A stretch of 64,000 nucleotides of DNA from Longimicrobiales bacterium (GCA_965238005.1 OZ250165.1:3168001-3232000); one strand, 5' to 3'. Numbered from the stretch's first letter, positions 1-64,000 are shown. Notes: generated from the letters alone by a model not told the origin. Numbers and translations: made by a program.

Positions 1-1
1 G

Positions 2-775
2 GCTCGCTTCTTGGGTGAGGTCCCGGTCTTCAACGCCATAGCGGAGATCCCCGGAACCGCCCAGCCCGAGGAGTACGTGATCCTGGGAGGTCACTACGAC
101 TCTTGGGACGGCGGCTCGGGGACCTTGGACAACGGTACCGGCGCGGTCGTCATCATGGAGGCGATGCGCATCTTACAGAGCGTCGTCCCCCGCCCTCGCC
201 GGACGATCATCGGCGCCCTATGGAACGGTGAGGAGCAGGGCCTGAACGGCTCACGCGCCTTCGTCGAGGACCACCCCGAGATCCTCGAGAGCACCCACAC
301 CGTGTTCAACGTGGACCACGGGACGGGACCGGTCACATTCATCCCCATGCAGGGGTTCGCTCAGGCCGGAGGATATTTCGGTGAGTGGCTCGCTCACGTG
401 CCCAACGAGCTGGCGGACCAGGTGACGCTCGAGATTCCCGGGACTCCCGAGTCGGGAGGGACGGATCACGCCTCATTCGTCTGCGCCGGCGTGCCGGCCT
501 TCAGCTTCCACGTGGGTGCCGGTCGAAGGGAGGGCCTCGCCATGGGCACCAACCGGTGGGACACCAGCGTCTACACGTGGCACACCAACCGCGACACCTT
601 CGACAAGATCATCTTCGACGACCTGCGGGATGACGCGGTGATGACCGCCATGCTGGTCTATCTGGCGTCGGAAGACCCGGAGCGGATCCCCCGGGACCAG
701 CGGGCGCTGCCGGCGGGCTCACAGTGGCCGGACTGCCGCTCGCCGGCGCGGAGCTCGGAGGAGAGCAACCGGTAG
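2..775 (+). CDS. M28-family metallopeptidase (carboxypeptidase Q-like), 5'-truncated by the window edge
   Basis: Motifs GGHYDSWD, GTLDNGTG, NGEEQGLNGS, GGTDHASF and YTWHTNRDT; frame open from position 2. Confidence 0.85.
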   Translation, partial: ARFLGEVPVFNAIAEIPGTAQPEEYVILGGHYDSWDGGSGTLDNGTGAVVIMEAMRILQSVVPRPRRTIIGALWNGEEQGLNGSRAFVEDHPEILESTHTVFNVDHGTGPVTFIPMQGFAQAGGYFGEWLAHVPNELADQVTLEIPGTPESGGTDHASFVCAGVPAFSFHVGAGRREGLAMGTNRWDTSVYTWHTNRDTFDKIIFDDLRDDAVMTAMLVYLASEDPERIPRDQRALPAGSQWPDCRSPARSSEESNR

Positions 776-791
776 GCCTGCCGTCGACAGC

Positions 792-1128
792 TCGGAGCTG
801 GAGGACGGGACGCGCGTTTCCGCGGAAACGTCTCAGAAGCTGTCGTGCGATGCGAGCATGGTCCAGCTCACCGAAGCCCCGGACGGTTCCGTGCTCGACG
901 TCGGGCTGAAAACTCGGACGATTCCGCCAGCCCTCAGGCGGGCGCTGGAGTCCCGAGACCGTGGGTGCCGCTTCCCGGGCTGAGCCTGTCGAGGCACTCG
1001 TGCAGCAGAACCGGCTCCGGGGCGTCGAACCCGACTTCCTCACCAGCGCGGCCCGGTACAAGCGCGAGGACGACATACCCGCGGGCGTCTTCGCCCGCGC
1101 TCTCGAGGCTTTGGAGGGCGCAGCCTAG
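792..1128 (+). pseudogene. Relic of a DUF222/HNH endonuclease gene with the HNH core deleted
   Basis: Reads SELEDGTRVSAETSQKLSCDASMV..SVLDVGLKTRTIPPALRRALESRDRGCRFPG*, then a C-terminal tail (PVEALVQQNRLRGVEPD..ALEGAA*) in another frame; no start codon. Confidence 0.7.
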
Positions 1129-1250
1129 GACGGTGCGGATTCGGACCGTGTAGCCTCAGCCCCACCCCGCCGTTGACCGACCAGTCAGCATCCGTGAGCT
1201 TTTCGGTTGACGGAAACTGAGTCAAAAGCGATGCCGAGAGGTTCGATCTC

Positions 1251-3551
1251 GTGAGCATATGCTCGTCCGTTCCCCCATTTAGATCACGCTGGACCGGGCA
1301 CGCGAAGCAGCTCTCGACCCCGCCCTGGGCGCTCGCCCTGCTCGCCCATCTCGCCCTCCTCGCCCACCTCGCCCTCCAAGCCACCGCCATCGCCCTCCTC
1401 CTCGCCGCCACCGCACCACCCCTCTCCGCACAGCAGAGCAAGGAGATCTACCAGGTCCGAGCGGTGCGGGTGGATCAGGGGCCGAACATCGACGGGGTGA
1501 TGGACGATGCGGTGTGGGCCAGGGCAGCGCTCATCGACGAGTTCATCCAGCAGGAGCCCAACGAGGGCGCCCCGGCCACTGAGTGGACCGAGGTTCGCCT
1601 CCTGTATGACGGGAGCAACCTGTACGTGGGGGTCCGGGCGTTCGACTCCGATCCGGACGGGATCATCGCCACCGAGATGCGGCGCGATTCTCCCCGGATC
1701 CTGGACGAGGACAACTTCCAGATCATCCTCGACACGTTCGACGACTCGCGCTCGGGCTACATGTTCGTCACAAGCCCCCTCGGCGCGAAGCTCGAGCAGC
1801 AAATCTTCGAGGAGGGTGAGGGGCGTACATTCGGCCTCTCGTCGAACATCAACCGGGACTGGAACGGGGTCTGGCACGTCTCGACGCGGCGGACGCCGGA
1901 CGGTTGGACCGCCGAGATCGCAATCCCCATGGTCACGCTCCGCTTCCCGGCCACGGACCGGCAGGACTGGGGCGTCAACTTCATGCGGAACATCCGGCGC
2001 AAGAACGAGCAAGTGTTCTGGGCGCAGATTCCGAAGGCCTACAGTCTGACGCGGGTCAGCCTCGCCGGCAGCTTGAGGGATCTCCGGTCGCTGAACCGCG
2101 GGCTCGACCTTCGCATCAAGCCGTTCGCGGTCGGTGGAGGACGGAGGGTGTCGGAACACGGCGTCGTGGACAACTCCAGGCAGAGCGACATCGGCCTCGA
2201 CGTGAAGTACGGCCTCACAGCCGGGCTCAATCTCGACCTGACCCTCAACACCGACTTCGCCCAGGCCGAGGTGGACGACGAGCAGGTCAACCTCACCCGC
2301 TTCGCGCTGTTCTTCCCCGAGAAGCGCGAGTTCTTCCTGGAGAACGCCGGACAGTTCAACGTCGGCACCACGAACACCTTCCAGCGCATCGCCGACCTGT
2401 TCTTCAGCCGGCGGATTGGCCTGTCCGAGACCGGTGATGCCATCCCCATCATCGGCGGAGCCCGGCTGACCGGAAAGGTAGGCCGAAACAACATCGCCGT
2501 CATGGGCCTCCAGACCGACGACGCGTTCGGGCAACACGGCGAGAACTTCCTGGTGGCACGCTACAGCCGTGACATCTTCACACGCTCGAAAGTCGGTGCC
2601 ATCGTCATCAACAAGGAGTCGACGGGCGACGACCACTTCAACCGGACCTTCGGCGCCGACTTCGTGCTGGCCCCGCACCCGAACCTGGCGATGAACGGAT
2701 TCATCGCCAAGACATCGTCACCGGGCGTCTCGGAAGGGGACATGGGGGGGCACTTCCGGGCCGAGTGGCTCGACCAGTCCTGGAAGCTCCACCTCGAGTA
2801 TTCGCACCTCCAGGACAACTTCAATCCCGAGGTCGGCTTCGTACCGCGGCTCGGGATTCGAAAGACCAGGCTCCACCTCGAGTACAATCCGAGACCGGAG
2901 CGCTGGGGCATCCGGGTACTCCAGCCCATGGTCAACGTCACCTACACCACGGACCTGAACAACCGCCTCCTGACACGGCGTATTCACAGCATGATCGGGG
3001 CCCAGATGGACAACGGGGCCCGCCTCGTCATCTGGTACAACGACTACTACGAGCGGCTCGATGAGCCGTTCGCGCTGCGGCCCGACGTCGTCATCGCACC
3101 CAGTGCCTACAACTTCGCGGAGTGGCAGTTCTGGCTGACGAGTGATCCGTCCAGGAGGATCTACTCCGAGATTCAGTACAAGCCGCAGACCTTCTTCGAC
3201 GGCGACCGCACGGACGTGAGCCTCACCCTCGGACTACGGCTGACCGACCGGCTCTCGACGGAGGGGAAGTACTCGAGGAACGATGTCAACCTGCCTGCGG
3301 GTGACTTCGTCGCGGAGCTCGGATCGATACGCGTGGACTACGCGCTGTCGCCGAAGATGACGCTGCGCACGCTGACCCAGTACAACTCACTGACCGACCA
3401 GTGGAGCACGAGCGTGCGGTTCAACTACATCTATCGTCCGGGGAGCGACATCTACATCGTCTACGACGACGTACGTCGAGATCCCACCGGCCTCAGCGAG
3501 ATCCGGGACCGGCAGATCCTGGTGAAGTTCACGTATCTGCTTTCGCGGTAA
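1251..3551 (+). CDS. CBM9-like plus DUF5916 domain outer-membrane protein
   Basis: IDGVMDDAVW and FIQQEPNEG in the N-domain, NTDFAQAEVD and FFPEKREFFLE motifs, beta-barrel-like C-terminus ending VKFTYLLSR; start uncertain; ALLAHL microrepeat in the leader. Confidence 0.8.
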   Translation: MSICSSVPPFRSRWTGHAKQLSTPPWALALLAHLALLAHLALQATAIALLLAATAPPLSAQQSKEIYQVRAVRVDQGPNIDGVMDDAVWARAALIDEFIQQEPNEGAPATEWTEVRLLYDGSNLYVGVRAFDSDPDGIIATEMRRDSPRILDEDNFQIILDTFDDSRSGYMFVTSPLGAKLEQQIFEEGEGRTFGLSSNINRDWNGVWHVSTRRTPDGWTAEIAIPMVTLRFPATDRQDWGVNFMRNIRRKNEQVFWAQIPKAYSLTRVSLAGSLRDLRSLNRGLDLRIKPFAVGGGRRVSEHGVVDNSRQSDIGLDVKYGLTAGLNLDLTLNTDFAQAEVDDEQVNLTRFALFFPEKREFFLENAGQFNVGTTNTFQRIADLFFSRRIGLSETGDAIPIIGGARLTGKVGRNNIAVMGLQTDDAFGQHGENFLVARYSRDIFTRSKVGAIVINKESTGDDHFNRTFGADFVLAPHPNLAMNGFIAKTSSPGVSEGDMGGHFRAEWLDQSWKLHLEYSHLQDNFNPEVGFVPRLGIRKTRLHLEYNPRPERWGIRVLQPMVNVTYTTDLNNRLLTRRIHSMIGAQMDNGARLVIWYNDYYERLDEPFALRPDVVIAPSAYNFAEWQFWLTSDPSRRIYSEIQYKPQTFFDGDRTDVSLTLGLRLTDRLSTEGKYSRNDVNLPAGDFVAELGSIRVDYALSPKMTLRTLTQYNSLTDQWSTSVRFNYIYRPGSDIYIVYDDVRRDPTGLSEIRDRQILVKFTYLLSR

Positions 3552-3697
3552 TACCCAGCTCACGCCCGATCGGGTAGCGGCCTTCGAGGGCTGCGTTCAG
3601 CGGAGTCGGGCACCCAGCCCAACATGTTGCCCAGCATGTTGCGAATCCCTCGGATCCGCTCCACTCTAGCTTCACCTGGTCTCGTGCAGATATCTGC

Positions 3698-3893
3698 TGG
3701 CTGAGACAGTACTGGGCGAGCCTCGAGCCGTTCACCAAGGGGTTCTATAACCAACGACATGGAGGCCGATGTGACAGTCGCCGCGGTCAACACGAACTAC
3801 CGGGAGAACTACGCTCGGCTCGTCACCATCAAGAACAAGTACGACCCGACCAACCTGTTCCGACTGAACGCGAACGTGGAGCCCACGATTTGA
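3698..3893 (+). pseudogene. Orphan 3' tail (BBE domain) of an FAD-linked oxidoreductase
   Basis: WLRQYWASLEPFTKGFY / TNDMEAD..NYRENYARLVTIKNKYDPTNLFRLNANVEPTI*, with one extra A near 3749; directly alignable to the C-terminus of the intact paralog at 23627-25132. Confidence 0.85.
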
Positions 3894-3958
3894 GGCGCTC
3901 CCGCTTGGCGTCGAATTCGAGGCCTTCGACCTCGCTGCTGTTCACCTGGGAGGTACAC

Positions 3959-5128
3959 ATGCGGAGCGACATGCGGTTCACCCTGGTCTTCACCGTGCTC
4001 TTGGTCCTTGGGAGCCTCGCACCACTCGCGCCACTCGCGGCGCAAAGTGGACCGGCACGCACGAGCGCCGAACCGTTCAAAGTCGGGACTTTCGAGATCC
4101 GCGGCGTTCCGCAGGTGGGGATCGTCCTGCGGGACCGGCTGATCGTGGACCTCGTCGCGGCAAACACCACCCTCGAGACGAATCCGACCTACCCGAAGAT
4201 CCCGATGCCGGTAGACATGCTGGAGCTGATCGGCAGGTATGAATATGGCTTGCGGCCTCGGCTCTACGAGATCGTCAACGACCTGGTCGCCAATGACCGG
4301 CTCGCGGTGGATTCACGGCCCGACTTCGTGTACGAGGTCGAGGACCTCCGGACGCTTCCACCGATCATGTATCCCGGGAAGATCCTCAACGCGGCGGTCA
4401 ATTTTTACAGCCACGTCGAAGAGACCGGCACCCCCGAGGAGCGAGCGACTGCGCGAAGAGCGCGGCGTGAGAATCGTGGGGTGCCGTACCTCTTCCTCAA
4501 GCCGAGCAGGGGGGCCGTCATCGGCAATGGCGATGAGGTCGTGATTCCGTACGGTCGCGACCGCACCGACTGGGAGGTCGAGCTTGCAACGGTGATCGGC
4601 CGCACTGCCAAGTACGTAAGCGCGCCACAGGCGCAGGACTACATCTTCGGCTACATGGTCTCACTCGACATCTCGGATCGCGGTGGCCGTCCGCCCGGGG
4701 GGAATCCGCTGCGATCGGACTGGTTCGTCGGCAAGGGCCACGACACCTTCGCGCCCATGGGCCCGTGGATCGTGCCGAAGGAGTTCTACGGCGACCCGAT
4801 GGAGAACCTCAGGCAGACACTGAGCGTCGGCGACACGCAGATGCAGGAAGCGACGGCGGGTGACATGATTCACTCTCTCTACGAGGTGATCGAGTACGCC
4901 TCGTCGATCATCACCCTCTTTCCGGGCGACGTGATCAACAACGGGACCTCCGGCGGTGTGGGAATGGGCACGGCGGTCCGTGGAGAGCAGCGGTTCCTGC
5001 AGCCGGGCGAGGAGATCGTTGCCACGATCGATGGGATCGGAACGCTGCGGATCCCCGTGGTGGCCGAAGGGCCGCCACCCGCCGGCACCGGTGCCCGCTT
5101 GCCGCCGGTGCGCACCTACCGGGACTAA
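3959..5128 (+). CDS. Fumarylacetoacetate hydrolase family protein with signal peptide
   Basis: PYLFLKP, DWEVELA, DISDR, KGHDTFAPMGP and PGDVINNGT motifs; GGAGG RBS; N-terminal signal peptide. Confidence 0.88.
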   Translation: MRSDMRFTLVFTVLLVLGSLAPLAPLAAQSGPARTSAEPFKVGTFEIRGVPQVGIVLRDRLIVDLVAANTTLETNPTYPKIPMPVDMLELIGRYEYGLRPRLYEIVNDLVANDRLAVDSRPDFVYEVEDLRTLPPIMYPGKILNAAVNFYSHVEETGTPEERATARRARRENRGVPYLFLKPSRGAVIGNGDEVVIPYGRDRTDWEVELATVIGRTAKYVSAPQAQDYIFGYMVSLDISDRGGRPPGGNPLRSDWFVGKGHDTFAPMGPWIVPKEFYGDPMENLRQTLSVGDTQMQEATAGDMIHSLYEVIEYASSIITLFPGDVINNGTSGGVGMGTAVRGEQRFLQPGEEIVATIDGIGTLRIPVVAEGPPPAGTGARLPPVRTYRD

Positions 5129-6390
5129 ACCCCAGGGTATGGTTCCTCCAATCGTAACTCGGGACGCGCCTCGAGGAACGCCCGGACCCGGTCCTCCCGC
5201 CCAAGCGCCACCGGGATGAAGTCCAGCGCCTGCTCCAGCCGCTCGTCGGATGCGGCACAGCTGAACCGCAGGAAGCCCGCCCCCACGTCACCGAAGCACT
5301 CGCCTCCCAGACAGGCCACGCCGAACTGGTCGTCGGCCCCCTCCAGCAGGTAGAGGGCCAGGCCGTGGCTCGTGATTCCCATGCGATTACAGACGGCGGA
5401 CACGTTCGGGAAGACATAGAACGTGGCGCGAGGCTCGAGGGAGTGGAAGCCGTCGATCCGGTTTAGACCCTCGGTCAGTAGGCTCACCTTGCCGCGGAAC
5501 TTCTGCATCGTCGCGTCCCGCGCGGAGCTGTCGAGCTCCAGGGCCGCTTTGCCGGCCAGCTGCACGAAGGGCGGCGTGCAGGACAGCGTGGTGTTGATCA
5601 TTGTGCCCATGCGCTCGGCGGTGGTCGGCGAAGACACCGCGAAACCCAACCGCCACCCACCCATGCTGTACGACTTGCTGAACGTGTAGGCGGCCACGCC
5701 GTGGTCCAGCATGCCGGGCTCGGCCATCAGCGAGTGGTGCCGGCCCTTCCACACCATGTGGCAGTAAGGCTCGTCGCTGAACACGGCGATCTGTCTGCCC
5801 CGGATGAGGTCGGCGATGCACCGGAGGTCTTCTTCGGTCGCCACTCCGCCCGTCGGGTTGTGGGGCGAGTTGAGGAAGATCCCCTTCGGGGACGGATCAT
5901 CCGCGAGAAAGCGCTCGATCTCTGTGAGATCCGGGCGGAAGTCATTGGCCTGTCTGAGTGGCGCGAACACCGGACGTGCCCCGCGCCGTAGGATGTTCGG
6001 CACGTAGGTCGGGAAGTACGGACTGAAGACGAGCACGCCGTCGCCCGGGTTCAGAAACGCCTCGCAGAAGAACTGCTCGAAGACCTTCGCACCGGAACCG
6101 ACCACCACGTTTTCACCTTCTGCCGCGATGCCGAACTCGTCTCGGACGTATCGGGCCGCGGCCGCACGGAGCTCGGGAAGGCCCGGTGAAGCACAGTAGC
6201 GCGAGTGGTTGTTCTCGATCGCTTCGATCCCGGCGGCCTTGGCCGCAGGAGACGTGTTGAACGGGCTGTCTCCGATCTCCAGCTCGACGACATCCTTCCC
6301 CGTAGCCTGAAGTTCTTTCGCGACGGCCAGGACGGCGAACGCGGTCTCGGCCATGAGGGATTTTGCGAACGCGCTGAGTTCAACGGTCAC
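5125..6390 (-). CDS. PLP-dependent aminotransferase class I/II
   Basis: NSPHNPTG, SDEPY, FSKSYSMGGWRLG (PLP lysine) and LRFS motifs. Confidence 0.92.
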   Translation of the reverse strand: MTVELSAFAKSLMAETAFAVLAVAKELQATGKDVVELEIGDSPFNTSPAAKAAGIEAIENNHSRYCASPGLPELRAAAARYVRDEFGIAAEGENVVVGSGAKVFEQFFCEAFLNPGDGVLVFSPYFPTYVPNILRRGARPVFAPLRQANDFRPDLTEIERFLADDPSPKGIFLNSPHNPTGGVATEEDLRCIADLIRGRQIAVFSDEPYCHMVWKGRHHSLMAEPGMLDHGVAAYTFSKSYSMGGWRLGFAVSSPTTAERMGTMINTTLSCTPPFVQLAGKAALELDSSARDATMQKFRGKVSLLTEGLNRIDGFHSLEPRATFYVFPNVSAVCNRMGITSHGLALYLLEGADDQFGVACLGGECFGDVGAGFLRFSCAASDERLEQALDFIPVALGREDRVRAFLEARPELRLEEPYPGV

Positions 6391-6570
6391 GGTTGCGGCT
6401 CCTCGTCTGGATCGGATCGGTCATTATGGGCCGGTCTCTTTGAACTCGCGACTCCCGGCCCGTATCATGAACGCCGCCGATTGAAGCGATACCGGTAGCG
6501 AACGCGTCCCCGGGGACGGAGGCACCCCCACATGCGAGACCGACTCGACCGCATCCGTCACCCTACGAAG

Positions 6571-6675
6571 ATTCCGCAAACCGGGCCCGCCAATACGTGG
6601 GGCAGGGTGCTCAGTACCGCCGGCGGCCTCGTGTTCTTCGGGGATGACAGCGGCGCCTTCGCGGCGGCCGACTGA
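6571..6675 (+). pseudogene. Short fragment of a PQQ-dependent dehydrogenase
   Basis: Translates to IPQTGPANTWGRVLSTAGGLVFFGDDSGAFAAAD*, the typical late propeller blade of quinoprotein alcohol dehydrogenases; no start codon or remaining gene. Confidence 0.65.
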
Positions 6676-6895
6676 CTCGTATTCTGTTCGGCCTCCACCC
6701 ATAATACCCGAAACCCGGGTATTTGCCTGCCCCCAGTGGGGGTCAAGGCCAGGTGGTACCTGAGGGTTCAGATCCATCTTGGGGATTCGGACGGGATGGT
6801 TTACTTTTCGCGGGACGGGCTGATCTCACGTGTTCCGGCGACCGGAGGCGAGCCAGAAGCTGTGACGTCCCCGACGGGCGCAGCGAGGGCTACTG

Positions 6896-7213
6896 GTGGC
6901 GTACTACTTGGTTGAAGCAGTGGCTAAGGAAGACCTACTCCCAGAGCTTGCGGAGCGGCTGGAGAAAGACGAGTTCCTTCCCATGCACCCGTTCGGCGCC
7001 TCCGTCACATTCTCGCTGCGTGGCGCCCGCAGGCGCCCCGACGGCGGCGTGGTCTGGGAGGAAGAAGACTATTGTTCTCCACCACTCGCCCAGGAACGCC
7101 AGGCAGTACTCGACGAGTACTTTGAAGACCTTCGCGTCACACCCGTCCAAAGGCACGAGGGCTGGGCTCAGATCCGTGATCTGCCGCCACTCTTCCCTGA
7201 GTTGGGGGAGTAA
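6896..7213 (+). CDS. Conserved hypothetical protein
   Basis: 105-aa ORF with natural composition and a WEEEDYCSPPLAQER motif. Confidence 0.7.
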   Translation: MAYYLVEAVAKEDLLPELAERLEKDEFLPMHPFGASVTFSLRGARRRPDGGVVWEEEDYCSPPLAQERQAVLDEYFEDLRVTPVQRHEGWAQIRDLPPLFPELGE

Positions 7214-7358
7214 CGCGTAGCGGCGCCCCCCCTCATTGCATTTCGGCGGCCCGCAACGCGGCCTGACGTATCAGCTGGGCGAGACGGTCTTGTAGGCGGC
7301 GCATGGGACTCCCCTTGGTGGTGTGGACTGGCGGGCGACCCGCCCCGGACAAGGCCTC

Positions 7359-8774
7359 CTAGCGGATCACCTGCGGCTGGTCCGGGCTTTCGTCCCAGAA
7401 CTGAGCACTCGAGATGTTCGGCATCCCCCAGTCGTTCCCGTTCCAGCCCTGGAAGTGGTCCAGCCTGAACGCCCAGAATCCGGTGTTGAAGTCGCTCACC
7501 ACGATGAGCCCGTCCGCGTTCCGGATGTCCACTCCCCAGGCGCCGTCGTAGATGTTGCCCGTGGTGGCTTGGATCGGCCGGTCACCGTCCCCGTAGAGCA
7601 TGGGCCCCTGCCGCGTGTGGTAGTAGCCCACGGTGAATGGATGCGTGGGATCCGCCATGTTGACGATCTGGAGCCCATCGTCCTGAGCCGAGATGAAGAC
7701 GTACGGCCAACGGACCTCGTGGTTATGGGTCGAGCCCCCGAACTTGGCGATCCAGGCCCCGATCCCCGATCCCCTCACGATGTTCGGAGTCTGTCCCTCG
7801 GAGCCCGGCGGCCGTAGGTCGAAGAAGCGGACCGGCGAGTGCTGATAGGTGGGCTCGGGCATGCCGAGTCCATAACGGCCGTCGGGCGTGGGTGTGAAGG
7901 TGTGTCCGTTCTCGACGCCCGGGACGCCGGTGACCGAGGTGAGGAGCCGGGGGTTCTCAACGTCCGTCATGTCGAAGACGTGGAAGCCCCGGGTACCGGC
8001 GCCGTAGAAGCGGTCCTGCGCGGCGTCTGGAAGGAACCCGACGTACATGTCGTGCCACTGACGGCTGCGAGTCGCCGAGGGCTCGGGGACGGAGATCGCC
8101 GAGACCGGATCCAAATCGCCAGACGCCAGCTGAGCGATGTCGTATATGAAGGCGTCTTTAGACTGGGTGGTGGCCAACAGAAGTGAGCGGCCGTTGGAGT
8201 GCCTATAGGTGAAGATGTTGTGGAAGCCGCCCGGCAGGTCCGGGAGTCGGAGCTCCGCGACCTTGCACACGGTGGACCCGTCTGGAAGCCCGGTCACGTC
8301 GAAGACCATCGCTCCCAGATCGAAGTCCGGCCCACCCTGCCCGAATTGGCAGGACACGATCACGTAGTACCGGCCCTCCGCCTTGGCGTACTTGATGTCC
8401 ACGCATCCGGTGCCGAGATGGAGATCCGGATCGTCCACGATGTACCGGTAGAGGACCTTGGGATTCTCCTCATCCTCGATGCTGATCGCATAGAAGCCCG
8501 ACGCGCCGAAACGCTGTGCGATGTAGGTGAAGGGCCGATCCGTCTCCTGCTCGATCTCGATGTCGGCGTGGCTGAAGCGCTGCCCGGGCAGAGGAATGTG
8601 CGAGACGACCTCGATGTTGGGTGTCCCCGGCTGGCCCACCGGGTGCCCCGTCTCGGGTTGAATGCAGCTCGGATCGCCAAAGCACGTCACCTGCGCTTGC
8701 GCGCCGGAAGCCGTGAGGCCGGCGATCGCCGCCAGGGTGAGCGTGTACAGAACCGGCAGGGTTCGCTGGCGCAT
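7359..8774 (-). CDS. Secreted LVIVD-repeat beta-propeller protein
   Basis: Signal peptide ending AQA; FHNIF, WHDMYV, HNHEVRW and GAWGVD..LIVVSDFNTGFW blades. Confidence 0.75.
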   Translation of the reverse strand: MRQRTLPVLYTLTLAAIAGLTASGAQAQVTCFGDPSCIQPETGHPVGQPGTPNIEVVSHIPLPGQRFSHADIEIEQETDRPFTYIAQRFGASGFYAISIEDEENPKVLYRYIVDDPDLHLGTGCVDIKYAKAEGRYYVIVSCQFGQGGPDFDLGAMVFDVTGLPDGSTVCKVAELRLPDLPGGFHNIFTYRHSNGRSLLLATTQSKDAFIYDIAQLASGDLDPVSAISVPEPSATRSRQWHDMYVGFLPDAAQDRFYGAGTRGFHVFDMTDVENPRLLTSVTGVPGVENGHTFTPTPDGRYGLGMPEPTYQHSPVRFFDLRPPGSEGQTPNIVRGSGIGAWIAKFGGSTHNHEVRWPYVFISAQDDGLQIVNMADPTHPFTVGYYHTRQGPMLYGDGDRPIQATTGNIYDGAWGVDIRNADGLIVVSDFNTGFWAFRLDHFQGWNGNDWGMPNISSAQFWDESPDQPQVIR

Positions 8775-8903
8775 GATCACTCCTCGGTACTTGAAACCTT
8801 CAAAGGATGCGTTCAGGCGGGTGGTAGGTCGGACATGACCGCAAGATGCGACCAGGTCGCGTGGGGCCACAAGGTGGGACGGCGCCAGACGCGACCCGTC
8901 GGA

Positions 8904-10508
8904 TCAGCGCCCGGTGCTGGTCACCACTTCGGGTGGCACCCGCGCCTTGGTGGCCTGCTCGAAGTCGTAGGCGTAGGCCAGCAAGTCCGGCTCCGTCCAG
9001 GTATCCCCGATGAACGCTATGACGAACGGCGTGCCGTCGTCGTAGTACGCGAACGGAACCGTGACGACGGGCACGCCCAGCTGGTTGATGATGTTGCTGG
9101 GAAGCTCCGGATGATTGTTGGGGCTGTAGTCGGGGCGCTCCGGGTCCTCCACCAGGTCTCGGATGGGGGATCCCGCCTGGGGAAAGAACAGCCCGTCGAG
9201 GTTGAAAGCATCCAGGATGCCACGGAACCGGCGGCGGATCTGCTGCCTCCAGGCCTGGAAGGCGTCCCCCTCCTCGGTGGCGCTGGGCCGGGCCGGCGGA
9301 CGGTTGCCCCTACCCTCCCGGAACTCCTCGCCGGTCAGCGCCTCCCACTCACCCACGCTGTGGAACGCGGCGTCATCGCCCAGCCCCTGTAGATACACGA
9401 GCATGTCGTGGGCACCGACGGACGGCACGCGGGGCCGTTCATCGTAGAGCTCGATGAACTCGCTGCCCCTGAAGGGATCCTCAACCAGCTCGGCTCCCTG
9501 AGCGGTCAACTCGGCGATGGCCTGCCGGTAGATCTCCTCGGTCTCCGGCGCCAACGGTAGCCACGACTCGCGCCAGCCCGCCCCCACCAAACCGAACCGC
9601 TTGCCGGCTACCGCGGTGGTGCTCAACGCCGCCGCGTACCCCTCTTCCGGGATGTGACCCACGGCCGAGTAGGTGGCGAGGTCGTCGGGCGTGGGACCCG
9701 CCAGGACGTCCAGCGTGACCGCAGCGTCGTAGACGGTCTTGGCCAGCGGCCCGACGACGTCGATGTAGGTGGCGTTAACGGGAACCACGCCCTCCAGAGG
9801 CACGAGTCCGAAAGTGGACTTCACCCCTACGAGGGCCTGGGCAGCCGCGGGGTTCTGAATCGAGCCGCCGGTCTCCGTGCCCAAACCCAGGACCGCGAAG
9901 CTCGCGTTCACGGCGGTGGCGGTGCCGCCACTCGATCCTCCCGGGGTCTTGTCGACGTTGTAAGGATTGAGGGTCACGCCCGCCACGGAGCTCTTCGTGC
10001 GCGTCCCGTCTCCCGCGAAGTCGGGCATGTTCGTTTTGCCGAGAACGATTGCGCCGGCCTCCCGCAGTCGCTCCACCGCGGCGGCATCGTCCTCCGGGAT
10101 CATGTCGATTCCCCCGGCGGCAGTGCTGAATCCGGAGAAGCCGGCCGTGGTTACGAGCCCCGCGTAGTCAAGGTTGTCCTTGATGACCACCGGCACCCCG
10201 TGGAGCGGCCCGCGTGGTCCCGTCGACCGATACTCCTTGTCCAGGGCGTCCGCGATGGCGAGGGCATCGGGGTTGATAGAGATCATGGCGTTGTAGTGAT
10301 CTTCGTATAGGGCGATGCGCTCCAGGAACGCCCGTGTGAGATCCACGGCGGTATACTCACCCTCGGCGAGGCCGGCCTGGATCTGCTCGGCCGTGAGCTC
10401 CACGACGTCCACGGCGGCGCCGGGGGACGGAGCGATGACTCCTCCGCGGGACGAGCAGCCCCCGGAGAACCAGAGCAAGCACAGGATCGCGGTGACCCTG
10501 GGACGCAT
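8904..10508 (-). CDS. Amidase-signature family lipoprotein
   Basis: VVIKDN, PGGSSGG and GTETGGSIQNPAA catalytic motifs; lipobox-like SGGC. Confidence 0.9.
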   Translation of the reverse strand: MRPRVTAILCLLWFSGGCSSRGGVIAPSPGAAVDVVELTAEQIQAGLAEGEYTAVDLTRAFLERIALYEDHYNAMISINPDALAIADALDKEYRSTGPRGPLHGVPVVIKDNLDYAGLVTTAGFSGFSTAAGGIDMIPEDDAAAVERLREAGAIVLGKTNMPDFAGDGTRTKSSVAGVTLNPYNVDKTPGGSSGGTATAVNASFAVLGLGTETGGSIQNPAAAQALVGVKSTFGLVPLEGVVPVNATYIDVVGPLAKTVYDAAVTLDVLAGPTPDDLATYSAVGHIPEEGYAAALSTTAVAGKRFGLVGAGWRESWLPLAPETEEIYRQAIAELTAQGAELVEDPFRGSEFIELYDERPRVPSVGAHDMLVYLQGLGDDAAFHSVGEWEALTGEEFREGRGNRPPARPSATEEGDAFQAWRQQIRRRFRGILDAFNLDGLFFPQAGSPIRDLVEDPERPDYSPNNHPELPSNIINQLGVPVVTVPFAYYDDGTPFVIAFIGDTWTEPDLLAYAYDFEQATKARVPPEVVTSTGR

Positions 10509-11042
10509 GGATTCTGCCCCCATCAAACCCTTCTGGTGAATAGCGGTCGACCGGACGGTCGAGCCGGTTTCCGTCAGCCGTCACACCCTATCAGCTTGCG
10601 CCTGGGAGGCCAAGGGAGTGGGCCCAAGTCCCCGGGTAAGCCGGTCAACCGAATCTCGTATCCATGCGTCCAAGACCCAGGAGGACAGATCGTTCTTCGG
10701 TCCACCGCGTAGGAATTACAGCGGGATGACGACGGGATGACGACGAGGGGGGTAGAGATGGGGATGTCTACGGAGAGCTGGCCGAGCGGATCGCTCGGCG
10801 ATTCCGCGACCTGGGAGTCACCCCCGCAGACGTTCGCGTGGCCGTGGGGTGGACCTCGAAGGGGCCGGCAGAGGCCGGCGGCTCGACGAGCATGAAGGTT
10901 GCTCGGCTCGCGAACTTCTGGGACACCACACTAGGTTCCACCCTCATTCCGCGTGGAGCGCCTCCACCGGGGCCACCAGACTCGCTCGCCGCGCCGGTAG
11001 GTACGTGGCGAGTGACGTGACAAAGACGATGCCGGCCAGACG

Positions 11043-12551
11043 ATGAACCGCCGCTATGCGCTGCGCACCATGGGAGCCGCGGCCCTCGGCCTCGCGGCCG
11101 GGGCCCGTGACGGCGAGGCGGCTGTGCGGCCGGCTGCCTCCGAGGCGGCGGGGGCCACCATCTCGGAAGCGGCATCAGCGGCCCGGCAGGAAGCCGGCGA
11201 GATCCTGATCCGCGGCGGGCGCGTGGTGAACGCGGACGCCAGCCTCGTCGCCGACGTACGCATTCTCGGAAACACCATCGCCCAGATCGGGCCCAGTCTC
11301 AGCGCCGCAGCCGAAGCCCGGATTATCGATGCGACGGGCCGGTTGGTCATCCCCGGGGGCATCGATCCCCACACGCACCTGCAGGGATCCTTCGTCGACG
11401 ACCTCACGACGGGGACCTCGGCCGCCGTAGCCGGCGGCATCACCACCGTGGGTACCTTCGCCTATCCCCAGGACGGCGAGAACGCGGTCCAGGCGATGGA
11501 CCGGTGGCTCGCCGAGGTGAGCAGGAGTGCCATCGGCGATGTCTTCTTCCACGGCTCGACGTGGCCGCCCACGCCCGAGTTCGCCGCGCTCATGCCCGAG
11601 CTGGCGGCAAGGGGGCAGCCCAGTCACAAGATCTTCATGACACGCCGGGACTTCGGGGCAAGCCGCGGCGCGCTTATCGAGCTGCTGGAAGCGGCCCGGG
11701 ACGCCGGCGTTGTCACGCTCATGCACTGCGAGGACGGCGCCATGCTGGCCGCGGTCCTCAGGCGGCTCAGGGCGGAGGCCCAAACATCGCTCCGCCACTT
11801 CGCGGAGAGCAGGCCCGTGATCGCCGAGGTGGCGGCCACCGAAGACGCGGTGGCCCTCTGCGAGCTCACCGGGGCGCCCATGCACTTCGTGCACCTCTCG
11901 TCGCTGAGGGCCCTCGAGGCCGCCCGCACACCTCAATCGGAGGGGCTTCCCCTGACCATCGAGACGCGCCCCCTCTACCTGTACTTCACGGACGAGATGC
12001 TGCTGGGCGAGGACGGCCCGCTCTACATCGGGCAGCCGCCGCTCCGATCGGCAAGCGACGTGGACGCAATGTGGGCCGGCCTTGTCGACGGACGGATCGA
12101 CTTCCTGGCCACGGACCACGCCCCCTGGACCCGGGCCCAGAAGATGGATCCGGAGCTGAACGTAGGGCGGCTCCGCCCGGGCGTCAGCGACTTGCGCTTC
12201 ATGCTCCCCGTGCTCTTCTCCGAAGGCGTCAACAAGGGACGGCTCTCGGAGCAGCGGTTCGTCGAAATCACTTCGACAGCGGCGGCCAGGACCTTCGGCT
12301 TATACCCGGAGCGGGGCGTGGTGCGAGAGGACTCCCTAGCCGACGTGGTGATTCTTGATCCGAGCCTGGAGCGCACCGCCAGCGCCGACGACGACCCCTC
12401 CCGCTCGGACTACACGCCCTTCGAGGGCTGGACGGTCACCGGGTGGCCGGTGATCACAATCCGCCGGGGCGAGGTGGTCTACGAGGACGGCCGGGTTACT
12501 GGGCAGCCCGGGAGCGGCCGGCCGGCGGAAAGGCGGCCGCGAGGGGCCTAG
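11043..12551 (+). CDS. Dihydropyrimidinase/hydantoinase-type amidohydrolase with probable Tat leader
   Basis: IDPHTH, HKIF (carbamylated Lys), MHCED, VHLSS and TDHAP metal ligands; MNRRYAL leader. Confidence 0.85.
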   Translation: MNRRYALRTMGAAALGLAAGARDGEAAVRPAASEAAGATISEAASAARQEAGEILIRGGRVVNADASLVADVRILGNTIAQIGPSLSAAAEARIIDATGRLVIPGGIDPHTHLQGSFVDDLTTGTSAAVAGGITTVGTFAYPQDGENAVQAMDRWLAEVSRSAIGDVFFHGSTWPPTPEFAALMPELAARGQPSHKIFMTRRDFGASRGALIELLEAARDAGVVTLMHCEDGAMLAAVLRRLRAEAQTSLRHFAESRPVIAEVAATEDAVALCELTGAPMHFVHLSSLRALEAARTPQSEGLPLTIETRPLYLYFTDEMLLGEDGPLYIGQPPLRSASDVDAMWAGLVDGRIDFLATDHAPWTRAQKMDPELNVGRLRPGVSDLRFMLPVLFSEGVNKGRLSEQRFVEITSTAAARTFGLYPERGVVREDSLADVVILDPSLERTASADDDPSRSDYTPFEGWTVTGWPVITIRRGEVVYEDGRVTGQPGSGRPAERRPRGA

Positions 12552-12600
12552 GGGCGGCCGCGAACGGCCCAGGGGCGGCCGCGAACGGCCTAGGGGCGGC
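12545..12600. repeat. 21-bp tandem repeat, about 2.7 copies
   Basis: ggcc(t/c)aggggcggccgcgaac repeated across the stop codon of the upstream gene. Confidence 0.85.
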
Positions 12601-12829
12601 GATCATGCGGGCCCGACGCAGCGCACCGCAATCTCCTCGGTTTTCACACTGTCCTCGCCCTGAACCAGGTAGTGGAACGCGAAATCGACGGCGCTGAGGG
12701 AAACAAGGGGGTGGGGCGCCGACGCCCCGCTTACCGACGCTCCGCTCACTCTTGCGGTGGGTCAGGGTCCCGTCGATCGTTGCGGTGCAGCGGGCTCCCT
12801 TCGATCGTTACCATCCATATGGAGAGATC

Positions 12830-13216
12830 GTGTTGAAGCGAGACTGGCCAGCCCCGCGCGCAGCGAAGTTCCGTCAAGCCGGGTTCGTGTACGTGCACGT
12901 CGCCTTCCTCTACGAGTCGGCGGTGTATGCCATGCTCAAGGCAGGCCTCCTCCCGGCCCGGTTCGGCTCACCGTGGCTCTGGCTCGGAGCCGGAGCCCTG
13001 GTGGCGGGCTTCGTCTTCGTCGGCCTCTACCGGTGGCAGAACGTCTGGATCGCCCGTATCGTGTGGGCCTTGCACGGCCTGCGACTTCCGGCATTGGTCG
13101 GGGGCGCCTTCTTCGCGGCTCCTGACGCCGTGACGCCCCCGGCGTTCTACATCACCGCCATCCTGATCGTGGTGATCAACCTGTGGATGCTTGCCCGGGC
13201 GGGCTGGGACCTGTGA
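12830..13216 (+). CDS. Small membrane protein (about 4 TM helices)
   Basis: GGAG RBS, GTG start, hydrophobic segments. Confidence 0.7.
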   Translation: MLKRDWPAPRAAKFRQAGFVYVHVAFLYESAVYAMLKAGLLPARFGSPWLWLGAGALVAGFVFVGLYRWQNVWIARIVWALHGLRLPALVGGAFFAAPDAVTPPAFYITAILIVVINLWMLARAGWDL

Positions 13217-13247
13217 GCTTCCAGCTTCCGCCGGCACACCCCCCACG

Positions 13248-14271
13248 CTACTTGTAGGCGACCGCGGCACTCGACGGACCCGCGAGCTCGATCACCTCGA
13301 AACGGCAGAATCCGACTTCTTCGCACCAGCCGCGAAAATCGGCGGCAGAGTAGTCGAACGCGTCGCCGAACTCGATCAGCATGTTCAGCGACATAAGGAG
13401 ACCGAAGGCATTGCGGCGCCGCTCGTCGTCGATCAGGGACTCGATGACAACGAAGGCACCGCCCTCAGGAAGCGCGTCGTGCACCTTTTGCACCAGGACC
13501 TTCTTCTTCTCCAGGTTCCAGTCGTGGAGGATCATGCCCATCGTTATCACGTCCGCTTTCGGGAGGATCGTCCTTGAAGAAATCCCCCGAAACCACCTCG
13601 ACCCGGTCCGTAAGCCCCGCGGCTGCAACGGACTCGGTCGCGATGGGCTCCACTACGGGAAGATCGAAGGTAGCGCAGCTGATGTGTGTGTTGGCTGCCG
13701 CTATCACGCACGCCAACTGCCCGGTGGCCCCACCGATGTCCGCGTGCGTCTCATAGTTGGAGAAGTCGAACGCCTCCGCGAACGCGCTGAAGTTGGCCGC
13801 CGAGATGCCCGCCATCGCCATCATGAACTGTTCGAGCCGCTCAGGCTGCGCGTACAGCTTCGCGAACATCGGCTCGCCCGTGTGTTTGATCTCGTTCTGG
13901 GGCTGGCCCGTCCGTAGTGCCTCCGTCAGGTCGGCCCAGAATCGATAGAGTCGATCGTTCGCCATCTCGAGGATGCCGCCGATGTATGCCGGGCTCTCCT
14001 TGTCGAGAAAGAGACCGGCCTCGGGGGTGTTCCTGTACCGCGCGACCGGCCCGTCGCCGTCGCGCTCGAGCAGACCCAGGGCCAGGAGAGCATCGGGGAA
14101 GTCGGGCACGGCACGCGGGTGCAGGTCCAGGGCGCTTCGCAGCTCCTCCGCCGTCATCGACTCCGAGCCGAGGACAGTGAACAGGCGCAGCTCGACGGCA
14201 GAAAGCAGTGTCTTCGAGCCCCAAAAGCCCATCCCGATCTGCATGATGTGTGATGGATTCAAGTGCTCCAT
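13248..14271 (-). pseudogene. SAM-dependent O-methyltransferase (ASMT-like) with a frameshift
   Basis: SKTLLSAVEL dimerisation domain and DIGGATG in one frame; LPKADVITMGMILHDW continues in another frame after one extra C near 13566. May be a sequencing error. Confidence 0.85.
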
Positions 14272-14556
14272 GTGGTTCTCCGGTTGGCGGTTCGGTACTT
14301 CCTCACCCACGCGCGTGCCAGCCAGCGAGTAGCTCGGCCGGCCAGAAACGGCAAGGCACCGGACCGTCAGAGCGCCTTCAAGTACCAGGAAGAGGTCGCT
14401 GCTGATAACCCTCGCCAATATCCAACACGCTCACCCCCGCCTGCCAGAGGTCGTTGGCAAGAGTCAGGGCGGCGGCGCCGGCGAACGTGCTCCCCGGGAG
14501 GTCCTCGGAACCCGAGACCTTGGCTCCCCAGGCGGTCACAGGGGCCGGAGTGCAGC

Positions 14557-14934
14557 TCAGAGCCCCCGCACATTCTCTTCGACTATTCTGCGATACGACT
14601 CCGCCTTCTCGTTGCTCAGAGAGGAGATTTCTAGCACCTCGTCGACATGATCCGACATGCGGTCTGCAACGTCGATTACGCGTTCCCGGATGACCGCCCG
14701 ACCCAGGGCACATCGGTCGGCCAGCGTTGCAAAGTCACGCAAGCGCAGATTGTGCCGTTTCCCATTCAACGAGCTTGAGCGGTGGTGTGTGCCCTCGGAG
14801 GACTCGGCCTCGGGAGGGCTCGGCCCGCCAACAGGCGTCCCATCCGTCGCCTGTGCGCCCACCGAACTCGGATGGAGAGCCACCACCGGGACCCACAGGA
14901 TGGAGAGGAGCAGAAAACGCTTGTTCATCACCAT
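14557..14934 (-). pseudogene. Chimeric ORF: signal-peptide N-terminus fused to a HipA-like C-terminal tail
   Basis: MNKRFLLLSILWVPVVALHPSSVGAQ, then SLNGKRHNLRLRDFATLADRCAL..RRIVEENVRGL, which resembles the end of HipA kinases. Confidence 0.55.
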
Positions 14935-15083
14935 GCCCAGCCGAGTCGTCGTCGGTAAGGAGAACGACCCGGGGACCAAGGTGCTCTTCTGCTGGCCCAT
15001 GCCCGAGTCGTACTGCATTGTAGGGAGCCCGCGGGAGGCGCGGTCCGATGCCTCCTCATCACAGCAGAACAGGGACCGGAGCG

Positions 15084-16745
15084 ATGAAAATCCTGCTTGC
15101 CGTAGCCTTCCTCGTCTCTGCCGCCCTCCTGGCCCCTCGGGAGGAGGGCACCGACCCGTCGCCCACGGCGGCCTCCTCGGTGCGCCCGTCCTCGGCCCAG
15201 TCCGGCCCCCTATCGCTGGAGATCCAGGAGCACGTGCTCGACAACGGGCTCACTATCCTGGTGGTGGAGGACCACCGGATGCCGCGCGTGGCCGCGAACC
15301 TCTGGATCCGTGTCGGCTCCATGCAGGAGCCGACAGGGCTGCACGGCATGACTCACTTCCTCGAGCACGTCATCCACCAGGGGACCACCACCATCGGGAC
15401 CACCGACCTCGCAGCGGAGCTGCCGATCCTTCAGGAGATCCAGGACACGGAGCAGGAGCTCATCGCTGTGAGAAACCGGGAGCGGAATCGGCTCCGTGAG
15501 CGGGACGTGTTCATCGACGAGATGGCGTGGCCCGGCACGCCCGAGACCCAGGCGCTCCGCGACAGGCTCTACGAGCTCGAGGATCAGGACAACGGCTATC
15601 GCGATTTCTGGACCTCGTACAAGTGGTACATGCAGCACGGAGGCTATGCCCGCCATCAGGATCCGGTGCCGGCCAGCACCGAGCAGGACTACATGGAGAT
15701 CAACATGGCGCTCCCCCGGGAGCACCTGGAGCTCTTCTTCCGCCTCGAGGCGGACCGCATGGTCAACGCGATTCTTCGGGGATGGGAGGCACAGCGTTTC
15801 ACGGTCCTCGAGCAGATCCTCGGAGGACAGAGCCGGCCCCAGACGCGGTTCAACGAGGCCATCGACGCGGTGACGGCGGCGTCCCACCCCGTGTACCGGC
15901 CTGACGGCGGCCACATCCGTGACTTCGGGAACTTCACCCGAGCCGCCATGCAGCGCATCTACGACGACTACTTCGTGGCCAACAACGCGGCGCTGGTGCT
16001 CGTCGGCGACGTCACGCTGGCGGAGGTCGTGCCTCTTGCGGAGCGCTATTTCGGCCGACTCCCCCGAGGCCCGGAGCCCCCGGCCGACCTGGACGTGGAG
16101 GCCGAGCCCGTGCCGGGCGGGTCGATCCGCCTCGACTGGAAGGAGCCGCTGTCTCCGCAGGTGCACGTCCGATACCGCATTCCCGGCATGGGCCACCCCG
16201 ACCGGCCCGTCTTCGACCTCATCGCCGCTCTGCTGGGCGGGCCCCACGGCCTCGCCGGCCAGAGGCTCACCGCCAGCGGCACGTCGGCCTCGGTCTCGGC
16301 CGACTTCAGAGTGATCCACACGTACCGCTTCGGCTCACCCGGCGCGTTCAACCTGGTGGCGCGGGCGGGGGCGGACGGGGATCTGCCGGCAGTCGAACGA
16401 GGGCTCCTGGCTGCCCTGGACGACCTGCGAGCGGGCCAGATCGACCCAGCCGCGCTGGAGCGCGCCCACAAGCGGCTCCGGGTCGAGTGGGCGGAGTTCC
16501 TCGCTAACCCCCAGGAGCTGGCCTTCTTGATCGGGCACCACCACACGATGAACCACTGGAGCACGCTGCCTGCCCTCCTCGAGACCAGAGACGCGGCGAC
16601 GGCGGAAGACGTTCGGAGGGTGGCCGAGACCTACTTCGTGCCGTCGAACCGCGTGATCGCCGTCGCCCGCTTCGAGCCCCCGGAAGGGAGCGGGCCCAGT
16701 TGGCTCGACTTCCTGTGGGCCGATCTCCCGGGAGACGGACGATGA
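15084..16745 (+). CDS. M16 (pitrilysin/insulinase) peptidase, catalytic subunit, secreted
   Basis: LDNGLTILVVEDH, HFLEH (HxxEH), EADRM and NNAALVLVGD motifs; signal peptide. Confidence 0.9.
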   Translation: MKILLAVAFLVSAALLAPREEGTDPSPTAASSVRPSSAQSGPLSLEIQEHVLDNGLTILVVEDHRMPRVAANLWIRVGSMQEPTGLHGMTHFLEHVIHQGTTTIGTTDLAAELPILQEIQDTEQELIAVRNRERNRLRERDVFIDEMAWPGTPETQALRDRLYELEDQDNGYRDFWTSYKWYMQHGGYARHQDPVPASTEQDYMEINMALPREHLELFFRLEADRMVNAILRGWEAQRFTVLEQILGGQSRPQTRFNEAIDAVTAASHPVYRPDGGHIRDFGNFTRAAMQRIYDDYFVANNAALVLVGDVTLAEVVPLAERYFGRLPRGPEPPADLDVEAEPVPGGSIRLDWKEPLSPQVHVRYRIPGMGHPDRPVFDLIAALLGGPHGLAGQRLTASGTSASVSADFRVIHTYRFGSPGAFNLVARAGADGDLPAVERGLLAALDDLRAGQIDPAALERAHKRLRVEWAEFLANPQELAFLIGHHHTMNHWSTLPALLETRDAATAEDVRRVAETYFVPSNRVIAVARFEPPEGSGPSWLDFLWADLPGDGR

Positions 16746-18253
16746 GGGCGGGAGCGCCGTGGGCGTGGGTGCGGCGGGAGGGCGCCCGGCGGACGTGGGC
16801 GTTACCAGTGGCCGCGGTAATAGCCGTCGCCCTGGTCGGGTGCGGCGACGGTGGCGCAGATTTTCTGCCCGGCCACTCGCGGCCCGTGCTGGAGCACGAC
16901 TGGCCCGACCCGAGTGAGCTCGACCTCGAGCCCAACGGGTTCACGCCGCCGGATCCGGCGGAGGCCCTCTTCCAAGCGTCGAGCGGCCTCCGCGCCTACA
17001 TCGTGCCGGAGCCGTCGGATCCGCTGGTGCGGCTGACGGCGGCCCTGCCCCTGGGACGACTCCACGAGGCCGACGGCGAGGCTGGGGGCTCGGCCCTCCT
17101 GACCCGCTTGCTCACGACCCGGGGCGCGGCCGGGGCGAGTCGGCCGTTCTCGCTCCGGCTCGCTGAGCTGGGAACGACGCTGATGACTGAAGAGACGCTG
17201 GACGTCACGCGGATCTCCCTCGACGTCCTTCCCGAGGATTGGCGAGAGGGACTGGAGCTGCTCGTCGAGCTGCTCAGGGATCCGGACCTGAACGCCTCTG
17301 CGGTCCGGCAGCATCGGGCGGGCCAAGGGTACTCAATGCCCGTGGCCGGTGTGGGCGGGGCGGGCTTCCGCCCCAAAGTCGAGCTCGAGCGCACGTTGTC
17401 CGGATACCCCCTGGCCCCCCCGGACCCTGGCAGCACGCTCTCGCTGGCCGCTCTCAGGAGCCTGGCCTCCCGCGCGCTGCGGGCCGATCGGGTCGTACTG
17501 GGCATCGGCGGCAACGTCCCGCGCGACGCCGCGGAAGAGGCCGTCGAATCCACCACGCGAGGCTGGGGGCGCAGTGCCGAACCGGTCGCCTTACCGGCGG
17601 CGATTCAATCGAGTCCGCCGCGGGCAGGCCTCCACGCCGTCGACGTCCCGAGCCTCGAGGGCTGGGTCGCCATCGGTACGGCGGTCGGCGCAATCCCAGG
17701 GACGGACCGGGCCCCGCTCGCAGTGCTCGCATTCATTCTGGGAGAGCGCCTGAACATCGCGGTCCGGGAGATCCGGGGCCTCGCCAACCGAGCCCCGTTC
17801 CACATCCCCGAGACCGCATCCGGGACCGGCCTGGTTCACATCCGGACCGGAGGCCGCCCCGAGGCCGTGGCACCGCTCATCCGTTTCAGCCTGGACGAGG
17901 TGCAACGCATATACGATCCACAGGAGCCGGTGACGAACGACGAGGTGGCCCGAGCCCAAGGCTGGCTGGTGGACGCGGTTTGGCAGCGGTCGCTGGAGGT
18001 GGCGACCGGCGCGAGCGCGACCTTCGCCGTTGAGCACGCGCGTCGCGGGGGCACCGCCCGGCTGATGGGGTGGCCGGAGGCCGTTCAGACCGTCACCGCC
18101 GCGGACGTCAAGGCCATGGCTCAGCAGCATCTGGACCCAGCGACACTGGTCACAGTGGTCGTGGGGCCTCTGGCAAGAATCCGAGAGGCCCGCCACCCGC
18201 GTTGGCCCGTGGCCTTGGACGAGCTGGAGGCGAGCCTCTCGGGCGGGGGGTGA
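16742..18253 (+). CDS. M16 family non-catalytic partner subunit, lipoprotein
   Basis: ATGA overlap with the upstream gene; LVGC lipobox; VREIRGLA and VTAADVK motifs; no HxxEH. Confidence 0.8.
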   Translation: MRAGAPWAWVRREGARRTWALPVAAVIAVALVGCGDGGADFLPGHSRPVLEHDWPDPSELDLEPNGFTPPDPAEALFQASSGLRAYIVPEPSDPLVRLTAALPLGRLHEADGEAGGSALLTRLLTTRGAAGASRPFSLRLAELGTTLMTEETLDVTRISLDVLPEDWREGLELLVELLRDPDLNASAVRQHRAGQGYSMPVAGVGGAGFRPKVELERTLSGYPLAPPDPGSTLSLAALRSLASRALRADRVVLGIGGNVPRDAAEEAVESTTRGWGRSAEPVALPAAIQSSPPRAGLHAVDVPSLEGWVAIGTAVGAIPGTDRAPLAVLAFILGERLNIAVREIRGLANRAPFHIPETASGTGLVHIRTGGRPEAVAPLIRFSLDEVQRIYDPQEPVTNDEVARAQGWLVDAVWQRSLEVATGASATFAVEHARRGGTARLMGWPEAVQTVTAADVKAMAQQHLDPATLVTVVVGPLARIREARHPRWPVALDELEASLSGGG

Positions 18254-18267
18254 GGCTTGCCGCTCCC

Positions 18268-18459
18268 TTAGACCGAGCAGGTCATGTCCTGGGCGCAGCA
18301 CATGGGTGACTTGATCATCCCGTGTCCGTCAGGGCACTTGGACACGTCCACCGTGCCGCCGTCGTCCTTCGTCAGGGTGTCGTGAACGAGGTCCTGCCCG
18401 CAGTGCCCGCAGGTCATGTTCACGCTCATGCCGCACTTCTCGCAGGTGTACGCCGCCAT
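18268..18459 (-). CDS. Small Cys-rich metal-binding protein (63 aa)
   Basis: YTCEKCG, TCGHCG, KCPDGHG and PMCCAQDM motifs. Confidence 0.8.
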   Translation of the reverse strand: MAAYTCEKCGMSVNMTCGHCGQDLVHDTLTKDDGGTVDVSKCPDGHGMIKSPMCCAQDMTCSV

Positions 18460-18568
18460 TTGAAAGGCTCTCTCGCTGAGGTGGAGCAAGGGTCAGGAAT
18501 CGCTGACCAACGAACATTATGCAAACCGAGGCGGATCGTCACGAGGGCGGCAGAGGCACGTCGTCTTG

Positions 18569-18800
18569 TCAAGCCTCGATCATCTCGATGTCGTATTGAG
18601 CGATCTTGGGATCCGCGGTCATGAGGGGTACGCCGGTGAGCTGGGCCTGAGCCACCAGGAGTCGGTCGAAGGGATCGCGGTGGTGTCGACGAGGATCGTC
18701 CCCCTCGAACTCCTCCAGGATCTCCTCCGGAAGGTTGGCGTCGAAAGCATCCGACACGCGGATCCGGTCTCGATTGACCCCCAACGCCCGGGGCCGCAGC
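18569..18800 (-). pseudogene. Collapsed Phd/VapB-VapC toxin-antitoxin relic
   Basis: Antitoxin-type tail RPRALGVNRDRIRVSDAFDANLPEEILEEFEG joined in frame to the PIN toxin tail HHRDPFDRLLVAQAQLTGVPLMTADPKIAQYD. Confidence 0.75.
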
Positions 18801-18907
18801 TTGTCCGGATCGCCCCGAGAGCCGGGATCGCCCCGAGCCCCAACGGCCACTTCGAGGCGCCGGAGATGAACTCTCTTCGTGTGGTCACGAGCGACCTCCC
18901 GCGTGCG

Positions 18908-19294
18908 CTACCTCCCCACGACCTCGGCCAGCAACCGCTCCGCGTAATCCTGATCCCAGGAAGCAAAATTGCGCCTGGCCGAAACCTCGAGGTGTGTCCC
19001 GTATTCGCGGGCCTCGAGGGACGCCGTTACGTCCAGCTCGTCCACCGAGCCCTTGAGCTCGCGCTTTCTGCCCGAGTCCTCCATGCCCTCCCCGGTAAGC
19101 TCGATCCCCATGCGCCGGAAGGCGGCCCGCACCCGGCCCGTGGTGCCCTGGATGTTCGACTGGACCTCCGCCTCGGCGCCCTGGGAGGTCAGGTGGATCC
19201 CGGCGGCGGCTCCCGCACCCGCGGCCGCTACGACACAACCTGACGTCAAACCCGCCGTCAGAAGCACCAACTGAGCTCGGATCTTCCCGTTCAT
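18908..19294 (-). CDS. DUF3568-like lipoprotein
   Basis: GGAGG RBS; LTSGCVVAAAGAGAAAG lipobox plus glycine-rich motif. Confidence 0.7.
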   Translation of the reverse strand: MNGKIRAQLVLLTAGLTSGCVVAAAGAGAAAGIHLTSQGAEAEVQSNIQGTTGRVRAAFRRMGIELTGEGMEDSGRKRELKGSVDELDVTASLEAREYGTHLEVSARRNFASWDQDYAERLLAEVVGR

Positions 19295-19431
19295 CTCAAC
19301 ACCTCCGGACCCAATGACAGACCTGCGAATCGCCTCCTCACTACGATGAACCACCGGGGGGTGAACTGCAAGGTGAGCGGATCGGTCAGCGAGCGCATAG
19401 GCGTCGTGCACTGCGGCGGCTCGGGCAGACG

Positions 19432-19947
19432 CTATGCCTCCCCCGGAGTCTCCGCCGGATGGTCGAACCCGTCGGTGGCGAAGGCCATGAAGGTGAACAC
19501 ACCGATGCTGATGATCCCCCAGGTCAGGCCGAGCAGGACCCCCAGATCAACGATTCCGCGCCACGGCTGAGCCATCCGGTGAACGGCCAACACCAAGCCC
19601 ACGATGCCGATGGTCAGCAGGATCGACCGGATCTGAACGCGGCGGGTGGCATGGAAATACCCCATGCAGAAAAACGGCGCGAAGAGCGAGCGGACCGCGT
19701 GCGGGTGCTCCGTCAGGTACCTCGCCCGGGCAGCCACGCGCGGAGAGAAGGACCGTTGAAAGCCAGAGTACCCCTCCAGGGCAAGCATCAAGGCCACCCA
19801 CACCACCAGAAAGCCCCAGTGGCGAATGTCGAGGCGATAGTCGAAGGCACGAACGGTGACAGTGGTCAGCCGGTAGACGGCGCCACCGAGGAGGAGACCG
19901 ACGCCACCGACGCCCCATGCGGCCCCCAGCGCTCCCACAGGGCTCAT
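19432..19947 (-). CDS. Conserved membrane protein
   Basis: Several TM segments; EGYSGFQRSFSPRV and QPWRGIVDLGV motifs; GAGGAG RBS. Confidence 0.75.
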   Translation of the reverse strand: MSPVGALGAAWGVGGVGLLLGGAVYRLTTVTVRAFDYRLDIRHWGFLVVWVALMLALEGYSGFQRSFSPRVAARARYLTEHPHAVRSLFAPFFCMGYFHATRRVQIRSILLTIGIVGLVLAVHRMAQPWRGIVDLGVLLGLTWGIISIGVFTFMAFATDGFDHPAETPGEA

Positions 19948-19963
19948 CGGCCTGCTCCTCGGC

Positions 19964-20617
19964 TCATCGCTCCGCTCCCCCAGCCGCCGCCCCACGTCTA
20001 ATGGCCCCTGCCCTGGTCACGAGGTCCTCGAGGACGTCGTACGGCTGGGCGCCCACCACGCCGAAGCCTTCCGAGACGAAGGTCGGAACCCCAGTGACGC
20101 CCATCTCGGTGGCGCGCCGCCAGTGGTCGTCGATGGTCTCCCGGTGCATGCGCTCCTCGACGACGGCCCGGGCCCGCGTCCCGTCGAGCCCTTCGGATTC
20201 GGCTACATCCACGAGCACGTCAGTCTCGGCCAGGTTCCGGACATCGACGAAGTATGCGCGGTAGAGGGCGTCGTGCAGGGCATCGGTCACACCCTCTTCA
20301 TCTCCCCACACCGCCAGCTCCTGGGCCAGGCGGCTGTTGTATGTGTGGGTGCGGTCACCGTACTCGAGGCCTTCTTCGTCCATGAGCGCGACGAGACGCG
20401 AGCGCATGCCGGCCAGCCTCTCCTCACGACCGGCGAACAGATCCAGGAGGGAGCGCCCCTCAGGGGGGGTCTCGGGGTGGAGGGGAAAGTAGGTGTACTG
20501 GACATTGAGGTCGTACTCGGCTTCCAGCCTGCGAACGCGCCCGGCGCTCAGGTAGCACCAGGGTCAGACGAAGTCCGTGAAGACTTCGAGGACTCTACCG
20601 ACGTGCCTCGCCCGCAC
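19964..20617 (-). CDS. DsbA/FrnE-like selenoprotein (U-P-W-C)
   Basis: GGAGA RBS and GTG start; VLEVFTDFV-TGA(20566-20564)-PWCYL..FPLHPETP continues in frame into ORF 19964..20407 (GVTGVPTF, GAQPY). Confidence 0.9.
20528..20552 (-). promoter_or_regulatory. Putative bacterial SECIS hairpin of the DsbA-like gene
   Basis: CCUGAGCGC-CGGGC-GCGUUCGCAGG at +12..+36 after UGA, with GG in the apical loop at +22/+23. Confidence 0.7.
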
Positions 20618-20799
20618 CGATGTTCTCCGTGTAAACCCACCACAGATCCTCGCCCCCGTATCCTTCATCCCGTGTCGTGGTGATGTAGAGCGATCGGCCA
20701 TCGGGTGACGGTAGGGAGTGATGCTCGCTGGCGGCCGAATTGATCTGCGGACCGAGCCTCATGGTCTTCCTCCTATCTGGGCCGGGGCGGGCGTTCGGC

Positions 20800-20967
20800 T
20801 CATTCAGAGCCCTCCCATGCCGCCTTCACAGCCACCATCAGTGCCTTGAACCGCTCGTCTCCACGGATACTCTCGTAGAACGGATCTTGTATCGAAAAAA
20901 GGGGATAGTTGATCCAACCGCGCTCGATCCCGCGTTCCAGCCACGTCAGAGCCTCGTGTGCCTTTTA
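20800..20967 (-). pseudogene. Orphan C-terminal tail of a TPR/TolB-like (kinase- or cyclase-associated) protein
   Basis: KAHEALTWLERGIERGWINYPLFSIQDPFYESIRGDERFKALMVAVKAAWEGSE*; rest of the gene absent. Confidence 0.65.
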
Positions 20968-21026
20968 GCACCATGGCGGAGCTTCAAGAAATCACTACGA
21001 AAGGCGCGATCTTGCTCCGGGAAGTT

Positions 21027-21056
21027 ATACGTATGTTCTGATATGAATCATACGTA
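21027..21056 (+). promoter_or_regulatory. ATACGTA-N16-ATACGTA operator-like motif, copy 1
   Basis: ATACGTA at 21027 and 21050; identical spacing at two other loci. Confidence 0.55.
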
Positions 21057-21081
21057 CGTCGCGATATGCCCATCATCCTGC

Positions 21082-21150
21082 AAACCTCCACACTGTGCGT
21101 GAAAACCTCCACTATGCGTGAAAAGCGTCACTGTGCGCGAAAAGCGTCAC
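21082..21150. repeat. Imperfect 19-bp tandem repeat, about 3.6 copies
   Basis: aaacctccacactgtgcgtg / aaaacctccactatgcgtg / aaaagcgtcactgtgcgcg / aaaagcgtcac. Confidence 0.75.
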
Positions 21151-21151
21151 G

Positions 21152-23332
21152 CTAGGAATCCTGGTCCCCCGACGGGGCGGGATCCACCGTGAACGTGATG
21201 GACATCCCCGAGCCCATGTGCTCGGGGATCTGACAGTTGAGCATCCAGTTTCCGGGGTTGGACATGTCGACCAGGAGGTCCACGGTGGAGCCCACCGGGA
21301 TGACCGCCGTGTCCTTCCAGACCAGGTTGCTCGTCCGCACTCCGTCCCGCTCTACGACCAGAAAGCGCTGCCCGTGGAGGTGCATCGGGTGATTCATGGG
21401 ATGGACACCGCTACCCGGGTTCACCACGCGGATCTTGGCGACCTCTCCCTCCGTGAAGCGCCAACCTACCGCCGGGCGGATCTCTTCCTCTTCCTCTTCC
21501 TCATCTTCCGCGGACCTCGCGGGTTCGTGGAGCACCCATCGCACCTCCAGCCCCGTGGTCAGCCAGTTCATGACGGGCATGGCGTCGTTCCACTCCATGG
21601 GTGGGGAGTACGTCGAGCTGCGGATCGCCAGGTCGATGGCGGGCTCCAGGTCCTGGATCTGGAGGAGCAGCTCCAGCTCGTGGTCCACACCCTTGTCGAA
21701 GTGCGGCCGGAACCGGTCGATGTCGGCGATGACGTCCGTGTTCTCTCTCAGGCGCGAGAACGACTCCGAGAGGTCTCGGGCGGTTTCTTCGGTCCTCACT
21801 CGGATGACACCCAGCGTGTCCACCTTGGGATAGAAGACACCCACGAAGTGGTTGAGGGCGCTTACCCGGTTCGTGATGGCGACGTCGCCCGGCTCGGCGA
21901 AGCGGGCCTCGACGACGTAGCGCTGCCCCGGGGCGATCACCACGCTTTCAACCCACTCCTCCCGCTCAAACCTACCCAGGTCTCCGGCCACCACCTTCAT
22001 CGGGGCTCCGTCCAAGGAGAGATTGAAGCTCCGGGTGTTGGAGGCGTTGACGAGGAAGAAGCGCACCACATCCCCCTTGTCGACGGAGAGCTCGTGGTCC
22101 GCCCGCCCATTTACGACGATCTCCGTCCCGAAGCGGCCCATGAGGGCATGGGTAGGCGTGTCGCGTCCCCAGGGGATGAGCCCCTCGGCGTCGATGAGGA
22201 TGTCGTCCAGGATCATGACCTCCTCACGGTTCGCTGCCCCGTAGTAGTCCTCCTCCGCCGGTTCCACGAGAATCGCCCCGTAGAGCCCCAGATCCTGGGC
22301 CACGTCCCCCCGCTGATGCGGGTGGTACCAGTAGACGCCGGGATCGGGAAAGCGAACGCGGGCCCTGTACGTATCGCCGGGCCGCACGGGCCGCTGCGTG
22401 AGCCCGGGAACGCCGTCGAAGCGATTCTTCAGCCGGACGCCGTGCCAGCGAAGCGTGGTGGAGAGCTGGGTGTGATTCGTGAAGACCACCACGATCTCCG
22501 AGCCTTCCCGGATCTTGAGGACCGGACCAGGGCTCTGTCCGTTGAAGCCGTACAGTCCGATGTCCCGGCCTCGGAGGCTCCCGCGGACCGGCGCAGCCTC
22601 CAGATGGAGCGTGTCGCCGTCCGCCAGCTCGACCACGCCGGGACGCTCGGCACGAGGCAGGGGACCCGCCTCTGTCTCCATCCCCGGGAGGAAGGGCTCC
22701 ACTATGGGCACCAACCCCATGAGTCCGGGCATCATGGGGGACGCAGGCGCCATGGGAGGAGCCCTCCAGCCGGTGGCCGAGTTGTCACGGCCCGCGGGAG
22801 GAAACATGAGAGCGTCCCGATGCTGTTGGGCCTGCGCGCTTGGAGACGTCCCCCTCAGCACGAGCCGGCCGGTCCGCTCCGGCACGTCCGGGTGTGGCTC
22901 CGCGCTCATCAGGATGCGGAACTGGTCGTAGGCCAGGGTTCCCAGCCGCGTCCGGCCGTTCTTCACGACGCCAAGACGTACCGGTTTGCCGAGCAACAGC
23001 GTGGTAGCCCAGGCCACGTAGACCGTGTAGTCGCCCAGGGTCTCGGGGGGCGGAAGGCCCTCCACCGTCGCCGTCAGCTCGTAGAGGTAGTGCCCGTCCT
23101 GAGTGACGGCGACGTCGAACGGGGTCTGCACCCCGCGCAGCTCGAGAATCCCCGAGGCCTCGCGTAGGGCGGGAACGGGGATCAGATCGGTACAGTACGC
23201 GCTCCACGCCGGCACGGTCGCCGCCGTCGCGTCCTTCGGGCAAAGCTCCCCTGCCGGGGGCGTCGGAGCGACGCCCCCGGGCTGCTGTACGCTCAAGACG
23301 CCCAGCATGAGAGCACCTGCGAACGTCGTCAT
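21152..23332 (-). CDS. Secreted multicopper oxidase family protein with degenerate T2/T3 ligands
   Basis: FNGQSPGP, TTLRWHG, YWYHPH, HPMHLHG, WKDT and WMLNCQIPEHMGSGM motifs. Confidence 0.9.
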   Translation of the reverse strand: MTTFAGALMLGVLSVQQPGGVAPTPPAGELCPKDATAATVPAWSAYCTDLIPVPALREASGILELRGVQTPFDVAVTQDGHYLYELTATVEGLPPPETLGDYTVYVAWATTLLLGKPVRLGVVKNGRTRLGTLAYDQFRILMSAEPHPDVPERTGRLVLRGTSPSAQAQQHRDALMFPPAGRDNSATGWRAPPMAPASPMMPGLMGLVPIVEPFLPGMETEAGPLPRAERPGVVELADGDTLHLEAAPVRGSLRGRDIGLYGFNGQSPGPVLKIREGSEIVVVFTNHTQLSTTLRWHGVRLKNRFDGVPGLTQRPVRPGDTYRARVRFPDPGVYWYHPHQRGDVAQDLGLYGAILVEPAEEDYYGAANREEVMILDDILIDAEGLIPWGRDTPTHALMGRFGTEIVVNGRADHELSVDKGDVVRFFLVNASNTRSFNLSLDGAPMKVVAGDLGRFEREEWVESVVIAPGQRYVVEARFAEPGDVAITNRVSALNHFVGVFYPKVDTLGVIRVRTEETARDLSESFSRLRENTDVIADIDRFRPHFDKGVDHELELLLQIQDLEPAIDLAIRSSTYSPPMEWNDAMPVMNWLTTGLEVRWVLHEPARSAEDEEEEEEEIRPAVGWRFTEGEVAKIRVVNPGSGVHPMNHPMHLHGQRFLVVERDGVRTSNLVWKDTAVIPVGSTVDLLVDMSNPGNWMLNCQIPEHMGSGMSITFTVDPAPSGDQDS

Positions 23333-23361
23333 CCTCCCGCTGCCCGCTCCTCCTTCTCTAT

Positions 23362-23435
23362 CTAGTGTCCGTTACCAAAGTGTCTCGGCCAGTCGAGGGC
23401 ACGGTGCATCCGTGGCCTCGGCGTTGGGACTCCTT
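23362..23435 (+). mobile_element. Truncated one-ended copy of the MITE at 42665-42842, inverted
   Basis: About 74 bp near-identical to the reverse complement of 42772-42846, starting CTAG-TGTCCGTTACCAAAGT. Confidence 0.85.
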
Positions 23436-23626
23436 ACCATAGCATAAGCAGGGGGCCGGAAAATTGCAGTATAGGAGCATCAGTGCCGCGGGGCATCTCC
23501 GGCACCCCGCCCCATGCCGGACACAAGGCCCCTTCGATTCCTTGCAAAAACCTTGGTAATCTTCCAATCTGCCCTTCTGCTCCCGCTCGCCCAATTGGAA
23601 TCCCCCTGCCAACGGAGCGCTCAGTC

Positions 23627-25132
23627 ATGAAACGACGGACCTTCCTCCGATCCACGATCGCGGCGGCGGTCGCCACCTCGATTCCAGGCAGGCGGTCGCT
23701 GGCCGCTCTCTACTGGCCGGTGGCCCAGGTGCCCCCCGACGTCGATGCCATCACGGGAGACGGCCGGGAAGTCACGCTGAAGGGCAAGGCAGTCCAGGAG
23801 CTGGCCGCCAGCTTGAAAGGGCACCTGCTCCTGGCTGACGACGAGGGCTACGACGACGCTCGGCGCGTGCGCAACGCCTCCATCGACAAACACCCCGCCC
23901 TCATCGTTCAGGCGACCGGCGCCGCCGACGTAGCGAGCGCGGTGGATTTCGCACGGGAGAACAGCCTGCTAGTGGCGGTTCAGAAGTGCGGCGGTCACAG
24001 CCCGTCCGGAAAGTCCACGTGCGACCGCGGCATGATGATCGATCTCTCGCCATTCCAGGGTGTCCGCGTCGATCCGGTGGACAGGAGAGCCCGGGTCGCG
24101 GGGGGGACGCTGATCGGCCTGCTAGACCACGAGGCCATGTCGTACGGGTTGGTGACCCCCATGGGGACGGTGTCGCACACCGGCGTCAGCGGCTTGACCC
24201 TGGGCGGCGGATTCGGCCGAGTCGCACGCCGGTTCGGTTTGGCCCTCGACAACGTTATGGCCGTGGACGTGGTGACGGCGGACGGCAAGCTCCGTCGTGC
24301 CAACAAAGACGAGAACGAGGATCTGTATTGGGGAGTGCGCGGGGGCGGCGGGAATTTCGGTGTGGTCACTTCCTTCGAGTTCCAGCTGCATCCGATGCAA
24401 CGCCAGGTCGTCGGCGGCCACATCGTGTTCCCCATCGCCAAGGCTCGCGACGCCCTGAAGCTCTTCGCCGACTACGCCGTCGAGGCTCCCGACGAACTCT
24501 ACTTCGACTACTTCATGATGTTGCCTCCGGGGGGCGCTAACGGCGTGGCGGGGTTCAGCGTCTGTTACTCCGGGCCCGAGAGCGGGGCGGAGAAAGCGCT
24601 CGCGCCCATTCGCGGGTTGGGCACGCCGGCAATGGACGGCGTCACGGCCATGGACTACGTGGCGCTTCAGCGATCCGGTGACATCGACGACCCGCGCGCC
24701 ACGGGTAGCTACCTAAAGGGCGGCTTCGTCACCGAAATCGCGCCGGACCTTGTTACCGCCATCGTGGAGAACTTCGAGGGACATCCCAGACGCGTGACCC
24801 AGCTGTTCTTCCAGCACGCCGGAGGGGCCATCGGGCGAGTGGCGCCGGACGCGACGTCGTTCGCGCACCGGCACGCACAGCTCAACATGCTGAACGCCGT
24901 CGGCTGGAACGTGGGCGATGACCCGACCGCGCACGTCGACTGGATCAGACGGTACTGGGCCGAGCTCGAGCCCTTCACCAGCGGGTTCTATACCAACGAG
25001 GTCGGCGAGGAGACCGCTGAGATGATCGACGCCAACTACCGGCAGAACTTCGACCGCCTCGTCAGTATCAAGAACCGGTACGACCCGACGAACCTGTTCC
25101 GGCTAAACGCGAACGTGCAGCCGACGGCCTGA
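23627..25132 (+). CDS. Tat-exported FAD-binding oxidoreductase (VAO/BBE family)
   Basis: MKRRTFL Tat leader; CGGHS, GLTLGGG, RGGGGNFGVVT and YDPTNLF motifs. Confidence 0.92.
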   Translation: MKRRTFLRSTIAAAVATSIPGRRSLAALYWPVAQVPPDVDAITGDGREVTLKGKAVQELAASLKGHLLLADDEGYDDARRVRNASIDKHPALIVQATGAADVASAVDFARENSLLVAVQKCGGHSPSGKSTCDRGMMIDLSPFQGVRVDPVDRRARVAGGTLIGLLDHEAMSYGLVTPMGTVSHTGVSGLTLGGGFGRVARRFGLALDNVMAVDVVTADGKLRRANKDENEDLYWGVRGGGGNFGVVTSFEFQLHPMQRQVVGGHIVFPIAKARDALKLFADYAVEAPDELYFDYFMMLPPGGANGVAGFSVCYSGPESGAEKALAPIRGLGTPAMDGVTAMDYVALQRSGDIDDPRATGSYLKGGFVTEIAPDLVTAIVENFEGHPRRVTQLFFQHAGGAIGRVAPDATSFAHRHAQLNMLNAVGWNVGDDPTAHVDWIRRYWAELEPFTSGFYTNEVGEETAEMIDANYRQNFDRLVSIKNRYDPTNLFRLNANVQPTA

Positions 25133-25372
25133 GCCCCCTACCGGTGCCGATCCAAAAGCGCCTCGCACGCGGGGTCGTTCCGGATGGGCTCCCAGGTCCA
25201 GCGGGTCTCCAGGGTGTGAACCGTGACGAGCGAGGGCGCTGAGAGCAGTGGCTCCAGTTGCTCAACCGCACCCTCTAGAGCGACAGCAGGGGACAATCAA
25301 CCAGGATTTCCCGGAGGGGCGGTCGGGGCTGCCCCTAGACCTGACTCCTTGGTTCTGGCCACGCACCAGGTA

Positions 25373-25558
25373 GGCATACTGAGGGATTCGGGCGACATGA
25401 AGCCAGGGTACGCCCGTGACAACGACGCCGGCATCTACTTTGAGGACAACGAAGTAAAGAGAGTCGTTCGCACGCGGGAGGACGCCAAAGTCTACTATGT
25501 GAGCCTCTCAGGGGGCAGAATCGTGGAGCGAGAGCTCGAGTCGGAGATGATCGATTAG
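25373..25558 (+). pseudogene. Orphan C-terminal tail of a peptidase E (S51)-like gene
   Basis: GDMKPGYARDNDAGIYFEDNEVKRVVRTREDAKVYYVSL..VERELE; upstream part absent. Confidence 0.6.
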
Positions 25559-25610
25559 GACCTTCAGCGGGGGCGGCCCCACATCGGATCTGTCAGCGAA
25601 AGGACGCTAG

Positions 25611-27212
25611 GAGTCTGCGCCGCAGAAGCACAGCTGACTGAGCCGAATGGTCATCGAGCCGTCCGCGGCGAGGCGGATCCGGGTGATTGGGAGGTTGAGG
25701 ACTTGTGTCTGCGACGGATCGGGAGAGCGGAATGGATGCGTTGGGGGGGGCAAGAGAGCTACGAGAGCCCTCGCGCCGGCAGATGCGGGTGAACCCTCGT
25801 GCAGTCATGCCGCCTGAAGGGTGTGCAGCCGCTTCACATTGAGTGCCAGGCACACGAGGGTCCACTCGGCCCGGACCTTCTCGAGGCCCCGGAAGCTGAA
25901 TCGTCGAAAGCCCATCACTTCCTTGATCCAGCCGATGGGCGCCTCGGCCTGCGACTTTCGCCGTGCGTAGCGTCTGCGGCCATCTTCGCTCGCCAGCTTC
26001 TCCGCCATGCGGACTTTCGCCGGATATTCCTCCTTGTCAACCGTGGGGGCGGCCTTGCCCTCCCGGGCCAGCGCCACATACCCGTCGATGTCTCGCTCTT
26101 CCAGTTCCTCGAGATCCCGCTCGTTGCAATAGCCCGTGTCCGCCAGCACCTGCGCCGGCGTCTCGCCGTACGCTTGCGCCACCGCGTCGACCATGGGCAC
26201 CAGCTGGCCCTGGTCGCTCGCGTTGTCCGTCACCTCGGCCCCGACCACCAGCTGGTTCTCCCCCTCCACGACCGTCTGTGCGTTGTAGCACTGCTGGAAC
26301 CCCTCCGAACTCGTCTTCATGATCCGGCTCTCAGGGTCCGTGAAGTTGCTCTGCGCCGCCTCGTCCGGCTCTCCGTACTCCCGCTTGTAGGGCCTGCCGC
26401 CCTTCGGGTTGCGCGTCTGCCCCGGCTTGCGGCCCCGTGCGTCGTCCGCCGCTCTCTGCTCGGCTTCCAGGCGCGCCTTCGCCTCCCGGATCGCCGCCAG
26501 CCGGTCCTCGCGCCGCTTGAGCTCCTCCGGCACCTCGTCTCCGCATGCTTCCTCGCCGTAGCGCTCGTCTTCCGCTTCGTCCACCGCCTCGGCCCTCTCC
26601 AACAGCCCCCGGATCTCCGCCTCCAGCCGAGGCTCCCCGGTCACCATCCGGCCGTAGCTCATCGCCTTGCGCTTGTTCGCGTTCGCCCGAACCTTCGTCC
26701 CGTCCACCGACACCCTGCCAAGCCCCGCCAGCCCCAAGGCCCGCGCGAGCATCACCACCTCCACAAACACCGCCCGGAAATCCCCGAGATGGCGCTTGCG
26801 GAACTCGCACAGCGTCCGGTGCTTCGGGAAGTTCTCCGCCGCCAGCATCCGAAACGCGACATCCTCCTCCAGCTTCCTCGCCATCTTCCGCGACGAGAAG
26901 GTGCCCGTCGCATACGCGTAGATCAGCACCTTGACCATCATCCGAGGGTCGTACGGCGAGTTGCGCCGCCCGTCCCCCCGGTACCGCCCGTAGAACGCGC
27001 TCAGCTCCACCGCGTCCACCAGGTCGCTCACATGGTGCGCCAAATGACCCTCCGACACCCACTCCCGAAGATCCGGAGGCAGCAACAACATCTGCTCCGG
27101 ATCGTACGGTCGAAATGTCGTTCCCATTCACCCCCCTCGGTGATCCGCAAGCCTTCCCAATGCCTTCGCTACCACCAAAGATAGCCGCCGCAGGGTTCTG
27201 CGGCGCAGACTC
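25611..27212 (-). mobile_element. IS1182-family insertion sequence, 1602 bp
   Basis: Perfect 17-bp TIR GAGTCTGCGCCGCAGAA (25611-25627 and 27196-27212), flanked on both sides by CTAG (25607-25610 and 27213-27216). Confidence 0.93.
25805..27127 (-). CDS. IS1182-family transposase
   Basis: FRPYDPEQMLLLPP, YDPRMMVKVLIYAY, VDGTKVRANA, NFTDPESRIMK, LADTGY and FSFRGLEKV motifs. Confidence 0.93.
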   Translation of the reverse strand: MGTTFRPYDPEQMLLLPPDLREWVSEGHLAHHVSDLVDAVELSAFYGRYRGDGRRNSPYDPRMMVKVLIYAYATGTFSSRKMARKLEEDVAFRMLAAENFPKHRTLCEFRKRHLGDFRAVFVEVVMLARALGLAGLGRVSVDGTKVRANANKRKAMSYGRMVTGEPRLEAEIRGLLERAEAVDEAEDERYGEEACGDEVPEELKRREDRLAAIREAKARLEAEQRAADDARGRKPGQTRNPKGGRPYKREYGEPDEAAQSNFTDPESRIMKTSSEGFQQCYNAQTVVEGENQLVVGAEVTDNASDQGQLVPMVDAVAQAYGETPAQVLADTGYCNERDLEELEERDIDGYVALAREGKAAPTVDKEEYPAKVRMAEKLASEDGRRRYARRKSQAEAPIGWIKEVMGFRRFSFRGLEKVRAEWTLVCLALNVKRLHTLQAA

Positions 27213-27217
27213 CTAGC

Positions 27218-28738
27218 CTATCGAATACAGCACACCAGTCGGAAGCGGCTCGGCCCGCCGTCGGGTAGACCTGAAAGCAAGAAGATGACTGAGTCGCCAC
27301 CTACGAAGTCAGGGAAGGCCAGGCGGCTGGCGTCCTCGCTCCCCCGCACACGCGAGATCCGCCTCCTCTCCCGATCCAACACGAAGATCCCGGAGAGGTC
27401 CCGGGATTCTGTCTCGCCCAGCACGGGGAGCCCGCGGCCCCGGGCATTTGGGGCCGCGCCCTCGGGAACCGCGAAAGCCGCACGCCGTCCGCTTTGATCG
27501 AAAGCGATCTTCCCGGTCTGAATTCCCAGGTCGAGCACCTCGTCACACCTTCCGTCGTCGGACATCCGGAAGAGCTTCGTAGTGGCGGTCGTCTCGTCCC
27601 GACCCGCGATCTCCGAGCCGTCCTTGGAGATCATGGGAAGCGAGACCTGGAGATCGGGGCAGGCGGCTACCACCTCGCCTCTGGGCCGGAGCCCCCAGTC
27701 TGGTAGCGTCAGCTCGTAGTCGCGGTAGACAACGCGGTCATACCAGCTCGTCATGATCCGGTACGTAGTCGGCGGGCCGTCCCCGCCGTCGGTACGATCG
27801 AGGATCGCCGTCGACGGATACTCGTCATTCATCGCGGGATCGAAGTAGAGCGGACGGACCTCCTCGGCGCGTCCACGGCGAGCCGCCTCGACGACTTCAG
27901 CCGCGTCGAAGAACTGGAGCCCCGAACGACGCGGACCCGGGGTGACGAAAAGCCGGCCATCGGGTGTGGGGATGAAGTCGACGAAGCCGGGTGCCAGCGA
28001 GCTCACTCGGGTCCTCATGTCGAGGAGATAGATGCGCCCGCCCATCTCATAGGCTATGACGCGCGTGCCAGGAACCCACCGAAAGTAGGCTCCCGGATGC
28101 CCGTCGACCGGGAAGTCCGTGATGGCCTGGCCCACGTCCGGACTCCTGGCCAGCGTCATGTCCGGGGAGGGCTCGTCGGTGACCTCCTTCACCGTCCCGT
28201 CCCCCATGCGGCCCTCGATCATTCGCCGATACGTCTCTGCCGTCTTGAAGCCCAGGATCGCTCCTCCCAGCAGGCCCCCGTCCCGATGTGGGATGACCGC
28301 CGGGAAGTGCGTGGTCGCACCTCTGGCAATCAAGCTCTCCACCAACGGGTCGGTGGACGCTCCTCCTACCCCTCCCGCGACGGCCTCCGTATGCTCGTAG
28401 ATGGAGGAGGCCTCCACTACCATCAGCGAGATGCCCAGATCTTCCGTAGCCGAGTGGATCTCCTGAATGCCTCGCCGTGACAAGGGCATCAAGGGCGACC
28501 ACACGAAGATGACTCCACTGCAGGCTCGCCCCATCGGGTCGTCGGGGGTCGTGGACCGGTCAACATACCGCATGGCCTCGCACGACCGTACCCGTCGAGA
28601 TAGGGCGGACAGGGGAGTCAGGGTATCGACCTCAGGCGGCAACGGTCTCTCCCTGAGCTCCCCCGCCTCCTGTGCCGCAGCGGCACTCGCGGATCCGAAC
28701 GCGGAGAGTGCCACTGCCAGGAGGAAGAACTGCTTCAT
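27218..28738 (-). CDS. Secreted hypothetical protein: thioredoxin-like N-domain plus TolB-like propeller
   Basis: GGAG RBS, signal peptide; GVIFVWSPLMPLS..THFPAV N-domain; PTPDGR, ISKDGS and FDQSGR blade motifs. Domain calls are inference. Confidence 0.6.
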   Translation of the reverse strand: MKQFFLLAVALSAFGSASAAAAQEAGELRERPLPPEVDTLTPLSALSRRVRSCEAMRYVDRSTTPDDPMGRACSGVIFVWSPLMPLSRRGIQEIHSATEDLGISLMVVEASSIYEHTEAVAGGVGGASTDPLVESLIARGATTHFPAVIPHRDGGLLGGAILGFKTAETYRRMIEGRMGDGTVKEVTDEPSPDMTLARSPDVGQAITDFPVDGHPGAYFRWVPGTRVIAYEMGGRIYLLDMRTRVSSLAPGFVDFIPTPDGRLFVTPGPRRSGLQFFDAAEVVEAARRGRAEEVRPLYFDPAMNDEYPSTAILDRTDGGDGPPTTYRIMTSWYDRVVYRDYELTLPDWGLRPRGEVVAACPDLQVSLPMISKDGSEIAGRDETTATTKLFRMSDDGRCDEVLDLGIQTGKIAFDQSGRRAAFAVPEGAAPNARGRGLPVLGETESRDLSGIFVLDRERRRISRVRGSEDASRLAFPDFVGGDSVIFLLSGLPDGGPSRFRLVCCIR

Positions 28739-28757
28739 CTCGAGGGTCACTCCTCGG

Positions 28758-29615
28758 TCACCCTCCCGCGATCGACGCCCGAATCGCGCGGGCGGTGATC
28801 TCCGCCCGATAGGCCACCAACCTCTGCCCGTTGGCGATCGTCTGCTCGAGCGGCGCGAGGTCGACCCCGTTGATGCTGAACAAGCCTGCGTCAATGCGCT
28901 GTAGTGCGCGGATCCGCACCGGATCCGTCGTGGCGATGATCGAAGAGTAATGATAGTCGTCGTGATATTCGTTGCGGGTGGCGACGCACTCGTCGGGCTG
29001 CTGGAAGATCCCGAGCTCGTTCTTCAGGTAGTCGCAGCTGTAGATGTCTTCGGAGTAGTACTCGGGGATGTAATGGACGCGGGCCGGGCTGCCCATCCAT
29101 AAGCGGTTCAGCGTCTCGGTGACCGCCTCCATGCCCTGCCGATTCCCCCCGCTGTCGCCGATCAAGACGATGTCCGTGAATCCGTGCTGTGCCAGGCTGC
29201 TGATCACATCCGTCAACAATGCCTGGAAGGTCTCTTGTCGGAGGCTGATGGTCGCATGGTACCTCATGTGACCCGACGGGGGATCGATCCTCCCCTCCGG
29301 AACGAACTTCACGATCGGCGCCACCAACGCGTCGCCGAGTCTCCTGGCGATCGCCTCGGTGGTCGCTTCGAGCACGAAGTTGTGCTTCCCGCTCGCCACG
29401 TAAGGTCCGTTCTGCTCCACCCCACCCGTGGCGACGATGGCCGTCGTCTTGCCCGCTTCGATCGCGTCGCGGACCTCCATCCAGGTCATCTCCTCGATGA
29501 AGACCGTGTTGATGCCCGCCATGGGCCGAGGCGCGTCGAGCTCCTGCGCCGACAGCGGCACACTCAGGATGCTCGCGACAACGAGGCTTGCGGTTACTGG
29601 CGCTTCACGTCTCAT
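28758..29615 (-). CDS. Creatininase family protein, secreted
   Basis: EEMTWMEV, GGVEQNGPY..KH and IGDSGGN motifs; signal peptide. Confidence 0.85.
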   Translation of the reverse strand: MRREAPVTASLVVASILSVPLSAQELDAPRPMAGINTVFIEEMTWMEVRDAIEAGKTTAIVATGGVEQNGPYVASGKHNFVLEATTEAIARRLGDALVAPIVKFVPEGRIDPPSGHMRYHATISLRQETFQALLTDVISSLAQHGFTDIVLIGDSGGNRQGMEAVTETLNRLWMGSPARVHYIPEYYSEDIYSCDYLKNELGIFQQPDECVATRNEYHDDYHYSSIIATTDPVRIRALQRIDAGLFSINGVDLAPLEQTIANGQRLVAYRAEITARAIRASIAGG

Positions 29616-29649
29616 GGTAGACCCTCCCGTCCAGAACCTTAGCGCCGGA

Positions 29650-29748
29650 CTATCTAGCAGCCGGCTCGTTCTTGTACACTCTCCCCGTCCGCATCACGAA
29701 CGCCACGCGGTTCAGCGTCGCAGGGTCGGTGAGCGGATCGCCGTGTAC
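29650..29748 (-). pseudogene. Orphan C-terminal tail of a metal-dependent amidohydrolase
   Basis: VHGDPLTDPATLNRVAFVMRTGRVYKNEPAAR*. Confidence 0.65.
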
Positions 29749-29766
29749 TCGGGAGGGCCCACGAGC

Positions 29767-30708
29767 TCAGACGTCTTGAGCCAGCTCCCGCATGCGCCGC
29801 TTGGTCGCCTGGTCCGGCAGGCGTCCAAAAGCGGCCTGGATATTCTCCTCCATGTGCCCGGGATTCGTGGTCTCGGTCAGGACGCACGTCACTGCGGGAT
29901 GGGCGAGAATGTACTTCAGGGAGAACTGCGCCCAGCTCGCGCAGTCGAATTCGGCGGCCCATTCCGGCAGGGCTCGCCCGCTGACCCGCCCGAAGTAGCT
30001 GCCGTTCATGAACGGTCTGTTGATCAGGACTGCCATCCCGAGATCCTGGGCGAGGGGCAGAAGCCGCTCCTCCGCTCGGGTTTCCATCACCGAGTAGTTC
30101 ATGTGCACGAAGTCCAGCGGCTCCGTCTTCATGAACGACTCCAGGCGATCGTGCGAGCGGTCACTGGAAACCGTCACGCCGATGTAGCGCGCCTCACCCG
30201 TGTCCTTCCACTCACGAAGGTTGGGCCAATGGGCCTCCAGATCTCGCATGCTCTCGACCTGGACCACGTCCAGGGTGCGCCGGCCGAAGAGCCTTTGCGT
30301 CTGTCGCATCTGCGCGATGCCGGCTTCTCTCCCGTCCGTGTTGATCTTGGTGGCGAGAAAGAGGCGGTCGCGTAGGTCCGGTGCCATCAGCACTCGACCG
30401 AACTCGGCGTCGATGTCCTCCGTTCGCGGAGAGGTATCGACGACGCGGCCCCCATGCTCGACGAGCATTCGCATCACGGACGCTATCGGCCCCGTGCCGT
30501 TGTTCGGGATTTCAAGGACGGGCTTCGTGGATCCCAGCCCGACTACGGGCAGGGTTTCACCGCTGGTTGGTATGGCTCGGGTGGGCAGGGTCTCCTGCGC
30601 GGGCAGGGTCTCCTGCGCGAGAATCCCGCCGGGTCGGGACAGCAGGACGCCGAGGCTCGGCAGCTGCATCAGGAAGTCGCGTCGAGTCGTCTCGCTCGTC
30701 GTGGCCAT
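29767..30708 (-). CDS. Aldo/keto reductase with Tat leader
   Basis: TRRDFL leader; LPVVGLG, VVDTSP, FLATK, RYIGVT and SWAQFSLK motifs; 18-bp duplication AQETLP x2. Confidence 0.85.
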   Translation of the reverse strand: MATTSETTRRDFLMQLPSLGVLLSRPGGILAQETLPAQETLPTRAIPTSGETLPVVGLGSTKPVLEIPNNGTGPIASVMRMLVEHGGRVVDTSPRTEDIDAEFGRVLMAPDLRDRLFLATKINTDGREAGIAQMRQTQRLFGRRTLDVVQVESMRDLEAHWPNLREWKDTGEARYIGVTVSSDRSHDRLESFMKTEPLDFVHMNYSVMETRAEERLLPLAQDLGMAVLINRPFMNGSYFGRVSGRALPEWAAEFDCASWAQFSLKYILAHPAVTCVLTETTNPGHMEENIQAAFGRLPDQATKRRMRELAQDV

Positions 30709-31090
30709 GATACCTCGCTGGATCTCCTCGACCTCAGGGGCCGTGCACTGAGCACGGTCGTGGGTCGTGGGCGAGTCGTGGCACCTCGCGCTTCACCATG
30801 CCGCCCCGCGCCGCGAGGGGCAAGGCGAGCGGTGAGCGCCGTGAGCGGCCATCGGCGCCGAGCGCTTCAGCCAGGGCCGCCAACTCGCGAGTGGATCAGC
30901 GGAGGCGCTCGGGATCCGGCCGATGGACGTCGAAGCGCTCCGGTCCCGGTGCCCGCACCTATAGGAGGGCGGACCGCCGACCCCGCGAACGCTCGCGTGA
31001 GACCGCTTGTTGACCAGTTGGGTCCTGCCCGTCACGTTGTCCCGACCGGTGCGAGGGCTTTCGCCTTGCCGATCGAAGACGAGCAAATAC

Positions 31091-31762
31091 ATGAGCGACG
31101 TGGACTACACCTACTACGGCTTCCGGCGCTGCGTCGGGGCGTTTTTCGAAACGCCAACCACGGATGCGCGCAAGCTGCTCCCTGCGCACCTGGAGCCGCT
31201 CGAGATGCAGCACGAGCGCAGCATCCTCTCGCTGACTGCGTTCCAGTTCCACGAGAGTGAGGTGGGTGGGTACGAAGAGATCGTCCTTGCGGTGATCGTC
31301 CCTCCGATGGTCGAGCCGGGGAAGCCGCTCCCCAAGGCGGCGTTCTACCCGTTCGTGGTCGGCACCTCCACCGAAGCGTCGCGGCTGCACGCCATGGAGC
31401 GCTGGCACCTCCCTCACTACATGAGGGACCTGGAGATCAGGTTCACGGAGACCGACGAGGGCATGGAGGTCAACGTGCTCGACGGTGCCGATCCGGTTCT
31501 GGACCTCCTCGTGACCCAGCACTCGTACGAGCCGTCGAAGAACCTCTACAACGCGTTCACGGTCGAGGGCGACAAGCGGTTCAAGGCCAACATCTACATG
31601 GAAGCCCCGCACTCTGAGCACGAAGAGGAGCGCGGCTCGCTCACGCTGTACGAGCACCCGATGACGGAAGGCCTTACGATCGACGACGTAAACACGTATC
31701 CGTTCCGTGAGCAGTGGTACCAGGAGGGGCTCCAGACCTTCGAGCCCCTGGAGACTCTCTGA
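31091..31762 (+). CDS. Acetoacetate decarboxylase-like family protein
   Basis: ARKLLPAHLEP, ESEVGGYEEIVLA and AMERWHLP motifs. Confidence 0.7.
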   Translation: MSDVDYTYYGFRRCVGAFFETPTTDARKLLPAHLEPLEMQHERSILSLTAFQFHESEVGGYEEIVLAVIVPPMVEPGKPLPKAAFYPFVVGTSTEASRLHAMERWHLPHYMRDLEIRFTETDEGMEVNVLDGADPVLDLLVTQHSYEPSKNLYNAFTVEGDKRFKANIYMEAPHSEHEEERGSLTLYEHPMTEGLTIDDVNTYPFREQWYQEGLQTFEPLETL

Positions 31763-31848
31763 CGGCGCGCCACCTCCTGGCCTCACGTGCGCAGGCGCCC
31801 TGTGCGCGACCCACTGTACCTCTTCAACTGTACCTCTTCAACAACCTT

Positions 31849-32637
31849 CTAGGGCGCGGCGAAGCACGGGAGGCTCTCGATGACCTCCTCTGTTGCGGGG
31901 TGCTTCGGCCCCACGGCCAGGAGCTCGTGGTCGGCACCCCAATGGAGTGACGGGTTTGCCAGGTGCTCTGCCAAAGCGGTCGACTCGTAGAGCCGGTATC
32001 CACGCTCCGATAGCACGGCATGACACTCGTCGTAGCAGGAACGTCCGTGGATCGAGATGAACAGCAGCGTCTCTTCCGAAAGTAGGTCACCGGCGCCTCG
32101 CAGCACCGCCGCCTCACTTCCCTCTACGTCGATCTTCAGGATGTCCGGTGTCGACAGACCCTCCTCGACCTTCAGACTCTGCAGCGTGGCCACGCGCACA
32201 CGCTCACTCCCCTGGCCCAGGCGAAAGGTGATGGACGAGCCCCGCCCTCCGAACTGATCGTGGCCGTCCCGGTCACTCACGGCCACCGGGAGAATCCGGA
32301 CGTTGGTGAGCTCGTTCCAGTCGATGTGCGTTCGGAGGAACCAGAGATTCGTCCGGGAGGGCTCGAAGGCCACAACCGATCCGGTGGGACCGACTCGCCG
32401 AGCCAGCGCCATCGCCACATAGCCCTTGTGAGCACCGATATCCCAAACCTGGTCTCCCGGATTCACGAGGGTGTGGAGTGCCTGGATCCGGCCGGCTTCG
32501 AACCGGCCTGCGCGGTAGCCCCGGCCCGAGCTGGCGAGGCTCCATTTGAGACCTTGGTTCGGGCCGGACCTGATTCGGACCGGCATGTGGCGCACCAGCC
32601 TGGCCCCAGCCGCCCTGAGGGAGTAGGGGAGTCTCAT
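31849..32637 (-). CDS. FkbM family methyltransferase
   Basis: WDIGAHKG, VVAFEP and KIDVEGSE motifs. Confidence 0.9.
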   Translation of the reverse strand: MRLPYSLRAAGARLVRHMPVRIRSGPNQGLKWSLASSGRGYRAGRFEAGRIQALHTLVNPGDQVWDIGAHKGYVAMALARRVGPTGSVVAFEPSRTNLWFLRTHIDWNELTNVRILPVAVSDRDGHDQFGGRGSSITFRLGQGSERVRVATLQSLKVEEGLSTPDILKIDVEGSEAAVLRGAGDLLSEETLLFISIHGRSCYDECHAVLSERGYRLYESTALAEHLANPSLHWGADHELLAVGPKHPATEEVIESLPCFAAP

Positions 32638-32661
32638 GGTCCGATCAAGTCAGACTGAGCG

Positions 32662-33396
32662 TTACGACAACCGCTTGGCGATCCAGACCGTCCGGAACAC
32701 TGCCGTGCCTACCGTCCCGACCGCGACGAGCCCGAGGATTCCGGTGAGCAACGTCCCGGGAGCCCAGCCGGCCCATTCGCTCACGGCCGGATCGAGGACG
32801 CCGCCGAACCCGATCAGGAGGAGCCGTTCGGCTCGCTGCATGACACCCAGCTTGCACGCCACGCCGACGCTCTCGCCCCTCGCCCGGGCATAGCTCACCA
32901 ATAGGGATCCGCCCAGCGCGGTGACGGCCAGTGTCAGCGCCAGCGTCGAGTCGCGCAAGAAGACGGCCAGGCCGATGAACGCGCCGACCTCCGCGAAACG
33001 ATCGAGCGTGGCGTCCAGAAAGGCCCCACGCTCGTCCGCCATCCCTCGCGCCCGCGCGACTCGGCCGTCCAGCACGTCCGCCGCGCCGCCCAGGAGCACC
33101 CCCCAGCCCCCGAGGTTCACGTATCCGAGTCCGAAGCACACACCTGCCGCGATGCCGAACGCAGCGCCGAGCAGGTTGAACGCGGTCGGCGAGAGCCTGA
33201 GCGCCCCGGATACGAGCTCGACCGGCCGGATAAACCAGTAGAACCAGCTTCGCACGAAGCTCCCAAGCACGAAGCCCCCCCGGTCCGACACGTCGTGGGG
33301 GTCTTTGGCCTTCCGCCCGGGGCTCAACGCGTAGACGGGCATCGAGCCCACGGCCACGCCGAGGATGAACAGCAGGACGACGAAGTCCGTTCTCAT
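32662..33396 (-). CDS. CDP-alcohol phosphatidyltransferase
   Basis: DVLDGRVARARG..GAFLDATLDR signature; VSYARARGE. Confidence 0.92.
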   Translation of the reverse strand: MRTDFVVLLFILGVAVGSMPVYALSPGRKAKDPHDVSDRGGFVLGSFVRSWFYWFIRPVELVSGALRLSPTAFNLLGAAFGIAAGVCFGLGYVNLGGWGVLLGGAADVLDGRVARARGMADERGAFLDATLDRFAEVGAFIGLAVFLRDSTLALTLAVTALGGSLLVSYARARGESVGVACKLGVMQRAERLLLIGFGGVLDPAVSEWAGWAPGTLLTGILGLVAVGTVGTAVFRTVWIAKRLS

Positions 33397-34391
33397 TTCG
33401 AGATCTCTCGCGGAGGACGGGTCAGGAGGATCTTGATCGCGCGCGGCCACAGGAAGATAAGGGGCAACTTCCGCTCGAGCGTGGTCAGGTGGATGGGGCG
33501 GCCCGTGTGGCGCTCCACCTTCCGCACCACGTACGGCAGCCAGTTGGCGAAGGTCAGGATGTGCTTGAACCAGCGAAGCGTGGCGCGGACCTTCGAGCGC
33601 CGGAAATGGCGACGCCAACGTCGGCGAACATGTGCCGGTGCGGGGTCGGCCAGCACAAACGCCTGGCCCTCCCGGCGCAGGACGCCGTCCTCCTCACCCC
33701 GCGCGAGCACCGCGCCGAACTGCTCCCGAAAATGGCCGTCCTGGGCATGGGAGAGCCGGTCGGGCCGGCCCCGTGACTCGGGCCGGAGCTCGCCCTGGTA
33801 GCAGACCTCGAGCATGCGGCGGCCGAACCCCGCAGCGTCCACGGGCGCGTCGAGGTACGGGACCATCCATTCGAGCACGCGGCCGCGCGCGCCGGCCAGC
33901 TGCGCATCGATCCAGGACTCGTCCTCTGGACTCGCGATCCACACCTTCCCCAGCATCTGGACCATGCGCCCCAGCAGGAAGTGGTCGGGCGGCTCGGATC
34001 CGAGCGCCTTCGTGAGATGATCCCGGCTGACGATCACGCACTTCGCGATACCCTCCCCGCCCTCGTTCGGAGCGAACGCGATGACGTTGGGGGGCAGCAC
34101 ACGTGCCATCTGTGTCATCAGCCATACGGGACGGTGCAACTCTCCAGCGGCGCTGAGCCCCGAGAAGAACGACGCGTAGTCTCCCACCACCACGACGAAG
34201 TCGAAGGCGCTGTGCGGGTCGGGGCTGGCGTCGGTCAGGTGGGATCCGTAGAGGAGGATCACGCGGACCGACGAGCCCATCGTACCCACGAGGGCCGCCG
34301 CCAGCTCACCGGCGCCGGGCCAGGGCAGAGCGGATTGTCCGAGGGGTCGAGCGGAGCCCGTCGAGCCCACGTCCTCGGGCATGTCGCTCAC
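33393..34391 (-). CDS. Nucleotidyltransferase, Tam41/Mmp37-like (putative phosphatidate cytidylyltransferase)
   Basis: LLYGS..DFVVVV pol-beta-type motif, LLGRMVQ, YQGELRPE and YVVRKVERH; translationally coupled between an acyltransferase and a CDP-alcohol transferase. Confidence 0.65.
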   Translation of the reverse strand: MSDMPEDVGSTGSARPLGQSALPWPGAGELAAALVGTMGSSVRVILLYGSHLTDASPDPHSAFDFVVVVGDYASFFSGLSAAGELHRPVWLMTQMARVLPPNVIAFAPNEGGEGIAKCVIVSRDHLTKALGSEPPDHFLLGRMVQMLGKVWIASPEDESWIDAQLAGARGRVLEWMVPYLDAPVDAAGFGRRMLEVCYQGELRPESRGRPDRLSHAQDGHFREQFGAVLARGEEDGVLRREGQAFVLADPAPAHVRRRWRRHFRRSKVRATLRWFKHILTFANWLPYVVRKVERHTGRPIHLTTLERKLPLIFLWPRAIKILLTRPPREISK

Positions 34392-35158
34392 GCGACCGGC
34401 GCTCCGGCGCGCATGTCGGCGAGTGTCCGGACCATCATCTCACGTACTTGGTCGATGAACGGCCACTCATCGGCCTCCGGATCCGTCCAGTTCAGGACGC
34501 CGGCCAGCTCCACGCGTCCCCGGAGCTTTGAGACCCCTCCGACGAAGTCCTTGAACTTCGCCACATGCCAGAAGCCGTCGGCGACCAGGACGTATACCCT
34601 CCACGGCCGGGCCCTCAGGATCACTCTCATTCCAGAGGCCCTGAACTTCCCGATCTCGCCGTCCTTCGTGCGCGTTCCTTCGGGGAAGAGCGCCAGCGGC
34701 ACCTCGGAGGTACGGGCCGCTTCGCGCAGCTCCTCAAGGGCTGTCCGCATCTCCGAGGGCGTTCCCCTGGGGTTCACCGTCGGATATTGATAGAGCCTCG
34801 TCATATGCGAGATTTGCGGGATCCACCTGGTGTATCGCATCCGGGTTACGATCCGGGGGTGTCCGGGCCATACGGACTGCACGACCATCGGGATGTCGAA
34901 CATCGACTGGTGGTTCATGAGGATGAGGACCCCAGGCTCGAAGGGGATCTTCGGGGGGACCGGAAGTTGCGCCCCGCCGATGACCGACACGGGCCGCGTG
35001 ACCAGCCAGGCCATGGTATGTATCCACCGGCTGAGGATCGCAATCCGACGCGAGGGCCGAAGCCAGGTCCACGGTGCGATGACCAACCGTTGGGCCAGGT
35101 CGGCTGCGAGGAGGCAGAGGCACACGAATGCCACGGCCAGATATCCTCTGAGTTTCAC
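34388..35158 (-). CDS. Lysophospholipid acyltransferase (PlsC-like)
   Basis: NHQSMFD (HxxxxD) and LFPEGTRT motifs. Confidence 0.9.
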   Translation of the reverse strand: MKLRGYLAVAFVCLCLLAADLAQRLVIAPWTWLRPSRRIAILSRWIHTMAWLVTRPVSVIGGAQLPVPPKIPFEPGVLILMNHQSMFDIPMVVQSVWPGHPRIVTRMRYTRWIPQISHMTRLYQYPTVNPRGTPSEMRTALEELREAARTSEVPLALFPEGTRTKDGEIGKFRASGMRVILRARPWRVYVLVADGFWHVAKFKDFVGGVSKLRGRVELAGVLNWTDPEADEWPFIDQVREMMVRTLADMRAGAPVA

Positions 35159-35231
35159 GCGGGGCGCCTCCGTCGCGACGGGGGGATCCGGTTCTGGACC
35201 TCCCTCTGATACTCATCGCGCCCCTGCGCGC

Positions 35232-35782
35232 TCAGCGCCCGGGCGTCATGATGTGGGCGGTGATCGTGCCGGCGCTCATGATCCACGCCCACCTGCACTG
35301 GAGTTGTCCGGGAAGCCGGTGGATTCGGTGGTGGCGCCCGGCACGGCGATGGTCGTGTGGATGCGCGCACTCTCCTGATCGGGGCCGTTCATGGCGATCC
35401 ACAAGGACCCATACTCGGGCAGCACCCGTGTGCCGTCCTCCTCGGCGGCTGTCAGCATAGCGCGCATCTCGTCGCCATTCTCGCTCTCCGCCTCGAACCG
35501 CCGGTTTCGCGCGAGTCTGTCCAGGTTCGCCACACTCGTGCACTGTACGGCGAACGGCTGGCGGTCGGGCTCACCGGACCGGTCGTAGCAGACCAGCCGG
35601 TTCGTGCCCTCCTTGAGGGTCTCGTAGGTGTGGTCGGCGTTCCACTTGATGACCGCCGCACCGTCACGGGCCCTTGTCGGCGCCGCCGCCAGCGCGCGAT
35701 CGATCGTTTCCGCCACAGTTTGCGCGTTCGCGCTGGCCGAGACCGACAGCAGGCCGGCGACAACGAGGATGATGCGCTTTAT
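35232..35782 (-). pseudogene. Secreted hypothetical protein with an ATA start and a C-terminal frameshift
   Basis: GGAGG RBS followed by ATA-KRIILVVAGLLSVSASANAQ; C-terminus GAWIMSAGTITAHIMTPGR* is one base out of frame near 35290. Confidence 0.7.
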
Positions 35783-35950
35783 TGGGTGACCTCCATTCGA
35801 CTCATTGGCACACACCCGAGACCGGTCACTCCCACCATGCCTAGGGGGGCTACACATTAGGCAGGACGCTTCCTGTTGGCGAGTGTCGCATCGGCTGGAG
35901 GCAGGGAGTAGAAGCTCCGCGCTACCCGTCGGGGGGTTCGTCGGAGCGCC

Positions 35951-38656
35951 CTATCCCTCCCGCAGGGTGATCGCCGGATCCACGCTGGCCGCTCGCCACG
36001 CGGGTACGAAGCTCGCGACGCCGGCCACCAGCAAGGCCGTGAGTGGCATCGCGACGAACACGCCTGCGTCCAGCGCGCTCACGCCGTAGAGCAGTGACTC
36101 GAGGAACCGGGTTACACCGCCAGCGAGGAGGAGCCCAAAAACCGATCCTGCGACGGCCAGACTGAGGCCCTGTCGCACCACCATGCGGACCACGTCGCGC
36201 CGGGTCGCCCCCAGGGCCATGCGCACACCGACCTCGCGGGTCCGCTGGGCGACGAGGAACGACATGACGGCGTAGAGCCCCACGGACGCCAGCAGCAGCC
36301 CGAGCCCGCCGGCGATCGAAAGCAGCCACGAGGCGATCCGCTGAGGCAGGAGCGTACTCGCGATGGCCTCGTTCATGGTCCGGAGCGACGAGATCGGCAG
36401 CCGGGAGTTCATCGCCAGGACCTCGGACCGGATCGGCCCCAGGAGATCCTCGGCGTGATCCGGGGCCGTGGGCGCGATGAGCGTTTGCGCGGCCGAGGGA
36501 TTCTGCGCCAAGGGAGTGAAGAACGCCTCACGCGTCTCCTCGCTGAGCGTGCGGTAGGAGGCGTTGGCGGCAAGGCCCACGACCTGCGCATCGTTGCCGC
36601 CCAAGGTCACCAGCTTACCCAACGGGTCTTCACCCGGCCAGAAGTGTTGTGCGAACGCCTCGTTGACGATCACCGCAGGTGCACCGTCGGCCCTGTCCTC
36701 GGCCGTGAACTCCCGTCCGGAGCGGAGGGGGCTCTGCAGCGTGGCGAAATACCCTGGACTCACCGTGAAGAACTGGTACTCCATGTCCTCGCCCTCGAGC
36801 GGCGTGTAGTCCGGGATGCCGACCCCCCTGCGCCGGCCCGCGGCGATCGTCAGAGGCAGAGCGTCGGCCAGAGCCGTGGACTCCACTCCCGGCAGCGCCG
36901 CGACCCGCTCGTTCAGCTGCGCGAAGAAGAGCTCGGCCTCCTCCAGGCTGAAGCCCTCGCGAGCCAGGCTGAGCGCGACCGTCGAAAGCCCGTCCGGCTC
37001 GAAGCCGACGTCCACCCGCATGGCGGACTGTAGGCTCTTGAGAAAAAGGCCCGCGCCCACCAGAAGGACCAGCGAGGCCGAGATCTGGGCCACCACCAGC
37101 AGGTTCTTGAGGCTGAACGAGTGGCGTGCCGTGCCCGCTCCATCGCCGCCCTCCTTGAGGTCGGTCACCAGGTCGGGGCGTGAGGCACGAAGGGCGGGAA
37201 GCAGTCCGACCGCCACCACAGTGACCATCGTCACGCCGATGCTGAACAACAGCACCGCACCGTCGACTCCGAGGTCCAGCGAAATCGAGATGCCGGTTGC
37301 GGGACGATAGGACTCGGCGAATCGCACACCGGCATGGGTCAGGCCCGCACCCGCCAGTCCACCTACCACTCCAATGATCCCGCTCTCCGCCAGCAACTGC
37401 CTGATGATGCGGACCCGGCCGGCGCCGAGCGAAAGGCGCACGGCCAGCTCGCGGTTGCGGCGGGAAGCCCGTGCGAGCGTCAGGTTCGCGACGTTGGCGC
37501 ACCCGAGCAGCAGAACGATCCCCGTGACCGCCATCAGAAACGCCGCAAAGCCGTTCGCCGCCGTCTGCACCTGCGGAGGCAGACGCGAGTCCTTTACGAC
37601 GGTGACGCGGCGTCCCTGCTCGCGCACGTCCGTCCAGGATCCGGGGTCTTCCTCGAGAAGCTGAGCAGCCACGACACTGAGCTGGGCCTGGACGGCTTCG
37701 AGGCTCACGCCCTCGCGCAGGCGCGCGCGCACCAGAGAGCCGCGGCGACCTCTACGTTGGAAGGACGCATCCCCCTGCATCAGCGCCTGCGTCGAGACCG
37801 GAATCCAGAAGTAGGGCGTGACCAGCGGGAGAGACCCCATGAACCCCTCGGGAGCGACACCGACGATCGTGACCGTCTGCCCCGACAGTCGTAGAGTGCG
37901 ACCCAACACCTGCGGGTCGGAGCCGAGCGCACGCTCCCAGAGACCCTCGCTGATGACCGCGACCGAGGCCCCGGACGAATAGTCCCCCTCTTGTTCCGTG
38001 AACCAACGGCCGAGACGAGGTCTCACGCCGAGAACGTCGAAGTAGTTGCCGCTCACGAACTCGGCCAGCCGGATCTGCGTGACACCATCCTCGCCCGTCA
38101 TGTTCACCACGCCGGGGCTGACGGCGAGCGCGTCCTCGATTCCGGGAGGACGGTCCCGGTAGTCCTCGTAATCCATGTAGGACGACGTACCGAAGGGCGG
38201 GCCCGAAAAGTCCGACGTCCAGATCGTGACGAGCTCGTCCGGGTTCACGATGTGCTCGGGCGCGCGCAGGAGGACGCCGTTGATCAGGCTGAAGATCGCC
38301 GTGTTGGCGCCGATGCCGAGAGCCAAAGTGAGCACCCCGACCACCGTGAATCCCCGCGCCTTCGAAAGCGAGCGCAGCGCAAAGCCTAGGTCCTGGACTA
38401 TCCCCTCCATCAGATTCCCCCTCGAGTTCGTTCTCTCCCTATCCAGACGCACCGACCGGAGCCGCATCGCCAGTTCCAAGACATCCGCGAAGCCACGGAA
38501 CCAGCCGAAGATCCACACCGGCACCCCGCGTCGCCGATGGACTCCGAGGGCTTCGAAGAACAGCACCTCCATCTCGGCCCCGTGCTTGGCCCGAAACTCG
38601 GGCGGCAGGAGTCGGAGGAGGAGTCGGTAGGCCGAACGGCCCAACCCGTGGATCAT
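35951..38656 (-). CDS. Duplicated MacB/FtsX-type ABC permease (ADOP-like)
   Basis: LALGIGANTAIFS, CANVANL, RELAVRLSLGA, QRTREVGVRMALGA and VDPAITLR motifs; coupled to PadR. Confidence 0.92.
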   Translation of the reverse strand: MIHGLGRSAYRLLLRLLPPEFRAKHGAEMEVLFFEALGVHRRRGVPVWIFGWFRGFADVLELAMRLRSVRLDRERTNSRGNLMEGIVQDLGFALRSLSKARGFTVVGVLTLALGIGANTAIFSLINGVLLRAPEHIVNPDELVTIWTSDFSGPPFGTSSYMDYEDYRDRPPGIEDALAVSPGVVNMTGEDGVTQIRLAEFVSGNYFDVLGVRPRLGRWFTEQEGDYSSGASVAVISEGLWERALGSDPQVLGRTLRLSGQTVTIVGVAPEGFMGSLPLVTPYFWIPVSTQALMQGDASFQRRGRRGSLVRARLREGVSLEAVQAQLSVVAAQLLEEDPGSWTDVREQGRRVTVVKDSRLPPQVQTAANGFAAFLMAVTGIVLLLGCANVANLTLARASRRNRELAVRLSLGAGRVRIIRQLLAESGIIGVVGGLAGAGLTHAGVRFAESYRPATGISISLDLGVDGAVLLFSIGVTMVTVVAVGLLPALRASRPDLVTDLKEGGDGAGTARHSFSLKNLLVVAQISASLVLLVGAGLFLKSLQSAMRVDVGFEPDGLSTVALSLAREGFSLEEAELFFAQLNERVAALPGVESTALADALPLTIAAGRRRGVGIPDYTPLEGEDMEYQFFTVSPGYFATLQSPLRSGREFTAEDRADGAPAVIVNEAFAQHFWPGEDPLGKLVTLGGNDAQVVGLAANASYRTLSEETREAFFTPLAQNPSAAQTLIAPTAPDHAEDLLGPIRSEVLAMNSRLPISSLRTMNEAIASTLLPQRIASWLLSIAGGLGLLLASVGLYAVMSFLVAQRTREVGVRMALGATRRDVVRMVVRQGLSLAVAGSVFGLLLAGGVTRFLESLLYGVSALDAGVFVAMPLTALLVAGVASFVPAWRAASVDPAITLREG

Positions 38657-39033
38657 GTGGCCGCTTCGCCCGAGGTCACCCTCTCCAGCGCCACGCTGGC
38701 GAGCGACTGAAGTCGGTTGGCTTCGGCGGCCAGGATGCGAGCCCCCGACGGCGTGATACGGTAGAAGCGCTTCTTCTCGCTCTCGCCCTTGGGCCGCTCA
38801 GCGGGTTCGGTCAGCTCCGAGATCCAACCCTTGGCCGCGACATCCTCCAGCGAGCCGTACAGCGTGGCAGGCCAAAGGCGCAGCTTGCCGTCCGTCTGCT
38901 CGAGCACCGCGCGCACGATTCCCGAGCCGTGACGTGCCTTTTCGGAAAGGGCGAGGAGGATATGGAACCACTGTGGCTTCAGGGGCAGCGAGTCCTCGAT
39001 CCGCCCTCCGTCGCGTCGGTCATTGTGTTCCAC
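38653..39033 (-). CDS. PadR family transcriptional regulator
   Basis: FHILLAL..RHG, LWPATLYGSL and KRFYRIT motifs; GGAG RBS with GTG start. Confidence 0.9.
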   Translation of the reverse strand: MEHNDRRDGGRIEDSLPLKPQWFHILLALSEKARHGSGIVRAVLEQTDGKLRLWPATLYGSLEDVAAKGWISELTEPAERPKGESEKKRFYRITPSGARILAAEANRLQSLASVALERVTSGEAAT

Positions 39034-39051
39034 GGCATGTTTCTCCGTATG

Positions 39052-39065
39052 ATACTGTACAGTAT
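39052..39065. promoter_or_regulatory. Perfect 14-bp palindrome, probable PadR operator
   Basis: ATACTGTACAGTAT in an AT-rich patch just upstream of the padR RBS. Confidence 0.6.
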
Positions 39066-39204
39066 TATATGGAACAGTATAACATGGGCGGGGCAAGGGG
39101 TGCTCAACTTGCCATTCCCCTGCCAATTCGCTCGATTACGGAGCCTCGTACGCCATACTCGTCATTTCGGTCGCGCTCGTTCCTCTTGCCAACGGAGGCC
39201 CAAC

Positions 39205-40362
39205 ATGAGAGGAGCCGCCCCCCCAGTCCGCCTCCGGCTAATCGCCGTACTCTTCCTGGTGCTTTTCTGGGCTGCCTGTTCGGACCAGGCGTCCGGTCCC
39301 GCCGCCCCCGACGGCCCCACCGCCCCGGCGGTGACACAACTGGAGATCGAGCGGCAGCTGCCGAGCGCGCTCAGCCTCCAGGGTCGACTCACAAACGACC
39401 TCCTGGCTTTGCCCGGGGTGGCAGGCACCGCCGTCGCGCTCGGCGAGGACGGACTTCCCACTGTCGTTGCCCTCGTGGAGCACGGCGGCGTGCGCGTGAT
39501 CGTCACCGGCAAGTTTAGCGCGCTCGACTGGCAGGCGCAGCCGCAGGGGAAGCCCGTCTGCGGCAAGGGGAAGCTGCCGGACTGTGACCCAGGAGACCCC
39601 CCCGACGACCCCAACCCGGACCCGCCCCCGACCGCACGCTTTGACCGTCCGGTGCCCATCGGCATCTCGACCGGGCATCCCGACATTACGGCCGGGACCA
39701 TCGGCGCGCGCGTCACGGACGGAACCGACGTTTGGGCCCTGAGCAACAACCACGTGTACGCCGACCCCCTTGGCGACGCCTCAGAAGGCGACGCGGTCAT
39801 CCAACCCGGCACCTTCGACGGGGGCTCGCTTCCGCTCGACTCAATCGGCACTCTGGACGACTTCGAGGGACTCAACATCTTCGGCGCGTGCAGCACCATC
39901 GATACCAACGATGTCGACAGCACCAACGTCATGGACGCCGCTATCGCGCTCTCGAGCGAGGCCCTGCTGGGCAACGCCACACCGAGCGCCGGGTACGGCA
40001 CGCCCCAGTCAACGACGGTGCCGGTGAACGAGGTGCTCCTCAAAATGAAGGTGAAGAAGTTCGCCCGCACCACCGGTCTGACGAAGGGTCAGGTGGCCGC
40101 GATCAACGCAATCGTGACCGTGGGCTACGGCGCCGCGGGACTCGCTTGCTTCACTGGCCAGATCATCATCAGCCCGGGGACGTTCAGCGCCGGCGGCGAC
40201 TCGGGGGGGCTGGTCGTGGTCGACGGCAAGGGCCGTTCGAGAGGCGACGACCGCAAGCCGGTAGGGCTCCTCTTTGCCGGGTCGTTCACCCATACGATCA
40301 TCAGCCCGATCGATCCGATCCTTTTCGAATTGGGCGATGTGACGATCGACGGGGAAAACTAG
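39205..40362 (+). CDS. Trypsin-fold (Nal1-like) serine protease lipoprotein
   Basis: WAAC lipobox; TAGTIG, LSNNHV, DAAIA, RTTGLT, GDSG and VGLLFAG motifs. Confidence 0.85.
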   Translation: MRGAAPPVRLRLIAVLFLVLFWAACSDQASGPAAPDGPTAPAVTQLEIERQLPSALSLQGRLTNDLLALPGVAGTAVALGEDGLPTVVALVEHGGVRVIVTGKFSALDWQAQPQGKPVCGKGKLPDCDPGDPPDDPNPDPPPTARFDRPVPIGISTGHPDITAGTIGARVTDGTDVWALSNNHVYADPLGDASEGDAVIQPGTFDGGSLPLDSIGTLDDFEGLNIFGACSTIDTNDVDSTNVMDAAIALSSEALLGNATPSAGYGTPQSTTVPVNEVLLKMKVKKFARTTGLTKGQVAAINAIVTVGYGAAGLACFTGQIIISPGTFSAGGDSGGLVVVDGKGRSRGDDRKPVGLLFAGSFTHTIISPIDPILFELGDVTIDGEN

Positions 40363-40390
40363 GCGGGACTCGGGCCCGCTCGGAGCTTCG

Positions 40391-40786
40391 ATGGCCGATC
40401 AGCGGAGGCCCGTAGCCGGGACCCCGTGCCTTACGGCACTGCTCCTTTGGAGCGCCGTATCGTGCGGGGGGCCCGGAGCCGACCCTGCGCCGGCGGGTGA
40501 GTCCTCGGCCGGGGAGGACACGAGCGCGGGCCCCACGGGGGAGGCCATCATGCCGGACAGCACCATCATCGGCGCTCAGGAAGAGCTCACCAAGACGGTG
40601 ATGGCGCTGCCCGGTGTCACCGGGACGGCGGTGGGCCTCTGCGGCGGCACGGTGTGCATCAAGGTCTACCTGACGCGGCCAGACCAGACCGTGATGGAAC
40701 AGATTCCCGAGACCTTCGGGGGGTTCAAGGTCGACGTCGAGGTCTCCGGCGAGATCAGGGCACGCGAGGGCGGAACGTCCCGGTAG
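40391..40786 (+). CDS. Small lipoprotein resembling the protease N-terminal pro-domain
   Basis: AVSC lipobox; MALPGVTGTAVG and VDVEVSGEIRA align with LALPGVAGTAVA and VRVIVTGKFSA of the upstream protease. Confidence 0.75.
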   Translation: MADQRRPVAGTPCLTALLLWSAVSCGGPGADPAPAGESSAGEDTSAGPTGEAIMPDSTIIGAQEELTKTVMALPGVTGTAVGLCGGTVCIKVYLTRPDQTVMEQIPETFGGFKVDVEVSGEIRAREGGTSR

Positions 40787-40917
40787 GGAGCGCTGGTCGG
40801 CATTCCAGTCGCGTATCAATGGGTCGGGCGCCGTGCACCGAGGTCAAGTCATACGTATTCCCGTCCTTTGTCTGGCGATAGTTGTGAAGGGTCGCCCCAA
40901 GGACCATGGGATGGGCA

Positions 40918-40947
40918 TACGTATGACTAGAGTCACGTCGTACGTAT
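40918..40947 (-). promoter_or_regulatory. ATACGTA-N16-ATACGTA operator-like motif, copy 2
   Basis: TACGTAT at 40918 and 40941 on the + strand; a further single box at 40851. Confidence 0.55.
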
Positions 40948-41032
40948 TGGATCGCGGGGCTTCGCGTCGGAGCGCCTTGGACCGTTGAGCGGCATGGCAA
41001 CAGAACGTTGTTTAGGGGTTGCATCGCGCCGC

Positions 41033-41060
41033 ATATTCAAGTATTCTATAGAATTATAGA
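41033..41060. promoter_or_regulatory. AT-rich inverted repeat, candidate ArsR operator/promoter
   Basis: atattcaagtattctatagaattataga, including the palindrome ATTCTATAGAAT, upstream of the ArsR gene. Confidence 0.45.
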
Positions 41061-41147
41061 AACAATAGAGCAGATCCACCTCCACAGGGGCGACGAACCA
41101 TCGAACTGAAAGCCGCGAAGCTCGAGCTGTTCGAGCACTTTGCGCGC

Positions 41148-41771
41148 GTGGGCAAGGCCGTCGGGAGTCGACCGCGGCTCCTCCTACTGGACCTCTTGGC
41201 GCAGGGGGAGAAGACGGTGGAGACCCTCGCGCGTCAGGCCGGGCTCACGGTAGGGAATACCAGCGCTCACCTGAAGGGGCTTAGGCACGCGTCGCTCGTG
41301 TCCACTCGCAAGGAGGGAGCCCACGTCTATTACCGACTTGCCAGCCTCCGTGTCCACGAGTTTGTGCGGTCCTTGCAGGCCCTCGCGGGTGGGCAACTGG
41401 CCGAGGCGAGAGAGATCATCGACGACTACTTCCATGATCCGGACGTGCTGGAGCCGGTTCACTCCACCGATCTCCTCGATCGGTTGCGCGCCGGTGAAGT
41501 GACCGTGCTCGATGTACGTCCGCCGGATGAGTACGCGGCTGGACACATCCCCGGGGCGATTTCCATGCCGGTAGGCGAGATCCAACAGCGTTTGGCAGAG
41601 CTGCCGTCCGACGGAGAGATCGTCGCCTATTGCCGAGGTCCGTATTGCATCTACGCCGTTCGCGCGGTCGAGGCGCTTCGGAGGGTCGGGTTCCTAGCGC
41701 GGCGGCTGGAAGAAGGCATTCCTGATTGGACCATCCGCGGCCTGCCCGTGACGGTGGGCGCCGCACCTTGA
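41148..41771 (+). CDS. ArsR/SmtB regulator fused to a rhodanese domain
   Basis: SAHLKGLR..RKEGAHVYYRL HTH; LDVRP..GHIPGA..AYCRGPYC rhodanese. Conserved-looking residues (KLELFEHFAR) extend upstream of the GTG without an ATG, so the start is uncertain. Confidence 0.88.
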   Translation: MGKAVGSRPRLLLLDLLAQGEKTVETLARQAGLTVGNTSAHLKGLRHASLVSTRKEGAHVYYRLASLRVHEFVRSLQALAGGQLAEAREIIDDYFHDPDVLEPVHSTDLLDRLRAGEVTVLDVRPPDEYAAGHIPGAISMPVGEIQQRLAELPSDGEIVAYCRGPYCIYAVRAVEALRRVGFLARRLEEGIPDWTIRGLPVTVGAAP

Positions 41772-41857
41772 CCATTCGTCAGACCTGACGAGTACCGGAC
41801 ACCAACGGATCCGAGACCTTAGCGAGTCCTGATCCTCAATCAATCGAGGGAGTAACG

Positions 41858-42600
41858 ATGCTTTTTCGCCAGTATCTGGACACAGAACCCGTGGTCGCGG
41901 CTTCCTACCTTCTCGGATGTCCGACGGGGGGAATCGGGGCGGTAGTCGACCCCATCGGAGACATCGGGCGTTACCTGAAGGAGTCGGAGGCGGGAAGCCT
42001 GCCGATCCGCTACGTGATCGACACCCATGTGCATGCCGATCACATCTCCAGCGGGCGGGAGCTCGCCCAGGCGGCCGGAGCCGAGTATGTGATTTTCGCC
42101 GGTACGGAGGCGGCCTATTCGTTCCGGGGCGTCGAGGATGGTGAGGTCCTCGATATGGGGAACACCCAGGTCGAGGTGCTCCATACGCCGGGGCACACGC
42201 CAGAGCATATCTCTTTGGTGGTGACCGACTACCGGCGGGGCGACGAGCCGTGGCTCGTGGTGACGGGCCACACGCTCATGGTGGGGACATGGGGCGGACG
42301 GAATTGGCCACCTCGGCCGAGGAGGGGGCGAGGGCGCTCTTCCAGAGCGCGGAGAAGCTAAGGAGACTGCCCGACCATCTTGGGGTGTTCCCCGGGGCGT
42401 TCTCCGGGTCGGTGTGCGGTCGCGGACTCAGCGGGAACCCGAGTTCGACGATCGGCTTCGAGCGCCGGCTCAACCGCGCCTTCGCACTCGAGAACGAGGA
42501 GGAGTTCATCCGCCTAATGCTCGAAGATATCCCGGCCCCGCCGCTCCAGGCCGAACGGATCCGGGCGACGAACCTCGGACTCGATCCCGCCCACGTATGA
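41858..42600 (+). pseudogene. MBL-fold hydrolase (persulfide dioxygenase-like) with a frameshift
   Basis: DTHVHADH and TPGHTPEH; VGDMGRTEL needs one more G in the run at about 42283-42286; continues to GSVCG..STIGFE. May be a sequencing error. Confidence 0.85.
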
Positions 42601-42655
42601 CGAATCTCGATCTCCGTCCCGCCCACGTATGACGAACTTCGGCGTCGATCCCGCC
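42567..42655 (+). repeat. Three imperfect 32-bp tandem copies of the MBL gene end
   Basis: gacgaa(c/t)...cccgcccacgtat at 42567, 42599 and 42631 (last one partial). Confidence 0.8.
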
Positions 42656-42664
42656 GGCCCCTAG

Positions 42665-42842
42665 TGTTCCGTTTCCGAAGTTCGCGAGCCACCAAGAGGG
42701 TCGGGGCGCCGTGGGATCAACGCGGGACGACGCGGCGTAGCGCAAGCGGGCACCGCGCGAAGCGTGGTCGCAAGGAGTCCCAACGCCGAGCCCACGGATG
42801 CACCGTGCCCTCGACTGGCCGAGACACTTTGGTAACGGGACA
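42665..42842. mobile_element. MITE, 178 bp, CTAG-flanked
   Basis: TIRs TGTTCCGTTTCCGAAGT and TGTCCCGTTACCAAAGT (14/17); CTAG at 42661-42664 and 42843-42846; partial second copy at 23362. Confidence 0.85.
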
Positions 42843-42845
42843 CTA

Positions 42846-44159
42846 GTGCCGAGCGACCTGGGGGGTGAGCCGGCGGCGCGTCCATCGGCTTCGGTTCAGC
42901 TTGGACTGGGCGCGAATTGGCAGCAGTTCAGCCTCCTGGTGCTCATCAACGGGTTCGTGGGCGCCATGGTCGGTCTCGAACGCACGGTGCTGCCCCTCTT
43001 GGCCGAAGAGGAGTTCGGGCTGGCGTCCAGTACGGTGGTTCTCTCGTTCCTGGTCCCCTTCGGGCTGGTAAAGGCCGCGACGAATTTCTTCGCGGGGCGG
43101 CTGGGAGATCTCTTCGGACGGAAGCCCATCCTGGTGATCGGCTGGTGTGTGGGAATTCCGGTGCCGCTCATGATCATGTGGGCGCCATCGTGGGCTTGGG
43201 TGGTCGCAGCCAACGTGCTGCTCGGAATCAACCAGGGACTGGCGTGGTCCACGACCGTCATCATGAAGATCGATCTGGCGGGCCCGCGGCAGCGGGGCCT
43301 CGCCATGGGTCTCAACGAATTCGCCGGCTACGTGGCCGTGGCCCTGTCCGCGCTCGGGACCGGATACGTCGCCGCGGCGTACGGGCTTCGGCCGGAGCCC
43401 TTCTATCTCGGGCTCGGCTTCGTGGCGCTCGGCCTGGGACTGTCCGTCCTCTTCGTGAGGGAGACGCGGGGCCACAGCGCGTTGGAGGCGGAGCAGGCAG
43501 ACGGCGCGGCCGGGTCTGCCCCAACCCTCGTACCCCCTCCTCCTGGCACCGCCGTACTCGGTACTCGGGAAATCTTCGCGATGGTGAGTTGGAGGCATCC
43601 CGCGCTGTCCAGCGCCAGCCATGCCGGCCTGGTCAACAACCTGAACGACGGACTCGCTTGGGGGCTGTTTCCGCTTTTCTTCGCCGCGTCTGGATTGGGC
43701 GTAACGAACATCGGAGTCCTGACGTTCGTGTATCCCTTCACGTGGGGGATCGTCCAGCTCTGGGCCGGAGCGTGGTCGGATCGGGTGGGCCGTAAGTGGC
43801 TGATCGTCGGAGGGATGCTTGTCCAGCCGGCGGCGTTGGCGGCTATCGCGATGCTGGATGGATTCGGTCGGTGGCTCGGCGCTTCCGCGCTGCTCGGAGT
43901 CGGCACGGCCATGGTGTATCCGACACTACTAGCCTCCATCGCGGACGTCGCCGATCCAAGCTGGCGCGGTTCGGCCGTCGGGGTGTACCGGCTCTGGCGC
44001 GACAGCGGCTACGCCGTAGGCGGGTTGATGGCGGGCGCGTTGGCCGACCTCTTCGGGATGCGGGCGGCGATCATGGCGGTGGCGGTCCTCACGGGGCTGT
44101 CCGGGCTTGTCGTGGCGAGACGAATGCCGGAGACGCTAGAGCGGACCAACGACGTGTAG
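42846..44159 (+). CDS. MFS transporter
   Basis: INGFVGAMVGLER, GRLGDLFGRK, NNLNDG, SDRVGRK and GVYRLWRD motifs; about 12 TM helices. Confidence 0.9.
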   Translation: MPSDLGGEPAARPSASVQLGLGANWQQFSLLVLINGFVGAMVGLERTVLPLLAEEEFGLASSTVVLSFLVPFGLVKAATNFFAGRLGDLFGRKPILVIGWCVGIPVPLMIMWAPSWAWVVAANVLLGINQGLAWSTTVIMKIDLAGPRQRGLAMGLNEFAGYVAVALSALGTGYVAAAYGLRPEPFYLGLGFVALGLGLSVLFVRETRGHSALEAEQADGAAGSAPTLVPPPPGTAVLGTREIFAMVSWRHPALSSASHAGLVNNLNDGLAWGLFPLFFAASGLGVTNIGVLTFVYPFTWGIVQLWAGAWSDRVGRKWLIVGGMLVQPAALAAIAMLDGFGRWLGASALLGVGTAMVYPTLLASIADVADPSWRGSAVGVYRLWRDSGYAVGGLMAGALADLFGMRAAIMAVAVLTGLSGLVVARRMPETLERTNDV

Positions 44160-44276
44160 CGTCGCGCCTAACGAATCAAGTACTCGGGGCATCTAGAGTT
44201 CGGTTGCGTCGTGCCGGTCTCTTTCGAGTGGTCCCGGCCGAGACACATTACCTCAGGAAACGCCAGGATATCGACA

Positions 44277-45308
44277 ATGTCCATAGGTCCCATCCGTTTC
44301 GTTCGAGCCACGGTCCTGTTCGCGCTCCCGCTGTCATTCTGGGCCGCAGCCGTCAGCGGGCAAGACAGCGATTTCGACATTGACATCGCACGGATAGGAG
44401 TCGGCTCGATGTTCGAGCCGTTTCGCGTTTCCGAGAGCGAGCCGCTGCGGGACGCCATGTCCTCGGGCAAGCTCCAAGGTGACGCCCGTGTCCTCGTCAT
44501 GGACCCCACAGCGGGGCGGCTCGCGTTTCTCACGGACCAGATGGCATATCACCACGTGGCCCAAGGGGAGATCAACGGCGAGCCCTGGATGGTCTCCTTC
44601 TGAGTCGTATGCAACACAGGGGTCGGTCTGACTCCCACGGTAGACGGCAAGGTTCACCACTTCCGGACTCGGGGTATCTACAACGGCCTCTCGATGCTCG
44701 GCGACGAGGAGACGGGGTCCATCTGGAACCATATCACCGGCAGGGCGGTCTACGGACCGCTCGAGGGCTACACCCTTGCGGTCTTCAACCTCCTGCACAT
44801 GACGGCGGAGCAGGCGCTGGACCGCTATCCCGGGCTGTCCGTCGCCATCTCGGACCGTCCGGTCCGTGGTCGCAGAGGGTTCTTCGCCCCCGTCGCTGAT
44901 CGGCTCCCCTTCCTTCGGGAGGGCTTCAGGAGCACGATCGTGCAGGAAGATACACGTCTTCCGACCATGGAGATCGGGCTCGGAGTCTGGACCGAGTCGG
45001 AGCGGCGGTACTATCCCATGGAGGCCGTCCAAGCGGGCGGGGGAGCCATCGTCGATGGCTTCGACGGCAGACGCCTGGCCGTCTATGTAGAGCCCGGGTC
45101 CTACTCTCTGGACGCGTTCTTCACGGAGGAGCAGACGGTCTCAGCGGACGGCTCTCGCGTCACGGTGGGCGAGGAGCTGGTGCTCGAGGGCGGTGTCCTC
45201 CGGGATGCGAGTGGCCGCCAACTCGAGATGGACAGGCCACTTCAGTTGTTCTCGAGGTGGTACGGTTTCGCCCTGACCTTCCCCGGCACCACCATCTACG
45301 GGCGCTAG
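44277..45308 (+). CDS. DUF3179-family selenoprotein (U-V-V-C), secreted
   Basis: ORFs 44211..44603 and 44694..45308 are in frame: YHHVAQGEINGEPWMVSF-TGA(44601)-VVCNTGVGLTP..GIYNG..DEETGSIWNHITGRAVYGPL..RWYGF. Confidence 0.9.
44619..44635 (+). promoter_or_regulatory. Putative SECIS hairpin of the DUF3179 gene
   Basis: GGGGUC-GGUCU-GACUCC at +16..+32 after UGA, with GG at +22/+23. Confidence 0.7.
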
Positions 45309-45336
45309 CGCCCTTTCCACTAGACCGGTGCTGGCG

Positions 45337-46281
45337 TCACTGGACCCAAGCCGGATCGGCGGAGTCCGCGGCTGGCTCACCACCCCGGTATCCGTGGTTG
45401 GACTCGGGCGAGCGGTCGTAGACCGTTTGGCCCTGTCCTTCATTCATGGTCCAATAGCCGCGTAGCCCAACCGAACTGACATCGACGCCCGTCTCAAGAA
45501 CCACCTGAACCTCAGAAGGTGAGAGGCTCCTGGACCACATGGCGGGGTTATCGATCTCACCTGGGAAGAACCAGATGGGCGGCTCCTTGCCACCGGGCGG
45601 CAGAGGGCCGATTTGGCCATGCGTCGCACCCACGCTCAGGAACTGTTGGTTGTTGAACGAGGGGGTGCCGGTCCCCTCACACCGGGCTTGCTCTACGGCG
45701 TCCACATAGAAGACCAGGGTACCAAGGACGTCCCTGGTGACGGCCACATGATGCCACGCGCCGTCGGCAACGAACAGGTTGCCGGACTCACAAACCCCCT
45801 GCGGTACGCAATCATTGTTCGGATAGCAGTAGTTGTCCTCATTGGACGCCTCGAGCATGGCCTCCAAGAACCCGTCCGGTCCCACGTACATCTGCCAGCT
45901 GAGGTTGAAGGAGTTGTCGTCCTCACCCCTTGCGATGACCGCAGCTCGTCCGCCGGGAGGCGTTAGCCGTAGCCAGGCGACGACCGTGAAGACGTCGGTC
46001 GGGAACGAGACGTCCCAAGGGACCAGGACCCGATCGTCCATGCCGTCGAACATCAGGTGAAAGTCTTCTCCGGACTCTGGCGGTGGATCGCCGGGGTCGA
46101 AGGGCGAGGTCGGCTCATCGTCGATCGCCGGGTCCGTGGCGCCCTGCCCTCCGCAGGCGCCGGCCACTCCGAGCATGAGCACGAGCACGAGCGCCCATCC
46201 GCGAGCTCGCCGTGCATCTCTGACCCTGGGCCCTCCCGGAGTCACTCCGGCTGCGCCAACTCGTGCTCGCGCCGGTCTCAC
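45337..46281 (-). CDS. LamG/concanavalin A-like domain lipoprotein
   Basis: AGAC lipobox; FDGMDD, WHHVAVT, GEIDNPAMWSRSLS and GYWTMNEGQG motifs; start uncertain. Confidence 0.8.
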   Translation of the reverse strand: MRPARARVGAAGVTPGGPRVRDARRARGWALVLVLMLGVAGACGGQGATDPAIDDEPTSPFDPGDPPPESGEDFHLMFDGMDDRVLVPWDVSFPTDVFTVVAWLRLTPPGGRAAVIARGEDDNSFNLSWQMYVGPDGFLEAMLEASNEDNYCYPNNDCVPQGVCESGNLFVADGAWHHVAVTRDVLGTLVFYVDAVEQARCEGTGTPSFNNQQFLSVGATHGQIGPLPPGGKEPPIWFFPGEIDNPAMWSRSLSPSEVQVVLETGVDVSSVGLRGYWTMNEGQGQTVYDRSPESNHGYRGGEPAADSADPAWVQ

Positions 46282-46358
46282 GGGGCTCCAGCCTCGACGA
46301 CGAACTGGCCCATCATCCCGACGTCTTCGTGCTCGAGGATGTGGCGGCCCCGGCAGTG
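46278..46358 (-). pseudogene. Orphan C-terminal tail of a multicopper oxidase
   Basis: HILEHEDVGMMGQFVVEAGAP*; its stop overlaps the GTG of the LamG gene (GTGA). Confidence 0.7.
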
Positions 46359-46736
46359 AGTCGCAGCATCTGCCGCCTTGATATCGGACTTTGTCGGTAC
46401 ACGGTGTATCCCTAGTCGCACCGCGCGTTTGCTGTGTCTCGGCACCCGGGTGTCACCCCAACCATGAGCCGGGACACACCGAAGGTGGTTCCGCGCGCTG
46501 AGTAGGAGATGTGCCACAACCTCCGTTCGTTAAGCTCCGGCCCGTGCCCGTGTAGCGGAGGCCATAACGCAGCGGGTCGGCCGAGAACAGCATGGCGGCA
46601 GCCGATAAAACCTGCGTGGTAGCAGCGGGCGAGATGGCCGGAGGTTGTGGGGAAGCTCGAGGTGCAGTCGCCGGGCACCCGAGCACGACGTGGCTTGTGG
46701 CGAGCGCGTCGTGCCCGCGAGACCTATCTTTTGAGA

Positions 46737-48429
46737 ATGCCCGAACGCACGTCACCCGTCGGCACAGCCGTCCTCGACCAGATTCCCAAGGCATTCCGGC
46801 TGGAGAGCATCAAGAGCCGGATCGTGGGCCTCGCCTTGCTGGCCACGCTGATCCCTTCCCTGGGGATGGCCTGGATCTCGTACGTCCAGAACCGCGCCGC
46901 CCTGACCGACAAGATCAATGAAGAGCTACAGAGCGTGAGTGCGCAGACCGCTCGCGAGATCGACCTCTGGCTCAAGGAGCGGCTCTACGACGTCCGGGTC
47001 TTCGCGAGCTCCTACGAGGTAACCGAGAACATCGAGCGCGCTCGACGGACGGACGGCGGCGGTCAAGCGGGCGCTCGGCTCAACGGCTACCTCACGTCGG
47101 TCGAGGAGCGGTTTCCGGACTACGACGAGTTGCTCGTCATCGACCGGCAGGGCCAGCGGCTCGCATCGAGTGCCGAGCGCTCCGGCGACGTTCATCTCCC
47201 ACTCGGCTGGCTCGACCGCGTGGCGGCAGACCAAACGGTGATTGACGCGTACTGGGACGAGCAGCTCGGCCAACCGCTCATGACCGTTGCTGTCCCGGTC
47301 ACCGCTGCGGACCGCACCTTCGTAGGTGCGCTCGTCGCCAACGTCACGTACCGGGCCGTGCTGACCATACTGTTGGTCTTCGCCCCGGGCGATTCGGGCA
47401 ACTTGTACGTGATCGCGCCGGACGGGGCCACGATCGTCAGCTCAGGCGCGGACGCGCGGCCGCTCGCCGAGCGCAAGCTCGCGTCCGCCACGACAGAACT
47501 CCTGTTCGCGAGCGAGGGCAGTCCCGTCACCTACGCCGATCGTGATGGAAACGAGGTCATCGGCACCTTGAAGCGGGTTCCGCGGTTGGATTGGGCGGTC
47601 GTGGCGGAGATCCCGGCGAAGGAAGCCTACGCGCAGGTCGTGCAGCTGCGCGACGTAACGGCGCTTCTTGTCATGGGGCTCCTAGTCGTGGTCGGCTTCA
47701 TCGCGTACCGTTTGGGCCTCCTGATCGTGCGCCCGCTGGATCGGCTGACCGCGGGTGCCGCGGAAGTTGCAGCGGGTGACCTCGCGGTGGACCTGCCCGT
47801 GGGCAAGGGCGAGGTCGGGTACCTCACCGAAGTGTTCAACGGGATGGTCGACCGCCTGCGCGCAGGACGGCAGCAGCTCGAGCACCTGGTGGTGACCGAC
47901 CCGCTCACCGGGATATCGAACCGCCGGCACCTGATGGAGACGCTGGAGAGCGAAATGCGCCGCGCGAAGCGCGCGAAAACGTCGTTCGCGATCCTCATGG
48001 CGGACGTCGACCGTTTCAAGAAGTTCAACGACACGCACGGCCACATCGCGGGAGACGAGGCCCTCAAGACGATTGCAGAGGTCTTGAAGGAGGCGACGCG
48101 CGGGATCGATCGTGTCGCGCGCTACGGAGGGGAAGAATTCCTGGTCGTGCTGCCGGAAACGGGCATCGACGGCGCGGTCAGGGCAGCCGAGCGAATCCAT
48201 GAGCGGCTGGCCAAGCGCGGTGTGGCCGTCGGTCACGGTGACACTGAGCACCGGCGTCGCCGAGTTTCCCACCGACGGCGACTCACCCGAGTCCTTGATC
48301 GCTTCGGCAGACGTGGCGCTCTACCAGGCCAAGCGGGGCGGACGCGACCGGGTGATGCGCGCGAGTCGCCGCCGACAGACAACCGCAGTAAAACCAACGA
48401 AGAGGAAGAAGGAGGAGGACTCCTCGTAG
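46737..48429 (+). pseudogene. Cache-HAMP-GGDEF diguanylate cyclase with a late frameshift
   Basis: TM-Cache-TM-HAMP, TDPLTG, DVDRFKKFND and RYGGEEF; the final VTLSTGVA..ADVALYQAKRGGRDRV is out of frame after about 48230. Confidence 0.85.
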
Positions 48430-49200
48430 CTACTGGCCACCCTCGAGGGGGCTCGTAACGAGGTTGTGGAAGATCCAGCCATCGCGTCCCTGGTCGTCGG
48501 TGATCCGCACCCACTGTTCCGTATACGAGTGCCCCACCAGGGGCGTCGCGGGATCGAGCGTAAAGAGCACACGAAACCCGAGCCCCGGCCCCGCGCGCAC
48601 GTTGCTGCGCCGTGCCGTTTCTAGCGACAGCGGCAGCGCGAACAGCACTTCCCCGGGCTGCCGGTCCCCGCGCTCACCGATGGTGAGCCGGACCTCGCCC
48701 CTGCGGGCCACCCTGCGGGCCTGGCTCGCCAGGTAGAGCGCACCGCCGTAGTTCTCATCGGCGAACTCGGTCGTGCTGAGTACCAGGAGGTGCCGCGCCT
48801 GGGCAGCCTCGGGCACTTCCTCATCTCCCGCAGCTCCGGTCAGGGCCTCCAACGCGATCTCCGCCTCCGCCATCACCGACGCCGCTTCCGCACGACTGGC
48901 CAACGTCTGCAATCGTGCCATTGCGCGCAGGATCTCTTGTCGCGCCGCTTCGAGCTGACGTTGGAGGTCTTCGACCTGTGCGGCGCGTTCCAAGAGTTGG
49001 AGCTGGAGGGTGACGGCGCGCTGTTCGAGGTCCGGATCGCGATCCGGTCCCACGCGAACCACCACCGTGTCGACGACCACCACCGTGTCGGGCGTCGGGG
49101 CGGGTGTCGCCGGCGGGGCGCCGGCGGCGCACGCCGCGAGCGAGACGCCAAACGCGGAGCACAGCGCACTCTCGAGTCGACGAGCCAGTCGGGGCATCAT
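48430..49200 (-). CDS. Coiled-coil lipoprotein with C-terminal SH3b domain
   Basis: LAAC lipobox; SNVRAGPG..WVRI..GWI motif. Confidence 0.75.
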   Translation of the reverse strand: MMPRLARRLESALCSAFGVSLAACAAGAPPATPAPTPDTVVVVDTVVVRVGPDRDPDLEQRAVTLQLQLLERAAQVEDLQRQLEAARQEILRAMARLQTLASRAEAASVMAEAEIALEALTGAAGDEEVPEAAQARHLLVLSTTEFADENYGGALYLASQARRVARRGEVRLTIGERGDRQPGEVLFALPLSLETARRSNVRAGPGLGFRVLFTLDPATPLVGHSYTEQWVRITDDQGRDGWIFHNLVTSPLEGGQ

Positions 49201-49253
49201 GGTAAGAAGATGTACGCGCTCGACCCACACCGCCATGGAATCGACGTCACGCC

Positions 49254-50267
49254 TCAAACCCGCAGCACCACCTTCCCGTAGCTCTCCCGGGACTCGATGA
49301 GACGATGGGCCCGGGCCGCCTCGTCAAAACCGAAGACGTGGCCCACCTGAGGCCGGATACCATGCTCTATGCAGAAGGTCGTCACCTCGTCCCAGGTGGC
49401 CCGCATCCGCCGGAAGTCGGGGAGCAGATAGCCGAGATGGGCCGAGGACATCCCCCGGGCGTTCGTGTACATCTCCTCCAGGCTCATCCGGGGCTTGCCC
49501 CGCCATGCACGCCACCAGGACAGCGGGTTCCAGAGGGAGTAGTCCAGGGCCGCATACCCTGCCACCACCACGTGGCCGAAGGGGGCCAGCGCGCTCTTGG
49601 CGGCGGCGAAGACCTCGCCGCCTACCATGTCGAAGGCGATGTCGATCCCCTCCGCGCCGGCGGCATCCTTCAGGGCCTTCTGCCAGCCGGAGCGTCGGTA
49701 GTTGACGGTCTCGTCGGCGCCTAGCTCCCGGATCCGCTCCAGCTTGAGGTCGGTGCCTGCCGCGCCCACCACGTAGCAGCCGAAGTGGTGAGCGATCTGC
49801 ACCGCGGCCGTGCCCACTCCGCCACCTGCCGGGGAGATGAGGACCCGGTCGCCGGCCCGGAGTCGGCCCATCTCCACGAGGCTCACCCACGCCGTGGCGT
49901 AGTTGACGCCGAAGGCGGCATTCTCCTCCACGCTGAACCCTTCCACCGCCGGCGAGGCCTTGGATTCGTCCACCACCAGCCGCTCGGCGTAGGCTCCGTG
50001 CTGCATCCCCACGACAACCGATTCGCCGGGTCGGCGCTCGACGCCGTCGCCCACCGACTCGATGCGTCCCGTGGCCTCCATCCCCAGGACGTAGGGCAGG
50101 TCGGGGGCCCATCCGTACAGGCCCTTTCGGGAAAGGACCTCGGCGTAGTTGATGCCCACGGCCTCTACCCGCACGGCCACCTGACCCGGTCCGGGGGTGG
50201 GATCGGGCAGCTCCGTGGGTCGGAGGACGTCGGGCGAGCCGTGGCGGTTCAGGAGGTAGCCCTTCAT
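49254..50267 (-). CDS. MDR-family NADPH:quinone oxidoreductase (VAT-1-like)
   Basis: GINYAE, LGMEATG, AGGGVGTA and GKVVL motifs. Confidence 0.9.
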   Translation of the reverse strand: MKGYLLNRHGSPDVLRPTELPDPTPGPGQVAVRVEAVGINYAEVLSRKGLYGWAPDLPYVLGMEATGRIESVGDGVERRPGESVVVGMQHGAYAERLVVDESKASPAVEGFSVEENAAFGVNYATAWVSLVEMGRLRAGDRVLISPAGGGVGTAAVQIAHHFGCYVVGAAGTDLKLERIRELGADETVNYRRSGWQKALKDAAGAEGIDIAFDMVGGEVFAAAKSALAPFGHVVVAGYAALDYSLWNPLSWWRAWRGKPRMSLEEMYTNARGMSSAHLGYLLPDFRRMRATWDEVTTFCIEHGIRPQVGHVFGFDEAARAHRLIESRESYGKVVLRV

Positions 50268-50314
50268 GGCAACACGATGATCACCCCTCTCAGCTCATCG
50301 AAGAAGTTCGTCGT

Positions 50315-50344
50315 ATACGTATCTTTATATCGTGAGTATACGTA
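50315..50344 (+). promoter_or_regulatory. ATACGTA-N16-ATACGTA operator-like motif, copy 3
   Basis: ATACGTA at 50315 and 50338, followed by GGAGG and ATG. Confidence 0.55.
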
Positions 50345-50363
50345 CGGAGGGGCATGTCCAAGA
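50329..50363 (+). repeat. 35-bp direct repeat, left copy
   Basis: atcgtgagtatacgtacggagg-g-gcatgtccaaga; partner at 52308-52343. Confidence 0.85.
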
Positions 50364-50384
50364 GACCACAGGGACACTGCCTCC

Positions 50385-50687
50385 TCACCCGCCAGCGATG
50401 GCGCCGACCACACAGAGAACGTCGCCCCCCGAGGTCACGCACTCGGGGAGCCGCACGTCGGGTTGGTCATGCGACAGGTCCTGCCCGCAGGCGAAGAATC
50501 GTATGAACGCTCGACGCGTTTCGGTTCCGTGGTCGCGGATCGTGCCTCGTAGCATCGGGTAGCGGGACTCCAGAGCGTCGAGCACTGTCGTGATGGTAGG
50601 GGGGTCCGCAACTTCCAACCGCAACTCGCCCACGACCCGAGCCAGGGTTCGCAGGTGCGCCGGTAGCGCGATCCTTACCTCCGTCAT
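50385..50687 (-). CDS. MoaD/ThiS-family ubiquitin-like protein
   Basis: [16 protein letters not shown] and C-terminal AIAGG*. Confidence 0.9.
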
Positions 50688-51799
50688 GGGATGGTTTGCA
50701 CCTCCACCGAGCACACCCTGGGGAGGTGCTCCGCGATCGTCCGCCAGGTGTCGCCGGCGTCTGCAGAGGCGTAGACCTGCCCGCCCGTAGTGCCGAAGTA
50801 GACGCCGCACGAGTCGAGCGCGTCCACCGCCATGGCATCGCGCAGGACGTCCACGTAGCAGTCACGCTGCGGAAGGCCGTTGGTGAGCGCCTCCCAATCG
50901 TTCCCGCCGGTGCGGCTTCGATATACGCGGAGCTTCCCCTCGGGCGGGTAGTGCTCCGAGTCGCTGAGGATAGGCACCACGTAGATCGTCTCGGGCTCAT
51001 GGGCGTGGACGGCGATCGGGAAGCCGAAGTCCGACGGCAGGTTGCCGCTCACCTCGGTCCACGATTCGCCGGCGTCGTCGCTGCGACAGACGTCCCAGTG
51101 CTTCTGCATGAAGACCGTGTCGGGCCGCGACGGGTGTAGCGCAAGCTTGTGAACGCAGTGACCGATCGGGGCCTCCGGCTCGGGCAGAAAGTTCGAGCTC
51201 AGTCCCCCCGTGGCGACCGCCCACGACTCGCCCCCGTCATCAGTGCGGAACACCCCCGCCGCCGAGATGGCCACGTACATGCGCTGCGCGTCCGCAGGGT
51301 CGATGAGGATCGTGTGTAGGCACATACCCCCGGCCCCAGGCGCCCAATCCTGCCCCGTCGAATGCGTACGCAGCCCGGCGAGCTCGGTCCACGTGTGACC
51401 GCCGTCACTCGAGCGGAAGAGGGCGGCATCCTCTACCCCTGCGTAGACCGTGTCGAGATCATTGGGTGACGGCTCCAGGTGCCAGACGCGCTTGAACTCC
51501 CACGGGTGTGGCGTGCCATCGTACCACTGGTGTGTGCCGGGGACGCCCTCGTAGGCGAACTCGTTCCCGACGGGCTCCCAGCACTGCCCGCCATCGTCGG
51601 ACCGCTGAACGACCTGGCCATGCCAGTCGGTCCACTGTGAGGCGTACAGACGATCAGGGTCGGCGGGAGAGCCCTGGACGTGCATGACCTCCCACCCTCC
51701 GAAGTGTGGCCCCTCGATTCTCCAGTCGCGCCGGGCGCCATCCGAGGTAATCACGAACGCGCCCTTTCCCGTCCCTACCAGGACCCGGATCTCAGCCAT
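50684..51799 (-). CDS. BNR/Asp-box beta-propeller (exo-alpha-sialidase-like) protein
   Basis: Repeated SxDxGxxW boxes; LVGTGKG, CVHK and SDFGFP motifs; ATGA-coupled to the MoaD-like gene. Confidence 0.88.
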
Positions 51800-52307
51800 C
51801 TGCACCTCCGTATGTGGGCTCCTCGATCGAAAGGTTCACCAGCTCTCGGAACCGATCCAGTGGGCTCCGCCCCCCCGGCGTCTGAGTGAACACCAACCCG
51901 ATGATCTGGCGCTCGGGATCCACCCACGCGTCCGTGCCGTCCGAGCCGCCGTGGCCGTATGTGCCGTCGGCCAGGCGCCAGCCGTATCCGTAGTACGACG
52001 CCTCGCTGCCTTCTCCTGCGACGTGGATCTTGGGCGACGTCATGAGCTCAACGGTCTCGGGCTGCAGATGTTCCGACGAAGGCTCCATCAGCGGCTGCAG
52101 GAACAGGCTGGAAATCCGGAGTCCGCTGCTGTGGGAAAGGAGCTGCCCGATCGTGATTAAGCCCGCCCGGTAGTGGTCCCACTCGGGGATGTACGTCCAG
52201 ACCAGGTCATCGTACTCGAGCTTCTCCTGCTCCACCAGCTGTGTGATGGCTGTGGCCACTACCGGCCTGGTGTTGGAGGCCATGCGGAACATGGTGTTCC
52301 GCTCCAC
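51792..52307 (-). pseudogene. Truncated, internally deleted serine hydrolase (beta-lactamase family)
   Basis: FRMASNTR (SxxK changed to SxxR), LLSHSSG joined almost directly to YGYGW..GHGG; the YxN region and N-terminus are missing. Confidence 0.8.
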
Positions 52308-52343
52308 ATCGTGAGTATACGTACGGAGGCTGCATGTCCAAGA
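52308..52343 (+). repeat. 35-bp direct repeat, right copy
   Basis: atcgtgagtatacgtacggagg-ct-gcatgtccaaga. Confidence 0.85.
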
Positions 52344-52455
52344 AGGCCCGGCATGCCACTTGTGTGCTCCTCGACAGAGGACGGCACGTCTCAAGAATGT
52401 GCGACCCCTAGGAGGCTGCGCTTTCGCATAAGACCGTGTTGGTGGCGCGGTCTTC

Positions 52456-52671
52456 TTAGTCGCCGGCTTCGTATCTGAAGGAGACCTTGACCTTCGCGCG
52501 GTAGCTCTGAACGGCACCGTCCCTGAGCTGCAGGTCCAGCTCTGAGACCTCCGCCACACGCAGGTCCCGCAGCGACTGGGAAGCACGTTGGACGGCTGCT
52601 GCCGCAGCCTTCTCCCACGACTCAGTAGAGGTTCCTACTAGCTCGATCACTTTGTACACACTCTCAGCCAT
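52456..52671 (-). CDS. Dodecin family protein
   Basis: VYKVIELVGTSTESWEKAA..YRAKVKVSF; GGAGG RBS. Confidence 0.92.
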   Translation of the reverse strand: MAESVYKVIELVGTSTESWEKAAAAAVQRASQSLRDLRVAEVSELDLQLRDGAVQSYRAKVKVSFRYEAGD

Positions 52672-52929
52672 CTTTTTTTCTCCTCCCCAGCCGTGTGGCG
52701 GGCACGTAACGGATTTGTGATTGACGGGTTAAAAGATAACACTCGAAATAATTCACCCCTCCGGGGATCGGGGCCGACGTGCGGTCGATCGGGCACGATC
52801 ATAACCGCTGTCTTGCCCTGACCCGCTCTCGGAACATGTACGCCTGCTCCACAATGCGCTTCTCCCTCTCAACAACATCCAGCGACTTGCTTTCTGCAAT
52901 GAACGATTGAACCCGAAACATGCGGCGAC

Positions 52930-53330
52930 ACATTGTCAAACTCTTCCGATACCTCTAACGCTAACCCCCCGAATAAGCTCTTGAACTGCCTTCGGCTCAC
53001 ACGAAATCTTGCCAGGGCATTAGCAAGTATACGGCCAAGAACTTGCTCATGTCACCGATTGATCATGTCGTCCGCTAGCAATCGAGTGCTTGCCGATTCT
53101 AACCTAATCCGTGGGGCTCATCCGGCAAAATCGGTACCGAGAAATCGTCACGAGGCCAGAGCATGTTACTTGCGTGAACATCGGTACCATTGTGGGAAAG
53201 CTTGACTTGTGGTCTTTCCGTCCGAGAAATACCTCGGAAACAGGGTAACCGCCGCCCAGCGCATGAATCGTAATCGCGATGTCGACACCATACTGCAGAG
53301 CAACAGAGCTGCCGGGAATCATCGATCTCG
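52930..53330 (-). pseudogene. Degraded lower-GC relic, possibly a glycosyltransferase
   Basis: YGVDIAITIHAL..SEVFLGRKDHKSSFPTMVPMFTQV resembles GT-A compatible-solute synthase-like motifs; multiple stops follow. Confidence 0.4.
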
Positions 53331-55198
53331 ATCTCGAAGATCCCGCGCGAGTCGAGCATGCGGACTCACCTCGGTAGGTGGTCCCGAGGCTTCGCGCGCC
53401 AGCGGTCGATGCCCATCATGAGCTTCGTGAATTCAGTGGAACTGGATGGGTCTTTGATACCATACAGGTTGGCCAGGGCCGTGGTGATCCTGGCCGTCTC
53501 GGCCACGGCGGGTTCATGCCGGCCCGAAGAGCCGCCCGGACGGATCCGGCCGGGGCGTTGCGGGCGTAGCTTCCCGTGTTCTAGTCGATCGGCCCGATAC
53601 GGCGGATCTTCCAGGCCTGGCCGGTGGTGGGGCCGGTCACGCCCATGAAGGGCACACCGGGCTGTCCCGTGCGTGTATCCAACGAACGGGAGGTACCGAA
53701 GCTCTGGGTGTGCAGCCGGAAGTACCCGTCACCCCTGTCGACGATGGTCCAAAGCTGTCTTGTCGATGGGCCGACACCGGTCAGGAAGCACGCCGTGACT
53801 CCGTCGGCCCCTTCGAGCGCCAGCAACGCTGCGCCGAGCAGGTTCTTCATGAGGTAGCGCTCGCCCGATGGCTCGAACCGCCAGAATTGACCGGAGAAGT
53901 CACCGGCGACGCCCATGAAGCACTGCTTGGTGTCCGAGTACGTGTCGAGCGCGCGGCTGTCGCCGAAGAGCTGGTTGGAGAGGCGGTACCAGTGGAGCGG
54001 ATCCACGAGAAGTGTCGTGAACGACCAGCCGTGCTCGGACTCCAGTGCGTTACCCGCTTCGTCTCGGATGCCTGTGGTCAGGCGCACGTCGTAGCTCGTA
54101 CTGAACTCTACGAGACCACCGTCTGGGAAGAACGTCACTACGTTCCGTTCTTCGCCCTCCACCGAGCGGGTGCCCGGGACCGGTCCCTCGGGACCCGTCA
54201 CCACGAACGTCTCCGCCGTGACCGTCAGCGGGTCGATCGGCTCGGAGAACTCGGCCTGGATCACAGTGGCGATGCCCACTCCCTCCGCATCGGGCGCGGG
54301 CTGGGTGAGGGTGAGGGTCGGCGGCTCGGACTCCACGGCTCCGGCTCGGGTGAGCTCCCAGAACTGACCCGTGAAGTCCCCCGTGACGGCCATGTAGGGG
54401 ATCCCCGAGCCCTCAATCGGAGCCGTATCCAGGGACCGTGTGTCTCCCCACTGCTGATTCTGGAGCCGAAAGTACCCGTCGTTCAGGGACACGAGTGACC
54501 ACAGTTGTCCGGCTGCCTGGACGGCGGGGTCAGGGGAGCGCTCGGCCGTGGCGGCCACCAGGAGGTCGGTCAGCCCGCATGGATCGACCGAGGAGCTGCC
54601 GTCCAGCGCTTGCGTGGCGCCGCCGAATCGGCTTTGTAGCACGTACCACTCTCCCTCGGGCACGAACCGCCAGAACTGTCCGCTGAAGTCGCCCGTGTCG
54701 GCCATGAAACAGGTACGAGAGTCGGAGAAGGTGTCCAGCGACTGCTCCAGACCGAGGAAGAGGTTGGAGAGCCGGTACCACTGGTCGATCTGAACGACGA
54801 TCGTCTCGAACGAGAACGTGAAGGTGGCCGGGAGGGCGTTGCCGGCCAGGTCCTGGACGCCGGTGGTGACACGGACCTCGTAGCGACTCGAGAACTCCTC
54901 GAGCTCCACGGCCGGCTCGAAGGTCACCGCGCTGCCGGACACGGTGATGCTGCCGGCCACCGGCCCAGAGGGCCCGGTCACGGTCAGGCTCGACGACGTG
55001 ACCGTGGCCGGACTCACCGCCTCCGAGAACTGCACCAGGATGATCGCGCCGACGGCGATCCCGTGCGCGCCGTTCGAAGGGGTCGTGCTCACGACCTGGG
55101 GTGGGACCGTCTCGGTGGGCTGGGGCGGCGGAGGGGCGTCGGGTGCGTTCGGAACCGTGGGGCTGTCGCCGCCGCAGGCCGACAGAAGCGTGGCAGCC

Positions 55199-56655
55199 GA
55201 AGCTGTCCCAACCGTAGTTGAAGGTTCCTGATAGGGGAGAAAGAAAAGTGGTGGCTCCGGGGGTCCCGGGCCGATAGGCTCGGGTAGGCAAAAACCCCAA
55301 CACGGAGCCACCACGATGAAGAGAACGTACGAGGTAAGGGATCGGGCGGACAAGCGCGCGATCAGGGAGTTCCTGAAGCGGGAGGGGCAGTTTCTGCTTC
55401 CGATGCTTGAGCTCGTGGAGCAGACGGAGGTCGCGATCGACGAAGTCATCCAGGTGATGGGACGAGCGACGATCGAAGCGGTGCTGGAGATGAGCGCCGA
55501 GGGTGTGGCAGGCGTGAAGCAGGCAGGTCGGTCACGAGCGGAAGACGACACGGTGTGGTATGGCCGGCAGGGTGGTGTGGTTTACCTGTCGGACCGGAAG
55601 GTGCGTGTGGAGCGGCCACGGCTCAGGCGCCGGGGCGCCGGGGAGGGTGGCGAGGTCGAGGTGCCGGCGTACGCAGCGATGCGGAGACCGGGCGCCGTGG
55701 CGGATCGGATGCTCGAGGTCCTGATGGCGGGGGTGAGCACGCGGAAGTACGGCCGTGTGATCGGTGAGATGGCCGACACGGTCGGGGTGAGCAAGTCGGC
55801 GGTGAGCCGTGAGACGGTCGAGGCCTCGGAGCGCGTGCTGAAGGAGCTGATGGAGCGCCGGCTGGATGCGTGGGACCTCCTGGTGATCTACCTGGACGGG
55901 ATCCAGATGGGCTCGCACCACGTGCTTGCTGCGGTAGGCGTGGACTCAGACGGAAAGAAGCACGTGCTGGGCGTGAGGGAAGGAGCGAGTGAGAACGCCG
56001 AGGTGACCAGCGCGCTCCTAGAGGATCTGGTCGAGCGCGGCCTGGACCCGGGCAGGCGGCGGCTGTTCGTGATCGATGGCTCGAAAGCGCTCAGGAAGGC
56101 GATCGAGAAGGTGTTCGGCCAACGTCACCCCATCCAGCGCTGCCGCAACCACAAGCTCCGCAACGTGCTGGGTCATCTGCCGAAGGATCAGCATCCTCAG
56201 GTGAAGGCGGCGTTCCGGGCGGCGATGAAGCTGGACGCGAAGCAGGGCGAGCAGAAGCTCGAGCAGCTCGCCCGATGGCTCGAGCGCGACCACCCCTCGG
56301 CCTCGGCCAGCCTACGCGAAGGCCTCAGCGAGATGTTCACGATCAACCGGCTCGGCCTCCCGCCGCGGCTGAGGAAGTGCCTGGGCTCGACCAACCTGAT
56401 CGACAGCACCCACTCGGGCGTAAGACAGAAGACCCGCAGGGTGACCAACTGGAAGAACGGAGCGATGGCCTTGCGCTGGGCTGCGGCCTCGTTCGTGGAG
56501 ACCGAGAAGAGCTACCGGAGGATCATCGGCTACGACCAGCTCTGGATGCTCAGGGCCCACCTCGACGACCATGAACCGGTTGCCGAAATGAGAAAGGCAG
56601 GCTAACAAGGAGACTCTCCGGAGCCACCACCTTCAACTGTCAGCGGGACACCATC
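55199..56655 (+). mobile_element. IS256-family insertion sequence, 1457 bp
   Basis: Imperfect 27-bp TIRs GAAGCTGTCCCAACCGTAGTTGAAGGT and GATGGTGTCCCGCTGACAGTTGAAGGT; 8-bp TSD TGGCAGCC at 55191-55198 and 56656-56663. Confidence 0.92.
55316..56605 (+). CDS. IS256-family transposase
   Basis: GVSTRKY, YLDG, VIDGSKAL, QRCRNHK and STNLIDS motifs. Confidence 0.92.
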   Translation: MKRTYEVRDRADKRAIREFLKREGQFLLPMLELVEQTEVAIDEVIQVMGRATIEAVLEMSAEGVAGVKQAGRSRAEDDTVWYGRQGGVVYLSDRKVRVERPRLRRRGAGEGGEVEVPAYAAMRRPGAVADRMLEVLMAGVSTRKYGRVIGEMADTVGVSKSAVSRETVEASERVLKELMERRLDAWDLLVIYLDGIQMGSHHVLAAVGVDSDGKKHVLGVREGASENAEVTSALLEDLVERGLDPGRRRLFVIDGSKALRKAIEKVFGQRHPIQRCRNHKLRNVLGHLPKDQHPQVKAAFRAAMKLDAKQGEQKLEQLARWLERDHPSASASLREGLSEMFTINRLGLPPRLRKCLGSTNLIDSTHSGVRQKTRRVTNWKNGAMALRWAAASFVETEKSYRRIIGYDQLWMLRAHLDDHEPVAEMRKAG

Positions 56656-57008
56656 TGGCAGCCGACAAGAACACACTGCAGCGGGTCACAACCAACCTCG
56701 GGCCCTTGAGACATGGTACGGGGCCTCGCCGCAGGCACGCTGCAACCTCGGAGTATATCTCGGCAATACGAGCCACTGCAAGGCGAGACCCTGCCGAGGC
56801 GCCGTATATGCCCCGTCATTTCATTAACGTGAGCCTGCTGTGCGCTACACAGGCAGTGTGCGACTACGATGCCTACCGCGCCAGCCGCAGTCAATTCCGG
56901 GCCGGCTGAGGGTGGAGGGCAATGAGCTAACCTATGAAAGCGTCCGGACATCTTCGCCTCCGGCCCCCCTCTCTGGCTCCGTGTGGTGGTCATCGGGTGC
57001 GGTAGGAG

Positions 57009-58379
57009 CTAAACCCCGTTCTCGTCCACGGCCAGCAGGCTGCGAAGCAGCACGTTCGCGCCCGCCGTTATCTGTTCTGGGGGTGTCATCTCCAGGGGCG
57101 AGTGGCTGATCCCATCCAGGCTGGGCACGAAGATCATTCCCACGGGGCCCAGGTGCGCGATGCTCTGCGCGTCGTGCCCGGCGCCGCTGGGCATGCGCAA
57201 CGTGGTGAGGCTGAGCCGCCGGGCCTCGGCTTCGATGACGTCCCGGAGGCGCAGCGCGGTGGGAGCGGCCCGGCTGGTGTAGAACTGCTCGAACTCCACG
57301 CTCGTGCCGTCGCTCTCGGCCAGCGCGGCGGCCTCGCCTCGGATCGCCTCGAAGATCTCGTCGATCTTGGACATCTCCAGGTCGCGGATCTCCAGGCTGA
57401 ACGTGACCCGTCCGGGAATCACGTTGGGCGCGCCCGGCTCAGCGCTCACGCGGCCGACCGTGGCCACCTGCCGTCCCGGCGTGGTGCGCGCGATTCGGTT
57501 GACGGCCTCGATCATCCGGGCCGCCGAGACCATGGCGTCGTGGCGCTGATCCATGGGCGTGGTGCCGGCGTGGTTGGCGAAGCCTTCCACCGTGACGGTC
57601 CAACGCTTGATGCCCACGATGCCCTCGACCACTCCGATGTCGATGCCGGCCCGGTCGAGGACGAAGCCCTGCTCGATGTGGAGCTCGAAGTACGCCGTCA
57701 GCGAGCCGGGCTCTCGTCGAGCCTCCTCCAGCCGGCTCAGGTCGCCGCCGATGCGCAGCGTGCCTTCCCCGATCGTAAAGCCACTCGCCGTTCTGACGTC
57801 GAGCTCGGCCGGGTCCACCTCGCCCGAGATGGCGCGGCTTCCCGTCTTCCCGCCTTCCTCATTCGCCCAGATGACGAATTCGAGACCGTGGCGGGTGCGA
57901 TGGCCCGCGTCGGCCAGCGTGGTCGCGACCTCCAACGCGGCCATGGAGCCCACCTGTCCGTCGTAGTTCCCGCCCAACGGGACAGAGTCGATGTGTGATC
58001 CGAGCAGCAGCGGCGGCAGGTCAGGGTCGGAGCCCGCGCGCTGGCCGATCAGGTTCCCTGCGAGGTCGACCGAGACTTCGAGCCCGGCGTCGCTCATGAG
58101 GGTCGCCACCCACTCGCGGGCGGCGATGTCGGCGTCGCTGTAGGCGACCCGGCTGACCCCTCCCGCGGGCGTGGCGCCGAAGCGGGCCAGATCGGTGAGC
58201 GTTCGGCTGAGGCGGTCCCCGTCCACCAGCAAGTCGGGCGGGGCCGGGGCGACACGGGCGCCGCCCACCAGCAGATGGGGAGCGTTCCCGGCGCCGCCGG
58301 GCAGCCGCCAGAGCGCGGGCGGCACCATGCCGAGCGCGAGCCCTCCTGACGCGAGACGGGTGAAGTGACGGCGGTCCAT
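57009..58379 (-). CDS. Zn-dependent N-carbamoyl amidohydrolase (M20; allantoate amidohydrolase-like) with Tat leader
   Basis: GSHIDSV, YDG, NEEG, ELHIEQG, NHAGTTPM and SGAGHD motifs; MDRRHF leader. Confidence 0.9.
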   Translation of the reverse strand: MDRRHFTRLASGGLALGMVPPALWRLPGGAGNAPHLLVGGARVAPAPPDLLVDGDRLSRTLTDLARFGATPAGGVSRVAYSDADIAAREWVATLMSDAGLEVSVDLAGNLIGQRAGSDPDLPPLLLGSHIDSVPLGGNYDGQVGSMAALEVATTLADAGHRTRHGLEFVIWANEEGGKTGSRAISGEVDPAELDVRTASGFTIGEGTLRIGGDLSRLEEARREPGSLTAYFELHIEQGFVLDRAGIDIGVVEGIVGIKRWTVTVEGFANHAGTTPMDQRHDAMVSAARMIEAVNRIARTTPGRQVATVGRVSAEPGAPNVIPGRVTFSLEIRDLEMSKIDEIFEAIRGEAAALAESDGTSVEFEQFYTSRAAPTALRLRDVIEAEARRLSLTTLRMPSGAGHDAQSIAHLGPVGMIFVPSLDGISHSPLEMTPPEQITAGANVLLRSLLAVDENGV

Positions 58380-58614
58380 GGCTCGTCCGTTCTATGTTTG
58401 GCCGGCCCCTGTGTGGCCTCCAGCGCCCAGACGGGTGACTGGATCGGACACGGGCGAACTCCGAGACCAGACCGAGGTCAAGATCCTATGAGGGGGCCGG
58501 GAGGCGCAAGCGGCAGGCGAACGGTCTGACTCGCTGAGCGGGTTTTCCCCAGGGGCGGCGAGTCTGTAGTTTCTCTGCGGCTCATCGCTGCCATCACAAC
58601 AGGACCTGCGCCTG

Positions 58615-59739
58615 GTGCCCAACCCGATCCCATCGCAAATCCAACACGAGGCCAGCCCGATCGTGGTGATCGGCCGCGTCGTCTACTTCCTCGCCCTGCT
58701 CTACCTGTTCTTCTCCAGCATCGAGCTGATGAGCACCGCGTTCAAGATGAGCGGCGCAGGACTCGCGGATCAGCTCCTGAACACGGCGTCGGACCCAGTC
58801 GCCGGGCTGCTCATCGGATTCCTGGCCACGAGCCTGATCCAGAGCTCCTCGACCACCACCACCATCGTGGTGGGACTCGTGGCGTCCGGTGCGCTCACCA
58901 TTGAGCTCGCCGTGCCCATCATCATGGGTGCGAACATCGGAACGACAACGACGAACACAATCGTGTCGATCGGGCACGTGACCCGTCCGGCGGAGTTCGA
59001 GCGGGCCTTGGCGGCTTCCACGGTGCACGACTTCTTCAACGTGCTCGCGGCGTTCACGCTCCTGCCAGTGGAGATCCTTTTTCACCCGGTCGAGAAAACG
59101 GCGATCTTTCTGCAGCGCGTGTTCGCCGGTGCCGGTGGCATGAGCCTGGCCAGCCCTCTCAAGCTGGTCGTGGGTCCACCCGCCGAATTCCTCTCGGAGT
59201 TGATCCCCTACACGATTCCGCTGGGCATTCTGGCTCTCGCTCTGCTCTTCATGGCCCTGCGAGGGATGCTGACGTTCATGCGGGGCGTCGTCCTACAGCG
59301 CCTGGAAGGGCTCTTCGACAGGGTCCTCTTCCGTAACGACGCCGCGAGCTTCACTCTGGGCGTCGTTGCGACGGCGTCCGTGCAGAGCAGCTCGGCGACG
59401 ACGTCTTTGATCGTGCCCTTGGCGGGCACCGGGGTCCTCACCCTACGTCAGATCTTCCCGTACACGATTGGGGCGAATATCGGAACCACCATCACCGCGA
59501 TCCTCGCCTCGTTTTCGACCGGAAGCCCGGCGGCGGTGACCATCGCCCTGGCTCACCTGGCGTTCAATATGATGGCCGTCGCGATCTTCTATCCTCTGAA
59601 GGCCCTGCCCATCGAGCTCGCGAGGAGGTGGGGCGTCTTCGCGGCCCGCTCGAAGGTGAGCACTGCCACTGTGTTCTCTGTCTATATCGCGTTGCACGTC
59701 ATACCGCTCGCGTACATCATTTGGTCAGCGAAAAGGTAA
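58615..59739 (+). CDS. Na/Pi cotransporter family protein
   Basis: Two QSSS..GANIGTT repeats. Confidence 0.92.
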   Translation: MPNPIPSQIQHEASPIVVIGRVVYFLALLYLFFSSIELMSTAFKMSGAGLADQLLNTASDPVAGLLIGFLATSLIQSSSTTTTIVVGLVASGALTIELAVPIIMGANIGTTTTNTIVSIGHVTRPAEFERALAASTVHDFFNVLAAFTLLPVEILFHPVEKTAIFLQRVFAGAGGMSLASPLKLVVGPPAEFLSELIPYTIPLGILALALLFMALRGMLTFMRGVVLQRLEGLFDRVLFRNDAASFTLGVVATASVQSSSATTSLIVPLAGTGVLTLRQIFPYTIGANIGTTITAILASFSTGSPAAVTIALAHLAFNMMAVAIFYPLKALPIELARRWGVFAARSKVSTATVFSVYIALHVIPLAYIIWSAKR

Positions 59740-59745
59740 CAAGCC

Positions 59746-60426
59746 ATGTGGAAACAAATCGTCGCGCTCTTCAGGTCCGGAGGCCCACTGCAGGAGGCAT
59801 ATGACGAGGCGATCCTGATGCTTCGGGCCTCCCACGACATGTTCGACCACGCAGTCACGGCGCTCCACGCGGAGGGCACGCCAAAGACCGACATCTACAA
59901 GCGCGATCAGCAGCTCAACAAGTACGAGCGGAGCGTTCGTCGCAAGATCGTCACGCACATGTCCGTGTCGTCAAAGCCTGACATCAACCTGGGACTGGTG
60001 CTCACCGCGATCGTCATCGACATCGAGCGGATCGGCGACTACACCAAAAACATCGTGGAGTTGGCGTCCGCGGTTCCGGGGCCCTTCGATGGGCTCGAGC
60101 TACACGACAAGGTGGTTGGGATCGAGCAGATCATGGCTCGGATGTTCGATGACATCGTGCCCGCCCTTGAGGAATCCGACATGGTTCGGGCCAGGGGCAT
60201 CATAAAGTCCCACACCTCCATCGCATCCAAGGTGGACAAACAAGTGCGTGCCCTGTGCTCGGGTAAGGCGTTGTCGGGACGGTCGGGGCATGCGGTCACG
60301 GTAGCACTCTATCTGCGCTATCTGAAGCGCGTCAGCGCGCACCTCAAGAACGTGGCCACCAGCGTAGTGAATCCCTACCACCGGATCGGATTCCGGGAGA
60401 AGAAGTCTCGAGCCAAAAAGGGTTGA
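59746..60426 (+). CDS. PhoU domain protein
   Basis: DIERIGDYTKNI and RYLKRVSAH motifs; directly follows the Na/Pi transporter. Confidence 0.88.
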   Translation: MWKQIVALFRSGGPLQEAYDEAILMLRASHDMFDHAVTALHAEGTPKTDIYKRDQQLNKYERSVRRKIVTHMSVSSKPDINLGLVLTAIVIDIERIGDYTKNIVELASAVPGPFDGLELHDKVVGIEQIMARMFDDIVPALEESDMVRARGIIKSHTSIASKVDKQVRALCSGKALSGRSGHAVTVALYLRYLKRVSAHLKNVATSVVNPYHRIGFREKKSRAKKG

Positions 60427-60437
60427 TCGGGAGCCGA

Positions 60438-60650
60438 ATGAACGAAGAGCAGTGGTTCGGCCTGCTGGGGCTCATCGTCGGCCTCTATCTATTTGTGTGC
60501 GCGACTTGGAAAAGAGACTTCTTCCTCTACGACTGGAAGGTGCAACGGGCCATCGCTTGGTATGGAGAGGAGAAGGCGCACCTTGGCTTTCAAATAGGTG
60601 GAGTCATCGTGATGATCGTGGGCGTCCTGAAGTTGCTGCAAGTGATCTAA
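60438..60650 (+). CDS. Small two-TM membrane protein
   Basis: GGAG RBS, ATG, two hydrophobic helices; co-oriented with the phosphate genes. Confidence 0.65.
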   Translation: MNEEQWFGLLGLIVGLYLFVCATWKRDFFLYDWKVQRAIAWYGEEKAHLGFQIGGVIVMIVGVLKLLQVI

Positions 60651-60654
60651 GGAA

Positions 60655-60935
60655 TCCCCATGCGGTGGTCATCGTCTGATCGTCTTTCTTGACGAGACGC
60701 ACATTGTGGTAGGCCGTCGAACCCGTAGACATCCCCACGTCCAATCGAAGCTCGGCGATGCTCTCGCGTGGGACCTGACGCTTCCGCATGGGCAGGAGCA
60801 TCCGGTGTGTCACGGTGACCCCCTCCGGCCCGGCGGTGACCCGTGTGCTTCCCAACAACAAGAAAGCGAAGACGCCAGCGAAGAACGCGTCGACCACGAG
60901 CAGGCCGTAGAAGAACGGAAAACGGATCCTCTCGG
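60655..60935 (-). pseudogene. Probable relic of a membrane protein gene
   Basis: Protein-like stretch FPFFYGLLVVDAFF..GSTRVTAGPEGVTVTH..VGMSTGSTAYHNVRL with no credible start. Confidence 0.35.
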
Positions 60936-61119
60936 AGCGGCGCCAGGATGGTGACGGCCAGCTCGGTCTCCGTTGTCCAGTTGCGAGCGCCCACCTTCCG
61001 CATATAGTCTGAGAGCCCACAAGCCGGCACAATGCAGGCTGAGGTTCGTAGTGACCCCAGACGCCTTGCGACGGTATCCGGCCATAGGCGGATCGGTTAA
61101 CCTGGCCTCTGGGGGAGAG

Positions 61120-61953
61120 ATGAAGATGAACGCGCACTGTAGTCGAGTCATCCGTCGGACCCGAGCCGCGTTGGGGATCGGGGCCCTACTCACCGCCTTT
61201 GTTTGGAGTGTCGGGGCTCGGGCGGCTGTGGCCCAGGAGGCCTCCCGAGGAAATGATCCGAAGGCGCTGGAGCTGGTGGAATCCTGGATCGGCGCCCTGG
61301 GAGGCATGGAGCTGTATCACAACCTGCGGACCGCCCAGTTCACGTTGACCACCGAGATGTATGACACCGCCTCGGGACGATTGAGGAGGACGAGGCCCCG
61401 CTACGTCACGATCGCGCAGTTGCCGGGTGCGCTTGCGGCCCGTATCGAGCGGTGGGAGGGGGACGACTTCATCGTGCAGGGATGGGACGGGGTGACGGAT
61501 TGGGCGTACATGAACGGGCGGCGCCTGACTCCCAAAGACAAGGACCGACAAGAGGTGCGCTATGTGTCGGGGGACGTCAACTACTGGATCGCGCTTCCGT
61601 TCAAGCTAAAGGATCCTGGTGTATACCTGCACTACGACGGAAGGGACGATGCGGGTCGCCACGTTGTACGGGTGACCTTTGGCGAGGGGATTGGTAACGA
61701 TGAGTGGCACTACTATTTCGTCGACGGACGCACATGGCCCGTTCAGGTGGATTACCAAGAAGTAGGCAGAACGAACGCGAACCACACCAGGTGGGAAGAG
61801 ATCCAGAGTACCGATGGGTACTACTACGTCGGCGCCCGCGTACACTTCGATGACGAGGGCCGCGTCTTCAAGATCGTCCGCACCGGAGACGTCAAGATCA
61901 ACGGCAGGGTGGATCTCGACGTGTTCTCGCGGCTCGGCTCCTCGACAAACTAG
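61120..61953 (+). CDS. Secreted hypothetical protein (LolA/DUF6503-like fold suspected)
   Basis: GGGGAG RBS, signal peptide ending AVA; ALGG..L and YWIALPFKLKDPGV motifs. Confidence 0.65.
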   Translation: MKMNAHCSRVIRRTRAALGIGALLTAFVWSVGARAAVAQEASRGNDPKALELVESWIGALGGMELYHNLRTAQFTLTTEMYDTASGRLRRTRPRYVTIAQLPGALAARIERWEGDDFIVQGWDGVTDWAYMNGRRLTPKDKDRQEVRYVSGDVNYWIALPFKLKDPGVYLHYDGRDDAGRHVVRVTFGEGIGNDEWHYYFVDGRTWPVQVDYQEVGRTNANHTRWEEIQSTDGYYYVGARVHFDDEGRVFKIVRTGDVKINGRVDLDVFSRLGSSTN

Positions 61954-62007
61954 TCCGGAGTTCGCGGTTGGGGCCGTCTCTCGCCGGCCGGCCCCAACCC
62001 CTCAGCT

Positions 62008-62166
62008 ATTGGCCGAGCGTACGACCGGAACACTCACGAGGTCCAGTGGGAGTTCGATGCGAGCCGTGGCTACCCGACCCGGATCTTCATCGACTATTCG
62101 GAGATGGTCATGGACGAAGAGCTGGGCTTCACGCTGTTGGGTGACGTTCGGGCCTTGGGAGACTGA
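62008..62166 (+). pseudogene. Orphan C-terminal tail of a DUF6174-like protein
   Basis: EVQWEFDASRGYPTRIFIDYSEMVMDEELGF..*; no start codon. Confidence 0.55.
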
Positions 62167-62378
62167 CGCTCATCACCGAGCCCGACGATGAACCTCCGTT
62201 CTGAGCGAGGGTGTGGATGGGAAACCTGTGCGTCGATCATCGGAAGAGAGGCCAAGCCCATGTCCCGCGAAGACGTTCGCCTTGCCACCCACGGCTCGAA
62301 ATCCCATCGTGGTACCCCTGAGTGGTGTGCCACGCCTCTCCGAGGTCAACCGAACCCTACCTTTCTTGGGAGCCTATC

Positions 62379-63008
62379 ATGATCCGTCGAATCTCTTTAG
62401 CAGCCCTTGCGCTTCTGATCGCAGTGCCGCTGGCGGCGCAAGCGCCCGAAGGGTGGCAACTGCGGGTGGACCGGAGCAGGAACGCTGCCGACCCGGACGA
62501 CGTGCCCGAGGTGGAATTCGGGACCGCGGAAAGCGGATTCCAGATCAACACCGGCCCCGCCGCCGTGGCGTGGAAGTCGGAGAACACCGCGTCGGCCACC
62601 TACACCCTCGAGGGCAAGTTCACCTTGCTCGAACCCAGCGATCACGCGAACTACTACGGTCTCGTGTACGGCGGCGGTGACCTTGAGGGCTCCAGACAGA
62701 ACTACTTGTACTTCCTGGTGGCACAGAACGGCAGCTACATCGTCAAACACCGGGCGAACGACGAGACGACCCACGACATAGTCGGCCGGACGCCGCACGA
62801 CGCGGTGGTGGAGCCCGACGCCAATGGTAAATCGGTCAACGAGCTGCAGGTACGGGTGGGGGAGGATCAGACCGAGTTCGTCGTGAACGGAACAGTCGTC
62901 CACACCGAGGCGAGGTCAGGGATGGCTTCCCGCACGGACGGCATCTGGGGCGTCCGGATCAACCACCGCCTCCCGGGCGTTGTGGTCGAGGGACTGCGGG
63001 TCCGGTAG
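62379..63008 (+). CDS. Secreted lectin/DUF1080-like jelly-roll protein
   Basis: GGAG RBS, signal peptide; TGPA, YGLVYGG, YLYFLV and GIWGVRINH motifs. Confidence 0.7.
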   Translation: MIRRISLAALALLIAVPLAAQAPEGWQLRVDRSRNAADPDDVPEVEFGTAESGFQINTGPAAVAWKSENTASATYTLEGKFTLLEPSDHANYYGLVYGGGDLEGSRQNYLYFLVAQNGSYIVKHRANDETTHDIVGRTPHDAVVEPDANGKSVNELQVRVGEDQTEFVVNGTVVHTEARSGMASRTDGIWGVRINHRLPGVVVEGLRVR

Positions 63009-63391
63009 TTCCCTCCCGCTGACGGAGGTTTCCGATGCCTTCGTGGACGATTCGAATGACTGGGCCGCTCGGCGTGTTCTTGCATCCCTGAACCGCCCGC
63101 GCATCTTGGTCCGGGAACCGGCCCAGGAACGGGAGTTCCTCGGGGTATCCCCGGCTCGCTCCCGGGCGGTCGCGCCACCTCACAGGGCCTTTGTTTCGCC
63201 TTCTATCCCTTGAGAAATTTCAGAAAATCGCCCCCCGGCGCTCTCTCGCCGAAGGAGGGCGAATGATCCCAGTACGCCGTCAGCTTCGATTGCTCGAGGA
63301 GGTTGGGCCGCCCCCCGTCTTGCGGATCTGGGCTCGGCCGAAGCACCCGATTTGACGACGAGCTCGTGACGGATCGGGGCACGCGGTACGG

Positions 63392-64000
63392 TCAGTTCAG
63401 CTCGGCGAGCGCCTCCAGGATGTCTTCGTTCGTCGGCCGAATGCGGTAGTCGATCTCGATGAATTTCCAACGGACCTCACCTCGCTTGTCGATAACGAAG
63501 ACGGCGGGGTGCGGGACCGACCGCTGCCGCGACTCGTCCGGATTGAACAATCCGTAGCGATCGATGACCGCGTGATCGGGATCGGATAGTAGCGGAAACT
63601 CGATAAGCATACCGTCGTCCTCGGCGACCCGATCGATCATCATCTGCTGCTGCTCGAGCTCATCCACCGAAAGCGCAAGCAACTCAGTATTCTCCCTCCG
63701 CTCTGGAGAAAGGAGTTCTCTCAGCTCACCGAGCTGACTGGCGCAGTAGGGTCACCAGTGGCCCCGGTAGAAGACCAGGACGACGTTCTTGTCATCGCGG
63801 TAGTCGGACAGCGTCGTCACCGTTCCCGCGTACGTCATCACCGAAAAGTCGGGCGCGATGTCGCCCACCGCGACCCTACCCGTGTCGATGGCGGGAAGGT
63901 CGAAGCCATCGTGCGGTCCGAGGCGAATCTCCGGCCTCGCCGTGAGCCAGGCAGTAACCGCCAGCGCAGCGGCAAGTCCCAAGAATACAACCAACCCTTT
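63392..64000 (-). CDS. AhpC/TSA (peroxiredoxin-like) selenoprotein (U-P-Y-C), start at or beyond the window edge
   Basis: APDFS..VVLVFYRGHW-TGA(63754-63752)-PYCASQLGEL..ALSVD..FPLLSD..PAVFVIDK in one frame; N-terminal TM/signal. Confidence 0.92.
63721..63737 (-). promoter_or_regulatory. Putative SECIS hairpin of the AhpC-like gene
   Basis: UCAGCUC-GGU-GAGCUGA perfect 7-bp stem at +15..+31 after UGA, with GG at +22/+23. Confidence 0.75.

Follow-up and report, generated by a model that had tools for sequence, protein, structure and literature searches.

Three unrelated genes in a stretch of bacterial DNA are each interrupted by an in-frame TGA, and after each TGA the trinucleotide CGG recurs at the same distance. 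Are these selenocysteine (Sec) codons, and does the shared spacing represent a SECIS geometry that is fixed in the lineage? The stretch, referred to here as the window, comprises 64,000 nucleotides from a Longimicrobiales bacterium of the phylum Gemmatimonadota; the source organism is an uncultured MAG.

Three interrupted genes and the hairpins that follow the TGA

Read-through of TGA in the window yields three UxxC motifs, UPWC (20566, minus strand), UVVC (44601, plus strand) and UPYC (63754, minus strand), each position being that of the T of the TGA in window coordinates. The TGA occupies motif position 1 in a DsbA-like, a DUF3179 and a Prx-like AhpC/TSA gene, respectively. The genes were delimited by translation and by Pfam matches that extend across the TGA: PF01323 (DSBA) with 117.6 bits (cut-off 25.6), PF11376 (DUF3179) with 82.7 bits (cut-off 27) and PF00578 (AhpC-TSA) with 107.9 bits (cut-off 26). 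An earlier note on this DNA had described the three motifs, a C-GG at +21 to +23 and a glycine codon at +8; the motifs are recovered with read-through, and the exact N20-CGG after the TGA and Gly at codon +8 (ggg, ggt and ggt) are seen in all three genes. Standard ORF calling misses such genes, as that note had held, table-11 calling splitting all three, and no NCBIfam model above its cut-off rescues any of them. Rfam at the gathering threshold matched no family in the entire window. A Sec gene island was considered for the window and dropped, the clustering being not significant in simulation (P = 0.22 for three genes within 64 kb and P = 0.11 for the observed span of 43.2 kb).

The DsbA-like (FrnE-type) gene (19964–20617, minus strand) starts with a GTG at 20617, preceded by GGAGA, and stops with a TGA at 19964–19966; no signal peptide was seen in the protein. 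Following the putative Sec codon (20564–20566, minus strand) is a candidate SECIS hairpin (20532–20550, minus strand) with a 7-bp stem (+14 to +20 paired with +26 to +32) and the loop CGGGC (+21 to +25). The hairpin emerges as the earlier note drew it in stem enumeration and when folding begins at +7; in the 60-nt minimum-energy fold the CGG lies within the stem, not the loop. The TGA is kept in two genomes at 91–93% identity (G001 and G002) and in a third at 51% identity (G099), whose orthologue retains the CGGGC loop with two pairs altered on both sides, the covariation in this family being that of this one diverged orthologue. Eleven more distant homologues carry TGC or TGT at the TGA position. 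The Sec form is rare, with matches at E ≤ 1e-28 in 3 of the 301 genomes sampled across the phylum, and its distribution is sporadic, comprising one genus and G099. In a second Sec-DsbA, from G028, the hairpin sits at a different position, with the loop at +19 as read by eye.

The DUF3179 gene (44277–45308, plus strand) encodes a protein with a predicted hydrophobic export signal at the N-terminus. Its TGA (44601–44603, plus strand) aligns with the first Cys (TGC) of CPLC in ordinary DUF3179 proteins. All 14 matches in relatives at ≥43% identity carry one TGA and none at 23–31% identity does; TGC stands in the same column in L033, L036, L037 and L041. Among 80 DUF3179 loci from several phyla, the column holds TGA in 73 and TGY in 7. 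The candidate SECIS hairpin (44619–44635, plus strand), obtained by folding and from pairing across homologues, has a 6-bp stem (+16 to +21 paired with +27 to +32) and the loop GGUCU (+22 to +26). Pairing holds in 98.1% of cells over 71 distinct sequences, as against 32–60% in slid controls; 19 cells are altered on both sides and three of the six pairs covary.

The Sec DUF3179 subfamily, to which no NCBIfam model gives a match, carries YHH and WNH in place of the WHE and WQQ of ordinary members, and its His152 is Gln in ordinary DUF3179 proteins. VIA-align of DUF3179 model residues 78–177 with 3dqy_A gives a Z of 7.0, which the tool rates as middling, with an rmsd of 2.6 Å and 91 of 106 residues aligned; the first 12 rows are all Rieske-type or related, as are most to rank 40, and the first clearly unrelated rows appear at about Z 3.7. 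Foldseek with the model against the PDB gave no match at E ≤ 0.001, and a PDB sequence profile search with the DUF3179 alignment gave none below E = 0.16. The ligand motif of Rieske-type iron–sulfur clusters is CxH ... CxxH; these ligands were looked for in DUF3179 and not found, the set conserved family-wide consisting of CxxC and a single His, Asp and Trp.

The Prx-like thiol:disulfide oxidoreductase (AhpC/TSA) gene (63392–64000, minus strand) has its ATG start 9 nt past the window end (coordinate 64009; located in L060) and stops with a TGA at 63392–63394. The protein has an N-terminal membrane anchor or signal, and its best NCBIfam score, 64.5 bits, falls short of the cut-off of 211. Its putative Sec codon (TGA at 63752–63754, minus strand) falls inside the Pfam match, where U stands first in UxxC. 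All 16 best matches (51–100% identity; one per genome, 16 genomes) carry one TGA, and a motif search recovered 15 of these 16 loci, all as UPxC; more distant AhpC/TSA matches are free of in-frame stops. The candidate SECIS hairpin (63721–63737, minus strand), from folding and pairing in orthologues, has a 7-bp stem (+15 to +21 paired with +25 to +31) and the loop GGU (+22 to +24). Pairing extends to 96.2% of cells in 15 orthologues (29–46% in slid controls), and five cells are altered on both sides; a Leu-to-Phe change in the hairpin is offset by a synonymous gag-to-gaa.

Folded as single sequences, the 60 nt after each TGA do not stand out from shuffled sequences (z = −0.54, −0.28 and −0.14). 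The 42-nt segments after the three TGAs, which are segments and not the exact hairpins, give −12.8, −9.7 and −12.7 kcal/mol. What raises the window hairpins above chance is their covariation in orthologues.

Register of the SECIS hairpins

According to the earlier note, UGA-N20-CGG is one exact SECIS geometry, fixed throughout the lineage and marking a hidden selenoproteome. The exact pattern is indeed present in all three window genes, and +21/+22 is also the modal start of the apical loop among 16 validated Sec sites of the genome (8 of 16 by reading of folds). Under a strict definition of the hairpin, scored by script, with the loop beginning at +21/+22 and a G as one of its first two bases, it follows 5 of the 16 Sec sites and 21 of 1,110 true TGA stops. 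Yet CGG at +21 to +23 occurs at just 3 of the 16 validated sites, solely the window genes, and the apical loops start from +15 to +27: at +15 to +18 in SelD, two methyltransferases and one CMD, and at +24 to +27 in Redoxin-TPR, one CMD and two OsmC. The pattern alone is not specific; TGA-N20-CGG occurs 58 times in the window (22 + 36 on the two strands), and N20-CGG follows 2.8% of all genomic TGA triplets and 24 of the 1,110 true TGA stops.

The genome-wide scan for TGA-N20-CGG with a hairpin that the earlier note had proposed returned 40 in-frame hits and no further validated selenoprotein, redox motif and validation coinciding in the three window genes only. Two further hits among the 40, outside those run against Pfam, have a positive downstream coding score.

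Within the window, C+21 closes the stem and both Gs open the loop in the DUF3179 and Prx-like hairpins, and all three CGG bases lie within the loop in the DsbA-like one. Among DUF3179 homologues, either C or G stands at +21 and any of G, A and U at +22, with G+23 alone invariant. MAGs labelled Thermodesulfobacteriota, Planctomycetaceae, Myxococcales and Chloroflexota, as well as isolates of the Thermoactinomycetaceae, all have the DUF3179 hairpin in one register; being shared across phyla, this register follows the protein family and not the lineage. The loop at +19 in the second Sec-DsbA departs from a single spacing. We consider a register fixed across the lineage very improbable. That the three window genes agree in N20-CGG is coincidental, given a register that they share, and the SECIS register is inherited within each protein family.

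The shared +21/+22 register, with G at +22/+23, could alternatively reflect a sharp optimum of SelB and ribosome efficiency, the sites at +15 to +18 and +24 to +27 being of low efficiency or regulated. We regard this as unlikely. Such an optimum would be shifted away from the UGA by about one codon compared with Escherichia coli fdhF and, if it exists, the register could predict the expression level of a selenoprotein.

Selenocysteine decoding and its rivals

The earlier note had proposed a search for the Sec machinery, and the genome, a single contig, contains all four components: selA at 555.9 bits, selB at 327.6 bits (354.9 once its C-terminal piece is counted), selD at 370.9 bits, itself interrupted by one in-frame TGA, and a tRNA-Sec with the anticodon TCA at 71.5 bits. 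Of 301 genomes sampled from the phylum, 239 have a selA score that exceeds the cut-off. In the present genome 16 Sec-type TGA sites were validated, a lower bound from a non-exhaustive scan in which only 20 candidates were put to Pfam. A two-sided 30-codon coding-potential filter missed the three known sites and was replaced by whole-segment scores with motif and hairpin filters. Set aside from the TGA scan were mraZ/mraW, a false positive lying in the same frame, and two pairs of paralogues in which a conserved TGA precedes an MbeD/MobD-like region but no domain spans the TGA. The genome is fairly Sec-rich, in keeping with the description of the lineage in the earlier note. A literature search of titles and abstract openings found no paper on a Gemmatimonadota selenoproteome.

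The complete machinery, the conserved TGA, the Cys/Sec pairs and the covarying hairpins make it very probable that the three TGAs are Sec codons of known-type families with ordinary bacterial SECIS elements. The suggested alignment of homologues gave Cys/TGA pairs in DUF3179 (TGC/TGY) and DsbA (TGC/TGT, 11 loci). The earlier note had named close relatives carrying TGY, with neither TGA nor hairpin conserved, as evidence against Sec; TGA and hairpin are instead kept in orthologues. Of the three proteins, the DsbA/FrnE-like one would be cytoplasmic, the DUF3179 one exported and the Prx-like one anchored in the membrane; within each coding sequence the UGA is followed by a SECIS hairpin that is probably of the canonical bacterial kind. 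In line with the mechanism established for bacteria, SelB, together with GTP and Sec-tRNA(Sec), would bind the apical loop and deliver Sec as the UGA enters the ribosomal A site. The predicted outcome is a U-x-x-C selenenylsulfide redox centre replacing CxxC.

Nonsense mutations or assembly errors, making the three genes pseudogenes, have some precedent in the same genome, where an in-frame TGA lies at an Arg position of an old yellow enzyme and another falls opposite an Ala of a molybdopterin oxidoreductase (searches for both in five relatives found distant paralogues only), and where the third of three DUF3179 paralogues has an extra TAG; a chromate transporter gene likewise contains an in-frame stop. 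As the TGAs of the old yellow enzyme and the molybdopterin oxidoreductase are at non-Cys positions, an in-frame TGA in this genome does not always stand for Sec. The window TGAs differ in that their column is conserved, across the 16 genomes that gave the best Prx-like matches, at 73 of the 80 DUF3179 loci and in four genomes for DsbA, and in that the downstream frames are intact and the hairpins covary; that these genes are pseudogenes is hardly credible. An altered code or general read-through, with TGA read as Trp, Gly or Cys, is just as implausible: in-frame TGAs in several genes would fit it without being specific to it, but TGA is the main stop codon (terminating 645 of 1,181 long ORFs), a dedicated tRNA-Sec (TCA) is present with selA, selB and selD, and the validated TGAs stand at catalytic Cys positions with hairpins after them.

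Probable selenocysteine codons in families of known type

Read as Sec codons, the three TGAs are of use mainly for annotation, table-11 calling splitting at least 13 more genes in this genome besides those in the window, and the Longimicrobiales would join the Sec-rich bacteria. The Sec DUF3179 subfamily brings a large covariation-supported SECIS alignment, and its occurrence in cultured Thermoactinomycetaceae, with records named Melghirimyces profundicolus DSM 45787, M. thermohalophilus DSM 45514 and Marinithermofilum abyssi, makes experiments possible. Present knowledge of Sec decoding is left as it is. The DsbA-like, DUF3179 and Prx-like families are all reported as selenoproteins, together with SECIS rules, in two reviews (PMC9312934, PMC13188914), and the novelty of the hidden selenoproteins of the earlier note was in this respect overstated.

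A Prx-like thiol:disulfide oxidoreductase selenoprotein, with PF00578 and UxxC/UxxU, is listed in table 1 of PMC13188914. The window gene resembles it in its AhpC/TSA domain, Sec first in UxxC and a SECIS directly downstream, and differs from the listed members in belonging to a Gemmatimonadota clade, in its N-terminal anchor and in scoring below every NCBIfam cut-off. DsbA-like selenoprotein form 1 (PF01323, UxxC; PMC9312934, PMC13188914) shares with the window gene a DSBA domain with the motif, here UPWC, at the N-terminus; unlike that form, Sec is sporadic here, and the separate form in G028 has its hairpin elsewhere. The DUF3179 domain-containing selenoprotein (PF11376, UxxC/T; PMC9312934 and PMC13188914) also has Sec at the first Cys of the family CxxC within a DUF3179 domain, and the window gene belongs to a subfamily that is distinct from ordinary DUF3179 proteins in being almost always Sec.

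The bSECISearch rules, as quoted in PMC13188914, specify a loop of 3–9 nt, a stem of 4–16 bp, a G among the first two bases of the loop and a distance of 16–37 nt from the UGA. All three window hairpins fall within these limits, with loops CGGGC, GGUCU and GGU and stems of 7, 6 and 7 bp. The E. coli fdhF SECIS, taken here with the base pairing assumed for it, carries the same pentamer GGUCU as the DUF3179 loop, beginning at +19, and the window loops at +21/+22 stand 2–3 nt further from the UGA.

In-frame TGA codons and Sec machinery

Three genes of the window carry an in-frame TGA, read here as selenocysteine (Sec, U). The DsbA-like gene (minus strand, from a GTG at 20617, preceded by GGAGA, to 19964) has it in a UPWC motif (T of TGA at 20566), the DUF3179 gene (plus strand, 44277 to 45308) in UVVC (T at 44601), and the Prx-like gene (minus strand, from an ATG 9 nt past the window end to 63392) in UPYC (T at 63754). 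Each TGA lies inside a Pfam match (DSBA, 117.6 bits; DUF3179, 82.7 bits; AhpC-TSA, 107.9 bits) and is followed by 20 nucleotides and then CGG, codon +8 being Gly in all three when the TGA is read through. This arrangement, described in an earlier note on the same DNA, is confirmed, as is its claim that standard ORF calling misses the genes: table-11 calling splits all three at the TGA.

Upstream of the DsbA-like gene by 534 nt, on the same strand, is a multicopper oxidase gene (21152–23332, minus strand). Upstream of the DUF3179 gene are an MFS transporter and, two genes away, an ArsR-HTH/rhodanese fusion (41148–41771, plus strand). Nothing in the surrounding genes connects the three window selenoprotein genes functionally.

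The genome is a single contig (4.84 Mb, 64.8% G+C; the window is C1:3168001–3232000), and the search for the Sec machinery suggested in the earlier note found all four components: selA (555.9 bits), selB (327.6 bits, or 354.9 including a C-terminal piece), selD (370.9 bits, with one in-frame TGA of its own) and tRNA-Sec (71.5 bits, anticodon TCA). TGA is otherwise the commonest stop, terminating 645 of 1,181 long ORFs. A selA match above the cut-off occurs in 239 of the phylum's 301 sampled genomes, a count that does not hinge on the two unpublished ones among the 239 (G192 and G096), and in 45 of the 47 genomes of the window's family selA is matched at E ≤ 1e-60.

Conservation of the TGA sites and their hairpins

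The bare TGA-N20-CGG pattern is no more than expected by chance. The window has 58 instances over both strands, 2.8% of all genomic TGA triplets are followed by N20-CGG, as are 24 of 1,110 true TGA stops in the genome, and single-sequence folds of the three post-TGA regions are not better than shuffles (z of −0.54, −0.28 and −0.14). Support comes instead from comparison with other genomes.

For the Prx-like gene, a single TGA is present in all 16 best matches (51–100% identity; one per genome, 16 genomes), of which 15 were recovered by motif search, all UPxC; the alignment excludes the remaining locus, L071. The hairpin (minus strand; stem +15..+21/+25..+31, loop +22..+24, counted 3' of the UGA) is paired in 96.2% of cells over 15 sequences, compared with 29–46% in slid-hairpin controls, and five cells are changed on both sides. 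The 5' arm encodes Phe in place of Leu in two genomes, and a synonymous substitution on the 3' side compensates.

For DUF3179, all 14 matches of at least 43% identity among 41 related genomes have one TGA, and those of 23–31% identity are without it. The TGA column corresponds to the first Cys codon of CPLC in ordinary members; one Cys comparator (L037) is from an unpublished genome, G025, and the remaining comparators agree. In a wider contig collection, 73 of 80 subfamily loci have TGA at the Sec column and seven have TGY. By label, carriers of the subfamily include metagenome-assembled genomes (MAGs) of Longimicrobiales and other Gemmatimonadota, Thermodesulfobacteriota, Planctomycetaceae, Myxococcales and Chloroflexota, together with cultured Thermoactinomycetaceae. 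The hairpin (plus strand; stem +16..+21/+27..+32, loop +22..+26) is paired in 98.1% of cells over 71 distinct sequences (controls, 32–60%), with 19 cells changed on both sides and three of six pairs covarying. At +21 either C or G occurs, at +22 any of G, A and U, and at +24 G or U; the G at +23 does not vary. Some Cys members keep a SECIS-like hairpin in the same register (L163, L169 and L174 of Thermoactinomycetaceae, and L176 of a Chloroflexia MAG, where it is perfect), which suggests recent Sec-to-Cys conversion.

The DsbA-like TGA form is shared with G001 and G002 (91–93% identity) and with the more diverged G099 (51%), and is sporadic, since matches at E ≤ 1e-28 occur in only three of 301 sampled phylum genomes. 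Its hairpin (minus strand) has a stem at +14..+20/+26..+32 and a CGGGC loop at +21..+25; in the G099 orthologue the loop is unchanged and two stem pairs are altered on both sides. This covariation depends on that one sequence, since the three members of the genus do not differ in this region. At the Sec position, 11 more distant homologues have TGC or TGT, so that the Cys/TGA pairing sought in the earlier note is found for both the DsbA-like and DUF3179 families. A separate Sec-DsbA (L054, in G028; motif UPFC, loop GAG at about +19) occurs in other families of the same order; further DsbA matches with one TGA are found in G031, G033, G038 and G039, the UPFC and hairpin reading being from L054 only.

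Judged by this comparative evidence, the three window genes are genuine selenoprotein genes.

Sec sites genome-wide and the hairpin register

A scan of the whole genome looked for TGAs in frame that had coding potential to either side and, in addition, a hairpin or a Cys close by; 20 candidates were taken to Pfam. Counting the three window genes, at least 16 sites have a domain spanning the TGA at a Cys-type position: the DsbA-like gene, three DUF3179 genes (one with an extra TAG), the Prx-like gene, a TxxU peroxiredoxin, a Redoxin-TPR protein, two CMD/AhpD-like and two OsmC proteins, an HMA protein, a glutaredoxin, SelD and two UxxG methyltransferases of the arsenite-methyltransferase kind. 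These last two (L079, C1:1137398–1138747, and L087, 3644180–3644968, both outside the window) are paralogous SAM methyltransferases with the TGA in LW..U.xGALLE, in agreement with the arsenite methyltransferase type of selenoprotein; one carries a fused DUF2652 domain.

The earlier note took the shared UGA-N20-CGG geometry for a fixed register of the lineage, a reading that fails: CGG stands at +21..+23 in the three window genes only among the 16 sites. The loop starts at +21 or +22 in eight sites by fold reading, in three of them only by allowing a bulge, a loop of 8 nt or a stem of 4 bp, and in five by a strict script; it starts at +15 to +18 in four sites and at +24 to +27 in four. The DUF3179 register is identical in every phylum with the gene, and thus travels with the protein family. 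The genome-wide search for the exact pattern plus hairpin proposed in the same note recovers the three window genes among 40 in-frame hits but yields no further validated selenoprotein, a redox motif and validation being found for those three only; two other hits (genome 356189 and 3492300) have a positive downstream coding score. Three of 16 sites falling within 64 kb has a chance P of 0.22 (0.11 for the actual 43.2-kb span). On these sequence data, the three genes share their geometry by coincidence, within the register that is commonest in the genome, and not as a rule of the lineage.

Other in-frame stops outside the window are of different kinds. In an old-yellow-enzyme gene (L088, C1:3773601–3774782; PF00724, 274 bits) the TGA corresponds to Arg in a paralogue (QLWHVG-U versus QLGHAGR) and appears to be a nonsense mutation of CGA to TGA or an assembly error, not Sec; no orthologue was found in five relatives searched. 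A molybdopterin oxidoreductase (L082, C1:1700817–1702838; TGA opposite an Ala of a distant paralogue) and a chromate transporter (L092, C1:4561135–4562592) each have one TGA at a non-Cys position, and could be pseudogenes, errors or cases of recoding. The third DUF3179 Sec paralogue (L076, C1:295864–296607) has its extra in-frame TAG after ...MDVGLGL, where its orthologue L139 has Trp, and may be a pseudogene. Near-identical repeats at 327574, 877899, 2727658 and 494726/710834, with a TGA between two coding segments, are false positives of the Sec scan and likely insertion-sequence copies.

Comparison with known folds and selenoproteins

An AlphaFold2 model of the DUF3179 protein from an 80-sequence alignment has a mean pLDDT of 86.7. 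Foldseek gave no PDB match at E ≤ 0.001, and with VIA-align residues 78–177 (window 44508–44807; YHH, UxxC and WNH) are predicted to superpose on Rieske-type domains (best match Z of 7.0, middling by the tool's rating; r.m.s.d. of 2.6 Å, 91 of 106 residues aligned). Ranks 1–12, and most to rank 40, are Rieske-type or related; clearly unrelated folds begin at about Z 3.7. In the model UxxC sits at a turn between two strands. The predicted N-terminal domain resembles the Rieske fold but lacks its ligand motif, which is not conserved in the wider DUF3179 family; a His, the CxxC, an Asp and a Trp that are conserved may form a metal or redox site.

In E. coli fdhF, the pentamer GGUCU, which we take to be its SECIS loop, begins at +19; it is identical to the loop of the window DUF3179 gene but lies 3 nt nearer the UGA. 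Among the papers listed by keyword search, none is on a Gemmatimonadota or Gemmatimonadetes selenoproteome, judged by titles and abstract openings. The three families, DsbA-like (PF01323, UxxC), DUF3179 (PF11376, UxxC/T) and Prx-like thiol:disulfide oxidoreductase (PF00578, UxxC), are listed as selenoproteins in extracts of PMC9312934 and PMC13188914, along with AhpD/CMD-like, OsmC-like, Grx, Prx and arsenite methyltransferase (UxxG) proteins. The same extracts give the bacterial SECIS model as a loop of 3–9 nt, a stem of 4–16 bp, a G in the first two loop positions and a spacing of 16–37 nt, the spacing being repeated in an extract of PMC10778597. All three window hairpins fall within this model, and the genes are new members of already known families with canonical SECIS elements.
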